This document shows, piece after piece, positions 1 to 64,000 of a stretch of DNA of 64,000 nt. A program made the position numbers and the translations under genes. Below the pieces are notes generated by a model that was given only the letters and a program-made list of their open reading frames with translations, was not told the DNA's origin and made no database searches. The stretch comes from Haliotis rufescens (lineage: Eukaryota). Location of the stretch: positions 33,604,001-33,668,000 of the forward strand of contig NW_025963780.1 in the NCBI RefSeq assembly GCF_023055435.1, read 5' to 3'. Within the stretch, counting starts at the first letter, position 1. Each line of letters begins with the position of its first letter.

Positions 1-3000
1 TTGTTGATTTTCCTGTCTTCAATATTGGGTGGTACAGTTAAAATTAACTCTTTTGACGATCACACAGTTTTCCCATTCTCAGAATGGTAAGGAAATCGAA
101 CAATGCCGCATGTGTGAGTGACCGACTATAGGTTCGATATTCAATTAAGGCGTTGTTTGACTGCGATTTTACAACTATGCGCTTGAAGTACCATTTCATT
201 CTTTGCATAGAAATGTTTACATTGCGAAAGTTTGATAAATACTAATATTTAAACACAATCGGATTCGCAACCGGTTTCACTTTGATCTGTTAAACGAACG
301 GAAATTGTAAAATATTTGCATTTGATATATTTTTAATTTTGATATTAAATACAATATTACACTTATTCTCGTTAGATACTGTAACTTTCCACAGAAACGG
401 TTTCGTAAAAATAGTATCTAACGAACGAGTGAAGTTATCTGTATACATATTCTCTGCATCTCCATCACTTGGTGAAGGTAGAACCTTGCAAGACATTAGA
501 CCTGCTGGGATAGAAGTGAGTGAGAGGTGTTTAACTGCATAGTAGACAGTACTTGGGTTTACCAAGGTACGACTGTACCATTTCATGGAAATCCTCTAAT
601 ATCCAGGGTATCATATCGTTATTCTATTATGATGTCATTTGTTCTTTAGTCTAAAGAACCGTTCAAACAAAGTACACCTATATGTAAGTGGTATTCTATA
701 GACAGTTTCTAATGAGAGGGACGGAGATGCTAATGTCGCTTCCCAAACGAAGCTATGGTAGCGATTGAAACAGGGGGATTAATCATGACAGAATGGAGAA
801 TACCCTGGACAATCGAGGATGTGACACTGTTTGTCAACGGTTTGGTTGAACTCTCTGTAAAAAATTTCCAATCTCTGTCCGGGGCATTGTTACTCTGCTT
901 GTTTGGCCCGAGGTCGTGGAGTCAACAAGGGCGGTTGGGGGTTGTTAATTATGGTATATAACAAATAGGGGTGAATTGATGTGGAGATGGGCGAAGATTT
1001 GGTGGTTGAAGGAATGGAAAGAGGATGGATATTCGTATGAACTGATGGAAGCACAGAGGGACGGATGGATTAATAGAAACGCAAATGGACGGTCAGTTGA
1101 TGGAAGCACGGGGTAAAATGAGTGAAATTGCGTACATGGATGTACGGCAGGACGATCGGTTGGTGGAAGAATATACGAATGATTGGGTAGCTTGATGATA
1201 TGGATGGATAAAGGGGATATGGGTGAATATATGGATGGGTCGTTGAACAAGTGGAACAATTGGTTGATGAATGGATTGAAGGCTAGTTGGTTGGTTGGAC
1301 AAATGAATACAGTGATTAATGATAGGAAAAAAGAATGTATGGTACCAAAGAAGGATGGATGTAATAGAGGAATTAGTGAATGGTAGATGAATTGGTGAAA
1401 GTATTAACAGATGCATAACGTCCTCCAATCAAGACTGTCACTTATTACAGAAGATGATGGATTTGCACACTCGCGAACAGCATGTGCGTACAATCTACTT
1501 AAATCCAAATCAACATCTAATCGCAGTAGAATGGTGGACTCGTAAACTCAAAATTGTTGGACAAGAACATCGTTTTGCCTTGTGGCCTCACAGCGTACTT
1601 TACATTCAAGGAATGCTGCAAGGTTGCATTATGCACCCCGGAAATATACGAAGTAACTTCAATCAAAGACAAAATATGACCTAAAGTCACCTTCAAGAGC
1701 CTAATGGCACAGTGGGCCTCACATATGACGACTCCATCTGTTGTTTCCATCTTCTCCACATTATTATGTCACCCAACCAACCAATCCATCCATCCATCCA
1801 CCAATCCATTATCATTCCGTCCACCATGTCACTCCCTTTACATGGTTACATCCCCTTACTTTCGCCCCCAACCAAACTGTCCCCCACCACCAACCTACCT
1901 TCAGTCGTCTGTATCCATTCAGACGCGACTCCTTTGCTCAGACACCCGGAACTGACGCGTTGTCAATGGCAAGAAAACTCTTTTATGAAAATAATAGTGA
2001 TGATATCCTTTTGGTGAACTATCAAATTGAAGCAGCAAGTATCAAATGCTTATATCAGAAACAATTCATTATGCTGAATTGCTCCAAAGAAAGGAAAAAC
2101 GTAATTTACCTAATTTGGAACACCCTATGTCACAATCATATTCTTCCATACTTTAACTGAGCCAGATTCTACCGAAGAAAATGAAAAGGATTCCAAAGAA
2201 TTGACATGCTAAATTTCAGTTGTACAGCGTCTCTACAATTTCAAAAATATTTCTGAAATCAAATCTTGACGTCAAAACTAAAACGGGCAGGGAATGGGAT
2301 TTGTTTTTACGAGAAATGTCAACTCTCCCTCGAAATGGGGAAAATTAAATTTAAACTTTATAACGGTTGTTGATATTTCATCGCTTGTCATCCTTGTTGA
2401 CTCTGCTACCTCATGCCAGACATGTAACAGCGCAGAGAGTGGAGACGCTTCTGCCTGTGAAGTATTTTTAAAATTTTGATTTATTTTTTTTATGAAGTTC
2501 ACATATGGTACAAACGACACACGGGCGAGGTCTTAGGACTTCTAGAGATCATATTTCAACTTAGCCCTACATGTAGTTGTCACGCTGGAATTGCTCAGTA
2601 TGTATATTTTGTACCTCACTATAGCCAAGTACAGTTGAAGTTAAATTCCCGTGAAGATTCCGGGTTTTACTTGGTCTTCAGCAACACATGCTTGTCATAA
2701 GAGGTGACCAACGGGATTGGGTGGTAAGGCTCACTGATGCATGTCATCGTATCTAAATTGCCTAGATCATTGCTCACGGTGCTAATTACTGGATTGTCTG
2801 GTCCAGAATCGATTATCTACAGACCGACGTCATAAAGCTTGAATATTGTTGAGTGCGGCGTTAAACAACAAACGAAGTTTCAAATCCCTCACTCATTCTC
2901 CACCAGCAGTTGTAATATCTTGTCACGTTCTACCTTCCAGTAATGAGAATGATAAAGAGAGAGTACTACACGCCTTCTCGTTAGATACCATTTTTACGAA

Positions 3001-5260
3001 ACGTGTATGATATCTAACGAGAATGGGTGTACAATTGCATTTATGGCCAAAGTTGAAATGTAGTAAACATAAATGTTTAACATTTTCGTTCTTCTAACAC
3101 TCCAAACTACTTCACTGACGACACAGCCGCGTCACCAAAGCAAGCCTAGATATCGTCAAAATAGTCCATACTGGTTTCATTTCGCCACACTCAATGTATT
3201 ACATTAAATCCAATACTGAAATGATAGGGAGCATACCACACTTACAGGACACGGCAAAGGGACCGCTATCCAACTAAGTTGTTTCACGTGCTTGATTCGG
3301 TGTTAGTAAAGATGAAGTCTCAAAAATAAGTCCCTACATGACCTTTCATGTGTGAGTTTATGGTTGTACAATCAAAATGAATAAACCGAGGTCAGCCTTG
3401 TATGACGCATTTTGACATGTAGATTTAGTATATGTGGCTCGACTCCATGGGTATTAAATGATCGAATGTAACAATCCCTAAGTTAACGATTGCGGACGTT
3501 TCAGATTAGAAAAAAAGCCACTTTGAAATTCCAACCGTTTTCTGAAATGTTTTCTTTATATAGTTTTAGACAGGTGCAAAAATGATTCATCGGAAATTCG
3601 TTAAGGTTTTTACTGGGGCGTGATGATATATAGTCAGTGGGCGAATAAGTGTACAGTACAAAAAATTCGAAAGATTTTTAGAGAGACGGTGATCTAGTAC
3701 TGAGAGAAACACACCACAATACAGATGGCTTGTGTGTTTTTACATGCAGTTTCCGAACTAGCTGACTAAAGAGGGCGGTGATGTAGGCTGCTTGTGAAAA
3801 CGTTATCTCGTCAGACCGAAGGCCTGGGTTCAATTGTACATGAGTACAATGTCTTCAGCCTATTCCTGAAATCCTGTGATATGACCAGAAAAATGTTAGC
3901 ATAAAAACTCCTTTACTCACTCAGCCTATTCCAGAACCTTTTCAAAGATGAATAAATAAGAGCTGGTAAAATAAAAATAACACAAAGTAAAACAAGAAAT
4001 ATTTTCACAATATCACATGTGTTTCCAGTTTAAATTATTTCCGTGTTGCGGACTACTCTTTGTGATGAGTAATTCATTTCCATTTCGTCACTTCCGGCAT
4101 CTGTTCCGGAAGTAACACAGTCTCTTTAGCAATACAAGAAAATTACTGTCTAACTGAAGGCCTCCCGCCCTGAACTAAACACATCAATTAAAATCATGGC
4201 TAACAGGCCACATGGTACCGTGAACAAACGGTGGCAAACGTCCAAATACTGAGACCTGAGTACGCTGACCGATGATGGCCGAGCGGAGTGGAATAAGTGA
4301 CAGTGAGTTTGACAGTGAGAGCATTAGCGATGAACAGGTTATTCAAACCAGTAATTAGCCCGACTGATTCTACTCTTCAGACTGAAGCATCATCAACAAG
4401 ACATCGAGATATTTTTTCTTCTCTCTCAATCAAATCTCATTCAAACTTTCCCACCTCCCACACAAGTGACTGATTCTTTTACATCCCATTAAAATCCAGC
4501 CAAAATATTGAACAACTTAACATATTGGCATATTTCTATCCTCGGTGGCTAACATAGTCCTCAGAATCAGGCCTCTGAAGAAAGAATGTATTGTTATGTT
4601 CACGCTTCAGATTTATTTGCTGGTGAGCGAATGTTTATTAATGGGTCACCGTGCACGTGTATGTCGTAAGTGAAGATGCGTATACAATGTCAGCATACAT
4701 TTGTACAATAGGAAGACATGCCGCGAAATAATATTAAAAGCGACAGATTACTCGCATTGTTTACTGCTGCATTTGTGTATTAATTCATCAGTGGGTTGTA
4801 ACAGGAAATTGCTTTCCTCTTTCACACCATGGGATTATATTTGGTCATAAGATATCTTCCAATCAATACGTTGACTCTTGCACAATAATAGAATTCCCCA
4901 AACTCACAATTGTCAATCCAACTGATCCGTTATTTACGAGAACATGCAGTTTCCCGAACCATAAATTTCCAAGTTTTTGTTCTGACATACAATATGATTA
5001 CAACGGATGGCTGGAAGGTCGTTTTTCTCTGTTATTGTCATGGTTGTAATCCGAGACCAACAATAGAAAACGGGATTCTATCTTCCTATTTAATCATAAC
5101 AAAAAGCTCATGAATATCTGTATGAATCACATACAGTTTTGAGAGCGTTATTTTTGGTAATGCTCCTAATCAATCTGTATTTGGTGTCTTCCGATCAGAG
5201 AGACTGTCAGGTCACAGGCTGGTTAGGGACTAACCATTTGATATTCTGGCTTGGGGAGTG

Positions 5261-5384
5261 AGTGAGTGAGTGACGTTGGTTTTACGCCGCTTTTAGCAAT
5301 ATTCCAGCAATATCACGGCGGGGGACACCAGAAATGGGCTTCACACATTGTACCCATGTCGGGATTCGAACCCGGGTCTTCGGC
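5261..5384 (-). mobile_element. SINE family A, 5'-truncated
   Basis: TSD GGCTTGGGGAGTG; empty site at about 10153. Confidence 0.85.
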
Positions 5385-6899
5385 GGCTTGGGGAGTGTAA
5401 AGGGTGAGGGGTATGTGTGGGGTTGCGGGGCAGCATGTTTTCAGTCACTCTTCCAAGACATCCAATTCTCAGAACAACCAGCATGTCCAGCGAACATTCT
5501 TTGGGGAGAATTTAAAACTGAGGCTAAACTGTTTTTTTCCAGTATATTAAATTGTCTGTTTTTTTAAACCAGAACCAGAAATATTTATATGCGCTTGAAA
5601 ACGTGACTTATTAACAATCTCATTTTGCATATTCATAATTTGACATGTTTATCAAAACGATTGAGTGTTGTAGTTTTGATGAAGATGGTTAGTGAAAGTG
5701 ATGTTTTAAACCACTCAGGATGAAGATTGGTTTGGAATATAAAGTTAAATACCATCTTTGAAGATAGAATTTGCGAACATTGCGAATGAATGAAAATAAA
5801 TAAATATTGTTGACCGACATCTATTCAATTAACGTTGGACCTGGCGTGAATGAAAAGAAATGACATTTGTGAGTGATACGATTCTTTTCGTTTCATTCTC
5901 AGCATGTCAGAAATGTTTGCCATAGTTCTTTGGAGAAAGGTGATGATGCATGAGGACGCTGATTACCAGGGGGCGTTGGGGGTTCGGTGGGGGTGAGACA
6001 GACTGACGATCGAACATTGTAATATCTTGGCTTCCCCACTGCATAATATGGTGTCTGCGTTGGATTTTAACGCCGCTTTGGACAGTATTTCAGTTATCAT
6101 TTTTCCTTGCTTGTTGTTTAAAGACGCACTCGGCAATATTACAGCTATATGATGCCGGTCTGTAAATAATCGAGGTTAAACTAGACAATCCAGTGATTGA
6201 TATCATCGATCGACGCAATTGGGATACGACGACATGCATCAATCAAGTCAGCGAGACTGACCACCTGATCCCGTTCGTCGCCTCTTATGACAAGCATGGG
6301 TTGTTGAAGATCTACCCTGCTATTTTATCCGGATCTTCACTGGTCCAGTTATCACTTGTATTCTTGACCATCGTGAATTTATTCTGAGTGGTCTTCACGA
6401 CACGAGTCAGTGAGTTAAGTGTAGTTACATTGGAGTGGAGAAGCATGTTATGTATGCAAAAGGGTTGTAAACATATTGACTGAAGATTGAGTGAGTAAGT
6501 GAGTGATTACGGTTTCACGCCACTTTTAGCAATATTCCAGAAATGGGCTTCACACTTTGTACCCGACCGACCCTATTGAATGAAGAAATCAGTAATATTA
6601 ACAAAAGGATTATGACTGGCGTCTTTGATGAGTTGATGGCCATGGTACGCCGAGGGGTATGAACTCAACCGTGACCAAGGCTATTACTTACCCCCGGCGT
6701 ACCATCAACTCATCAATGACCCAAATCAGTCATAATCCTTTTGTTTATATTACTGGCTTCACCCCTCTGTTTATTTATGATTCTGCCGGTCAGTATGTTT
6801 ACTACCCTTTCGTGTACATAACAGGCTTCTCCACTCCAGTGTTACTACATCTGATATCTACTCTACTGTATAAACGCTGCCTCCTACCTGTATATACAC

Positions 6900-6997
6900 T
6901 TGTCAACCATACTCTGTACATCACTTGCTTGATAACGGCGTTAGAGCCAACACCGAAACATCGCTCCTAAGTGTAATAAAGAAGTTCTTCATCCATA
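6900..6997 (+). mobile_element. PLE 3'-end fragment with hammerhead motif
   Basis: TTGATAA-c-GGCGTT-agagcc-AACACC-GAAA-CATC (6929-6962) followed by the family motif AATAAAGAAGTT..ATCCATA. Confidence 0.65.
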
Positions 6998-7380
6998 TAT
7001 CCTTTCATATATCTACTATTTTATTGTTTGATTCCAACCATATTTTTAAAAGCATGTATTAGTGTGTTCATGTACATTTAATGTACTTTAACAAACCCTA
7101 TGAAACTAAAGGACCCACTCCGTGCAATGTCATACATTCGATCTGCTTTCTGGTTAAAGACAGATTAAAGCCAGACTAGTGCCGTTGTGTCCGGATTTAA
7201 AGCATACTTCCGGTTGAGAATTCATAATTACATTCATTGGGAGATGTGCCGGACTAATGCTCAAAAATACCGATACAAAATACAGTTTGAATGCCACTAA
7301 TGCAGACCTAACATATGGGGTCCTTCCATCTGAGTGCCCGCCTCACAGAACCACGTTAACAATAGCATCGCAATCATCCC

Positions 7381-7560
7381 ACAGATGGAGTCGTCTTAGG
7401 TAAAACCTACTGTGTCATTAGGCTCATGACGGGGAATTTAGATCGGACTTTGTCTTTGATTGAAGGTACATGGCATATTTCCGGTGTGCTTAATGCTTCC
7501 ATGTCGAGGAAAGCACACATGGCTCAGGCAGTGACTTGTGAAGCCTCGGACAGTCAATAA
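7381..7560 (+). pseudogene. Decayed coding-like block (TDGVVLGKTYCVIRLMTGNLDRTLSLIEGTWHISGVLNASMSRKAHMAQ); paralogues at 13489-13800 (+, SINE-interrupted), 15797-15510 (-), 1741-1560 (-)
   Basis: Open frame across copies with several third-position changes (CGA/CGG/CGC, CAC/CAT, GGG/GGT, GTT/GTG); 13-nt deletion in one copy. Confidence 0.35.
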
Positions 7561-8218
7561 CTATAATATCGAACACACGTTGACGTTAAATACCATTACT
7601 AAGAAACACCTTTCGCAAATTGGTATCTAACGAGGACGAGTGAAGTAATCTGTAGATATTTTCTCTGTCGTATTTCTATCACCTGGTTAAGTTAGAACGT
7701 GACAAGATATTACAACTGAAGGGTTAAGTGGAAATATCATCTCTACGTACAAATCACACAACTGCGTGTTGTGTTGTCTACATCGTATCAACTCTTTATA
7801 AAAAGTCGAACTCTTTTACTCGCCCGAATGCGCGGAGTCAACAAGGGTGACAAGCAATGAAATATTAAAAAACATTACAAAGTTTAAATTAAATTTACCT
7901 CGATTTCCGAAGAGATTATTGACAATTCTCTGTAAAAAATATCCAATCTCTGACTCATTAGTTTCGATGTCAAATTGCATTTCAGAAATGTTTTTGAAAG
8001 CGGAGAGACGCTGTACAACTGAAATTTGGCATGTCAATTCTTTTGAATCGTTTCCATGTTGGTTGTATAATCTTCCTCAGTTTACATTGGTAGAATATGA
8101 TTATGACAAAGGGTGTTCCGAATTAGGTAAATTACTTTTTCACTTTCTGGGGAGCAATTCATCATAATATAGATTCTAAAATGAGCATTTGATACTTGAT
8201 GCTTCAAATGATGTTTCA

Positions 8219-8321
8219 TCATCGCAATCTATTACGTTCATGAAAAAGTTTTCTTGACATTGACAGCGCATCAGTCCCGGGTTTCAGAACAAAAGAGTCG
8301 CGTCTGAGCGGATACAGTCGA
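8219..8321 (-). pseudogene. Terminal-exon-like block of an unidentified gene or TE (RLYPLRRDSFVLKPGTDALSMSRKLFHERNRLR*); paralogues at 14690 (-), 1905 (+), 9040 (+)
   Basis: Preceded by CTCCTCCCAG/CCTTCAG acceptor-like sites; several differences between copies are synonymous (CGT/CGA, CCA/CCG, GAC/GAT, GGA/GGG, CTG/TTG). Confidence 0.4.
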
Positions 8322-11300
8322 CTGGGAGGAGGAGGGGAAGTTGGTTTTGGGGGTAAATGAGAAGATATAGCAATCAAGAGGGGGTGTATAGATAGAATGA
8401 TAATAGATTGGTGGGTGGATGGATGGATGAATGGATTGATGAAAGAATTAATGTTGGATTGAAAAACGGATGGTTGGGTGAATTAATAAGGAGGTGAATG
8501 ACGACTTGGTGGTTATAAAAAGTCGGTAGATGGACAAGGTAAATTAATTGAAGCAAGGTAGACGGATGATTTGATAAAAGTACACGAGGAAGGGTGAACT
8601 GATAGAAACATGGATGGACTCATTTGATGGAAGCACGGATGGAAAAAGGTACATATGTATGTGCGGAAGAATGATTGGTTTGATGAGGAGTGAATACGTG
8701 GAATTATTACCTGATTGAGAAATAGGTAGATAAATAGATTGAAGAATGGTGAATGGGTAAAGAATAGATAGGTGGATGGGTAGAATTACAGCTGGCAGGA
8801 AGAAGAAAAAGAAGGGATAGATGGATGAAACAATTATAGAAAATGTGGATTTGTGAATTTATAGGAGAGATTTAGACTTCCGATCCTCCAAATCAAGACT
8901 GTCAGTTATCATATGCTGATGGATGTGTACCCTTACGGACACGTGGTAACAATCTACTGAAATTCAAAGCAGCATCTAATCCTAATGGTGTACTGTCGAA
9001 ATCCTTACTCCGTAATAGGTTTGACAAAAATCTTCGATAGTCTGTATTCATTCAGACGCGATTCCTTTGGCCTGACACCCGGAACTGACGCGTTGTCAAT
9101 GGCAAGAAAACTCTTTTAGGAACAGAATAGACTGCGATGATATTCTATTGATGAAATATCAAATTGAAGCAGCAAGCATCATTTCAGAATTTATTCATCA
9201 TGTTGAATTGCTTCAAAGAAAGGAAAACGTGATTTACCTAATTTGGAACACCCTATGTCACAATCATATTCTTCCAAACGTAAACTGAGCCAGATTCTAC
9301 TGAAGGAAATGGAAAGGATTCCAAAGAACTGACATGCTAAATTTCAGTTGTACAGCGTCTAACCGCTTATCAAAAACATTTCTGAAATCTAATCTTGACG
9401 CCGAAACTAAAACGGACAGGGAATGGGATTTTGTAACGAGTCAAATCTCTCTGTAAATGGGGGGAATTAATTTAAACTTAATAAGGGTTGTTTATATTTC
9501 ATTGCTTGCCGTCATTGTTGACTCTGCTACCTCATGCCAGACAAGCAGAGTAGCATCGCCCTGGACAGAGAGTGTTTCACGTGCTTAATTCGGTGTGAGT
9601 AAAGAGAAAAGTCCCTTCATGAACTTTCATGTGTGACCTTAGCGAGTTTATGGTTATCCAATCAAAATGAATAAACCGAGGTCAACCTTGAAATAAAATG
9701 TTTTCTGTATATAGTTTCAGAAACTGCAAAAATGATTAATCGGAAATTCGTTTAGGTTTTTACTGGGGCGTGATGATATATAGTCAGTAGGCGAATAAGT
9801 GTAGAGTACAAAAACTTCGAACAATTTTTAGAGAGACGGTGATCCAGCCTGCTTCCTTAAACGTTAGCTCTTATATTTATTCCTGGTGTCCTGTGATAGG
9901 ACCAGAAAACTAAATTTTGCAAAAAACCTCATTCATTCACTCACTCTATTCCAAAGATGAATAAATTAGAAGTGGTAAAATAAAAGAAACACAGAATATA
10001 ACAAGAAATATTTTCACAATATCACATGTTTCGAGTTTAAATTATCTCCGTGTTTAGGTTTACTCTTTCTGATAAGTGATTCATGTCCATTTCGTCACTT
10101 CCGGCATCTGTTCCGTAAGTAACACAGTCTCTTTAGCAATACAAGAAAATGGGGCTTGGGGGTGTAGGGTGAGGGGTATGTATGGGGGGGGGCATGTTTT
10201 CAGTCACTCTTCCAAGACATCCAATTCTCAGGTCAACCAGCATGTCCAGCGAACATTTTTTGGGGAGAATTTAAAACTGAGGCTTGACTGTTTTTTCCAG
10301 TATTTCTTCATGCCATGACCCTCCAAGAAATATTAAATGGTCTGTTTCCCAGCGTTTTTGGAAACCAGAAATATTTATATGCGCTTGAAAACGTGACTTA
10401 TTACCAATTTTATTTGGCATATTCATAATGTAATATGTTTATCAAATCGATTGAGCGTTGTAGTTTTGATGAAGATTGTTGATGAAAGTGATGTCTCAAA
10501 CCACTCAGGTTAATGATTGTTTTGGAACATAAAGTTTAATACCATCTTTGAAGATAGAATTTTCGAATATTGCGAATGAATGAAATAATAAATACTGACC
10601 GACATCTATTCAATTAACGTTGGACCTGGTGTGAATGAAAGGAAAGGCATTTGTGACTGACTCGATTCTTTTGGTTTCATTCTCATCGTGACTGAAATAT
10701 GGTGCTTTTGTTGGATTTTAAAGCTGCTTTGAACAGTATTTCAGTTATCATTTTTGTTTGTTGTTTAACGCCGCACTCAGAAATATTCCAGCTATATGGC
10801 GGCGGTCTGTAAATAATCGAGATTGGTCTAGACAATCCAGTGATTGATATCATCGATCGACGCAATTGGGGTACGATGACATGCATCAAGCGAGGTTGAC
10901 CACCCGTTCCAGTTAGTCGCCTCTTATGACAAGCATCGTCGCCTTTTTGTGCAAGCATGAATTGCTGAAGATCTGCTCTTCTATCAGTATCTTCACGGGT
11001 CCAGTTATCGTGTGTATTTTTGACTATTCTGTCGTGGATTGATTCTGAGTGCTCTTCACGACAAGACAAGCTCCAAAGTGCTTTATATGTGTCCAGCATC
11101 CAAACACCTGTATTCTTGTGCCCACTTCACCTTAAAGGTTATGTGACTTGACTGCCTTCCCACTTCATGCCAATATTACAAAGTTGATCAGGATGTACTT
11201 GTTTTTAAATATTTGTTTACGAAATTTCAGATATTGAAAACAGTATTGAAAATATTTATTTGAATGTACACAAACTTACATTTAAACGCACAATGTGATT

Positions 11301-11719
11301 ATCACCAATGCTTTCTTCTTTGAATATACACCAGTGAAGATCCGGGTTAGAATAGGTCTTCAGCAACCCATGCTTGTCGTAAGATGTGACTAACGGGATC
11401 GGGTGATCAGGCCCACTGACTTGGCTGATGCATGTCATCGTATCCCAATTGCGTGGATCGATGCTCATGATGTCAATCAATGGATTGTCTGGGTCAGATT
11501 CAAATATTTACAGACCGCCGGCATATAGCTAGAAATATTGCTGAGTACGGCGTTAAACAACAAACAAACATGTATGTACGTAAAAAACAACACAGCTTTG
11601 CAGATACTTTTGCAAAAGAAAGTGCATAACGCTGAGAGCTAGAATATAAAAGAAACTGTATACAAAGAGCTCCTACACATGGTGAGCTGGGTCGTTTGTC
11701 AACTCAGATATGTGTCATG

Positions 11720-11888
11720 ACTACGGTTAAAACGAACACGCTTATAACGAACTGACGGATATAACGAACTTACTTTTCGGTCCCGATTATTTGCTGTAGT
11801 TATGTTGTATATATGCTTATAACGAACTACGGTTATAACGAACTAAAATGAGTAGTCCCTTTGATTTCGTTATAACCGTAGTTTACTG
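11720..11888. mobile_element. pogo/Tigger-type MITE (left TIR eroded)
   Basis: ACTACGGTTAAAACGAA ... TTCGTTATAACCGTAGTTTACTG|TA with internal TATAACGAA repeats. Confidence 0.7.
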
Positions 11889-12599
11889 TATATCCAAGTT
11901 TACAGTCGGACTAGAAGCATGGCCAGGACAGGGTGTCAAGTATCAGTGTGATCGTGTTTGTTGGAGCTGCCATCTGGTTTGATTTCAAATTACCGCTTTC
12001 ATTCTTGGGAAACAATAACTATCCACATGCTACTGTTAAGGTTATTCATGTTGTTGCAGGAACAGCGTTACCTTTGATAAATCGTTAACACTTCCGACTT
12101 AAAGTGGCTAAGCTGTGCCTGTTTTATGTGATGTATTAACTTATTACACACGGGATTTTTAAAGCGATATTGTTCTAACTAAACCTTTAAAACTTCACAA
12201 GCTCTGTATATTATATGAATATCACACCTGTATCACTCTGGTTACATGTCACTCCAGTTATACGTTAATCCAGTTACATATGATGCTAATTTCATATGAC
12301 TCCAGTTGCATATCACGCAAACTAGATCCCTGTGACAACATTCAAGGCCTCGAGGTAGACATGACTGTGGTGGACATTTCCAAATTTGAAGCATCGGTGG
12401 CCAAAATGATTCCCTATTTTGAACCACTAGTTCCCGGTGGGGGAGGATACGCTCACGTTTTCGCGAACTCTTGACATCATCACTATTTGAAAGTGATTCA
12501 TAAACATTTACTTTACAAAAATATATTTGGAATCGTACATGAGTAAAGATTTCTTATGATCATGGAAAGAAATGTTTATGCTGTTTTTTTTACATATCA

Positions 12600-12955
12600 C
12601 TCCAGATCACTCCAGTTACATATCACCAAGTAACAGATCACCATAGTTACACTTCACTCCAGTTACATATCACCATGTAACAGATCACCTTAGTTACACT
12701 TCACGCCAGTTACATATCACCAAGTAACAGATCACCTTAGTAACACTACACGCCAGTTACATATCACCAAGTAACAGATCACCTTAGTTACACTTCACGC
12801 CAGTTACATATCACCAAGTAACAGATCACCTTAGTTACACTTCACGCCAGTTACATATCACCAAGTAACAGATCACCTTAGTTACACTTCACGCCAGTTA
12901 CATATCACCAAGTAACAGATCACCTTAGTTACACTTCACGCCAGTTACATATCAT
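12600..12955. repeat. 47-bp minisatellite built from three ~16-bp subunits
   Basis: GCCAGTTACATATCACCAAGTAACAGATCACCTTAGTTACACTTCAC, about 7.5 copies. Confidence 0.92.
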
Positions 12956-13543
12956 TAAGTCAAAAGCAAAAAGGAATGTTCTGCCGAGTGATATGTAAAT
13001 GAAAGCGACAAACAACATTTCCATAATTGTAACATATATCTACTAATTTATTGTCCGATTCCAACCATATTTTTGAAAATCGTGTATTAATGTGTTCAAA
13101 TGTAGTCATGTAATGTACCTTAACAAACCCTATGAAACTAAAGGACCCACTCCGTGCAATGTCATACATTCGATCTGCTTTCTGGATAAAGACATGTAAG
13201 CATGTCTGGCAATTTCCACATGCCAACTGCATAATAATGGCTTAATTTTAAAAGATGCAAAAGAACCCAGATTAAAGCCAGACCAGTGTCGTAGTGTCCG
13301 GATTTAAAGCATACTTCCGGGTGAGAATTCCTAATTACATCCATTGGGAGATGTGCCGGACTAATACTCACAAATACCGATACAAAACACAGTTTGAATG
13401 CCACTAATGCTGACCTCATATATGGGGTCCCTTCCATCTGAGTGCCTGCCTCACAGCACCACGTTAACAATAGCATCGCAATCATCCCACAGATGGAGTC
13501 GTCTTATGTAAAGCATACAGTGTCATTAGGCTCATGACGGGGA

Positions 13544-13711
13544 GGGCGGTCGGGTAGCCTAGTGGTTAAAGCGTTCGCTCGTCACGCCGAAGACCCGGGT
13601 TCGATTCCCGACATGGGTACAATGTGTGAAGCCCATTTCTGGTGTCCCCCGCCGTGATATTGCTGGAATAATGCTAAAAGCGGCGTAAAATCAAACTCAC
13701 TCACTCACTCA
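13544..13711 (+). mobile_element. tRNA-derived SINE family A (about 165 bp, (TCAC)n tail)
   Basis: A box TAGCCTAGTGG, B box GGTTCGATTCC, 13-bp TSD CTCATGACGGGGA, empty site at about 7423. Confidence 0.92.
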
Positions 13712-16229
13712 CTCATGACGGGGAATTTAGGTCGAACTTTGTCTTTGATTGGATTCACATGGCACATTTCCGGGGTTCTTAATGTTACCTTGCCGAGACA
13801 TGGACACTTGGCTGAGATACGTACGTCGGATCAAATGTCGGAGGCCTGGGACACTTACCCACAGAGGAGGATGTGCACGTCGATTAATCTGTATCACTGG
13901 GAATTAAAATACATCGTGAGTCCTCAGGGTAAAGACGCTTTTGTTTTCCCTTGAGGGAATAAGACTTTGTTCAGTGCACCACTGTACATATCTTCTCTGT
14001 CGTATTTCCATCACCTGGAAAAGTTACAACGTGACAGGATATTACAACTGAAGGGTTAAGTGGAAATCCCAAAACTGCGCGCGTATGTTGTCTGCACCGT
14101 ATCAACCCCTTATAAAACTCCTTATAAAAAGTCGAACTCTATTACTCTGCCTGTCTGACCCGAATGCGCGGAGTCAACAAAGGTGACAAGCGATGAAATA
14201 TTTTTAAAAAAAACATTAAAAAATTTAAATTAATTTACCGCGATTTCCGAAGAGATGATTGACAATTCTCTGTAAAAAATATCCAATCTCTGTCCTTTTT
14301 TGTTTCGATGTCAAATTACATTTCAGACATGTTTTTAAAAGCGGAGAGACGCTGTACAACTGAAATTTGGCATGTCAATTCTTTGGAATCGTTTCCACTT
14401 TGGTTGTATAATCTTCCTCAGTTTACATTGGTAAAATATGATTATGAGACAAAGCGTGTTCCGAATTGGGAAAATTACGTTTTCACTTTCTGGGGAGCGA
14501 TTCAGCATGATGAATAGATTCTAAAATGAGCATTTGATACTTGATGCTTCAATTTGATATTTCATCAATAGAATATCATCGCAGTCTATTCTGTTCATAA
14601 AAAGAGTAATAAAAGAGTTTTCTTGCCACTGACACCGCGTCAGTCCCGGGTTTCAGAACAAAAGAGTCGCCTCTGAGTGGATACAGACGACTGGGAGGAG
14701 GGGGAGTTGGGTTTGGCAGGGGTGTTAATGAGGAGATATAGCAATAAAAGACAGGGATGGATGGATGGGTGGAAGAATGAATGTTAGATTGAAGAACGGA
14801 TGGTTGTGTGAATTAATAAGATGAATGAAGACATGGTGGTGAAAGAAGTCGGTGGATGGACAGATACATTAATAAAAGCAAGAAAGACGGATGGTTTGAT
14901 GGAAGCACGGGTGGAAGGGTGAACTGATTGAAACATGGATGGTGTCAATTGATGGAAGCACGGGTGAAAAAATTACATATGGATGTGCGGAAGAATGATT
15001 GGTTTGGTGGAAGAACAGACAGTGGAGTGAACACGTGGAATTATTAACTAAGGGAGAACTAGGTAGATAAATGGATGGAAGAACCCTTGGATTATAAATG
15101 ATGAGTGGGGGAAAGAATGGATGGGTGGATGTATAAAATAAAAAGATGGATGGATAACAGAATGGATAGGTATATGAATATACGAATGAAGGGATGGAAG
15201 GATAAAATAAAACGATGGATGGGTAAATGAATATACTAATAGATGGGTAAAATGACGACTGGATGGATGGAGAAAAAGAATGGATAGATAAATAAAACAA
15301 TGATAGGAAATGTGGATTTGTGACTTTATAGAAAAGATTTAGACTTCTGGTCCTCCAATCAAGTCAGTTATCATATGATGATGGTTTTGCACACTCTCGA
15401 ACAACAGGTGGTAACAATCTGCTGATATTCAAAGCAACATCTGACCCCAGCAGAATGGTGTACTGTTCAATCCTTACTCCCAAAGAGGTTTGACAAAAAG
15501 GGTTTAAACCTTAAGCCTCACAATGTGTTTTAATTCCCAGTGATGCAAATAAATAGCAGCCTGGTTGGACATAGATTCTTCTCCGCAGGTTCTGGTTCCG
15601 ACCTCCGATATTTGATCCCACGTACGGCAGATTGGCTGTCCGAGGCTCAACGAGCCAGTGTATCTGAGCCAAGCGTGCTTTCCTCGACAAGGTAGCATTA
15701 AATGCCATGTAACTTCAATCAAAGACAAAGTGCGACCTAAATTCCCCGTCATGAGACTAATGACACAGTAGGCTTTACATAAGACGACTCTATCTGTGGG
15801 ATGATTGCGATGCTATTGTTAACGTGGTGCTGTGAGGCGGGCACTCAGATGGAAGGGATCCCACATGTGGGGTCTGCATTAGCAGCATTTAAACTGTGTT
15901 TTGTATTGGTATTTCTGGATTTAAGTCCGGCTCATAGCCCAATGGATGTAATGAAGAATTATCTACCAGAAAGAAGTAAATGCTTTAAATCCGGACACTA
16001 CGGCTCTGGTCTGGCTTTAATCCGGGTCCTTTTACGTCTTCGTTAAGAATCGTAAAAATAACTCTTCGGACAATGTTTGACCATGCATCATATGTTTCTG
16101 AGACAATTTTAAAATTAAGTCATTATTATGTAATTGGCCTTTGAAAATTAGCACACGCCATTAGCCAAAATGCAGATCGAATGTATGATATTGCTCGGAG
16201 TGGCTCCTCTAGTCTTCAAAGTGCTGATG

Positions 16230-16505
16230 GGGGGCACGGGGGACCCAGTCCTCTAAGGCGCTGCGATTCGCTATGCAGAGATGCGTTCACTGGGCACGCC
16301 AGAAACCTATGATTGTGGTTTCGAATCCCGGTTCGTCACGATTATGTTTCTAGGTTTGTCAGCACCACACCCGTGCTCGTGGGTTTCACCGAAGTGGTAA
16401 ACGTCTGAGACCTGCTTCACTTCGGGCTTTCCTCCCACATTAAGCTGGCACGCCTCGATATAACTGAAATACTGTTAAAAGCGGCATTAAACCCAACTCA
16501 CTCTC
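16230..16505 (+). mobile_element. SINE family C (about 280 bp, extended tRNA-like head, GGGCTTTCCTCCCAC V-domain-like core); representative copy
   Basis: Other copies at about 32558-32838, 40858-41085, 42662-42945, 49840-50110, 50600-50875 (+) and 55715-55985 (-). Confidence 0.85.
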
Positions 16506-17323
16506 TCTCTCTCTCGTAGTATTGATAAAAGTACGGTACACCATTGAATTCGCTATAACACCATGAGGCTTCATCTGGGATATATTCTGTCTATAAATTG
16601 GTACAGTTTGTCGTTTAGAATAACGTATACATTACTGAGCTGGCTCTCGCCTCGGATGTATATTTTGATAAATGGATGTTGTTTGTTGTGAAGAATATAG
16701 TGTACATCATTGAACACACTAATACTATACAGGGCTCCTGTCCAGCTGTGTCTTCTGATAAATGGGTAAATTATTTGGCTCAAGGGCTTAATAACGAGGT
16801 TTTTCGTTTATTAGCACATAGGTTTAAATTAAATAATCAATGTTGAGCGGATGTTTCAAAACACGTGGATTGTGACGATATCGCACAGATAATCTAAACT
16901 ACTGATCAAAAGAAAGACTTAATATACATTGATTTGGACCGCTTAAAAAGAAGAAATGTACATACATGTATTCCATATGAAATTAATGTGTTAGTTCAAT
17001 CTTTTATGGTACAACAAACCAAAAAACAATGCCATAGCACTTGGGATGAATTAACAAAAGGCAATGACACTGGGGCCAAATCTGGCACCTTTCTCCAAAC
17101 TCAAATGATGAAAGCCTAATAACAAAGTTTCTAAACGTTTCTATAACACCTCGGTAAGGGCATCAATATCTTGTGTAACTACCTAGGGCGTGGATGACGT
17201 TAGCCTCCAGATGACGTCAATTGGATATGCCCACTCTTCAAAAACCGTACGTTCCTCTCCCCGGGGATCACTGTTGTTGATCTAGTCACTTCTTAATGCA
17301 TTTAACAAGGTTGTTCTTCACAT

Positions 17324-17325
<2 letters not shown>

Positions 17326-17385
<60 letters not shown>
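17326..17385. repeat. (CT)n microsatellite
   Basis: About 30 units. Confidence 0.98.
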
Positions 17386-17388
<3 letters not shown>

Positions 17389-18759
17389 CTGGACTTTAAT
17401 AGTCAGGTGACTACCTTGCCTCGGGAAAATAGATTTACTCGTACTTCCACACACATTCAAAAGACGTTTTTCAATTGAGGTTTTGTGTGCTGTGGGGTTC
17501 CTCGAGAAGCTTCACTCCGCAACAACAAAAATAATGAATGGTGCAGTGTGCACTCAAATTGCATTCTCGGCTCCCTTGGGAGTTGCAACCAACGCAACCG
17601 CTGGCAAGTTTACCACCTCAACCTCCTGGGTATCCATTTACTGTAACCACATGCTGGATCTACCAGTGAAATAACACTCTCTTTAACTATACAACAAATC
17701 ATATTATACGTTGTTTAGGTAAGGCTTTTTCAAACTTGGTTTATTACGAAATTGAAATGTGAAAAAAATGAAAAGCAAGGGGTTTTTTATTGTGCTGACC
17801 AGAAATAAGTAAAATGCTTCAAGAAACCCATTTTACTGTTGCTATGAGTATAAATAAATTATTTAAAATACTGTAATTAAAACCTGTTGAAAATGTATCT
17901 TCAAAACCTTCAAAACACAATGAATTATGTGTTAACATTTCGAGGAAATGAAAAACATTGAAATAGATTTTTGTGAAACAATTTACCTACCGACCTGATT
18001 TTTAAGGCTAAAAATCAGTAAACCAAAAAAATAAAGCCTGGCGCTGATGACTTCAACATGTTTACATACGTAAAACTTCCTTCTTTCACTATTTAACATC
18101 TTGTTTGGTGTTGGGTTCCTATGGTGGCCGAGAGGGGACATCGCTTTCTTGCTTTCCCGCTCTATCGCTCTATCGCTTTCTTGCTTTCCCGCTCTATCGC
18201 TCTATCGCTCTATCGCTTTCTCGCTTTATCGCTTTATCGCTCTATCGCTCTATCGCTTTCTCGTGGTATAGCAATTTTCCCTCTTGGCTACTATATGGGT
18301 CGCATGAGTTATGTGTTTCTATAAAAAGTATATACGTAAAACAACAGTAATGAATTGTTAAACCTGAACTCAGACGGCGGAGACTGAGGTGGGTTTTAAT
18401 CATAAAAGAGAGCTGAGATTTTTCCAGTCACATTTCAAATTTTACATATGGAGGGAATGTTGACATTTTCTCACTATCTGCTTAAACATCATTTAACAGT
18501 ACAGTCTAGGGTGCTTTTATAACAATCCACGGATTTCTGCGAAAAAAGAATTTGATTGATTTATGGCCCTATTTAGGAGTTTTATTGGATCCCCCGCGCC
18601 CAGGCCAAGTTATCAAAACAAACAGCAAATAAACACCGCTCATTAGCGCTGAGTAGAACGTACTTCCTAAAAAAAACAATTATAGTGTTTTCTGTACATG
18701 CTTTTAAAAAGAAGTTAAAGAACACCCGATTCTTTCATATGACTATGGTTAGTCATCAG

Positions 18760-18945
18760 GGGAGCGGTCGGGTAGCCTAGTGGTTAAAGCGTTCGCTCGT
18801 CACGCCGAAGATCCAGGTTCGATTCCCGACATGGGTACAATGTGTGAAGCCCATTTCTGGTGTCCCCCGCCGTGATATTGCTGGAAAATTGCTAAAAGCG
18901 GCCGAAAACCACACTCACTCACTCACTCACTCACTCAATCACTCG
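18760..18945 (+). mobile_element. SINE family A
   Basis: Full-length match to the 13544 copy; TSD GTCATCAGGG. Confidence 0.9.
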
Positions 18946-19505
18946 TCATCAGGGAAAGCGATAGGGCGAGAAAGCGATATTTCCCATAATGCCGTACATT
19001 AAAACGGGTTTTGCTGATATTTAGTGATCCATTCCTGTAATTCTCATCGCTATTTTGCCTCTTATAATTAGATGTTTTTAACATCTTGTAGTAGATAAAT
19101 ATGTTACAACTACAATTCTCGTTTAGCTTGTATATACACACGTGTTTATTTTCCTGTAGTGTAGTAGTTAAGCAAGATTCACAGCCTACAACAGAAGAGA
19201 CACTGTTCATATTTGCATTTTGTTCATAATACCCCTTGGACAATAGAAATGAAATGCGTTGTAAATATTATTTAAAAACAACTCGTTTCTTATAATTACT
19301 TTCGATCAAACTGTCTTCGGGAATTAGATTTAATGCTAAAGTGCTTGTAAAATAAAGTTTAACTTTCCCGCCAGGGGAGACTAGATATCCGATTATAGTA
19401 TAGGCTCAGACAGGAATATACATATTTATGTAGCAATTCTCTATCCATTTAAACTGTATGGTTAACAATTGTGCGTTCTTATGTGAGTTATGTAGGTATG
19501 TACTA

Positions 19506-19660
19506 NNNNNNNNNNNNNNNNNNNNNNNNNNNNNNNNNNNNNNNNNNNNNNNNNNNNNNNNNNNNNNNNNNNNNNNNNNNNNNNNNNNNNNNNNNNNNNN
19601 NNNNNNNNNNNNNNNNNNNNNNNNNNNNNNNNNNNNNNNNNNNNNNNNNNNNNNNNNNNN
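19506..19660. other. Assembly gap (155 N)
   Basis: Run of n characters. Confidence 1.
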
Positions 19661-19715
19661 TACTTAAGATTTACATAAAACCTTACAATGATAGCTGATT
19701 TAACATATGTTATAG

Positions 19716-20158
19716 GGCGATCGGGTAGCCTAGTGGTTAAAGCGTTCGCTCGTACCGCCGAAAACATGGGTACAATGTGTGAAACCCATTTCTGGTGTCC
19801 CCCGCCGTGCTATTGCTGGAATATTGCTAAAAGCGGCGTAAAATCAAACTCACTCACTCACATATGTTATAGATAATCATAGTAATGCATTTCATATTGT
19901 TATCCCTTTAACTATGTGGCCACAAGAATTATTATGTATCTCCATATGTGTAACTTACACAAGTACACATATCAACTGTGGTAACGCCACAGCGATTAGG
20001 CGAGTCGGGTAGCCTAGTGGTTAAAGCGTTCGCTCGTCAAGCCGAAGACCCAGTACGATTCCCCACATGGGTACAATGTATGAAGCCCATTTCTAGTGTT
20101 CCCCGTGATAGTACTGGATTATTGTTAAAAGCGACGTGAAACCATTCTCACACACTCA
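19716..20158 (+). mobile_element. Two SINE family A copies (about 19716-19860 and 19998-20158)
   Basis: A/B-box head and shared tail; the first has TSD ACATATGTTATAG and an internal deletion. Confidence 0.85.
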
Positions 20159-22399
20159 CAGTGGTGTTTATCAAATTATTATATGCAAGTACATATTGTA
20201 GATTTGCACAAGACAAGAGACACAAAGTTAAACATACATCAAATGCCAAAAAGAATATTTACGGACAACAGTATGACACACTGTAACATCATATACTACC
20301 GAAAACAAGTTATAGAACACCAACAATTATAAGATTGTATTTTTGCAAAACAATCAGCCATGACTAATTAACCATAGTCTTCTTAACTTCTTTTGAAAAG
20401 TATATATTTAGATTTTAACCTGATTTATTTAGAGCGTATTGCCATGGTCTGCCACGCGCTTTCGGCGTGATGGTCACATACAACTGAATAGGGCTGTAAA
20501 TCAATCAATTACATTTTACGCAAAACTCTGTGGATTGTTATAAAATCACCTACGTCTGTACAGTTAAATTATGTTTTAAGTAAATAGAGAGGAAAGTTCA
20601 ACATTCCCTCCCAATGCAGCAGATGTCACATGCGGCCCCTATAGTGGTCAAGAGGGGATATATTGCTTAACCGCGAGAAAGCGAAAAAGCGAGAAAGCGA
20701 TAGAGAGAGAAAGCGAGAAAGCGGTAGAGCGATGTCCCCTCTCGGCCACCACAGGGTCCGCCTCACGTGGAATCACAACCAAGTGTCTTTTTCACAGCTA
20801 TGGTGTAAGGGAGATTACTCCTTCATAACAGTGTCACCGCCTTTATGTTTGTTATATAACATTTCCGAATTAAATATCAACCATCATCGAATCTCAATCT
20901 TGTCCAAGACATGTGTCAATCAATATTTGGGTTTTTTTTATCGAATGAAAAAACTGTTGTTTTTGTCATTGAAGGGTTGTACTTGTACTGAAAAGGAAAT
21001 ATCGAAAGAAGCGCTGTAAAATCAAATTAGAAAGCCACTTAATATTTAAGATGTGGATGTGACCAAAGACGTCAACACGTCTTTCGTGTGACTATTTTCA
21101 AAAATAAAGCTTTTGTAGTCTGTAATAATTTCACATATTGGTGGTCAGTATATAAGATGACGATAATGCGATGAATTAAATTCAGCTTGTAGCAACCCAC
21201 GGGGGGTCTGTGCGTGCGTGCGTGCGTGCGTGCGTTGTGGAGTGGGGTGGAGCGGGGGTGTCCTAGCTCATATATGACGCCTCGGGGTGTAAGAGAGATG
21301 GATGTGTCATTCTTTCTACACGTGTATTTTGTTAATCACTTGTCAACAAACGCGTGTTAAAATCAAACTGAATCGAACTGGATAGAAAAGGTTTAGAGTT
21401 ATTTCACTTCCGTTGCTGACAAATGGGGAAAGAGGGTTGTTTGACGTATATTTCAACAGGTTGAAGTCATCTAAGGCCAGACCTCATGTTAGGTTTACGG
21501 ATGTGTGGTCCCAAAATCAGATCAGTAGGTTGAAAATATAAATAAACAATATAAAATTTCAAAAAGTAAAATAACAGGGATTCAATGGCTTTTGAATGAA
21601 GTCTTTGATAGGAATTTAGAAGTTGGAAGAACATGTATACATGAAACTTTTCATGTAAAAAAAAGGTCATGTATTCATTGGGTTTTGAAGGGTTCAATAT
21701 AAATTTTCAATAGGTTTTAATTATAGTATTTTGAATAATTTATTTATATTGATAGCGCCAGTAAATGAGTTTGTGTTCTTTAATACTTTTTTTTTACTTA
21801 CTCGGCGGAATAAAAAAGCCGTTTTTCACTTTTTAAATTTGATTCACTTTCAATTCTTTTGCAAACGGCGGATTTGTAAGGACGTTTTAAAAATATATGG
21901 CGGCAGATTATTTTGGGAGAATTTTTTACAGCCATCCACACCAAAAACCTGTTCGCCATGGGATCGTTGGTGGGATGGTATCGCCAGACAACCCAAGGGC
22001 ACATCTGTAATGTAGGATAGTATCAATACACGAGTGTCCTAAAACAAGATGACACCATGTGGTCCATATATAATCATTCGTCCGTAACGTTTGTTGGCAT
22101 CAATAGAAAATTATTATTCATATTTTTACATTTCATAACTATCGATTTTGTCGCCCTCACCAGAAGTTTCTAATTCTTTTTACGGCACTTCCCTAAACTG
22201 GAAATAGGTTACGCTTCAAAATCACTTTTATATATATATATATTTATTTTTATCCTTCGGCGAATGAATTAATATCCTTTGTAAACAATGGATAAACCAT
22301 TGCTTCTATTCTTGTAGAAGATTGTTTCGTTGTTTGAGACACAGTCTTATATTCACAACGATGTATCATAATGGTTTAGAGACTGGTAAAGTCTAGACA

Positions 22400-22690
22400 G
22401 CCTCCGCTGACGTGACCTTTTTTGGTGACCTGGTAAGGCGCCCGAACCCAACGACCCATTCTTTGAAGCCCTCGTAAAATCTCATCTTTTTCTTATTAAA
22501 ACTTTAAGATTCGAAGAAACATTTGTCAAGGCAAAAATTCAGATGAACAGACTTATCAACTTCACTCATTTCTGTTGATATATTTACGAAAGATGCCACG
22601 CAACCCAGAATAACAACACTGGTGCCCCAAACAGTTTGACATGCGTCATATGACCGGCTAAAGTGTACTGCAAGGTCACATGATCACCGT
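22400..22690 (+). promoter_or_regulatory. Putative WFS1 proximal promoter with UPRE-like TGACGTGA (22408-22415), GCCACG core (about 22595) and TCACATGA E/M-box (about 22676)
   Basis: Motifs read directly from the sequence upstream of candidate exon 1. Function is inferred only from WFS1 being ER-stress inducible in vertebrates. Confidence 0.35.
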
Positions 22691-22699
22691 ACATGTTGA

Positions 22700-22755
22700 G
22701 GAAGTGTAGATGGCGGCGTAAGGTCCCTGCTCGTCTGCCTCAAGTTCGAGCTCAG
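22700..22755 (+). other. WFS1: Candidate non-coding exon 1 of WFS1 (5' end uncertain)
   Basis: CpG-rich patch with a YY1-like AGATGGCGGCG motif, ending in donor CTCAG|GTAAAT at 22755/22756. The next strong acceptor (TTTCTTTCCAG, 24451) leads into the ATG exon. Confidence 0.55.
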
Positions 22756-23423
22756 GTAAATCCACTCTTTATCACCTGTTTGTTTGCTTTCTACAACCGC
22801 TAATCACCATGGTCACACATGCAAATATAGTAAAATCAGTTACTTGCGCTGTGAAGTGGCAGTGTTGCAGACCTTCGCATTTGTTAGAATCTCCATAATC
22901 AGCTCTTCTGCTAACCCAGCAGTGAATGAGATGGGTGTAGCGATGCATATCTTTCATCAAAACAAGTTGCGCTGTACTCTATACCGAGTGTGTATAAATA
23001 GACAGCCCGCAGCATCTCGCTCTTCTGGGCCGTGTTTGTTAGTTACCTTGAGAAATTGGGTGAAAACTACCTGGCCGACCGACCAGGTTATCCTGGTGGA
23101 AAATGTGCGGTATTTTTCACGTCAGGAGTTCTAGCAGTAGCAAGTGTTGCAATGCACCGGCTATAATTGATTCATGCATGTATATCTGGTCAGACCTAGT
23201 CTAGTGTTACCTGCCCCCGTCAATACAGATATAACACTCCAGCACCAAACAGTGGGCACATATACAAGAATGCTGTGAGGCCTTCCCCAGAGGCAAGCAG
23301 TCAGATACTGAGGTAGAATATATTCTTCTTTGATAGCCTTTTTTAGAAGTTGATGACGTACTAAGTAGACTCAATTTATTGACAGTAGACATGTAGACAC
23401 AATTTATTGACAGTAGATATGTA

Positions 23424-23963
23424 ACTTGTTTGATAGGCATTACTTAGAAGTTTGCGGATGACAAGATAGACACAATTTTATGGATAACAACTTCTTTAAT
23501 ACTGTAAAAAGCGACGTTTCGGTATAGATCCTTATACCGTTGTCAAGCAAGACTGAATGAGGGACATAGTGCAGAATATATATAGCAAGTGGAGGATTAA
23601 CAGTAGGGGATTAACAGTAACACCAAGGGCATACATGAGTGGGATAACATAGGTAGGTGTGACAACAAGGATGATGCTATCACAACACGATGGACAGCTT
23701 CTAGCTATGTGGTTTCTGTCCATCGTGTTGTGATAGCATCATCCTTGTTGTCACACCTACCTATGTTATCCCACTCATGTATGCCCTTGGTGTTACTGTT
23801 AATCCCCTACTGTTAATCCTCTACTGTTAATCCTCCACTTGCTATATATATTCTGCACTATGTCCCTCATTCAGTCTTGCTTGACAACGGTATAAGGATC
23901 TATACCGAAACGTCGCTTTTTACAGTATTAAAGAAGTTGTTATCCATAAAATTGTGTCTATCT
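23424..23963. mobile_element. Penelope-like fold-back element with hammerhead motif (WFS1 intron 1)
   Basis: Near-perfect inverted repeat 23464-23697/23716-23963 with 18-nt spacer; 12-bp TSD AGTAGATATGTA; unpaired tail at left; TTGACAA-c-GGTATA-aggatc-TATACC-GAAA-CGTC at 23881-23914. Confidence 0.8.
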
Positions 23964-24451
23964 AGTAGATATGTAGACACAATTTATTGACAGTAGACAT
24001 GTAGACTCAATTTATTGACAGTAGACATGTAGACTCAATTTATTGACAGTAGGCATGTCGACACAATTTATGGATAGCATCTTGAATAGTAACTTAAGAC
24101 TTTTTACCTTATTTTACCTGCATTTTGAACATAACATGCCTCTCCACTCCTCTGTAACCACACCCCCATCCATTCAGCTGTGTAAACCCATCCATTCTCT
24201 GTACTTCACTTGCTGACCTGTGAAGATACGGGGTAGAATAGGTCTTCAGCAACCCATGCTTGCCGTAAAAGGCGACTAACAGGATCGGTGGTCAGGCTCG
24301 CTGACTTGCATATCATCGATCCCAATTGCGTGGATTGATGTTCATGATGTAAATCACTGGATTGTTTGGTCCAGATTCGATTATTTACAGACCGCCGTCA
24401 TATAGACATGATAGATGATACTAAGTTTAATTATTTTATTTTTCTTTCCAG

Positions 24452-24507
24452 GTGAAAAACCAAGAGAGAGGCTATAACCCAGTAGGACAAGGAACATACA
24501 AAGATGG
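24452..24507 (+). CDS. WFS1: WFS1 exon 2: 5' UTR plus start codon (ATG G at 24504-24507)
   Basis: Polypyrimidine acceptor at 24451; AAAGATGG Kozak-like context; in-frame upstream TAG at 24483; donor G|GTATGT. ATG-G joins the AC of the next exon to give M-D-P-K-P-W. Confidence 0.7.
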
Positions 24508-27500
24508 GTATGTAGTCATGGTAACGCAGTCTTCAAGTTGACCACTAGTAGTACATCACATGGTTCATAATTTCTTAATGTCACGTTCAGTGTTCACGGC
24601 ACATGTGCACAGCGTCTATCCTATCTGATACTTGTGTGAAATACTGCATGCTCTGAACTAGCTGTAGGAATCCTGGGCCCACTTGCACAAAACGATCTTA
24701 TCGCTAAGACTATTGTAAGTCTATGTTAAAGTATGGGAGTTAAGATCATCTTAGCGCTAAGATTGCTTTGAGCAAGTTGGCCCTGGATGCGAGTCCTTTC
24801 TGACGAATGTCTACAATGGGCACGCTGCGTCCTTGTAACAGATCGCGTCCAATGACTTCTTGATAACCTTGATCATTACTTGTGATCTGTGAGCTTTAGT
24901 ATTGGGTAAAGTTAGGACAACTGCTTTGGGCATATCTATTTATTACCTACGGGTTTAAGAAACAGGTGGGGAGACGAGTGTCGTACAATGTTGACCTCAT
25001 TTTATTTGTTTTGATTGGATAACTGTGACCTTGCTTAGGTCACACATGAAACATCACACTGGCACTATTTTCATTCTTAAAAACTAATGACGCCTTCAAC
25101 ATTAACAGGGGCGGTCTGAAAGCCTAGTTGTTAAAGCGTTCGCTCATCATCCCGAAAAACCGGGTTCGATTCCAGACATGGGTATAATGTGTGAAGCCCA
25201 TTTCTGGTGTCCCCCGCCGTGATTTTGTTGGAATATTGCTAAAAGCAGCGTAAAACGATACTCACTCACTCATTCACTCAACATTAACAGGTTAGATGCT
25301 GCAACATTAAAGTGACTTCTTTGAGTGGCATTTAGAAGTTGGAATGGTAACTTAGACAAAATTGTTATGGATGAGCAACTTCTTTATTACAATTGGGCAA
25401 CGTTTCGGTGTAGATCAAGCAAATGATGTACAAACTAGGTATGAGCATGATATATATACATAACAATAGATTGTTATTTCATTAACATTATTTCATTATT
25501 TCATATTTCATTATTTCATATTTCATTCAATAAACAGTGTTTTCTATTGTTATGTATATATATCATGCTCATACCTAGTTTGTACATCATTTGCTTGATA
25601 ACGGTGTTAGAATCTACACCGAAACTTCGCCCAATTGTAATAAAGAAGTTACTCATCCATAACAATTTTGTCTTAGTTAACATTAAAGTGTGCTTGACAT
25701 TTGAGTAGGACTAGTTTACATATACACATGCACAGAAGTGTCAACAATGCCCATGTTTTGGCACATATAAGTATTCATACTGAACCTGGTTTGCAACAGG
25801 TTTAGGTTTGGTCCGTTGAGTGGACATAGATTGTTATTTATTTACACATATTTAACATTGGTAATCAGAGCTTCTGATAACTTTTTGAGCAATTGAGTTT
25901 TTACTCTAGGGTTCTAATTTAATTGGGTTATTACATTTTTCATTGGGTAACCAATATTTTTTCACTCATCTATTCATAACTCTTTTGGGTTTTTCCCCAA
26001 AAGAGTGGACATTTTAAGACTTCAGAAAATGAAATAATGTTTTAGATGTATATAACCATGATAACTGTTCTAAATATATAGGCTTGACTCGGAAAGTAAA
26101 TAAGCTGATAATTGTGCTTCAGAAATTAGCTCCTTTGTACGCATTCTGAAAAATCTACATTGGGTATTTACGCGTTCTGCTTTTATACATTTGAGTTTTC
26201 CATTTAATGCATGCAATTCTGTACGCAAATTAATTGAAAGTATTTGGGTTTTGAATATTTTGGGGGGTATTTTATGCAAATACGCTGCTTGTCCATAGCT
26301 CTGGGTAACGAATAAAATACCATGCAATTCTTGTCAGATACCACTTCTATGAAACTTGTGAACTTTCTAGGTATTTAATCCAGGTTTCACTTGGTCAGAT
26401 ACCAGGGATGTCAACTCATTTCATAAAAATGGTATCTAATGAGAATGAGTGTCATATTTTACATGTATATGATACTGTAAATCTGGAAAATAATGCGTCT
26501 CCAAATTAATACGACTGCTTACCCCTAGCCAAAAATGCGACATTTCCTTAATATTTCATATTACATGTGAAGATTCTGGGGTAGAATAGGTCTTCAGCAA
26601 CCAATGCTTGCCGTAAAAGGCAAGTATGCTTGTCCTAAAAGGCGACTAACGGGATCGGGTGGTCAGGCTTGCTGACTTGGATGATGCATGTCATCAATCC
26701 CAATTGCGTGGATCGATGCTCATGACATAAATCACTGGATTGTCTGGTCCAGACTCGATGATTTACAGACTGCCGTCATATAGCTGGAATATTGCTGAGT
26801 GCGGCGTAAAACAACAAACCAACCAACCAACCAATCATATTACATACCTATCTCAGTGATGTATTATACATACATATGTGATATAATAAATAAATATGTG
26901 AAAATGCATGTAAGGATTTGACTTCAGCAACCCATGCTTGCCGTAAGAGCCGACTCTGCTTGTCGAAAGAGGTGACTAACAAGATCAGGTGGTCAGGCTC
27001 GCTGACTTGGTTCATGCATGTCATCGTATCCCAATTGTGCAGATACATCAATATGTAATTGTTTCTTTTTGATGTACTCTCTACACATCTGTGTGCAATA
27101 TGGAGGTAGTCAACATATCCAGCCAAAATCAGTCATCCATGTCAACCCATGGTCGCTATACCTTAGCCAATATTCCCATCGATCACATCATTCCATCTGT
27201 CCGTAAATGTTCAGTAGTTGGTTCCATGAACTCATTCTTGCATGTTAAGTTGGAAGTCCCATTAATCACTCAATGGACTACTGGTAATTAATACCATCAC
27301 TCCCTGGTCAACTGTTGGTACCATCCATCCACAGTCATTCATCCCATCCATCCATCACTCAGTGGTCAACTGCTAATCCCTTCCATCACTCTGAGGTCAA
27401 CTGCTAATCCCTTCCATCACTCAGTGGTCAACAGCTAATTCCATCCATCACTCTGAGGTCAACTGCTAATCCCTTCCATCAACCAGTGGTCAATTGCTAG

Positions 27501-30500
27501 TCCCTTCCATCAATCAGTGGACAACTGCTAATTCCATCCATCACTCTGAGGTCAACTGCTAATCCCTTCCATCACTCTGAGGTCAACTGCTAATCCCTTC
27601 CATCACTCTGAGGTCAATTGCTAATCCCTTCCATCACTCTGAGGTCAATTGCTAAACCCTTCCATCACTCAGTGGTCAACTGCTAATCCCTTCCATCACT
27701 CTGAGGACAACTGCTAATCCCTTCCATTACTCAGTGGTCAACTGCTAATTCCATCTATTACTCAGTGGTCAACTGCTAATTCCATCCATCACTCAGTGGT
27801 CAACTGCTTATCCCTTCCATCACTCTGAGGTCAATTGCTAATTCCATCCATCACTCTGAGGTCAACTGCTAATCCCTTCCATCACTCTGAGGTCAACTGC
27901 TAATTCCATCCATTACTCAGTGGTCAACTGCTAATCCCTTCCATCACTCTGAGGTCAACTGCTAATCCCTTCCATCAACTGGAGGTCAACTGCTAATCCC
28001 TTCCATCAACTGGAGGTCAACTGCTAATCCCTTCCATCAACTGGAGGTCAACTGCTCATCCCTTCCATCACTCAAAGGTCAACTGCTAATACCATCCATC
28101 ACTCCATTCTCCAGTATGCATCTTTCATTGCTAAGCTACCAGCATGTCCATAACCCATCCTCAGGTACATCTCTGATTCATATTTCCCCATCCATTGTGC
28201 CCATGGAGTTTCACAGGCCTTCATCACAACAGTCTTCCTTCCCTCAGACCCAAAGCCTTGGGAGTCAGATTTCAAATCACGATCAAGAACCGCTAGGCCG
28301 ACATCCTCTGAGCAATCTTCCACCACACCAAAGTGGGGTGCTGGGTCAACAAGGTCAACAGGATCATCCTACCAGGACCCTGCTGCCACCCGCAGATGGG
28401 GTGCCCCGCCCACATCCACAAAGTCTGATGAACCCCCTAAGCGTCGATGGGGCCCAGGTTCTATGCCCACACAATCAGACGACTCTGGCTCAACTCCAAG
28501 ATGGGGATCTGGCACATCATCAACATCCTCAGCCCCATCTGAGGAGACCCCAAGACGTAGGTGGGGATCAGGATCAACAAGGACATCTGACACAACATCA
28601 GCAACATCAACAACACCTACGGAGGAGACCCCACGGCGCCGTTGGGGGCCAGCATCAACACCTGCAGATGAACCTTCAACACCTGGTACAGAATCTAAAA
28701 GAGCATCTGACTTTAAACCAAGGAGATACAAATCCTGGCGGGACCCTTCTCCAGAACCATCTCCAGAACTGGAAGCCACTGAGGTGTCCTTGACCTTGCC
28801 GAGTGGAGAGTCAGAACCCATTGTGGAAGCATCAGAAGAGCCAGTAGAGGCTACCTTCACCTTGGAACCGGCTGTATCAACCCTGGAGGCAGCGTTCATT
28901 ACTCCCAAACCAGAAGAGGAGGCACCCAAACTTGCTAGTTAGTGTTGAGCGTTCAGCAAGTGTTATGTCGTCTATGACCTGTGTACATGGTGTGTTTGTG
29001 CAGTGGCATGCTGAATACTGCTTGCTCCAAGAGAATCCTTATGTTTTTTGTATCACGAATCCCAGAAGATATATTCCTGTCCGAATGCATATGATGATGG
29101 TGTGAAGGGTTAATTTTTTTTATAACATTTATTATTTTCAGAGATATATCATTTTGCATGTTGTTTCCAGTAATCTTTGCCCAGCCAAGCTGATACATAG
29201 ACTTCAGGAGTTATGTTTTTTGCATTTATATATATTACTGATATCCCAACATAACAGTGCTCTCTTAATCCCAAAGTGACAGTGCTTTGGTGCAGTAATT
29301 CCTTCCAATCCGAAAAAAAACCCAGAACTGTATCAATCAGTAAAGTCTGTTTTCTGGGGCAATATTAAAAAATCCATTTTGCCGTCATTACAATAATCCA
29401 AGCCATGTCATTATGTACTTCAAGCCATACCATCTTCATCACTATGATACATCATCGTTGGCACCAGTGCACTTGCACTTAGGATGTATACCATTCTCAT
29501 CATTAACATGCTCGGACCAACCACTCTCTACTTGTATTGGCAGTAGAGTTTGATGAACTTCTAGTCTCTGAAGTGAACATAGTTGAACATTTGTTATGTT
29601 AAATTGTCTTTTAATATATATAATAGAAAGGAGGCCAGAGAGTCACTTCAGTTTCAGAAACTGAAGATTCCAGACTTTTCAGATATTTAGTTTCTCTGTC
29701 TGTGTGAGAGTAGTGGGTGGGTTTATGTGGGTGGTTTGGTGCTTGGGGGTCAGGTGGATTGTTTCATCGGTGGATTTAGGTGGATAGTTTTGTGCTTGGG
29801 GGTCAGGTGGATTGTTTCATGGGTGGATTTAGGTGGATAGTTTTGTGCTTGGGGGTCAGGTGGATAGTCTCATGGGTGGATTTAGGTGGGTAGTTTTGTG
29901 CCTTGGGGGTCAGGTGAATAGTTTCATGGGTGGATTTAGGTAGGTAGTTTGGTGCTTGGGGGTCAGGTGGATAGTCTCATGGGTGGATTTAGGTGGGTAG
30001 TTTTGTGTTTGGGGGTCAGGTGAATAGTCTCATGGGTGGATTTAGGTGGGTAGTTTTGTGCTTGGGGGTCAGGTGAATAGTTTCATGGGTGGATTTAGGT
30101 AGGTAGTTTTGTGCTTGGGGGTCAGGTGGATTGTTTCATGGGTGGATTTAGGTGGAGAGTTTTGTGCTTGAGGGTAAGGTGGATAGTTTCATGGGTGGAT
30201 TTAGGTGGGTAGTTTTGTGCTTGGGGGTCAGGTGAATAGTTTCATGGGTGGATTTAGGTGGGTAGTTTTGTGCTTGGGGGTCTGGATGGCCTGGATGGTG
30301 AGGGGCAGGTGGGCCTGGATGGTGAGGGTCAGGTGGACCTGGATGGTGGGGGTCAGGTGGGCCTGGATGGTGAGGGACAAGTGGGCCAGGATGGTGAGGG
30401 TCAGTTGGGCCTGGATGGTGGGGCAGGTGGGCCTGGATGGTGAGGGTCAGGTGGGCCTGGATGGTGAGGGTCAAGTAGGCCTGGATGGTGGGGCAGGTGG

Positions 30501-33500
30501 GCCTGGATGGTGAGGGTCAGTTGGTCCTGGATGGTGGGGCAGGTGGGCCTGGATGGTGAGGGTCAGGTGGGCCTGGATGGTGAGGGTCAGGTGGGCCTGG
30601 ATGGTGGGGCAGGTGGGCCTGGATGGTGGGGCAGGTGGGCCTGGATGGTGAGGGTCAAGTAGGCCTGGATGGTGGGGCAGGTGGGCCTGGATGGTGAGGG
30701 TCAAGTGGGCCTGGATGGTGAGGGTCAAGTGGGCCTGGATGGTGGGGGTCAGGTGGGCCTGGATGGTGGGTCAAGTGGGCCTGGATGGTGAGGGTCAGGT
30801 GGGCCTGGATGGTGAGGGTCAAGTGGGCCTGGATGGTGGGGGTCAGGTGGGCCTGGATGGTGGGTCAAGTGGGCCTGGATGGTGAGGGTCAGGTGGGCCT
30901 GGATGGTGGGGTTCAAGTGGGCTTGGATGGTCGGGGTCAGGTGGGCCTGGATGGTGAGGGTCAGGTGGGCCTGGATGGTGAGGGTCAAGTGGGCCTGGAT
31001 GGTGAGGGTCAGGTGGGCCTGGATGGTGAGGGTCAGGTGGGCCTGGATGGTGAGGGTCAGGTGGGCCTGGATGGTGGGGCAGGTAGGCCTGGATGGTGAG
31101 GGTCAGGTGGGCCTGGATGGTGGGGTTCAAGTGGGCTTGGATGGTCGGGGTCAGGTGGGCCTGGATGGTGAGGGTCAAGTGGGCCTGGATGGTGAGGGTC
31201 AAGTGGGCCTGGATGGTGAGGGTCAGGTGGGCCTGGATGGTGAGGGTCAGGTGGGCCTGGATGGTGAGGGTCAGGTGGGCCTGGATGGTGGGGCAGGTAG
31301 GCCTGGATGGTGAGGGTCAGGTGGGCCTGGATGGTGGGGTTCAAGTTTTGGCTTGGATGGTGGGGGTCAGGTGGGCCTGGATGGTGGGGCAGGTGGGCCT
31401 GGATGGTGAGGGTCAAGTAGGCCTGGATGGTGGGGCAGGTGGGCCTGGATGGTGAGGGTCAAGTAGGCCTGGATGGTGAGGGTCAGGTGGGCCTGGATGG
31501 TGAGGGTTTAGTGGGCCTGGATGGTGGGTCAAGTGGGCCTGGATGGTGAGGGTCAGGTTGGCCTGGATGGTGGGGGTCAGGTGGGCCTGGATGGTGAGGG
31601 TCAGTTGGTCGTGGATGGTGGGGCAGGTGGGCCTGGATGGTGAGGGTCAAGTGGGCCTGGATGGTGGGGCAGGTGGGCCTGGATGGTGAGGGTCAAGTGG
31701 GCCAGGATGGTGAGGGTCAAGTGGGCCAGGATGGTGGGGCAGGTGGGCCTGGATGGTGGGGGTCAGGTGGGTCTGGATGGTGAGGGTCAAGTGGGCCTGG
31801 ATGGTGAGGGTCAAGTGGGCCAGGATGGTGAGGGTTAAGTGGGCCTTGATGGTGGGGGTCAATTGGGCCTGGATGGTGGGGGTCAGGTGGGCCTGAATGG
31901 CTGGGGATGTCACTACCTAGTCACACAGGTCTATATAAATCCAACACTCTTAGTCTGTGACTTTAGCCACCTCTCAAATCCCAAGTCAATTTCACAATTT
32001 CTTTTACTTGGTGATTTATCTAGATTTCCAAACTCAATGACTTTGCAGGCAAATTGAAAAATATTATAATATTGTTTAAAATTGAATGTTTTTATTCTTC
32101 TTATATTTGTAAATTTGGAGGAATTTGGGGAATTTTTAATTCAAATTGGGATTATTTTCTTTTACATTTGCTGCAGACTTCAGTCCGAAAATCGGCCTCT
32201 GAGCAGGTTGAGATAAACTCCCGTTACTCTCATATGATAAGCTCACCAAAGGTTGAGATAGTAGAATCAAATGTTTGATTAAATATTAGTACATGGACAA
32301 TGATCAATTAGTCAGTTAAGTGGATGGCTTTGTCTTGACCAGAGCTGAACAAAACATGGTTGGTCCTAGGTGAACTTTGACAATTTTTTAATTTGTTTAG
32401 TTTACATTTTATAATCCTATCATTACCCCACTGATTCATTCATGCTTTATATGGAAGCCCAGGTGTGTTTTGTATTAGGGGTAATAGGCATACAATGGTA
32501 TTTACTCAGAAATGTTCCTCTTCAACCTTCAACCAATTAAATTCTAATGCTTCACTGTGGGGCATAGGTGGCCGAGTCATCGAGGACACCACAGCTCACT
32601 GTGCAGAGTGGTGTCCCTTGGGCATGCCAAACACCTATGATCAGGGGTTCAAATCCCGGTCCACCATGATTATGTTTCTAGGTTTGTCAGCACCATACCC
32701 ATGCTCATGGGTTTCACCAAAGTGGTAAACATCTGAGACCTGCACAAGTTTGGCGTTCCTTACACATGAAACTGACACACCGTGATATAACTGAAATACT
32801 GTTCAAAGCAGAGTTGAACCCAAGTTACTCACTCACTCATGTTTAGCTGCTGAAAACATCACAGCCAATAACAGCATGCTGCACTCACAGTTCAAAATTG
32901 TGTGGTATTTTTAACAACTTGTATGTTTGAACTCCCCTGGTGCTTAGCTGTCAAAGTTGTTACAGTAAATATTTTGATGGAATGGAATAGCTCAGTGGCT
33001 ATTACCAGTTATGTCCCTTCTAAGCCTCTCCTATGGACCAATCAGATTCCACCTCTCGTATCACTTGCGTTTGCTTTACACAAAATGGTGGCGCCCGGTC
33101 AATTCGATTTGATAGACAATCAAGATCTATATTGGGATAAAACGCGTCTTACATCGCGAAATGCATCAAATCACGTGAGCACCTTGATTAAAAACATGCA
33201 AAAAACATTTGGAAAATATCTGCTGACAACGAGTTGGCAGTGAACATGCTTTGCAAATCCTGCAATCGACCGAAATATGCATGACAGTCTACGAACCGGA
33301 TTTCGATTTTGGTGTGCGATTTTGATTGGACTATGCATAGACTCGTTAGTCCAGCCAAAATGTAACTCCATAATACTAGCCTAGTTTGGCAAGGGTGGTA
33401 ACTGGACTTTTATAGTCAGTTAACTCTCTTGCCTCAGGAAGATGAAGACAACTGACAATATGGAGGTCTACTGACCATCTGTTGTTTCACAGACCCATGA

Positions 33501-36500
33501 AGATCTAGGGTAGAATAGGCCTTCTGCAACCCATGCTTGACGTAAAAGGCAACTTTGCTTGTCTTAAGAGGCAACTAACAGGATCAGGTGGTCAGGCTCG
33601 CTGCCTAGGTGGATGCATGTCATTGCATCCCATTTGCGTAGATGGATGCTCATGATCACTGGATTGTCTGGTCCACACTTGATTATTTACTACTGCCGTC
33701 ATATGGCTGAAATATTGATGAGTGCAGCGTTAAACAACAAACAAACAGTTGCTTCAGAGGCTCCTTACCTGTGATCAATCATCAAAGTCTACTTATATAT
33801 TTGGGGTGGTCAGGTAGCCTAGTGGTTAAAGCATTCGCTCTTCACGCCGAAGACCCGGGTTCGATTCCCGACATGGGTACAATGTGTGAAGCCAAATTTT
33901 CAGGTGTCCCCTGTCGTGATATTGGTGGAATATTGCCAAAAGCAGCGTAAAACCATACTCACTCACTCACTCACTCACTACTTATATATTTAATATAAGA
34001 TGATACTATTTTGGTAATTGGCACATCTGCCAATTAATATAATGCAAAGTGAAAAATAAATAATCTCAGAAAATAATATTCTCCCCAACAAAATGTGTTG
34101 ACCTGCTTGACCCCTAGTAATACAATATCTGCAAGACAAAAATGTCCAGCATAAAAAACACAGCACACGCGGCATCATAGAAAACCTTTCCAAATCTTCA
34201 TTGTCTACTTTCGTTTCATTTTCTTCCCATCTATCCACCAGGATCATTCGCAGGGTAATCTGTGAACAAAGAAATAACAGAAGTCTGGCCTTCATTGCAT
34301 CAACATTCTGTAATCAAAATACTTGGTTTGACAAAAAACATTATGAAATGAATAATTATCACAATATAAGCCCAAATAATTTTAATCCTGATAAAGCCAG
34401 TGACATTATGCTGTGAATCTTGCATAACGATGTTCCCAAATGTCATTAACCCATTATTTATTAATTCTGCATTCTACTTGGTTGTAGTCCAGTTATTTAT
34501 TTTGTTGGAAAAGATATATAATTATATGTGCAAATGATTTTAGTTCCAACTTACTGTAATATTTGGAGCATGGTACATTATCTGAGTCGGGGAATTTTAT
34601 CAGCAGATGTTGAAGAACCTGATCTCAACTCTCTCTCTACTGATCATTAAGCAGACTTTTTATCATACCAAACTCACACATTCTGATTGGACGTAAGTTA
34701 AAGACGAAGTATAAAATCTATAGGGTTAATTGAAGGTTAAAATATTTTTTTACAATGTAACTCTTTAGTTTCAGTTAATTCCTCTTTACTGCCAAGCAGA
34801 ATAAAACAGCTTAAGCATAAAATGATTATTTGTTTGTGTAGAATTACTTGACAGTGCTTATTACGGAGGTGTGAGTCATGCCATCATCTGACTCTGATTA
34901 ACATTACAGAGTCAACTGATGAAGCATCAAAGTTGGCTGAATCAAAACCAGAGCAGGTACTGGTACCAGAACCCGCACCCACACCAGAGCCAACACCAGC
35001 ACCGGTGCAAGCACCGAAACCAGAACCTGTGGTGGCGCCTGTGGTAGCGCCTGTGTCAGCACCTGTGCCCAAGCCTGTACCAGAACCTAAGCCGAAACCT
35101 GAACAAGAGCCGAAGCCAAAGCCGAAACCTGTGCCAGAATCTAAGCCGAAGTCAGTGCCAGAGCCGAAACCCAAATCTGTGCCAGAACTTAAGCCAAAGT
35201 CTGTGCCGGAACCAAAGTTTAAGCCTGTATCAGAACCGAAGCCGAAGTCGGTGCCGGAGCCCAAGCCAAAGCCTGCCGTGAAGACTGTGGCAGATCCTGT
35301 GCCACAGGCTGTGCACAAACCTGTGCCACAAGCAGAGAAGGAGGAGCCCCCAGTCAGTGAGTCTGTGTTCCTGTATATATCCAAGCTCGTTGTAAATATG
35401 TAGCGGCCATAAAATTTCAGAGTCCCGTGATGGGATTCGAACCACGGACCTTCTGAGCACAGGTCGGACGCCTTGTCCACATTACCAAAGAGGTTAACCC
35501 TGTCAGCAAGCTGAAAAGGTAAGGATGTCATCTGTGGGATGACTCCACGTCCTGCTACAAATAAACCATGCTTATCAGGCCAGTCTTCTGTCCTTGAGGA
35601 CATGTGCAGGTGGGCGCTGTGGACATTATAGATCTGAAGTACTTGTCCTTGTGTACACGTCAGATATCTTTTACATAGCTGTGATATATGATTGTGATAT
35701 TGCTGTGATATTGCTGTGATACATCTGTGATACATCTGTGACATAGCTGTGGACCCATGAAGATCCGGGGTAGAATAGGTCTTCAGCAACCCATGCTTGC
35801 CGTGAAAGGCGACTATGGCTGTCATACATCTGTGAGTGTGATATGTACCTGTGATATGGCTGTGTGATACATCTATGACACATAGTTGTGAGATATGGCC
35901 AGTGTCCGAAATAACTGCCTGTAAAGCTTGTAACTTTTCTGTCAGGCAGCATGAAATTTTCCTCCACCTGCCCGACTGTTTTAAGAAAACTTATGTATTC
36001 ATCGTAGATTCTCAAGTAATTGTTTGCAATATTTCAATTGAATTAAGACATGATTTGTCTCTTAGTTCTTGTGCTTTTTCAATATTTATAATGCCTGAAT
36101 GCAGGCAGGTAACTTTGAAGATGGGCAGGCAACACTTTTGGGTCACCTGCCCGACTGTCTTGTTGAGTTTTTAAATTATTTCGGACTCTGGATATGGCTG
36201 TGGTACCACTGATAGTCAGTGATGGCTGGGGTACATCACACAATATGTCCTGCCTCCTCACATGATGTCCCTACTCCGCAGATCCGGAGGTGATTCGGTC
36301 TTGGGAGTCTGACGCTAACAAGGGCTCCGAGGAGCATCAGCTGAAGCTGGGAAAACACTTCCTGTCTCTGGCCGACTCGGATATAGAGAGGGACCGCAAT
36401 GCAGGCCTGGCTCTTGATTGGCTGCTTCGAGCCTCCAAACAGGGTAGTGAGGAGGCAACAGAACTGCTGCAGAGTTGTGTCAACAGGAGTCTGCCTGGTA

Positions 36501-39500
36501 AGATTTAATACTCTTATGTGGGTGTGCTACAATGAACATGATGAAATAATGTAAAGTACAAGAACTGATTTTCAATTTCTGTTTGAATTTGAATTTTGGG
36601 GGAGTGGTGATACCCAAATATGACATGTCAACATTTACTTCCCACTGTGGAAAACAATCTTGGATTAAGCAAAAGCGCACTGAACATTGGTATTAGCTAT
36701 TAAAATAGATCAGATTATTCTTAGAATAAATGATCCTGTGGTATAAGTGTTCATCTTTTGTAAACTTGTTTGGGTGTTGTAAACACTGTTAGATATTTAA
36801 AATCGTTTGCTTGATGTGTAGGCACAAAATGTGTTGTCAGAATAAGAAAGAGATATAAGCCATGGAAAGAAAATAATTTGCAGTTTCAAGTGTAAAATGT
36901 GTACAATGTTGAGGCATAGTGTATTTCCACCTTTTCACATCCTGTCTCCCAGACCCTAGAGAATAAATTAAAAAGGAGCCAAATCAAGTCTAGAATGATT
37001 TGGCAAGTCTAGATTGCCACAGCTCTAAGCATCGCTCTGGGCTCCTTTTGGATGTTATTTTGTAGACATATATTTTTTGATAACATAATTTTATTTCTGG
37101 GACTAAATGTTAGTCTAACATACTGTTAACCTGTGTGGTATGGGTCCGAATAGGCCCTTAGTACCCCATGCAGAGTATACAAACCTTTCTTCAAATAAAG
37201 CCACTTACCTAAGGACACATAACATATAATATTTGTAACAGTGTGGACAGGACAGTAATTCTGGAAACCCGCATAAGATTCTGGTAGGTTTGACTGACAG
37301 CTACTTCTTTTAGCCCTTACAATTGTTAGACCTGGGAAGATCCGGGGTAAAAATAGGTCTTCAGCAACCCATGCTTGCTGTAAAAGGCGCTATGCTTGTC
37401 GTAAAAGGCGACTAACGGGATCAGGTGGTCAGGCTCGCTGACTTAGTTGATGCATGTCATCAATTCCAATTGCGTGGATCGATGCTCATGATATTAATCA
37501 CTGGATTGTCTGGTCCAGACTCAATTATTTACAGACCGCCGTCATATAGCTGGAGTATTGCTGAGTGCGGCGTTAAACAACAAACCAACCAACCAACTTA
37601 CAATTGTTCTAAGTTTGCTGATGACGTTGTGATTCTGCAGGCATCAATGAGAAGGATGCCAATGACATCACATGGTGCCTGAAGACGTCGTCCTATGAGA
37701 AGAAGATCCGCTACGCGGCTCGCAGCTTGTTCCAGAGAATCAACACGACACACAAGGAGGCTCTCTCGAAGGATGAGTACATGGACGCCATTAAAGGCGT
37801 CACTGGGAAGGTGAAGGAGCAGAGGCTGCTGATGGCTGCAGGTAGGGGGGACAGCAGGGCCAGATAACCTTTTGAGCAATTGAGTTTTTACTCTGGGGTT
37901 TCTATTTAAATTAATTGGCCTTTGTCAGCTGAAACTCAAATGTTTATATTCTTGGCCTACATCAGCTGAAACTCCAGTATTTATATTCTTGGCCTACATC
38001 AGCTAAAACTCCAGTGTTTATATTCTTGGCCTACATCAGCTAAAACTCCAGTGTTTATATTCTTGGCCTACATCAGCTGAAACTCCAGTATTTATATTCT
38101 TGGCCTACATCAGCTGAAACTCCAGTATTTATATTCTTGACCTACATCAGCTGAAACTCCAGTATTTATATTCTTGGCCTATATCAGCTGAAACTCCAGT
38201 ATTTATATTCTTGGCCTATATCAGCTGAAACTCCAGTATTTATATTCTTGGCCTATATCAGCTGAAACTCAAGTATTTATATTCTTGGCCTATATCAGCT
38301 GAAACTCAAGTATTTGTATTCTTGGCCTACATCAGCGGAAACTCCAGTATTTATATTCTTGGCCTATATCAGCTGAAACTCCAGTATTTATATTCTTGGC
38401 CTACATCAGCGGAAACTCCAGTATTTATATTCTTGGCCTATATCAGCTGAAACTTGAGTATTTATATTCTTGGCCTATATCAGCTGAAACTCCAGTATTT
38501 ATATTCTTGACCTACATCAGCTGAAACTCCAGTGTTTATATTTTTGGCCTACATCAGCTGAAACCCCAGTGTTTATATTCTTGGCCTACATCAGCTGAAA
38601 CTCCAGTATTTATATTCTTGGCCTACATCAGCTGAATCCCCAGTATTTTATATTCTTGGCCTACATCAGCTGAAACTCCAGTATTTTATATTCTTGGCCT
38701 ACATCAGCCGAAACCCCAGTATTTTATATTCTTGGCCTTCATCAGCCGAAACCCCAGTATTTTATATTCTTGGCCTACATCAGCTGAAACTCAAGTATTT
38801 ATATTCTTGGCCTATATCAGCTGAAACTCAAGTATTTATATTCTTGGCCTACATCAGCTGAAACTCCAGTACATTAATTATCCCCTTGACCACAGTCATC
38901 AGAATCTCATTCTCTTTCTCATCCTGTGCCATTTTCACACCTCAGATGTTCACTTTATTCACTACACAGGTAGGAAAATCGGCAAAGAAATATCTGAGAA
39001 TGAATTTGTGAAGATGCTTTCGAAGAAAATTCAAGGGACCGTGACCTTGACTACAGAGGAGCTAGCCGACACCAACGTGTCATACGAATCGGCCGGATAT
39101 GTGACAAAGGTAAGACAATATGACAATAACTACCGGTACTATAAGTTGGACTTATGGTAGAAAAAGCCAAGGATGCACACAAAATGAAGGTTGTAGCGAC
39201 CATTTATGGCACTAAGATGAGGTTAAAAATGGCCATATGTGACAGATAGATCTTAAACACAACAATACAGTCAAGTCCCGTTAATCCGACATTGTTGGTT
39301 GCATATAATTATGTCGGATTGATGAGTATGTCGGATAACGAAATTAGGTAGTCAAAAGATAAAAAATTGGACAACTACACGATAGATAACGATACGAACA
39401 CGTAGGAAAATGAAAATTTTGAAACTGGTGCCGCAATGCTTAAGAAAGCTGCTTTCTTAGTGGCTAATGTCAACTTCCTGTTAATAATTTCATTAGTCGG

Positions 39501-42500
39501 TCCAAGTTCGCAAAAGGTCGTTTTGACGTGACCTGTAATGGGATGTCCTCAGCAGAAGCGAGATCTTGTATCCGAGTTTAGGTAATCTAGGCATGTGATT
39601 AATCCTGTTTTGTATATTTAAAGCAGTAACTGTTTATTGTTAAGCAAGTTTATCTCTGCAGCTGTTGAAATATGCAGCTACTCACCGACTCGTCTCGCAT
39701 CAAAACACAGGGCTGTGTACTCGCGGGCAGATGACCACGGAGTACGCTGATCACTGTGTCGGATTAATGAGACTGATTAATGAGTGATTTCAGCATTTCG
39801 TTGCAAATTAGGTGTGTCGGAGTCAGAGTGCAAGACTATCAGATTAACGGGTCTAAATATCACTTATTTAATCGGTTCCCATCATTAGTGTCGGATAAAG
39901 CCGATTGTCAGATTAACGATTGTCGGATTAATGAGACTTAACTGTATAAGATAATTCGATGTGAAAAACAATCATATCTGACAATGCGAGGTTAACGACC
40001 ATGCATGCTACGAAGTCATGTATATTAACACATGATTAAATGTCATTTAAGAATGAAGAGGGAAATACATGAATGACTTGGTGAACACATTTGTACTTGA
40101 AGGTCAAACATCAATTATTAAAAAGTAGTTTTGCCCAATATGATGGTGCCACCATCTCGGCCACTCAAGACATCTGGCATACCACTTACTTTGAGTTATT
40201 TCAGTGTACACAACTGGTACAAGTACATTAGACTGGGATCTTCACATCGAGTCTTACTTACTTACTTACCTAAATTAGGAATTTAACGTGCGCTTTCCGA
40301 CATATGCGTATTTCGCGCACAGGCCCGCCAGGCCATTTGGTGTTTGGTCGAAAAAGGTATGTCCGAAAAGGTGAGGCAACCTAGGTGGGGCTGTTTAGGG
40401 TTGCTTACTTAATTTGGAGAACAATTTTGGAATTTTGGAATATGCCAAAAGGTGGAGAGGGGGGGAGACTAAAAGGAGTTTGTGTGTTTTTATAGGTTTA
40501 AAATTTTAGGGTTTATTGGCAGCTTGTCTGTTGTCCTTTTATTTTTAAATGCGGCCGAGTAGGCCTGTTTTGATTAGATATATGTCTAGTGTTTTAAAGG
40601 TTTTTAAGTCATTTAGGGGGTTCAGTACATTTGCTAGTGTCATTTGATTGTTGCAATTTAGTGTGGGTTGTAGTGTTGTTCTGTGTTGCACATCGAGTCT
40701 ATGGCCATGCATGCTTATAAGCCTAGATATGAAAATATCTCGAGATGAGAGAAATATGATATTTTAGTGGAGGTAACTCTTGTATGACAATAGTTGCGTC
40801 AAAGTGTTATGTTCACTGCAGTGAAATATCAAGTGTTATGTTTACTGCAGTGAAATATCCCTTGGGCACGCCAGAAACCTATGATTGTGGGTTCGAATCC
40901 CGGTTCGCCCCGATCATGTTTCTAGGTTTGTCAGCACCATACCCGTGCTCATGGGTTTCACCGAAGTGGTAAACGTCTGAGACCTGCATCACTTCGGGCT
41001 TTCCTCCCACATTAAGCTGACACGCCGTGATATAACTGGAACACTGTTATAAGCGGCGTTAAACCCAACTCACTCACTCACTCATTCTTGCTAAGTTCCA
41101 GCTCTAAGGCCTTGCCATCTCAGAGGACATGTTGAAAATGCAAAATGCAATGACTATGGTAAATTGAACAGATTGACGACAGACAACATGCCATTGCATG
41201 TGCTCACAGTTTATTTGTACAACTAGTTGCGCAAGAGTATCGTCCAATGTGTATAATCCAAGTATTTTTATTGTTAAATTATGTTAAAGTTTTATATATA
41301 CAGTCAAACCTCATTGTGCCAAACTCATGGGGACCAGAAAAACAGTTCCAGTTATCCGGGACTCAAGACATCGGGAACACTTTTTGTTAATTTGGATACT
41401 TGGGACTCCCAAATGAGTTCGAGACAACCAGGGGTTCGACATATCAAGTTCGACACAATGAGGTTTGACTGTACAGAAAAGCCGATCTCATAGGAAGGCC
41501 GAGGTATTAACTTGGTCCTTGAAATCTGTATCAGACTGTTATAAGTGGTAGATAAGCCCTACCCCAACCTTAAACTACGTCTCGTCATGGTCTGACATCG
41601 GAAATAGAATATCAACCGTCCGTATTGAATTACGCATGTTAATCCTGTCGTTGCACCATCTGTAATAAAAAGTGTTTAATTGTATATCTGGACTCATGTT
41701 TGTAATCTACGTAATCTACTTTCATCATGTTCATTCAATAATATTTACATTAATTTCGGTGTCCATCCGGTACTTACAACTTCAATTTGCCCCGTTCCAT
41801 AAGGTCTGCTTTACCAACTCGCCGTTATTTACAGCAACCACGCTCATATAACCGCTATTGACAACTTGAAATGCTCCTTAGTTGACAGAAAATGGATACA
41901 TATATCATAACTGCCATACTTTGACTTGTTAAAAGTAATATTTGTTGTAATTTGACAATTAAATGTCAACATATTGTTTCTGCAATGGAAATAACAGGTG
42001 TATATATTGTGTGTATCAGGCTATAGAAGTATGTTCAGGGGTAGAAACTAATATTTTTAGTCCAGAGATAACATATAGCAAAACCCTTATAAATGGCCTT
42101 TTTGTACTGGTCCTTATGATGCCTTAACTATTGGGCAGTTTGGCAAGGTCTGTAGGACAAGCGCCAATTTCTAATACTGAATTTTTTATACATGTACCTA
42201 TCTTCAGGGATGAGTCAGAGTGTCATGGTGACACTGTTGCACACGAGGAGCAACGCTGAGTCAGCACACCTGTCAGTACTTCACTACATGTGTGCTAAGG
42301 AAATGACACAAAAATCAACTTGATAATACCGAGTTTCATATTTATGACAGTTTGATTGAATGTTTGTGGAGCGATCCTATTCAGGTGGCACCAGGTGGAA
42401 TTCATGAACAGTTGACTAATATAATACTGCATCATCTCATTGACATTTATGGTGTCATGTATGGTCATATATGGTTGTTTTGACATCTTGGTGTAATACA

Positions 42501-45030
42501 TGGTCATTTTAACCTCATCTTAGTGTCATATATGGTCGTTTTAACCTCATCTTAGTGTCATATATGGTTGTTTGAACCTCAGCTTAGTGTTGTCACAATG
42601 TTGTTTACATGTTAGTATTCATGTTTTACCCTCTTCATGGCCAATTATTTATCTATGAGTCGGGGGGCACTGGGTGGCCCAGTCGTCTAAGGCGCCACGA
42701 TTCACTGTGCAGAGTTGCGTCCCTTGGGCACGTCAGAAACCTATGATTGTGGGTTTGAATCCCGGTTCGCCCCAATTATGTTTCTAGGTTTGTCAGCACC
42801 ATACCCTTGCTCGTGGATTTCACCGAAGTGGTAAACGTCCGAGACCTGCATCACTTCGGGCTTTCCTCCCACATTAAGCTGACAAGCTGCAATATAACTG
42901 TAATACTGTTAAAAGCGGCGTTAAACCCAACTCACTAACTCACACTCATCTATGAGTGTGTAGTGTAAAGTCATTAAATCATGTGTTAATAGGTATCAAT
43001 GACTGTTGCAAAGAAACTTTGTTTCTTTTTACATATTCTTTACTGTTGTTTCTTATAACCTTATTTATATGGTATTATGTTGAAAATAGTCCAGAAAATA
43101 TTCAGGTGAGCTACAGAGCATATTTTGATGAGAGCAAAAACAAATCAAGGAATTCCGAAAACAGGGTTGAATCAGAAAATGCCAAAGTGTATATTATTTC
43201 AGGTGGAAAATTAAAAGGTTAATTTATGACATAGAAAAGGAGCATCTGATGAGATGATCATTGTTTATGTTGCAGATTTACCGCTACCCCCGACAGACCT
43301 TTTCTTCCGTGATGGACCAGGCATTGGAATACTCCTCCCAGGAGGGGCTGAACTGGGTTGTGTCCCTCATCCCCACCAATCAGCTGTACGTCCTCGGCCT
43401 GCTCTTTGTCTACAGCTTCATCACTCCTGACTTCATGTTTTTCTTCATCCCGCTCTTCATCTTCTACCTCTCCTTCGCTGCCATCATCGTCTGCACCTTG
43501 CAGATGTTCTACAAGAAGAAGAAGCAGAACGATGCTGCAACTCTGGCTGGTGTTCTCAAAGAACTCGACGTGACCATCGATCTCGACAAAACGGAGTCTC
43601 AGTTCACCTGGAACTCACTCACTCCTTACATCGTCTTCTTTTGCAACCTGCCGCTCGTTATCGCGAGTTTCTCGCTTTGCAACAAATCCTACGTTCCTTG
43701 TGCCGAGATTACAGTCATTTCCTTCGTCATGACCGGATTATGTTTCTTCAGCCTCAGCGACCACCATGACAAGCTGACCTTCTTCGCGCTGTTCGCCAAC
43801 CTGCTGTCCTCACTCCCCGTGTTTCTACACAACTTCCCATCAGTGCCGTTACTTAAACAGATTATCGGGTTCCTCACAGATCCATTCATCGCTTTGGACA
43901 CTGGTGTGGGTATTACCTTTAATGTCAGTATTCCTTCAGTAGCATATGCAATAATCCCCTTGTTCTTTGTTCGAATGGCCACTCGGAAGTCGTGGGAAGG
44001 AACATACCGAGTCCTAATCCCCCATCTTGTCTGTTATTTCTGGTTTAACATCCTGACCTCGACCTTCCCTTTCACCTCCTGGGTGGGGCTAGCTCGGGCC
44101 ACCATTGGCTACATGCTTCTCCCTGTGCTAGTCCCACTCAGCCTCGTCGGAGTTGCTGTGATGTTCATCTTCGCCGTCTACAAAGCCTTCCAGACAGAGA
44201 TGCTTGGGAAGATGGTTGTGACTGTTGTCCTTCTTGCTATACCGATTCTCATGACCCAGACCAAGAAAATCTTCGGAAAAAAATTTGATGCTAAGTTTGG
44301 AATTGCCAAAAAGGTCGTCATGGTTGTTTTCGCCATTCTAGCTTTGGTGCCACTGATTTTTGTCAGAATTCCTGCATGGAAGAAAGAGGTTCCTGTTGAA
44401 CTGTCGTACGAAAATTACACTTCTTTATGTTTCCGAGAAAAAGTGGTAAATGATGTCCCGCAGCAAATTACTTGCAGCCATCTCATTGGTACAAAAATTA
44501 CATGGACTGGAACGGTTGAAGGTGTGACCGTTGTAAAAATTGAGAATACAGCCGAAAGCGTCATTGGCACTCTTCCCTCTTTCGTAGCGAAGCCTTTATA
44601 TTGCATGTATGGGCAGCCATTCCCGCAGTGTGACCGGAAACTGCTCAGTAAGAAGGGTTACAGTTTTTGCGTTATCATGCGTGGACTCGGACATTCATGC
44701 CATGTTAAGAACCACAATGTGTACACTTTCGAAATTCTCATGCTTACTGGGGATCAGAACATCAAAATAGAAGCTGGCGATAATTTCAAGGAAACGGTTC
44801 TTGCTCTGGAGATCGGGGACGTGGTGCAGTATAGAGGGGCACTGACAGATAACCTCGGAGGAACTGTCCCCAAATTAAAACTGTCTTCTTTGAAAGCAAC
44901 CAATCGCACGCTGCCAATCATGATGCATGTTGACGAGGATGACGACAAGTACATGTCCGCTGTTCAGGAAGCAATTGCCGTTACTTTCAACTTCCTCTGG
45001 TTTCCGCTGCTGGAGTTTTCTACCAAGTAA
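24504..45030 (+). CDS. WFS1: Wolframin (WFS1 orthologue), spliced model join(24504-24507,28248-28937,34910-35356,36282-36497,37641-37841,38970-39109,43276-45030), about 1150 aa
   Basis: All introns are GT-AG with compatible phases (1,1,1,1,1,0); total 3453 nt = 1151 codons. The peptide follows the wolframin layout: Sel1-like N-domain (GKHFLSLA...DWLLRASKQG), EF-like region, multi-TM region, luminal domain, C-terminal FNFLWFPLL. Large last exon as in vertebrate WFS1. Confidence 0.9.
24676..24783. mobile_element. Short palindromic MITE (Harbinger-like); second copy at about 46681-46804
   Basis: GGCCCACTTGCACAAAACGATCTTA ... TAAGATTGCTTTGAGCAAGTTGGCC flanked by CWG. Confidence 0.65.
25108..25278 (+). 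mobile_element. SINE family A
   Basis: Family match; TSD TCAACATTAACAGG. Confidence 0.88.
25315..25678. mobile_element. Penelope-like fold-back element with hammerhead motif (WFS1 intron 2)
   Basis: Inverted arms about 25348-25470/25543-25679; 12-bp TSD AACATTAAAGTG; TTGATAA-c-GGTGT...ACACC-GAAA at 25595-25624. Confidence 0.78.
27350..28105. repeat. 31-bp minisatellite (WFS1 intron 2)
   Basis: CTGAGGTCAACTGCTAATCCCTTCCATCACT, about 24 copies. Confidence 0.95.
28248..28937 (+). CDS. WFS1: WFS1 exon 3: S/T/P/E-rich low-complexity exon with six (R/K)WG repeats
   Basis: Acceptor CTTCCTTCCCTCAG|AC; 690-nt open frame (includes ORF 28463-28942); donor A|GTTAGT; phase 1 at both ends. Confidence 0.75.
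29738..30285. repeat. 53-bp G/T-rich minisatellite (WFS1 intron 3)
   Basis: GGTGGATTTAGGTGGATAGTTTTGTGCTTGGGGGTCAGGTGGATTGTTTCATG, about 10 copies. Confidence 0.93.
30286..31900. repeat. 24/22-bp G-rich minisatellite (WFS1 intron 3)
   Basis: GGCCTGGATGGTGAGGGTCAGGTG and a 22-bp variant; 214-bp higher-order duplication. Confidence 0.95.
33803..33978 (+). mobile_element. SINE family A
   Basis: Family match; TSD CTACTTATATATTT. Confidence 0.88.
34910..35356 (+). CDS. WFS1: WFS1 exon 4: PEPK/PKSV-repeat proline-rich exon
   Basis: Acceptor ATTACAG|AG; open frame (ORF 34933-35403); donor A|GTGAGT; phase 1/1 joins to exon 5. Confidence 0.8.
35900..36190. mobile_element. hAT-type MITE
   Basis: TIR CAGTGTCCGAAATAA/TTATTTCGGACTCTG; 8-bp TSD GATATGGC. 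Confidence 0.82.
36282..36497 (+). CDS. WFS1: WFS1 exon 5 (Sel1-like repeat region)
   Basis: PEVIRSWESDANKGSEEHQLKLGKHFLSLADSDIERDRNAGLALDWLLRASKQGSEEATELLQSCVNRSLP; CCGCAG| acceptor, G|GTAAG donor. Confidence 0.93.
37329..37597 (+). mobile_element. Short retroposon family B (about 250 bp, no tRNA head, (AAAC/AACC)n tail); representative copy
   Basis: Other copies at about 2648-2873+, 6105-6345-, 10755-11003-, 11331-11569+, 24216-24405+, 26565-26835+, 26921-27045+, 33492-33747+, 35752-35816+, 56440-56683-, 59462-59622-, 59882-60105+, 63437-63699+. Confidence 0.88.
37641..37841 (+). CDS. WFS1: WFS1 exon 6
   Basis: GINEKDANDITWCLKTSSYEKKIRYAARSLFQRINTTHKEALSKDEYMDAIKGVTGKVKEQRLLMAA; CTGCAG| acceptor, G|GTAGG donor. 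Confidence 0.92.
37915..38870. repeat. 37-bp minisatellite (WFS1 intron 6)
   Basis: CTTGGCCTACATCAGCTGAAACTCCAGTATTTATATT, about 25 copies. Confidence 0.95.
38970..39109 (+). CDS. WFS1: WFS1 exon 7
   Basis: GRKIGKEISENEFVKMLSKKIQGTVTLTTEELADTNVSYESAGYVTK; CACAG| acceptor, AAG|GTAAG donor; 140 nt converts phase 1 to phase 0. Confidence 0.9.
39268..39944. mobile_element. Tc1/mariner-pogo-type non-autonomous DNA transposon
   Basis: TA|CAGTCAAGTCCCGTTAATCCGACA ... TGTCGGATTAATGAGACTTAACTG|TA. Confidence 0.8.
40255..40688 (-). mobile_element. 5'-truncated LINE (I/Nimb-group-like ORF2 C-terminus plus 3' UTR)
   Basis: 12-bp TSD CACATCGAGTCT; minus-strand frame ...LANVLNPLNDLKTFKTLDIYLIKTGLLGRI* (stop 40545-40547); (TAAG)n tail. 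Confidence 0.75.
41301..41471. mobile_element. pogo/Tigger-type MITE
   Basis: TA|CAGTCAAACCTCATTGTG ... CACAATGAGGTTTGACTG|TA. Confidence 0.82.
43276..45030 (+). CDS. WFS1: WFS1 terminal exon (transmembrane and ER-luminal domains)
   Basis: Part of the 589-aa ORF 43261-45030 downstream of acceptor TTGCAG|. IYRYP...GLNWVVSLIPTNQ, multiple hydrophobic segments, W-x-G-x-Y-R-x-L-I-P-H-L, Cys-containing luminal part, TAA stop followed by AATAAA at about 45038 and 45055. Confidence 0.95.
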   Translation: MYRYPRQTFSSVMDQALEYSSQEGLNWVVSLIPTNQLYVLGLLFVYSFITPDFMFFFIPLFIFYLSFAAIIVCTLQMFYKKKKQNDAATLAGVLKELDVTIDLDKTESQFTWNSLTPYIVFFCNLPLVIASFSLCNKSYVPCAEITVISFVMTGLCFFSLSDHHDKLTFFALFANLLSSLPVFLHNFPSVPLLKQIIGFLTDPFIALDTGVGITFNVSIPSVAYAIIPLFFVRMATRKSWEGTYRVLIPHLVCYFWFNILTSTFPFTSWVGLARATIGYMLLPVLVPLSLVGVAVMFIFAVYKAFQTEMLGKMVVTVVLLAIPILMTQTKKIFGKKFDAKFGIAKKVVMVVFAILALVPLIFVRIPAWKKEVPVELSYENYTSLCFREKVVNDVPQQITCSHLIGTKITWTGTVEGVTVVKIENTAESVIGTLPSFVAKPLYCMYGQPFPQCDRKLLSKKGYSFCVIMRGLGHSCHVKNHNVYTFEILMLTGDQNIKIEAGDNFKETVLALEIGDVVQYRGALTDNLGGTVPKLKLSSLKATNRTLPIMMHVDEDDDKYMSAVQEAIAVTFNFLWFPLLEFSTK

Positions 45031-46459
45031 CCATGGCAATAAAATTTTATCAGTAATAAATGGATTGGATATGAACATTTAGTTTATGAGCTTGTAAATG
45101 ATGTTTTCAATTCGATGCATAATTCTACAAGAATGGTTAGGGTTGTGAATAGAATTTGTTAGAATTATTCTAAAAATGTATTGCATGCATAAATCTTTAT
45201 GATGTTTATGTGCATGTTTGCATATTTACTATGTTTGCTATATTGGTCGATTTGACAATTGTTTTGTCGTGGATGATATCAAAGTAAAAATTAAGAATAT
45301 TTAAAAAATATTAACATATATAGGGAAAAGTCTTTTTATGATCATTTTCACAAGCTTTGAGATTTTTAAAAAAGTATGAATTTTGTTAAAATAAATAGTT
45401 ATTACTTTGATGTTCAATCCCTATATTATAGCTCCAGGTAAGTTGTGTATTCGTATAAATACCGTAGTCGACATGATAAGCGCCCAGGGTGCTCTCAAAA
45501 TTAGAAATAGAAGGCTCGTATTAGAATAAAATTTTGGTGAAAAAAAAACAGAGTTGAAAGATCGTAAATTTAGTGGTTTATGCTGACAGCCTGAAATGAT
45601 ACAATAGAAAAGTGCATATTAAGGGTGTATATAACACACAAGTGCGTATTATACACAAATAAATAAGTCTTGTGTATATTGATCAATCGGAAGGGTGTTA
45701 ATTGGGGTTGTTCACTAGCCAATATATTTGCAAATATCGCTGTGCAAAATATATCACCACAACCCAATTAATTTTGAGTTGCCTGCATACAAATACTCAT
45801 GAAAAATGTATAAAATTAGTATGGTATTATATTAGCAACACTGTGCGTATTATCCAGTGAGGCCTTTTCAGCTTGCCTACATGTGTTTCCAAAGGATTCT
45901 CATCTGTTGATCAATGCAAGCATCACATATACGTGAACTGACTGAAGTGATTGATGTACAATAGAGTGTTTTCTCGCTTACTATAGCTTAGACCTGCGTA
46001 TCGCTGTTTATGAGAGGCTTGGGCCAGCTTTTCTACATATAACACTCAACTAGAACAGCTTTTTGAGCAGGATTTTTTTTAATAGTTCACTCATTGGTCT
46101 AGGATGCCCTACAGACTGGACCCAAGGCCGTAAATATATTATCCCCAACAAAAACTAAAAATAACCCAAATAAAGCCAATACTTAGTCACCTGTCTCCTC
46201 ACAGCTGAGAGTGGGCTAGACAATCCTACTTGGCGGATTACTCAATTAGATATACTACATGAGATTACGTGGCAACATATCATGGATTGAACCCTATAAC
46301 AATAGACAATTAGAATTTTCTGTGCTAGAAATTTGTATTTGTATGACCTTTTTTATTAAAAATAACAAAAATTAAGACTTTCTCTCCAATCAAGGATGTA
46401 TTCTATGAAAAAATGGAAAAAAGAAATTGAGACATCCTCTCCAAGCAGTGATTTATTTA

Positions 46460-46622
46460 GGGGCAGTGGTGTAGCCTAGTGGTTAATGCGTTTGCTTGTC
46501 ACACCAAAGACCCGGGTTCAATTCCCACATGGGTACAATGTGTGAAGACCATTTCTGGTGTCCCTAGCTGTGATATTGCTGGAATATTGGTAAAAGCGAC
46601 GTAAAACCATACTGACTCACTC
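46460..46622 (+). mobile_element. SINE family A (diverged)
   Basis: Family match with CpG decay. Confidence 0.8.
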
Positions 46623-47368
46623 CCAGTGATGTATTCCATGCTAATGCCTCAAGAGTCTGCCAGTATGTGACTGGAATCCAGGGCCCACATGCACAAAACG
46701 ATCTTAGCACAAAACGATCTTAGCACTACAGCTATCATAAACCTATGTAAAAGTGTGGGAGTTGCGATCATCTTTGTGCTAAGATCGTTTGTGCAAGTGG
46801 GCCTGACCAAATTGACTCCTAATTTGATAGTTCTAAATCAAAACAAGAGGCAAACAGCTTGTTTGATTTTATTTTCATATCCCCCTCAAAATATGACATA
46901 TTTGCACATTTTCATAAAAACACTACATTATCACTTTTTTCTTCTTGTTCTGTATATGCAAATTGAATTCTAAATTTTGAAAACCCAAGAAATTGCTCTG
47001 TCGTAAAGAAAAGATGAAAAATATTGAAGACTCTCTATGCTGTAGTGTTCTACATGTTCAATAAAACACCCTACTGTAGTGTTAGAAGCGAGGAAATCAG
47101 TTAATATATTTTGTGTTGTGTGACTATTCCAAACATTCGGCGATCGATGTGAAAGCTCAAATCTTTTCTCACCGGACACAATGGTGTTTAATAGTAATCA
47201 AAACTTGGTGATTATGTTGTAAAGTCTTTTACTATTGTTCTGGTTCTGTGTTAAGAAGTTTTGATATTTTGTTACAGGTGGATGTGGAAAATACTTTCAG
47301 TTACTGGAATGCCATTAGAATGTTATGAATTGTTCATTGTTATGGAATTTTAACACTATTTACTAGCA

Positions 47369-48408
47369 AGTCTTTGAATGGCATTTAGAAGTGATACACA
47401 TAAGAGAGAGAGAATTTATGGATGTCAACTTCTTTATTATGAGGAACACAACATTTCGGAGTACATACTTACTCCTTCATCAGGTGAATGAAGGAGTAAG
47501 CATACACTGATTTACCTGATGGAGGAGTATGCATACACTGATTAACCTGATGAAGGAGTAGGCATACACTGATTTACCTGATGAAGGAGTAAGCATACAC
47601 TGTTTTACCTGATGAAGGAGTAGGCATACACTGATTTACCTGATGAAGGAGTAGGCATACACTGATTTACCTGATGAAGGAGTAGGCATACACTGATTTA
47701 CCTGATGAAGGAGTAGCATACACTGATTTACCTGATGAAGGAGTAGGCATACACTGATTTACCTGATGAAGGAGTAGGCATACACTGATTTACTTGATGA
47801 AGGAGTAGGCATATACTGATTTACCTGATGGAAGGAGTAGGCATACACTGATTTACCTGATGGAAGGAGTAGGCATACACTGTTTTACCTGATGAAGGAG
47901 TAGGCATACACTGATTTACCTGATGAAGGAGTAGGCATACACTGATTTACTTGATGAAGGAGTAGATATATATACTGTTTTACCTGATGAAGGAGTAGGC
48001 ATACACTGATTAACCTGATGAAGGAGTAGGCATACACTGATTTACTTGATGAAGGAGTAGATATATATACTGTTTTACCTGATGAAGGAGTAGTTATACA
48101 CTGTTTTACCTGATGAAGCAGTAGGCATACACTGATTTACTTGATGAAGAAGTAGACATACACTGTTTTACCTAATGAAGGAGTAGGCATACACTGATTT
48201 ACCTGATGAAGGAGTGAGCATAAATTGATTTACCTGATGAAGGAGTAGGCATACATTGATTTACCTGATGAAGGAGTAGGTAACACTGTTTTACCTGATG
48301 AAGGAGTAGGCATACACTGATTTACCTGATGAAGGAGTAAGTATATACTCTGAAACATTGTGTTCCTCATAATACAGATTTTGACATCCATAGATCCTCC
48401 TCTCTCCT
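47369..48408. mobile_element. Penelope-like fold-back element with internal 31-bp hammerhead-derived minisatellite
   Basis: 14-bp TSD ACTATTTACTAGCA; inverted arms about 47404-47486/48324-48406; CTGATGA-a-GGAGTA...TACTCT-GAAA at 48326-48355; about 27 units of CCTGATGAAGGAGTAGGCATACACTGATTTA between the arms. Confidence 0.8.
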
Positions 48409-51400
48409 ACTATTTACTAGCATGCTGTTAATATGCTGTGATGCATTAGTGTATATTATGTTCTGATCTGTAATTGATTTGTAAACAAATATTAATATAT
48501 TGTCAAAGACACATAGCAATATTTTCCTGTACAGTTGGTAAATTTGTGCTTTTGTTTATTTATTGTAATTTAAATATGATGAGAAGATATTTCTTAATAT
48601 CAAAGATTTAGAATACAAATCAAATATGCATTTACCTTGCGCAGGTATATCTGATCTCTTTTGATGTCTGACATTAGTTAATTGTCACTAAATTCTGTGT
48701 GCCCCTCTGTGATATTTTTGTTCTATTACATGTCTGTGTATTTAATATATCATTTTTATAGTTATTATTTAATATTTCAGATTATCAGTTATTTGTCTTT
48801 TGGGATTGTGTCCTTTTATACATCTATTGCTCAGGTTGAACCACCTGCAGACAGCAGGGTTGTGTTAATTTCCATATTATCTGATGAGAACAATTCCTTG
48901 TTGCTATTGGATCTTGGTCAGAACAAGACGGTACATGAAAAAAAGTAGAAAAAGTTGAATGAAAGCTTTTAAAATAACAGATCAAACAAGAACTTTGTCA
49001 TAATATTTTCAGTATATTACCGTAGACAAGAAAACATCTATTAAGTACAACCATTGTACAAAAATTGTACTACGAGCCTATGACAATAAATCATAGCAGT
49101 TCTATGGAGAAAGTTTTTTGTGTGAGTGAAATCTAAATAAAATTTCTGTCCACCCCTACAAGAAGCAGGTTCAGGCTGATAATCAGAGTAATATGGGTAT
49201 AAATACACCCTGTGTGTCGAGGATGGTAGTTATGCTGCTTGTCATGATATTATATATTGATTTGATTTGACTGTTTAAAGTGTGCCAGTACATTTTACCT
49301 TGTTTCTTGAATGCCTTGGAGAAGAACTTCTTGAGCTCCTTGTTATGAGATTATGAAATAGCATTACTTTATGAAAACAGTGTATATGAGTGTTGATGTT
49401 CTACTTAACTTTTCAACATTATTTTTTATTGTCACATTAACAAATGATCAAATGACTGACAATGTGAAAAGAGTTACCAAAGTACAAAAGAAATATCGAA
49501 TGGCACATTTCAAACAAGACTCCGAAGATGTATCAGTATCTATTTTGATAATTACAGATAACCTGTATCTCTAAACAATTTGATTAAATACAAACATTGT
49601 CAATCAATAGGCAATTCTTTCCAAAACGATGTAAATAATTTGATTTTTTATGTATATATACTACTCAAAAACAGTTAGGGATAACCCGATTCTTTCCTAT
49701 TACTATAGTTTATTGTTTATGTAACTAGTTATAGGAATTGGGTGATCCACTGTTTGATTAGTGTAGAAAAATATGAAATCAAAATGTATTCTTGTTTCTA
49801 ATTGAATTTTGAATGTAAGTTCCGTGTAAGTTTTGTCACTCGCTGTGCAGAGTTGCGTCCCTTGGGCATGTCAGAATTCTATGATTGTGGGTTTGAATCC
49901 CGGTTCGCCCTGATTATGTTTCTAGGTTTCTCAGCACCATACCCGTGCTCGTGGGTTTCACCGAAGTGGTAAATGTCTGAGACCTGTATCACTTTGGGCT
50001 TTCTTCCAACGCTAAGCTGACACGCCGCAATATAACTGGAATACTGTTAAATGCGGCGTTAAACTCAACTCACTCACTCACTCACTCACTCACTCACTCA
50101 CTCACTCACTCTGTCACATAATTTCACTATGGCTTGAAGCATAGCTGTATTGCTTATTGGCAGCAGTACTTCTGTAATAAATACTTACATGTGAATGGAG
50201 GGTGCTACTGGCAGGACATGCTTACCCTTTTTGCAAACACCTGGTGTCATCACTGATTTTCAGTGGTCCATTCTTATATTTTTACAGCTATTTTGGCCTT
50301 TATGCCAAATGGAATCTGTTTTAGAAGAAAATCAAAACTTGTTATTCTCTTGTATTCATGTTTTATATTATGTTACATGTATGACAGTATCAACTATACA
50401 ATGTGCTGATGGTTGTATACAGCCACAGTGCTACAAGTCTAAGTCTGTACGTGTACTTGAGGCCATGACAAATTGATTATTTGTTCACAGGGTTTTCTGG
50501 TTAAAGTACAAGAGCTTGGAGTCGGTTTTATTATTTGGTTGAAATGACAAACTGTTCCTGAAAATAGAGACAGAATGTCAATATCCCTCTGAGCTGTGAG
50601 GGGGGCTCGGGTGGCCCAGTCGTCTAAGGCGCTGTGATTCGCTGTGCAGAGTTTCCTCCCTTGGACACACCAGAAACCTATGATTGTGGGTTCGAATCCC
50701 GGTTCGCTCCAGTTATGTTTTTAGGTGTGTCAGCACCATACCTGTGCGCGTTGGTTTCACTGAAGTGGTAAATGTCTAAAACCTGCATCAATTTTCCTCC
50801 CACATTAAGCTGACATGCCATGATTTAACTGGAATACTGTTAAAAGCGTTGAACTCACTCACTCGCTCACTCACTGAGCTGTGGTACATACTTCGTATGC
50901 TTTCACTTAGGTAGTCGTAATGTGTATGTAGAGTTGCCATCTCTGATCAGAAGGTTGTGGGTGAGCTGAAATGGGGTTTAACATTGTTTTCAAGAATATT
51001 GCACTTACATAACGTGTAAGCTGTGTGTGTGTGTGTGTGTCTGCTTGTACTTGTCCGGACTAATGTCAGTTTTATAGTGCTATCCCACTGAGATACCATG
51101 CTGCATTTTAACATGGCTACCCCACTCAGACACAGTATACAGACTCCGAGCCGACCATTCCTTGTTTTAGCCCCATAAAGCTGAGCACCAGGTAGGGTAA
51201 TAACAGGTACCACCTGAGGATTGAACCACAAACCTTCCCAGTGTAGGGGAAACCCTTTTTTCATATAATCCCTGGGAAATGATTAGAAGTATGACGGCTA
51301 CTACTGCAACTGTCATTTTATTAGCACTTTTTAACTTGACCATTGATTGTTGCTTGGGATTTAATTAAGTTTTCATGACACTAGCTGTGATTGTGTTTTG

Positions 51401-51544
51401 TAATACACTAAAACCTTATGACCCACATCCCAAATTAACAGACACATTGTATTTTATTTAATTGATTCTGATGAACAAGTTATCAGTTAGTCATGGCCTG
51501 AGTCACATTTCTTTCACTAAATTTGATATAAAGTCTTTTATAGG

Positions 51545-51625
51545 CATTCACCTGATGAAGGAGCAACAAGTAGCTCTGAAACATAATGGCAGACAAAGAA
51601 TAAAAGAAGTTGCTATCCATAAAAA
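51545..51625 (+). mobile_element. PLE 3'-end fragment with hammerhead motif
   Basis: CTGATGA-a-GGAGC-aacaagta-GCTCT-GAAAC (51552-51582) followed by AATAAAAGAAGTTGCTATCCATAAA. Confidence 0.65.
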
Positions 51626-51991
51626 GTATCATGTGTTCAAATATGTTATTGATCAACTGTCTTGTAGCTAATAGAGTTTTTGTATTCAAGTAATCATGGT
51701 AATGTTCCAGAGTGGAAAGAATTGTAAAAAGACTATTTGTTGAGAGTTGGTAGTTTTTTGTGATGAATCTATCGAGAGTGATGATTGTCAAAGCTTTTGG
51801 TAATTAGGCTGTCTACTGACAAGTATTCTACTCAAACGTGTACATGTGTATCTACTTAGGTATCGGCTTACAATGTTATACACTATGCAGCAGTAGCAGA
51901 CATAGATGCAGTAGTTTTGTACAACTGGCTTCAAATAAAGGTAGAACCAAACTGACACTGGTTCCTGGATTTGTTTTGTTGGGAGATGCAA

Positions 51992-54572
51992 TAGATGCCT
52001 GTAGTGGAACACTGTCCTGGGTGGAGGTTCTACAGATGCCTGTAGTGGAACACTGTCTTAGGTGGTGGTTCTACAGATGCCTGTAGTGGAACACTCTCCT
52101 GGGTGGTGATTCTACAGATGGCTGTAGTGGAACACTGTCCTGGGTGGTGGTTCTACAGATGCCTGTAGTGGAACACTGTCCTGGGTGGTGGTTCTACAGT
52201 TGCCTGTAGTGGAACACTGTCTTAGGTGGTGGTTCTACAGATGCCTGTAGTGGAACACTGTCCTGGGTGGTGGTTCTACAGTTGCCTGTAGTGGAACACT
52301 GTCCTAGGTGGTGGTTCTACAGATGCCTGTAGTGGAACACTCTCCTGGGTGGTGATTCTACAGATGCCTGTAGTGGAACACTCTCCTGGGTGGTGATTCT
52401 ACAGATGCCTGTAGTGGAACACTGTTCTGGGTGGTGGTTCTACAGATGCCTGTAGTGGAACACTGTTCTGGGTGGTGGTTCTACAGATGCCTGTAGTGGA
52501 ACACTCTCCTGGGTGGTGATTCTACAGATGCCTGTAGTGGAACACTGTCTTAGGTGGTGGTTCTACAGATGCCTGTAGTGGAACACTGTCTTAGGTGGTG
52601 GTTCTACAGATACCTGGAGTGGAACACTGTCCTGGGTGGTGGTTCTACAGATACCTGGAGTGGAACACTCTCCTGGGTGGTGATTCTACAGATGCCTGTA
52701 GTGGAACACTGTCTTAGGTGGTGGTTCTACAGATGCCTGTAGTGGAACACTGTCTTAGGTGGTGGTTCTACAGATGCCTGTAGTGGAACACTGTCCTGGG
52801 TGGTGGTTCTACAGATGCCTGTAGTGGAACACTCTCCTGGGTGGTGGTTCTACAGATGCCTGTAGTGGAACACTGTCCTGGGTGGTGGTTCCACAGATGC
52901 CTGTAGTGGAACACTGTCTTAGGTGGTGGTTCTACAGTTGCCTGTAGTGGAACACTGTCCTGGGTGGTGGTTCTACAGATGCCTGTAGTGGAACACTGTC
53001 CTGGGTGGTGGTTCTACAGATGCCTGTAGTGGAACACTGTCTTAGGTGGTGGTTCTACAGTTGCCTGTAGTGGAACACTGTCCTGGGTGGTGGTTCTACA
53101 GATGCCTGTAGTGGAACACTGTCTTAGGTGGTGGTTCTACAGTTGCCTGTAGTGGAACACTGTCTTAGGTGGTGGTTCTACAGTTGCCTGTAGTGGAACA
53201 CTGTCCTGGGTGGTGGTTCTACAGATGCCTGTAGTGGAACACTGTCTTAGGTGGTGGTTCTACAGTTGCCTGTAGTGGAACACTGTCCTGGGTGGTGGTT
53301 CTACAGATGCCTGTAGTGGAACACTGTCTAAGGTGGTGGTTCTACAGATGCCTGCAGTGGAACACTGTCCTAGGTGGTGGTGATTCTACAGATGCCTGTA
53401 GTGGAACACTCTCCTGGGTGGTGGTTCTACAGATGCCTGTAGTGGAACACTGTCCTGGGTGGTGGTTCTACAGATGCCTGTAGTGGAACACTGTCCTAGG
53501 TGGTGGTTCTACAGATGCCTGTAGTGGAACACTCTCCTGGGTGGTGGTTCTACAGATGCCTGTAGTGGAACACTGTCCTGGGTGGAGGTTCTACAGATGC
53601 CTGTAGTGGAACACTGTCCTGGGTGGTGGTTCTACAGATGCCTGTAGTGGAACACTCTCCTGGGTGGTGGTTCTACAGATGCCTGTAGTGGAACACTGTC
53701 CTGGGTGGTGGTTCTACAGATACCTTTAGTGGAACACTCTCCTGGGTGGTGGTTCTACAGATGCCTGTAGTGGAACACTCTCCTGGGTGGTGGTTCTACA
53801 GATGCCTGTAGTGGAACACTCTCCTGGGTGGTGGTTCTACAGATGCCTGTAGTGGAACACTGTTCTGGGTGGTGGTTCTACAGATACCTTTAGTGGAACA
53901 CTCTCCTGGGTGGTGGTTCTACAGATGCCTGTAGTGGAACACTGTCCTGGGTGGTGGTTCTACAAATGCCTGTAGTGGAACACTGTCCTAGGTGGTGGTT
54001 CTACAGATGCCTGTAGTGGAATACTGTCTTAGGTGGAGGTTCTACAGATGCCTGGAGTGGAACACTGTCCTGGGTGGTGGTTCTACAGATGCCTGTAGTG
54101 GAACACTCTCCTGGGTGGTGGTTCTACAGATGCCTGTAGTGGAACACTGTCCTGGGTGGTGGTTCTACAGATACCTTTAGTGGAACACTCTCCTGGGTGG
54201 TGGTTCTACAGATGCCTGTAGTGGAACACTCTCCTAGGTGGTGGTTCTACAGATGCCTGTAGTGGAACACTGTCCTGGGTGGTGGTTCTACAGATGCCTG
54301 TAGTGGAACACTCTCCTGGGTGGAGGTTCCACAGATGCCTGGAGTGGAACACTGTCCTGGGTGGTGATTCTACAGATGCCTGGAGTGGAACACTGTCCTA
54401 GGTGGTGGTTCTTCAGATGCCTGTAGTGGAACACTGTTCTGGGTGGTGGTTCCACAGATGGCTGTAGTGGAACACTGCCCAAGGTGGTGGTTCTACAGAT
54501 GCCTGTAGTGGAACACTGTTCTTGGTGGTGATTCTACAGATACCTTTAGTGGAACACAGTCCTAGGTGGTGG
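51992..54572. repeat. 41-bp minisatellite, about 63 copies
   Basis: CAGATGCCTGTAGTGGAACACTGTCCTGGGTGGTGGTTCTA. Confidence 0.97.
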
Positions 54573-55074
54573 TTGAATGGGTGGTGGAATGAAGACTGAC
54601 CTGGGTTCAGGCTGCAGGTCAGATAAAGTTTGTCGTACATGCTGCAGATGAGACCCATTACCAGGAATCCTCGATTTTCAAGCAATATTCCAGCAATATT
54701 AACCTACCAAAGTGAGGAATTGAACCCGGTCTAAGGTGTGCAATTGTTTTATACTACCACACACTCTGCACTACATGGGAAGAGTAAGTGAGAAAACAGT
54801 ACTTCAGTTATTTTTTAATAGGATTTCAATAATATTACAACGACAATGTGGGTTGGTGTAGGAGGAAGTGGTACAGGTCTTGGACATTTGTCACCCTGTT
54901 GAAACCCAGGAGCACAAGTGACAAACCTAAAAACATTTTCAGTACAAAGCGGGTTTCGAACATGTGATCACGGATCACACGACCTGTTGCACCTTGGACA
55001 ACAGGGCCATATGTGTCCCCTACATTCACATAGGCAGCTTTAACTTAGATTGCAAGATCATATTTGAAACAGAT

Positions 55075-55532
55075 CGGAGAAGGAGGTCTGTATAACATGT
55101 AATCCCGGGTCAGAGAAGGAGGTCTGTATAACGTGTAATCCCGGGTCCACGAAGGAGATCTGTATAACATGTAATCCCGGGTCAGAGAAGGAGGTCTGTG
55201 TAACATGTAATCCCGGGTCCACGAAGGAGGTCTGTGTAGCATGTAATAGCGGGTCAGAGAAGGAGGTCTATAAACCATGTAATCCCGGGTCAGAGAAGGG
55301 GGTCTGTGTAGCATGTAATCCCGGGTCCACGAAGGAGGTCTGTGTAGCATGTAATAGCGGGTCAGAGAAGGAGGTCTATAAACTATGTAATCCCGGGTCA
55401 GAGAAGGGGGTCTATGTAACATGTAATCCCGGGTCCACGAAGGAGGTCTGTGTAGCATGTAATCCCGGGTCCACGAAGGAGGTCTGTGTAGCATGTAATC
55501 CCGGGTCGGAGAAGGAGGTCTGTATAACATGT
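55075..55532. repeat. 36-bp minisatellite
   Basis: GAAGGAGGTCTGTGTAGCATGTAATCCCGGGTCCAC, about 12 copies. Confidence 0.93.
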
Positions 55533-56383
55533 ACTGCCCGGTTGGAGCGGGAGGTTAACATACGATATACACCTCCTTTGGAACAGTAGGTCAATGGTTG
55601 GCGCAGGAGGTCAATACACGGGATATTCCCAGGTCAAAACAGGTGTATAATGGATATGCACCTTGGTTTGAGCAGGAGGTCTATACAAGATACACTCGTG
55701 ATAGGAGTTAGTAAGTTGAGTTTAATTTAACGCTGCTATTAGCAGTATTCCAGTTGTATCACGGCGCGTCAGCTTGATGTTTGAGGAAAGCCCGAAGTGA
55801 TGCAGGATTCGGACGTTTACGACTTCGGTGACACCACGAGCACGGATATGGTGCTGACAAACCTAGAAACATAATCATGGCGAAGAGGGATTCGAACGCA
55901 CGATTATAGGCTTCTGACCTGCCAAAGGGACGCAACTCTTCACAGCGTATTGCGGCGCCTTAGACGACTGGGCCACCTGGGCCCCCTTGTTTGGAAGAGG
56001 AGGAGGATATCTACGATATATAGGATATCTAATATATTCCCTAATAAATAAATGAAGTGTCACGACACATTTACTTATTTTGTGGCCAGAATATCGATAT
56101 CAAAATACGAACTACATGATAACGAACACTCGTAGGAATCCGGGTTACAGAACTGGTTCCTAGCAACCTATTGTCGTACGAGCCAACTAACGGGATCGAG
56201 TTGTCAGACTCATTGCATGTCGCATCCCGACTGCGTAGATCGATGCTCATGATTCAATCACTGGATTTTTGGGTCGAGACTCGATTATTCGATAACCGTC
56301 GTATAGATGGAATGTTGTAGCTTTAAGCAACAAACAGAACAAAAGAGTCATGAAAAGACGGGCAATTGTCGAGTTTAAAATAT

Positions 56384-56878
56384 GGACCGCCTCCATAGTC
56401 TAGTGGATAAAGCTTCCGCCCGGAGAGCGGAAGGTCGGTTGTTTGTTTGTTTGTTTGTTTGTTTGTTTGTTTGGTGTTTAACGCCGCACTCAGCAATATT
56501 CCAGCTATATGACGGCGGTCTGTAAATAATCGATCCACGCAATTGTGATCGATGACAAGCATCAACCGAGTCAGCGAGCCTGACCACCCGATCCCGTTAT
56601 TCGCCTCTTTCGACTAGCATAGTCGCCTTTTATGGCAATCATGGTGTGCTGAAGACTTATTCTACCCCGGACCTTCACGGGTCAGGTCGGTGGTGCGATT
56701 CTTTACCGCGTCATACCAAAACACGTTAAAGGATGGTACTTGTTGTTGCTCTGCCCTGGTGCTCGGCATTATGTGGGATAAAACAAGGACTGGTACAAGA
56801 AGATACGCACGCATGCACGCACACACGCTATATAAGTGCCATAATCTTGAACTCGACGTTAAACTCCATTTAACCCCA
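56384..56878 (+). mobile_element. SINE family D (Meta-domain-like core GTCATACCAAA...GGTACTTG) interrupted by a family B copy
   Basis: tRNA-like head split at TSD AGGTCGGT (56432-56439/56684-56691); related minus-strand copy at about 50970-51215. Confidence 0.7.
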
Positions 56879-57633
56879 CCTTTAAAAAGTGGTATCTGTT
56901 TTGTGAGCTCGTTTTATACACTCATAAATAAGGTTCTTCTTCACATCCTACTCAAAATATTAAGCTTGCTTATAAGGAGACCGTAACAGGCATACCATTG
57001 TTATAGCTTCTTCGATCTGGTAACGTATGTCTCACATTATCGCTGATACATTGATACAGCGGAACAGCTGTTGGACACTACCGTACATAACAACACAACG
57101 GACCAAGTATTCCTTCTGTATGCCTAAAATATATTGTAAGACATATATCGAAAACCTTGAAAACATGAAAGCATATGACAAACAAACAGAAGCTGGCTTA
57201 TTTTTTTAAACGCACGTGCGTGTAGTAATTACTTTTTAGCAGAAAAGTACAACCATTTTGTGAAAAAAGGGTATTTCACACGCTCGTGTTGTAAAATGTG
57301 TGAATCTCATTTTTGGTGTCCCACGCCGTGATATTGCTGGAATTTTGCTGAAAGTGGCTTAAACCTAACTCACTCACTCACTCACTCACTCACTCACTCA
57401 TTATTATTTATGGATGCGTCCGCTCACTCACTCACTCATCAATATTTATGGATTCGTCCAATGGCTTAATGTGAAAATATCATTTGTACTGCAGACACTT
57501 CAAATATGGCTGAAATCAATACCGGGCACTTTTAAAAGCAGAAGAGTTGAACAGCTTTGCTGGTGGTCGATAGCCCGGCTGTGCAACGCACTCTGACCTA
57601 ATTTGTTTACCTGTTTTGTTGTTACGTTCGACA

Positions 57634-58705
57634 GGCCAATACAGGTAATATAGTCTTCCATTGTCCAATCAAGGTAATATAGTCTTCCATGGGCCAATAC
57701 AGGTAATATAGTCTTCCATGGGCCAATCCAGGTAATATAGTCTTCCATGGGCCAATACAGGTAATATAGTCTTCCATGGGCCAATACAGGTAATATAGTC
57801 TTCCATGGGCCAATACAGGTAATGTAGTCTTCCAAGGGCCAATACAGGTAATATAGCTTTCCACTGGCCAATACAGGTAATATAGTTTTCCACTGGCCAA
57901 TACAGGTAATATGGTCTTTCACTGGCCAATACAGGTAATATAATCTTCCATGGGCCAATATAGATAATATAGTCTTCCACGGGCCAATACAGGTAATATA
58001 GTCTTCCACGGCCCATACAGGTAATATAGTCGTCCACTGGTGAATACAGGTAATATAGTCTTCCATGGGCCCATACATGTAATATAATCTTCCATGGGCC
58101 AATATAGATAATATAGTCTTCCACTGGTAAATACAGGTAATATAGTCTTCCACGGGCCCATACAGGTAATATAGTCTTCCACTGACCAATACAGGTAATA
58201 TAGTCTTCCATGGGCCAATACAGGTAATATAGTCTTCCATGGGCCCATACATTGTCTTCCACGGGCCAATACAGGTAATATAGTTTTCCACTGGCCAATA
58301 CAGGTAATATGGTCTTTCACTGGCCAATACAGGTAATATAATCTTCCATGGGCCAATATAGATAATATAGTCTTCCACGGGCCAATACAGGTAATATAGT
58401 CTTCCACGGCCCATACAGGTAATATAGTCGTCCACTGGTGAATACAGGTAATATAGTCTTCCATGGGCCCATACATGTAATATAATCTTCCATGGGCCAA
58501 TATAGATAATATAGTCTTCCACTGGTAAATACAGGTAATATAGTCTTCCACGGCCCATACAGGTAATATAGTCTTCCACTGACCAATACAGGTAATATAG
58601 TCTTCCATGGGCCAATACAGGTAATATAGTCTTCCATTGGCCAATACATTGTCTTCCACGGGCCAATATAGGTAATATAGTTTTCTACGGCCCAACATAG
58701 GTAAT
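57634..58705. repeat. 29-bp minisatellite
   Basis: GGCCAATACAGGTAATATAGTCTTCCATG, about 37 copies. Confidence 0.95.
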
Positions 58706-58742
58706 GTAATCATCGGCGCCTCTTGTTTCTAAACATCAATAA

Positions 58743-58902
58743 GGGCGGGCGGGTAACCTAGTGGTTAAAGCGTTCGCTCGTCACGCCGAAGACCCGGGTT
58801 CGATTCCCGACATGGGTACAATGTGTGAAGCCCATTTCTGGTGTCCCCCGCCGTGATATTGCTGGAATATTGCTAAAAGCGGCGTAAAACCATACTCACT
58901 CA
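58743..58902 (+). mobile_element. SINE family A (near-consensus copy)
   Basis: TSD CTAAACATCAATAA. Confidence 0.92.
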
Positions 58903-59159
58903 CTAAACATCAATAAACTCAGAGTGTGTTATTCCTAGAATCGTGCACTTTTCGTGCTAATAAAATAAATTTTCAAAAGCAATCAATAATCGTACAAGTA
59001 ACACGTGTTGGACACGCCCTTTATTGATGAGACTACGGCACAGCAACGCTTTTCTTAACCGTGGCTGCGTTGCTGTTCTCATAGACAAATTAGGTTAGTG
59101 ACTTCTCCTGGTGAATTATAAGGTAATGTTTAGTCGACGCAGCATGGGCACCCTTGTTG

Positions 59160-59276
59160 ATAGACAGTGTTAAGTTAACCTCAGTGAATCGTCCGTTTGT
59201 GGTACTGGGGTCGGAATGGCAACTTTGACGCCACTGTGACGCGAGGAGGACGCGTGTCCGGATGGACGTGTTTTAG
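59160..59276 (+). other. Possible non-coding 5' exon of GALNT
   Basis: CpG-rich unique sequence ending TTTTAG|GTATGT. Alternative donors near 59122 and 59377 make it ambiguous. Confidence 0.3.
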
Positions 59277-60624
59277 GTATGTATTCCGAACAATTGTCTT
59301 ATGATAATTCTATTAAAAATTTCATTACACCATGCCTTATTATTTTTCTAGTAGCACAACGGTGTTCGTTAAATCAGGTGAGAGATTGTATTCCTTTGTC
59401 ATCAATATGTATCACAGCGGGCAATGGAGTCTTGATCAGTGAAACCGGTGATCGATAGTGGGTTTGTTTGTTTGTTGTTTAACGCCGCTATCAGCAATAT
59501 TCCAGCTATTTGACGGCGGTCTGTAAATGATTGAGTCTGGACCAGACAATCCAGTGAGTGACTTCATGAGCATCGATCTACGATGGCATGCATCAACCAA
59601 GTCAGCGGGTCTTCACGGGTCGATCGATAGTGGGAGGTATCCTGACATTGTAGGTCAGGGTGACCCCGGACTGGTCACAGCTGTGTCTTCCGTCACCGTA
59701 GACCTGTCTACAGCATTCCTAGTTCGGTGCGTTTTCGTTACAGTGGTCCATGTATACGCCCTGCCCTCCACTGAGTGGGCCAGTGGTCTGACGGTCCGCA
59801 GTAGGCTAATCATGTGTTCGTATCCCTGATACGCCCTAATAATAGTCCTTTGTGTGTCATCACCACACCTACAACAGAACGGACCCGTGAAGATTCCGGG
59901 GTAGAATAGGTCTTCAGCAACCCATACTTGCTGTAAAAGGCGACTATGTTTGTCGCGACTAACGTGATCGGGTGGTCAGGCGTGGATCGATGCTCATGAT
60001 GTCAATCACTGGATTGTCTGGTCCAGACTCGATTATTTTACAGACGGCCGTCATATAGCTGGAATATTGCTGAGTGCGGCGTTAAAAAACAAACAAACAA
60101 ACAAATACAACAGAACGCATCAACAGTCGCTATTTCATGTCATCACTCTAAAAAGATTGAACTGCAGATTGTCTCCTGCATGCTAACGAAATGAATAGCT
60201 GATGGTGGTAAACATGCCTCCTAAATGATCTATAATTGTCCTCGCGAATAATTCCCCATCAAGTCGACAATGAACAGAAATACATAAAAATGAGTGTCAT
60301 TTCTCCTAAAGTAGACAATAAAAAGAAATATAAGTCACATGTAATGTTTTGTTAATACTAATGCCAATATTTTTAAATACATGTATTCGCAGTGGAATAA
60401 TTAATGTTCGAAAATAGGATATCCGAGGATATATCTATATAATCTGGTAATATTACTTGCAACATTTTTAGAGTCACAATTACCGAAAATCAAATACAGT
60501 TTCAAGTGTGAAGATGAAATGTCTCCGAAAGTAAGCAAAATCTCATCACACGCCAAAAAAATCTCTTTGCTTTCGGACCACGGGAGGTTTTCTCTCATAG
60601 GTAAAAATATTCAGGATAATCCGT

Positions 60625-61675
60625 GCACCTGTAATGACAAACCCCCGCACCTGTAATGACAAACCCCCACACTTGTAATGACAAACACCCACACCTGTAA
60701 AGACAAACACCCACACCTGTAATGACAAACCCCCACACCTGTAATAACAAAACACCCAGACCTGTAAAGACAAACCTTCATACCTGTAATGACTAACCCC
60801 CACACCTGCAATGACAAACCCCCACACCTGTAATGACAAACCCCCACACCTGTAATGACAAACCCCCACACCCGTAAAGACAAACCTTCATACCTGTAAT
60901 GAAAACCCCAACACCTGCAATGACAAACAACCCCACCTGCAATGACTAACCCCCACACCTGTAATGACAAACACCCACATCTGTAATGACAAACCCCCAC
61001 ATCTGTAATAACAAAACACCCACACCTGTAAAGACAAACCTTCATACCTGTAATGACTAACCCCCACACCTGCAATTACAAACCCCCACACCTGTAATGA
61101 CAAACCCCCACACCTGTAATGACAAACCCCCACACCCGTAAAGACAAACCTTCATACCTATAATGAAAACCCCAACACCTGCAATGACAAACACCCACAC
61201 CTGCAATGACAAACACCCACACCTGCAATGACTAACCCCCACATCTGTAATGACAAACCCCCACACCTGTAATAACAAAACACCCACACCTGTAAAGACA
61301 AACCTTCATACCTGTAATGACTAACCCCCACACCTGCAATTACAAACCCCCACACCTGTAATGACAAACCCCCACACCTGTAATGACAAACCCCCACACC
61401 CGTAGGGACAAACCTTCATACCTATAATGAAAACCCCCACACCTGCAATGACAAACACCCACACCTGTAATGACTAACCCCCACACCTGCAATGACAAAC
61501 CCCCACACCTGTAATGACAAACCCCCACACTTTTAATGACAAACCCCCACACCTGTAATGACAAACCCCCACACCTGTAAAGACAAACCTTCATACCTGT
61601 AATGAAAACCCCCACACCTGCAATGACAAACCCCCACACCTGCAATGACAAACCCCCACACCTGCAATGACAAAC
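60625..61675. repeat. 22-bp minisatellite with 264-bp higher-order repeat
   Basis: CACCTGTAATGACAAACCCCCA; variant pattern recurs every 264 bp. Confidence 0.95.
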
Positions 61676-61773
61676 CTAAACCTGTATTGCGTAGACGTAC
61701 CTCAGCAATGAAATTTCATTTGTTTTTTTTATTATTACACTCAGGTTTTTCCATCGTCGTCGTCAGGGCATTC

Positions 61774-62164
61774 ATGTTCATCCTCAAAATGCTATCAAGT
61801 TTTCGACGCAGACGTGGCGTGTACTTTCTGACAGTTGTGTTGCTGTGGGTTGGAGTGACTTATCTGATGTGGACACACCTGGATGGTGAAGGATCGTCCT
61901 GGCCGAGGATCAGGGGAGACTTCTTTCCAAGGGAGGAATACAGAATAGCGACAGGAAGGGTGGGTCCCGCAAAGCGTCACGGGGACAACAAAGTGCACAA
62001 GGCGTATTCGTCCAAGAAAGCCGGAGTAGGCGACGTTGAGAGGAACGTTAAAGATGACGCCGGCAACGCTACGGTTGTGTTCAGAGGTGACTTGCCTCCT
62101 GAACCCATGCCTAATGAACCAGACTTTGATGTTGTGCGACAACTTTTCAATATTACAAATGCTG
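61774..62164 (+). CDS. GALNT: Polypeptide N-acetylgalactosaminyltransferase (GALNT family), first coding exon: basic tail, type II TM anchor, stem
   Basis: Acceptor CACTCAG| at 61744; ATG at 61774 or 61789; FRRRRGVYFLTVVLLWVGVTYLMW signal anchor; donor G|GTACGT. Confidence 0.8.
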
Positions 62165-62913
62165 GTACGTCACAGTCTGTCAACACAAGATCACATCACC
62201 ATTATTACTTGTTTTTCTTGTCTTCTTTCAATCCCAACTAAAGGCTAAGGATTGTCTGGTCAAGACATGATTATTTACAGACCGTCGTCATATAGCTTGA
62301 ATAATGCTGCTGGAATAATGCAACAATAAACAGGCCACTACATCGCCCATCGTCCAGTTTCCACCCTTGCCGAACTAGGCTGGAATTTCCAGGCTCGATC
62401 GTAGCGCCACCAGTGGCTATTAAGAGTTATGTCCCCTCTATTGGCTTCAAACAAAATGGCGGCGCCCGGTCAAGACGATCTGAACGAAAATGTACATCGC
62501 CAAGGAAATTAAACTTGATGTTGCCGACAGATATTTCCATTTGGAGTATACATTCAACTATTTCATTATGGACATCATCATTAAAGATGACATATCAATC
62601 CTAATGAACATCTGGCGTCCCCCGTCGTCATATTGCAGCATTGCTAAAACCCGCGTAAAACCTCTGTCACTCACTCACTCACTCACCTACCCTCTGCACT
62701 TGGTTATATGAAAATCACTGTGTGTGAGATCAGCTGGAAAAAAAAGTTTTATCACCATTTCTACGAGCTAGAGGTAGGAGCTTGATTTTTTAATAACTTA
62801 GATTTAAATGGTCATTTAACGTTATACCATACCCCCGAGGCAAGGGAGTTAACTGACTTTAAAAGTCCAGTTTCCAGATGACGTTATACTTATGGAACAT
62901 TTATATCTTGTAG

Positions 62914-63067
62914 GCGATGGCGGTAAAGCGTTTAAAATAGACCCTCAAAGGTTACCCCCAGAGGAGCAAATGAAGTATGAAACTGCCTTCAGAAAGAACG
63001 CCATGAATGAATACGTCAGCAACATCATCGGCGTGAGACGGAGACTGAGAGATCCAAGATTGGAGGG
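62914..63067 (+). CDS. GALNT: GALNT exon (stem end/start of catalytic domain)
   Basis: GDGGKAFKIDPQRLPPEEQMKYETAFRKNAMNEYVSNIIGVRRRLRDPRLEG fits the GALNT G-E-x-G ... N-x-F-N-x-x-x-S-D-x-I ... R-x-L-P-D-x-R pattern; TTGTAG| acceptor, GG|GTAAG donor. Confidence 0.9.
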
Positions 63068-63776
63068 GTAAGGGGTCCAGATGATTGGTTTGGAAGGTTG
63101 ATTTACGGATACGGGGTTCACAGAAGCACGGTTTACAAATGACTTTTTCACATACGGTGTTTCATATTACGTATCCATGGTTGTAGATAACATATTTACA
63201 AATAAATGTTTTAATGGATTCACGATTCGATTAATTTCCAGATAGATGGGTTTAGTATTTTTCCAGCCGCACAATATTCTTTTTATAAAATTACATCATC
63301 CAAAACCTAAGGTCAAATTAATTTGTGCTTGTCTTTGCCCGGGAACTCTTCATTTTATTGTCGCCATTACATACATGTAGTTGGAAGACGAATTACGGCG
63401 TTAAACACTCACTCACGAACGAACGAACGAACGAACGACCCGTGAAGATCCGAATTAGAATCAGCAACCCATGCTTGTCATAAGAGGCGACTATGCTTGT
63501 CGTAAGAGGCGACTATCGGGATCGTGTGGTAAGACTCGCTGACTTGGTTTATGCATGTCATCGTATCCCAATTGCGTGGATCGATGCTCATGATGTCAGT
63601 CCCTGGATTGTCTGGTTAACACTCTATTATTTACAGACCGCCGTCATATAGCTGGAGTATTGCCGAGTGCGGCGTTTACAACAAACAAACAAACAAACAC
63701 TGTCATTCATTGCTTCAGAAATGTTCATGTATATACATGTCTTCGGTGCAATAATATATTTACTCACACAATGCAG

Positions 63777-63943
63777 CTGTGCCGAGCGTTACTCCTCCGC
63801 CGGTCTCCCCCAGACCAGCATCATCATCTGTTTCGTCAACGAGGCGTGGTCAACGTTGCTAAGGCTGGTTCACAGTATCCATGACAACACCACGCCGCAC
63901 CTGGTGAAGGAGGTGATCCTCGTCGACGATGGCTCGTCATGGG
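63777..63943 (+). CDS. GALNT: GALNT exon (GT-A domain start); gene continues beyond the window
   Basis: [53 protein letters not shown], the hallmark GALNT [19 protein letters not shown]...EIILVDD motif. Confidence 0.95.
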
Positions 63944-64000
63944 GTAGGTGCGCTGTTCGTGACAGGCAATGGTGGTTATGTGTGTGCGTGTGTGTGTGCG

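What the first reader, a model, noticed from the sequence alone, without database searches (positions are those of the whole stretch)
6929..51582. Family of five minimal hammerhead-ribozyme motifs with C3-G8 / U3-A8 covariation at Penelope-like element ends
Seen: five loci share the layout core5'-(1 extra nt)-hairpin-GAAA-C(G/A/T)TH followed by A(A/T)TAAA(A)GAAGTT..ATCCATA. The cores are TTGATAA (6929), TTGACAA (23881), TTGATAA (25595), CTGATGA (48326) and CTGATGA (51552). Stem II sequences differ but remain mostly paired (GGTATA/TATACC, GGTGT/ACACC, GGAGTA/TACTCY, GGAGC/GCTCT). Positions 3 and 8 change together (C-G versus U-A). Established: the hammerhead core CUGANGA/GAAA needs a 3-8 Watson-Crick pair, and Penelope-like retroelements carry minimal type I hammerheads with tiny palindromic stem III thought to work as dimers. 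Inference: several PLE subfamilies here kept catalytic hammerheads, including a U3-A8 class that standard CUGANGA searches would miss. The 23881 copy (GAAACGTC, palindromic ACGU, GUC site) looks intact.
Basis: partly seen in the sequence, partly recalled or inferred. Interest (0 to 1): 0.8.

Follow-up and report, generated by a model that had tools for sequence, protein, structure and literature searches.

The report
Penelope retroelement stubs carrying hammerhead motifs
The five sites are broken-off 3' ends of Penelope-like retrotransposons in an abalone genome, each with the small hammerhead ribozyme motif typical of these elements; the U3-A8 core variant is real but was already described in 2014, so this is ordinary.

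Summary

They are 5'-truncated 3' ends of Penelope-like elements (PLEs) in a 1.33-Gb genome that a protein name identifies as Haliotis rufescens. The 23881 type has at least 40 copies identical over 111 nt. It lies about 120 nt past the stop of a 723-aa reverse-transcriptase ORF with a GIY-YIG-like C-terminus. The 6929/25595 types follow ORFs that are 56-59% identical to it.

Between these families the 3' UTR cannot be aligned except for a roughly 90-nt island holding the motif. Variation falls where a hammerhead allows it: N7, loop II, H17 and compensated stem pairs.

In this genome the C3-G8 to U3-A8 swap is one event between two clades. In 80 PLE loci from metagenome contigs, motifs 3' of the ORF read CG 25, UA 10, AU 1 and non-Watson-Crick 0. 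The RT tree needs at least 4 switches.

The reading is therefore supported, but Cervera & de la Peña 2014 (PMC4209133) already reported PLE minimal hammerheads. That paper includes the U3-A8 variant, the extra nucleotide before stem II, the palindromic helix III and inverted pairs.

Catalysis is untested, and helix I is only 2 bp in the U3-A8 families. This scan already holds 32 notes with these words on the same genome.

The parts
6665..7004 (+). 5'-truncated 3' end of a PLE (family B). The motif core to H17 is 6929-6962, with U3-A8. It is decayed: one C.A mismatch in stem II and ACAU instead of ACGU.
6579..6661 (-). Short inverted family-B piece abutting the 6665-7004 copy head to head. It carries no hammerhead.
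21593..21651 (-). Extremely 5'-truncated PLE stub holding only the last ~55 nt with the tail motif CCAACTTCTAAAT.CCTATCAAAG. It carries no hammerhead.
23425..23620 (-). Left arm of the family-A inverted twin, in the long 3' form with tail. The intact U3-A8 motif is at 23513-23546 on the minus strand.
23810..23966 (+). Right arm of the family-A twin, in the short 3' form. The motif is at 23881-23914 (TTGACAA c GGTATA/TATACC GAAACGTC). The predicted cleavage site is between 23914 and 23915.
25312..25416 (-). Left arm of the family-B2 twin. The 5' half of the motif is deleted and GAAACGTT is retained.
25553..25662 (+). Right arm of the family-B2 twin. The motif is at 25595-25628, with U3-A8. Helix III is decayed to ACUU.
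47368..47489 (-). Left arm of the family-D twin. The C3-G8 motif is at 47450-47483 on the minus strand (GGAGTA/TACTCC, GAAATGTT).
47488..48339 (+). 31-nt tandem array (27 copies) whose unit is the 5' half of the family-D motif (CTGATGA a GGAGTA..) without GAAA. It lies between the two arms of the family-D twin.
48320..48392 (+). Right arm of the family-D twin. The motif is at 48326-48359, with C3-G8. It has G.U at 10.1-11.1 and ACAU.
51541..51639 (+). Family-C copy truncated about 10 nt 5' of the core. The motif is at 51552-51585, with C3-G8 and GGAGC/GCTCT. Helix III is decayed (ACAU, H17 = A).

Best explanation
What is shown. The five loci and their twins are dead-on-arrival, 5'-truncated 3' ends of several Penelope-like retrotransposon families of an abalone genome. 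Most were inserted as head-to-head inverted pairs. Each carries the minimal type-I hammerhead motif that PLEs encode near their 3' end / pseudo-LTR. The motif reads: core N3-UGA-N7-N8-A, one unpaired nucleotide, a 5-6 bp helix II, GAA, and a helix III reduced to the palindrome A-CG-U. Homology, the ORF link, the PLE insertion anatomy, compensatory changes in helix II and in the first pairs of helix I, and a Watson-Crick 3-8 pair that is U-A in one clade and C-G in the other are all shown here.

What is inferred from published work on other PLEs (PMC4209133, PMC6765202, PMC11167929). In a transcript of an active tandem element, two motifs pair through the ACGU palindrome. This builds a shared helix III, and the RNA cuts itself 3' of H17, slowly and probably helped by the element's own protein.

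Consequence for the window copies. They have no such partner in sense orientation. The twin arms would instead fold into a long hairpin. The window copies are therefore relics and not working ribozymes of the host wolframin locus.
For: Copy number and truncation.
- Family A has at least 40 copies 100% identical over 111 nt, and 1574 first-look candidates.
- Similarity between family-A copies decays upstream, as with 5' truncation.

ORF.
- A 723-aa open frame carries Pfam RVT_1 at 1e-11.
- It matches an Anolis protein over its full length (36% identity, 97% coverage).
- A profile of the family hits telomerase RT at 2e-4 and the T4 EndoII GIY-YIG nuclease at 0.033 over the C-terminal domain.

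Families B and B2.
- They carry the U3-A8 motif 3' of ORFs only 56-59% identical to family A.
- Their UTRs align only in the motif island.

Pair counts on 64 distinct copies.
- 3-8 pair: UA 40, CG 22, other 2.
- Three helix II pairs and helix I pair 2 show changes on both sides.
- 78% of cells are paired, against 17-54% with slid partners.

The 3' ends of family-A copies cluster at two places about 40 nt apart. This matches the PLE tail (PMC11167929, PMC8557442).

Metagenome PLEs. Motifs 3' of the ORF read CG 25, UA 10, AU 1 and non-Watson-Crick 0. The RT tree needs at least 4 forced switches.
Against: - No Rfam hammerhead model matches, even at E<=10.
- Helix I is only 2 bp (GC/GC) in families A and B.
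- Family C has G.U at 10.1-11.1.
- No RNA evidence exists. Three small-RNA runs gave 0-2 reads and the contig run is probably DNA.
- Every inserted copy keeps 50-95 nt beyond the cleavage site, so the reverse-transcribed template was not cut there.
- PMC11167929 found ribozyme mutants insert normally in vitro and found no reads ending at the site.
- PMC8557442 notes that PLE clades without hammerheads proliferate well.
- The GIY-YIG domain is not found by Pfam.
Confidence: 0.85

Rival explanations
1. The motif descends from a hammerhead but is kept in the abalone U3-A8 families for a job other than self-cleavage. One candidate is a folded handle for the element's RT/EN near the sites where reverse transcription starts.
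For: - The conserved island runs beyond the motif into AATAAAGAAGTTG..ATCCATA and a hairpin that brackets the two 3'-end classes.
- Helix I is 2 bp in families A and B.
- Templates were uncut at the site.
- PMC11167929 reports that cleavage is dispensable for insertion in vitro.
- PMC4209133 itself leaves non-cleavage roles open.
Against: - Every catalytic position (U4 G5 A6 A9 G12 A13 A14 A15.1 U16.1 H17) is kept. Variation sits at N7, the loops and compensated pairs.
- The 3-8 position is Watson-Crick in 36 of 36 PLE motifs sampled. This pattern is specific to the active hammerhead fold.
Confidence: 0.12
2. U3 and A8 are two unrelated neutral transitions in a decaying relic, and the resemblance to covariation is coincidence.
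For: - Inside this genome the swap is only one event between two clades.
- C to U and G to A are the commonest substitutions.
- Dead copies do show single changes: TG, CA and AA, and three TTGATGA units in the array.
Against: - The U-A state is the commonest form of at least three families whose ORFs are 56-59% identical and whose UTRs are otherwise unalignable.
- One of these families is young, with an open frame.
- The same swap recurs at least 4 times in other PLE lineages with no non-Watson-Crick state.
Confidence: 0.02
3. The palindromic pairs are fold-back or MITE-type DNA transposons with long terminal inverted repeats, and are not retroelement stubs.
For: Near-perfect inverted repeats lie at 23464-23950, 25362-25662 and 47368-48392.
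Against: - Each arm is the 3' end of an element with an RT ORF.
- Arm lengths differ from copy to copy through variable 5' truncation.
- Single unpaired copies are common.
- One arm has the tail and the other lacks it.
- This arrangement is the one described for PLEs (PMC8557442, PMC4209133).
Confidence: 0.01

Closest known systems
Minimal hammerheads of metazoan Penelope-like elements (Cervera & de la Peña 2014, PMC4209133)
   Same: Type-I layout with helix III reduced to a palindrome. One unpaired nucleotide between A9 and 10.1. A long helix II full of compensatory changes. G10.1-C11.1. Location in the pLTR / 3' of the RT-EN ORF. Thousands of dispersed single copies, and pairs 100-700 bp apart on opposite strands.
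   Different: The host is an abalone. Helix I is 2 bp in families A and B, against 4-5 bp in the published consensus. Family C has G.U at 10.1-11.1.
U3-A8 core variant of the Cercyon PLE of Schistosoma mansoni (PMC4209133, fig. 2A inset; about 1,300 hits)
   Same: The same isosteric swap of the C3-G8 Watson-Crick pair, in a PLE minimal hammerhead.
   Different: A different PLE lineage and host. Here the variant is the state of a whole clade of families, one of them with at least 40 identical copies.
Drosophila virilis Penelope hammerhead (PMC4209133)
   Same: A 2-bp helix I, a 6-bp helix II with the bulged 5' base, and highly uniform copies in a genome under recent invasion.
   Different: D. 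virilis has a bulge inside helix II, a 2-nt insertion in helix III and a C3-G8 core.
PAc (Poseidon of Anolis carolinensis) protein-assisted hammerhead and internal RT initiation (PMC11167929)
   Same: The ORF is homologous over its full length. Two 3'-end classes about 40 nt apart match the two RT start sites and the tail.
   Different: In PAc the motif overlaps the ORF start and has C3-G8. Activity was shown there and is not shown here.
Animal non-LTR retrozymes (bioRxiv 10.64898/2026.07.22.740005; PMC5680766)
   Same: Hammerhead-bearing non-autonomous relatives of PLE pLTRs. Family C looks non-autonomous, and one locus outside the window (L067) has head-to-tail 49-nt hammerhead units.
   Different: The window copies are dispersed or inverted and are not head-to-tail repeats. 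The window's 31-nt array lacks the GAAA half.

Membership tests
PLE minimal hammerhead (min-HHR, PMC4209133) | Core boxes N3-U-G-A-N-N8-A and G-A-A-A with a Watson-Crick 3-8 pair | tested here: met
   All five loci. In 64 distinct copies the pair is UA 40, CG 22, other 2, and U4 G5 A6 A9 G12 A13 A14 A15.1 are at least 90% conserved.
PLE minimal hammerhead (min-HHR, PMC4209133) | One unpaired nucleotide between A9 and 10.1 | tested here: met
   It is C in families A and B, A in C, D and one B2 copy, and U in a few copies.
PLE minimal hammerhead (min-HHR, PMC4209133) | Helix II of 5-8 bp with G10.1-C11.1 and compensatory changes | tested here: met
   Helix II has 86.7% of cells paired. All six of its pairs show a change on both sides in some copies, and three of them differ between families. 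G10.1-C11.1 holds in A, B, B2 and one D copy. Family C's commonest form has G.U.
PLE minimal hammerhead (min-HHR, PMC4209133) | Palindromic 15.1-16.1 / 15.2-16.2 (dimer helix III) | tested here: met
   ACGU is the commonest form of families A, B and C. In the window only 23881 and 23546(-) keep it. The others read ACAU, ACUU or AUGU, as CpG decay would give.
PLE minimal hammerhead (min-HHR, PMC4209133) | Helix I of about 4-5 bp | tested here: inconclusive
   Helix I is 4 bp in family C (GUGA/UCAC) and 3 bp in D, but only 2 bp (GC/GC) in A and B. A 2-bp helix I is reported for the D. virilis variant.
PLE minimal hammerhead (min-HHR, PMC4209133) | Lies in the pLTR / 3' UTR of an RT-EN element | tested here: met
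   Shown for families A, B and B2. For C and D only the shared 3' module and tail were seen.
PLE minimal hammerhead (min-HHR, PMC4209133) | Self-cleavage 3' of H17 as a dimer | not testable with these tools
   The raw small-RNA runs gave 0-2 reads and the contig run cannot show ends.
Rfam hammerhead models (type I/III, HH9, HH10, II) | Match to a covariance model | tested here: not met
   There is no hammerhead hit at gathering score on the window. There is none at E<=10 on 23700-25800 or 48200-51700. The models expect a closed helix III.
Endonuclease-positive Penelope-like element | Reverse transcriptase of the PLE/telomerase-like kind | tested here: met
   RVT_1 at 1e-11. The profile hits telomerase RT at 2e-4. 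There are 1242 relatives in animals, including Anolis.
Endonuclease-positive Penelope-like element | C-terminal GIY-YIG endonuclease | tested here: inconclusive
   The motif VVYKVDCNCGQSYAGET..R..EH..E..N is read in the translation. Pfam gives no hit. The profile gives T4 EndoII (2wsh) at E 0.033 over profile positions 662-751. One relative is named a GIY-YIG endonuclease by its source.
Endonuclease-positive Penelope-like element | Insertion anatomy: heavy 5' truncation, inverted 5'-truncated twin, optional 30-40 bp tail | tested here: met
   3' ends lie at +123..131 (17 copies) and +162..171 (11 copies).
Non-LTR retrozyme | Head-to-tail tandem repeats, each with a complete hammerhead | tested here: not met
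   The window copies are single or inverted, and the 31-nt array unit lacks GAAA. A 49-nt complete-motif array exists elsewhere, in L067.

The most novel reading that the evidence does not exclude
A PLE family that spread recently in abalone (at least 40 identical copies, with an open RT frame) uses a U3-A8 hammerhead with only a 2-bp helix I. This hammerhead would be active only with help from the element's protein. The 3-8 pair would have flipped between C-G and U-A, and once to A-U, at least four separate times in PLE history, possibly as a way to tune cleavage rate. That would give a natural series for testing what the 3-8 pair contributes to catalysis.
Probability: 0.3. Interest if true: 0.4.

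Novelty: new member of a known kind. Interest (0 to 1): 0.17.

Why it matters
It matters little beyond annotation. These sites should be masked as PLE fragments around a wolframin gene and not read as host ribozymes.

Two modest points of value remain. First, the abalone genome holds a very young U3-A8 family, which is convenient material for testing whether such cores cleave. Second, the sample of 36 PLE motifs suggests that the 3-8 swap is frequent and recurrent among PLEs and is not a one-off of Schistosoma.

Tried and rejected
- Rfam scans at gathering score and at E<=10 found no hammerhead. The tRNA-like, snoRNA-like and miRNA-like weak hits are chance matches or SINE heads.
- Minimum-energy folding and cofolding recover only the helix II hairpin and pair the core bases with each other, so they say nothing about the ribozyme fold.
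- RNA reads. No run is on record as RNA apart from three size-selected small-RNA libraries with 0-2 reads. The depth profile of the contig run only shows that the last ~90 nt of the element is far more abundant than the upstream part.
- A search for ORF-bearing copies of families C and D failed.
I used one metagenome scan instead.
- The GIY-YIG domain was sought by Pfam and by single-sequence PDB search, with no hit.
- The CTGATGAAGG at 38736(-) is a variant unit of an unrelated 37-nt array and is not a hammerhead.
- A 36-nt satellite in L042 matched my relaxed descriptor (A3/C8, not Watson-Crick) and was discarded.

Full report
**1. The observation**

The cores are TTGATAA (6929), TTGACAA (23881), TTGATAA (25595), CTGATGA (48326) and CTGATGA (51552). 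Each core is followed by:
- one extra nucleotide;
- an 18-nt stem-loop;
- GAAA, then C-N-T-H;
- about 25 nt later, a block A(A/T)TAAA(A)GAAGTT..ATCCATA, which has diverged at 48326.

A pattern scan finds YTGAYRANGG 29 times against 4.7 expected. Most of the excess is a 31-nt tandem array at 47488-48339 whose unit is the 5' half of the motif.

- an intact twin at 23513-23546(-);
- a partly deleted twin at 25312-25416(-);
- a twin at 47450-47483(-);
- an inverted stub at 6579-6661(-);
- a tail-only stub at 21593-21651(-).

Four of the five loci are therefore head-to-head inverted pairs.

The assembly gap at 19506-19660 lies more than 1.9 kb from any of these pieces and none spans it. It does not bear on the finding and was left as it is.

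**2. What the copies are**

The window is C2:33604001-33668000 of a 1.33-Gb assembly. The best protein match is named Haliotis rufescens, on a contig of the same length as C223.

Family A (the 23881 type):
- It has at least 40 copies 100% identical over 111 nt, and 1574 first-look candidates.
- Aligned on the motif, similarity between copies falls away upstream at different points. This is the signature of 5' truncation.
- Downstream, the copies end in two clusters, 48-56 nt and 87-96 nt past the predicted cleavage site. This is the optional 30-40 bp 'tail' of Penelope-like elements. PMC11167929 traces the tail to two internal start sites of reverse transcription.
- Longer copies run into an open frame of 723 codons ending about 120 nt before the motif.

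The family-A ORF:
- It has Pfam RVT_1 at 1e-11.
- It has 1242 relatives in animals, including an 836-aa Anolis protein at 36% identity over 97% of its length.
- A profile of 26 relatives hits telomerase RT at 2e-4. It weakly hits the GIY-YIG nuclease T4 EndoII (E 0.033) over the C-terminal domain.
- In the translation that domain reads VVYKVDCNCGQSYAGET..R..EH. Pfam does not see it, so the endonuclease assignment stays weak.

Other families:
- The 6929 type (B) and the 25595 type (B2) sit behind ORFs only 56-59% identical to family A.
- Families C (51552) and D (48326) were found only as short copies.
- Families A, B and C share the 3' module and the tail CCAACTTCTAAATGCCTATCAAAG. I take this as mobilisation by the same kind of machinery; it is an inference.

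Inverted 5'-truncated twins, tails at one end only, and pairs 100-700 bp apart on opposite strands are the published anatomy of PLE insertions (PMC8557442, PMC4209133).

**3. Is the motif under constraint as a hammerhead?**

Between families A, B and B2 the 3' UTR cannot be aligned, except for an island of about 90 nt. The island starts at CTTGC-TTGAYAA and ends at ATCCATA; the tail is also conserved.

The 64 distinct copies align without gaps. Within the motif:
- The catalytic positions are at least 90% conserved.
- Differences fall at N7, the extra nucleotide, loop II, H17 (C or U) and paired positions.

Counting a structure that I named:
- the 3-8 pair is UA 40, CG 22, other 2;
- helix II pairs switch UA/AU (38/22), GC/AU (43/20) and UA/CG (43/19);
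- the second pair of helix I switches GC/AU (39/21);
- 78% of cells are paired, against 17-54% when partners are slid.

These counts are copies and not events. At family level there are about five compensated double changes among four or five lineages, and the 3-8 swap is a single event separating (A, B, B2) from (C, D).

Weak points:
- Helix I is only GC/GC in families A and B.
- Family C has G.U at 10.1-11.1 in nearly all copies. This looks like the state of its source element and not independent CpG decay. By contrast, the ACGU palindrome shows both CpA and TpG decay products.

**4. Independent events**

To test covariation beyond one event I fetched 80 PLE loci from metagenome contigs with the protein profile. 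I scanned them with a descriptor that leaves positions 3 and 8 free.
- On the sense strand 3' of the ORFs the motifs read CG 25, UA 10 and AU 1 (L124).
- The only two non-Watson-Crick hits lie inside ORFs.
- By eye from the listing, each of the eight U-A motifs downstream of an ORF, and the A-U one (L124), has a palindromic helix III. Each also has 2-5 bp of helix I.

On a tree of the RT cores, the state needs 9 changes by parsimony. At least 4 are forced by well-supported branches, with sister pairs such as L108 (UA) / L106 (CG).

So the 3-8 pair covaries repeatedly in PLEs.

**5. Comparison with what is known**

Cervera & de la Peña 2014 (PMC4209133) describe exactly this object: minimal type-I hammerheads in PLE pLTRs. 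Their description includes:
- a long helix II;
- an unpaired base before it;
- G10.1-C11.1;
- palindromic 15.2-16.2;
- huge numbers of dispersed single copies;
- pairs on opposite strands;

They also report a 2-bp helix I in D. virilis and very low activity in vitro, even as dimers. Later work cited in PMC6765202 showed dimeric cleavage. PMC11167929 showed a protein-assisted PLE hammerhead that is dispensable for insertion in vitro.

The finding is therefore a correct rediscovery in a new host. This scan already holds 32 notes with these words on the same genome, one of them followed up with the same conclusion.

**6. How it most likely works**

Shown: the homology, the ORF link, the insertion anatomy and the pattern of constraint.

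Inferred from the literature: in tandem active elements two motifs pair through ACGU and cut 3' of H17, slowly and with protein help.

In the window the copies are relics:
- Four of the five have lost the palindrome or a stem pair.
- The intact pair at 23513-23546(-) and 23881-23914(+) would fold as a long hairpin of roughly 240 bp in any read-through transcript, not as a ribozyme dimer.

All inserted copies retain 50-95 nt beyond the cleavage site. The reverse-transcribed template was therefore uncut there, which keeps a non-cleavage role as a live rival.

**7. Limits**

- No RNA evidence could be obtained.
- Rfam models do not detect these motifs.
- I built no full-length consensus of any element and single out no copy for revival.

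Noticed in passing
window 47488-48339: A 31-nt tandem array (27 copies) made of the 5' half of the family-D hammerhead. It sits between the two inverted arms at 47368-47489(-) and 48320-48392(+). The unit lacks GAAA, so it cannot be a ribozyme. Three units read TTGATGA (U3-G8).
   Followed up: partly
L067 (G000:C605:331092-331818): Head-to-tail array of 49-nt units. Each is a complete family-C minimal hammerhead with helix I closed (GUGA/UCAC plus a 7-nt loop). The array ends in a normal PLE 3' module with tail. The units are far shorter than described retrozymes. The array could come from rolling-circle copying of a tiny circle or from slippage.
   Followed up: partly
L124:1576-1625 (metagenome contig JAAIGE0101127485.1): A PLE minimal hammerhead with an A3-U8 core (ATGAATA). 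It has the palindrome ACUAGU and a 4-bp helix I. This is a third Watson-Crick state of the 3-8 pair.
   Followed up: partly
window 23915-23966; 6963-7004; 25629-25662; 51586-51639: The conserved module 3' of the motif holds a poly(A)-signal-like hexamer (AATAAA, ATTAAA in family A, AATACA at 48326). In long copies it also holds a predicted hairpin AGAAGTTG...CAACTTCT. The short 3' ends fall inside its loop and the long ends fall about 40 nt further on.
   Followed up: partly
window 23365-23423 and 23964-24071: The family-A twin sits in a 28-bp satellite. The satellite unit contains the reverse complement of part of the element's 3' end (AAATTGTGTCTA). In L042 another copy abuts a 36-nt satellite. 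This suggests either a target preference or satellites seeded by the insertion process.
   Followed up: no
window 28116-28793 and 43261-45030 (+): The host gene is wolframin. The 589-codon open frame at 43261-45030 has the Pfam WC-rich (8e-25) and WCOB (1.5e-15) domains. The PLE stubs at 6929, 23881 and 25595 lie upstream of both frames, and those at 48326 and 51552 lie downstream, all outside the frames.
   Followed up: partly
window 13548-13619 and 33808-33879 (+): Two similar tRNA-like sequences just above the Rfam tRNA threshold (30-33 bits), with mismatched stems. They are probably heads of a tRNA-derived SINE.
   Followed up: no
window 12607-61677: The window is unusually rich in minisatellite arrays: 47-, 31-, 53-, 24-, 37-, 41-, 36-, 29- and 22-nt units. 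One is a 41-nt unit repeated 63 times at 51993-54574, directly 3' of the 51552 stub.
   Followed up: no

What the first reader, a model, noticed from the sequence alone, without database searches (positions are those of the whole stretch)
47369..48408. A minisatellite born from half a hammerhead ribozyme inside a fold-back retroelement
Seen: between two ~80-bp inverted arms and a 14-bp TSD (ACTATTTACTAGCA) lie about 27 tandem 31-bp units CCTGATGAAGGAGTAGGCATACACTGATTTA. Each unit is the CUGAUGA core plus most of stem II, but with GATTTA in place of GAAAC. Only the last unit runs into the complete motif (48326-48359). Inference: slippage or template jumping at the ribozyme hairpin (during reverse transcription or later replication) seeded a satellite. 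A transcript would display many 5' half-cores that could pair with the single GAAA half or with other PLE RNAs. It lies 2.3 kb past the WFS1 stop, so it could fall in an extended 3' UTR.
Basis: partly seen in the sequence, partly recalled or inferred. Interest (0 to 1): 0.7.

Follow-up and report, generated by a model that had tools for sequence, protein, structure and literature searches.

The report
Penelope junction stutter seeds hammerhead minisatellites
This 27-copy repeat is a piece of a jumping gene's self-cutting RNA motif, likely duplicated once at the joint of a back-to-back insertion and likely expanded later as ordinary DNA; it is predicted to be unable to cut RNA, and at least 16 other sites in the genome hold separate repeats of the same motif, most starting at the same spot.

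Summary
Observation confirmed, with one phase error. A 14-bp target duplication frames two head-to-head ends of a Penelope-like element (PLE), with 26 full 31-bp units between them. Each unit is one contiguous family segment (-6 to +24 around CUGAUGA). GATTTA is the next unit's Helix I strand, not a substitute for GAAAC. The family has thousands of copies, links upstream to an RT plus GIY-YIG-type ORF, and is fold-back at 41 of 69 sampled loci. The 31-mer is unique to this locus. At least 16 other loci carry arrays of the same motif with periods of 19-49 bp. Unit starts fall at -10 to -3 in 16 of 16 scored arrays, where ordinary copies are also truncated. Arrays from the downstream tail often start at the predicted cleavage site. 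Likely origin: a duplication made while cDNA ends were joined at insertion, then DNA-level expansion; the units share four derived changes. The terminal hammerhead has lost its Helix III palindrome and is predicted to be locked in the arm-arm stem, so trans-ribozyme function is rejected. WFS1 3' UTR inclusion is undecided. Sibling arrays of complete hammerheads suggest a birth route for retrozymes. This scan noted similar arrays in other genomes.

The parts
47355..47368 (.). left target-site duplication (14 bp)
   Evidence: D4, 100% identical
47369..47400 (-). one-sided PLE tail (family about +81 to +112), present on this arm only
   Evidence: left arm ends at +111; right arm ends at about +82 (48408); 36 of 41 sampled fold-backs have one arm ending at +70 to +87 and the other at +106 to +115 (counted)
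47369..47492 (-). left arm: inverted, 5'-truncated pLTR end (family -9 to +112)
   Evidence: 3.4% from the family majority
47447..47489 (-). antisense minimal hammerhead motif, CpG-decayed (GAAATGTT)
47476..47492 (+). fold-back junction hairpin TTCAT-CAGGTGA-ATGAA; inferred snap-back point of the top-strand cDNA
   Evidence: DNA fold -1.2 kcal/mol; same junction in array-less loci L161, L181, L104
47493..47509 (+). partial first unit (family +8 to +23, then G); with ATGAA it forms the 21-bp direct repeat inferred to be the seed
47510..48319 (+). 26 tandem units of 30-33 bp, each family -6 to +23 plus G; no GAAA, broken stem II
   Evidence: four derived changes shared by most units; 0 intact motifs
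48320..48408 (+). right arm: terminal pLTR end (family -6 to about +82) with decayed minimal hammerhead 48320-48362; family cleavage site predicted between 48359 and 48360
48409..48422 (.). right target-site duplication (14 bp)
   Evidence: D4
43258..45030 (+). context: long open frame encoding the C-terminal part of wolframin (WFS1); AATAAA at 45038 and 45055

Best explanation
This is one head-to-head insertion of two truncated ends of a Penelope-like retrotransposon, in which a 31-bp piece at the joint was likely duplicated once while the two cDNAs were joined and then likely expanded much later as an ordinary, catalytically dead minisatellite. Shown: TSD, two arms ending at the family's two fixed 3' end points, a junction shared with array-less copies, units that are a contiguous family segment, and loss of Helix III. 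Inferred steps: (1) the PLE protein nicks both strands 14 bp apart and primes two cDNAs at two RNA sites (+82 and +112); (2) both cDNAs stop at the family's preferred 5' end, just upstream of CUGAUGA, probably a transcription start or an RT stall; (3) the top-strand cDNA folds back through TTCAT/ATGAA and copies 16 nt of itself before joining the other cDNA at -6, which leaves a 21-bp direct repeat at 31-bp spacing; (4) one unit gains three or four substitutions, and slippage or unequal exchange then amplifies it to 27 copies. The array has no predicted ribozyme role.
For: Family scale: 2,678 and 4,219 exact 14-mers. Upstream RT (RVT_1 E 1e-5; best PDB hits are TERT, E 0.046) and GIY-YIG-type ORF in related loci that run into the same pLTR. 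41 of 69 sampled loci are fold-backs; 25 of these 41 have a TSD, 19 of them 11-14 bp. 5' ends of ordinary copies: 33 of 81 arms at -12 to +6 against 8 at +7 to +28 (p 8e-6), and 9 at +31 to +34, the predicted cleavage site (p 0.0015). Arrays at 17 or more loci for the core 14-mer against 6 for a tail 14-mer; odds ratio 4.4, p 0.001, computed with 16 against 6. Unit starts at -10 to -3 in 16 of 16 scored arrays, chance 6e-9 if uniform. Tail arrays start at +33/+34 in 3 of the 6 loci, and also in L150 and in the second duplication of L073. Arrays sit at the 5' junction also where there is no long left arm (7 of 22 loci not called fold-back). Identical junction in L161, L181, L104. Late expansion: the unit majority differs from the family at 4 of 31 sites while units average 4.2% from their own majority, and the 33-bp variant recurs 95 bp apart. 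Literature passages: the PLE protein extends both strands from two start sites (PMC11167929); cDNA snap-back at R2 5' junctions (PMC11371274).
Against: No insertion intermediate was observed; the steps are read from end products. The -10 to -3 window was chosen after seeing the data. Several units include the palindrome tip (L031, L071, L074, L091, L190), which later slippage could also produce. Copy number does not track arm-arm divergence (Spearman 0.08, p 0.79, n 13) and only weakly tracks divergence from the family (0.42, p 0.049, n 22). A cap-derived G before -6, expected if that end is a capped RNA start, is not in excess (13 of the 100 listed rows, of 258 matches). RVT_1 scored below Pfam's cut-off (25.8 against 29.6 bits), and Pfam did not recognise the endonuclease. 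Fold-back calls are automatic and a few may be wrong; L159/L160 look like one duplicated copy, and L099 gave three of the 81 arms.
Confidence: 0.7

Rival explanations
1. The seed arose after insertion, by replication slippage or cruciform-induced repair at the centre of the palindrome, with no role for reverse transcription.
For: Some units span the fold-back tip. Unit junctions show 1-4 bp microhomology (here TC at -8/-7 and +23/+24, read). The window is rich in unrelated minisatellites (51 TRF rows).
Against: Fold-backs are not enriched among array loci (15 of 22 against 41 of 69, p 0.62). Arrays without a long left arm have the same unit start (L036, L039, L079, L080, L089, L099, L247). Tail arrays start at the predicted RNA cleavage site, which has no meaning at DNA level.
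Confidence: 0.15
2. The whole array was written at insertion by reiterative, telomerase-like copying or by rolling-circle reverse transcription of a 31-nt RNA circle.
For: PLE RT is kin to TERT (PMC8557442 passages). Young-looking loci hold 3-5 near-identical units (L071 100%, L125 100%, L074 97%, L099 97%). Three- and four-base stutters lie at other junctions (L016, L030, L248).
Against: The 31-nt unit has no GAAA or cleavage site, so it cannot cut out a circle. The unit is found nowhere else. Units share four changes against the family yet are only 7.5% apart pairwise, less than the 11.8% between the arms, and show higher-order duplication. A few cycles at insertion are not excluded; 27 are unlikely.
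Confidence: 0.09
3. The insertion is a functional RNA element in an extended WFS1 3' UTR: half-cores assembling trans-hammerheads, or an 80-bp double-stranded stem that regulates the mRNA.
For: Contigs of two runs guessed to be RNA (X10, X16; two studies) lie on both flanks. An arm-arm stem is predicted in either transcript orientation.
Against: The terminal Helix III is broken and the arms would sequester the motif. 0 intact motifs in the locus. Minimal hammerheads are inactive as monomers and weak as dimers (PMC4209133). AATAAA lies 8 and 25 nt after the stop, and RNA-guess contigs end at 45084 (X19) and 45123 (X16), a weak hint of a short UTR. Contigs give no strand or transcript identity.
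Confidence: 0.04
4. Assembly artefact (a collapsed or expanded repeat).
For: The array length itself was not checked against reads.
Against: Units carry distinct, ordered variants. DNA-run contigs of X2 run 28 nt into the left end (to 47396) and span the right junction (48345-49865).
Confidence: 0.02

Closest known systems
EN+ Penelope-like element insertions with an inverted 5'-truncated copy and a one-sided 30-40 bp tail (PMC8557442 passages; PMC3846280 passages; PMC11167929 passages and section 3 part 2)
   Same: Head-to-head arms, palindrome at the junction, about 30-nt tail on one arm, TSD, AT-rich target, hammerhead in the pLTR, RT plus GIY-YIG-type ORF upstream in longer copies.
   Different: Only about 90-120 nt of each end is present, and a 27-copy minisatellite sits at the junction. 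The passages read do not describe junction-anchored arrays.
Minimal type I hammerheads of metazoan PLE pLTRs (PMC4209133, parts 1-2 of 4 read)
   Same: Family motif has the extra base between 9 and 10.1, G10.1-C11.1, a long Helix II (6 bp), a short Helix I and palindromic 15.2-16.2. A second family in the genome keeps the fold with a different stem II.
   Different: Both copies here are CpG-decayed in Helix III, and the array units stop before GAAA.
Non-LTR retrozymes (PMC7229834 passages; bioRxiv 10.64898/2026.07.22.740005 parts 1-3 of 5)
   Same: Tandem repeat derived from a PLE pLTR and centred on a hammerhead. The preprint proposes local amplification of a PLE end.
   Different: Retrozyme units hold a complete hammerhead (consensus 51-972 bp in the preprint; 150-450 bp repeats in the 2020 paper) and recur as families. 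This 31-bp unit has half a motif, is single-locus and lies inside one TSD-bounded insertion.
Snap-back and template-jump 5' junctions of R2 retrotransposon insertions (PMC11371274 passages)
   Same: A cDNA 3' end primes on itself or jumps template before the 5' junction is sealed.
   Different: Different retroelement class; the passages read report no later minisatellite growth. It is an analogy for the mechanism, not membership.

Membership tests
EN+ Penelope-like element (truncated copy) | pLTR linked to an ORF with PLE-type RT | tested here: met
   Family sequence extends upstream into a broken ORF. L229 417-aa frame: RVT_1 E 1e-5 (below the gathering score), best PDB hits TERT E 0.046. Core and tail motifs lie downstream of the same ORF in L230 and L244, one of the two in L232, L234, L240. 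The locus itself has no ORF.
EN+ Penelope-like element (truncated copy) | C-terminal GIY-YIG endonuclease | tested here: inconclusive
   A CIYQIPC-x-C..YIGET..EH pattern follows the RT; recognising it as GIY-YIG/CCHH is from my own knowledge. Pfam and PDB searches gave no significant hit.
EN+ Penelope-like element (truncated copy) | inverted 5'-truncated copy and one-sided 30-40 bp tail | tested here: met
   Here arms end at +111/112 and about +82; 36 of 41 sampled fold-backs are alike.
EN+ Penelope-like element (truncated copy) | target-site duplication | tested here: met
   14 bp here; 25 of 41 sampled fold-backs, mostly 11-14 bp.
Minimal type I hammerhead | core CUGANGA + unpaired base + Helix II with G10.1-C11.1 + GAAA | tested here: met
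   Both arms (the right arm closes with G-U). Not met in any array unit.
Minimal type I hammerhead | palindromic 15.2-16.2 allowing a dimeric Helix III | tested here: not met
   Right arm C.A mismatch, self-duplex +2.8; left arm U.G, +0.8; intact copy -3.5 kcal/mol.
Minimal type I hammerhead | self-cleavage | not testable with these tools
   Needs an in vitro assay. Rfam has no hit here or on an intact copy.
Non-LTR retrozyme | at least two consecutive units each with a complete hammerhead | tested here: not met
   0 intact motifs at this locus; L074 has 5, L080 19 and L099 3 by motif count, adjacency checked only for L074 and L099.
Non-LTR retrozyme | unit dispersed as a family at several loci | tested here: not met
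   21 of 21 matches lie in this array.
Non-LTR retrozyme | expressed as monomeric circular RNA | not tested
   No suitable run; the one small-RNA run laid on the right flank gave 0 reads, which is no test.
MITE (DNA transposon) | equal terminal inverted repeats reaching both ends, fixed TSD length | tested here: not met
   Arms are unequal (tail), 5' ends vary, TSDs 7-17 bp, and the family is joined to an RT ORF.

The most novel reading that the evidence does not exclude
PLE integration itself stutters at the 5' ends of its RNA template (the pLTR start just before the hammerhead, and the hammerhead's own cut site). These junction duplications are the birth route of hammerhead satellites: short units give dead half-ribozyme minisatellites like this one, while units of 41-83 bp (L080, L074, L099) give concatemers of complete minimal hammerheads that supply the dimer partner in cis, that is, newborn non-LTR retrozymes. 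The pile-up at +33/+34 would also be genomic evidence that the PLE hammerhead cleaves in vivo and that the cleaved RNA is used as template.
Probability: 0.3. Interest if true: 0.7.

Novelty: new variant of a known kind. Interest (0 to 1): 0.4.

Why it matters
The locus alone is a dead minisatellite in a known kind of insertion. Its value is as one of a countable series. The series links two open points: how PLEs form their tandem and inverted junctions (named as unresolved in PMC8557442) and how retrozyme tandem repeats first arise from PLE ends (proposed without a mechanism in the 2026 preprint). It gives exact predictions for the existing in vitro PLE system. It also bears on whether the hammerhead cuts in vivo: PMC11167929 found no RNA-seq reads beginning or ending at that site, whereas here genomic copies and arrays start there more often than at neighbouring positions. 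I found no paper holding all of 'Penelope-like', 'minisatellite', 'ribozyme' and 'junction'. Four broader searches listed none whose title or abstract start describes junction-anchored arrays. Subscription papers and supplements (for example Fig. S7C of PMC7229834, 'minimal HHR copies in tandem') were not seen and may bear on novelty.

Tried and rejected
Rfam: no hammerhead hit in window 40000-56000 or on intact copy L004; uninformative for minimal motifs. Cap-G signature at -7 as proof of an RNA start: G in 13 of 100 listed rows (9 loci), A 32, T 55, of 258 matches (counted by hand); not supported. TATA/Inr spacing upstream fits a start site (TATA within 12 nt upstream in 60 of 93 matches, overlapping loci not removed) but proves nothing. 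Array length against arm divergence: no correlation. Fold-back as a requirement for arrays: rejected (p 0.62). Pfam and PDB on endonuclease fragments: no significant hit. Protein atlas: no answer. Expression: no RNA holder listed on record; runs guessed to be RNA were contigs without strand; small-RNA run X21 laid 0 reads, no test. An X10 contig starting at 48419 inside the TSD is not evidence of an empty site. Two degenerate arrays (L035, L081) were left out of the 16 scored for unit start; L085 and L086 are chance matches to the 12-mer and were ignored; L083/L084 are degenerate family-2-like arrays, not scored. No intact autonomous copy was seen among the loci examined (8 of 150 protein matches translated). 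No fold or complex prediction was run: no protein is encoded at the locus.

Full report
Numbering: position 0 is the C of the family's CTGATGA core (48326 on the + strand, 47483 on the - strand). The predicted cleavage site lies between +33 and +34.

1. Observation. The structure is as described: a 14-bp TSD at 47355-47368 and 48409-48422, arms of 80 nt at 88% complementarity, and an array of period 31 with 27.4 copies. In register it reads: TSD, left arm (family +112 back to -9, reversed), a partial unit, 26 full units, right arm (-6 to about +82), TSD. The unit is the contiguous family segment -6 to +23 followed by G. GATTTA is therefore the start of the next unit (family ATTCA), not a substitute for GAAAC. 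The WFS1-type frame stops at 45030.

2. The element. The right arm has 1,408 first-look candidates in the 1.33-Gb genome; exact 14-mers from the core and from the tail occur 2,678 and 4,219 times. I took the first 69 distinct places of the tail list on contig C1 as a sample not chosen for arrays. An automatic call gave 41 of 69 as head-to-head fold-backs; 25 of the 41 have a TSD (19 of 11-14 bp), and in 36 of the 41 one arm ends near +80 and the other near +112. This is the inverted copy and one-sided tail described for PLEs (PMC8557442 passages; PMC3846280 passages). PMC11167929 traces the tail to two RT start sites and reports extension of both target strands. Longer copies run upstream into a broken ORF. 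A 417-aa frame hits RVT_1 at E 1e-5, below the curated cut-off, and its best PDB matches are telomerase RTs. The endonuclease pattern is recognisable by eye, but no library confirmed it. So the locus is two short PLE ends; a fold-back is the commonest form in this family, not a rarity.

3. The hammerhead. The family motif meets the published features of minimal PLE hammerheads (PMC4209133 parts 1-2): an unpaired base after A9, G10.1-C11.1, a 6-bp Helix II, a palindromic ACGU and a short Helix I. A second family in the genome keeps these with a different stem II and a GUC triplet. At this locus both copies are CpG-decayed. The sense copy cannot pair 15.2-16.2 (self-duplex +2.8 against -3.5 kcal/mol), and the two arms are predicted to pair with each other over about 72 of 80 nt in a read-through RNA of either strand. 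No unit has GAAA. The trans-ribozyme idea therefore lacks a working partner.

4. The array is one of a series. The 31-mer junction occurs only here (21 of 21). A gapped pattern found 134 matches (100 listed) from at least 17 loci including this one, with periods of 19-49 bp and 0 for the reversed control. One search added one more family-1 locus and arrays of the second family (periods 24, 33, 37). The same test on a tail 14-mer gave 10 matches at 6 loci: odds ratio 4.4, p 0.001, using 16 against 6 loci over 14-mer counts. In the scored loci the array lies at the 5' junction and, with the exception of L091, whose last unit is short, ends in a full arm. In 16 of 16 scored arrays the unit starts at -10 to -3 (two degenerate arrays dropped); the joint chance under a uniform start is 6e-9, with the window chosen afterwards. 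Tail arrays start at +33/+34 in 3 of 6 loci, and in L150 and L073 besides. Ordinary copies are truncated at the same two places: 33 of 81 arms at -12 to +6 (p 8e-6 against +7 to +28) and 9 at +31 to +34 (p 0.0015). Fold-backs are not enriched among array loci (15 of 22 against 41 of 69, p 0.62).

5. Mechanism. Shown: anchoring of units at the family's truncation points, and the junction CAGGTGA-ATGAA-GGAG in array-less copies L161, L181 and L104. Predicted: a weak TTCAT/ATGAA hairpin at that cDNA end. Inferred: two cDNAs, primed on the two strands, stop near -6 to -9; one snaps back and copies 16 nt before the join, leaving a 21-bp direct repeat 31 bp apart. Snap-back and template jumps at 5' junctions are reported for R2 (PMC11371274 passages); whether RT or a repair polymerase does it here is open. 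Growth came later: the unit majority differs from the family at 4 of 31 sites (G at +24 in 20 of 20 31-bp units; it may instead come from the palindrome tip). Units are 7.5% apart against 11.8% between arms, ancestral bases survive at the array edges, and a 33-bp variant recurs 95 bp apart. Against this reading: copy number does not follow arm divergence (n 13), some units include the palindrome tip, and a cap-derived G was not in excess.

6. Relation to WFS1. AATAAA lies at 45038 and 45055. Contigs of X19 and X16 end at 45084 and 45123; contigs of X10 and X16 also lie on both flanks of the insertion. These runs are only guessed to be RNA, and contigs show neither strand nor gene, so inclusion in the UTR cannot be told.

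7. Novelty and verdict. PLE fold-backs, tails, minimal hammerheads and pLTR-derived tandem repeats are in print (papers above; PMC7229834 passages; the 2026 preprint, parts 1-3 of 5). This array fails the retrozyme test (no complete motif, single locus). I did not find junction-anchored, sub-ribozyme minisatellites described (searches; supplements not seen). Earlier unreviewed notes of this scan report similar arrays in other genomes and one elsewhere in this genome; they are not independent evidence. The bolder reading is that the same stutter yields complete-hammerhead concatemers (L074 with 5, L080 with 19, L099 with 3 intact motifs) and thus newborn retrozymes; probability about 0.3. Verdict: a real feature, a new variant of a known kind, the locus likely inert; interest 0.4.

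Noticed in passing
window 51546-51640 (+): A solo, decayed copy of a second hammerhead-bearing family (stem II GGAGC/GCTCT), truncated near the same -6 point; this family also seeds arrays (L082 37 bp, L087 24 bp, L088 and L090 33 bp).
   Followed up: partly
L074 (G000:C79:6632999-6633200), L080 (C445:56777245-56780600), L099 (C1:5865725-5865955): Arrays whose units are complete minimal hammerheads (5, 19 and 3 intact motifs). In L074 the unit carries GTGAAT from the palindrome tip, which extends Helix I to about 6 bp. Best candidates for a cleavage assay.
   Followed up: partly
L122, L124, L125, L150, L073 (second duplication): Tandem units that begin at +33/+34, the predicted cleavage site; also 9 of 81 ordinary arms end at +31 to +34. 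A possible genomic trace of in vivo cleavage.
   Followed up: partly
L016, L248, L030: Microsatellites at the junction made from element sequence: (ATG)n from the core and (ACTT)n from the antisense stem II.
   Followed up: no
window 47369-47492 against 48320-48408: The arms are unequally diverged from the family majority (left 3.4%, right 13.6%); different source RNAs or faster mutation next to the array are both possible.
   Followed up: no
L039 (G000:C2:9240052): The host target sequence is itself partly repeated at the 5' junction before five 49-bp units, as expected of end-joining with templated insertion.
   Followed up: no
L195, L201, L207, L210, L215: An AP-endonuclease/RT/RNase H LINE sits directly after the truncated PLE pLTR at several loci, near the hammerhead's 5' border; possibly targeted insertion into the pLTR.
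   Followed up: no
window 12607-61676: About ten other long minisatellites (periods 22-53 bp) in 64 kb; nine were inspected by eye and show no hammerhead or PLE arms. The genome seems to expand seeds readily.
   Followed up: partly
window 46678-46806, 45450-45764, 46395-46709: A small hairpin (weak miRNA-family matches, below gathering score) and two high-copy repeats between the WFS1 stop and the insertion.
   Followed up: no
window 46756-47396: A run labelled organism B (X16) matches this flank with no differences and runs 28 nt into the insertion; the insertion may be shared, or the label may mislead.
   Followed up: no
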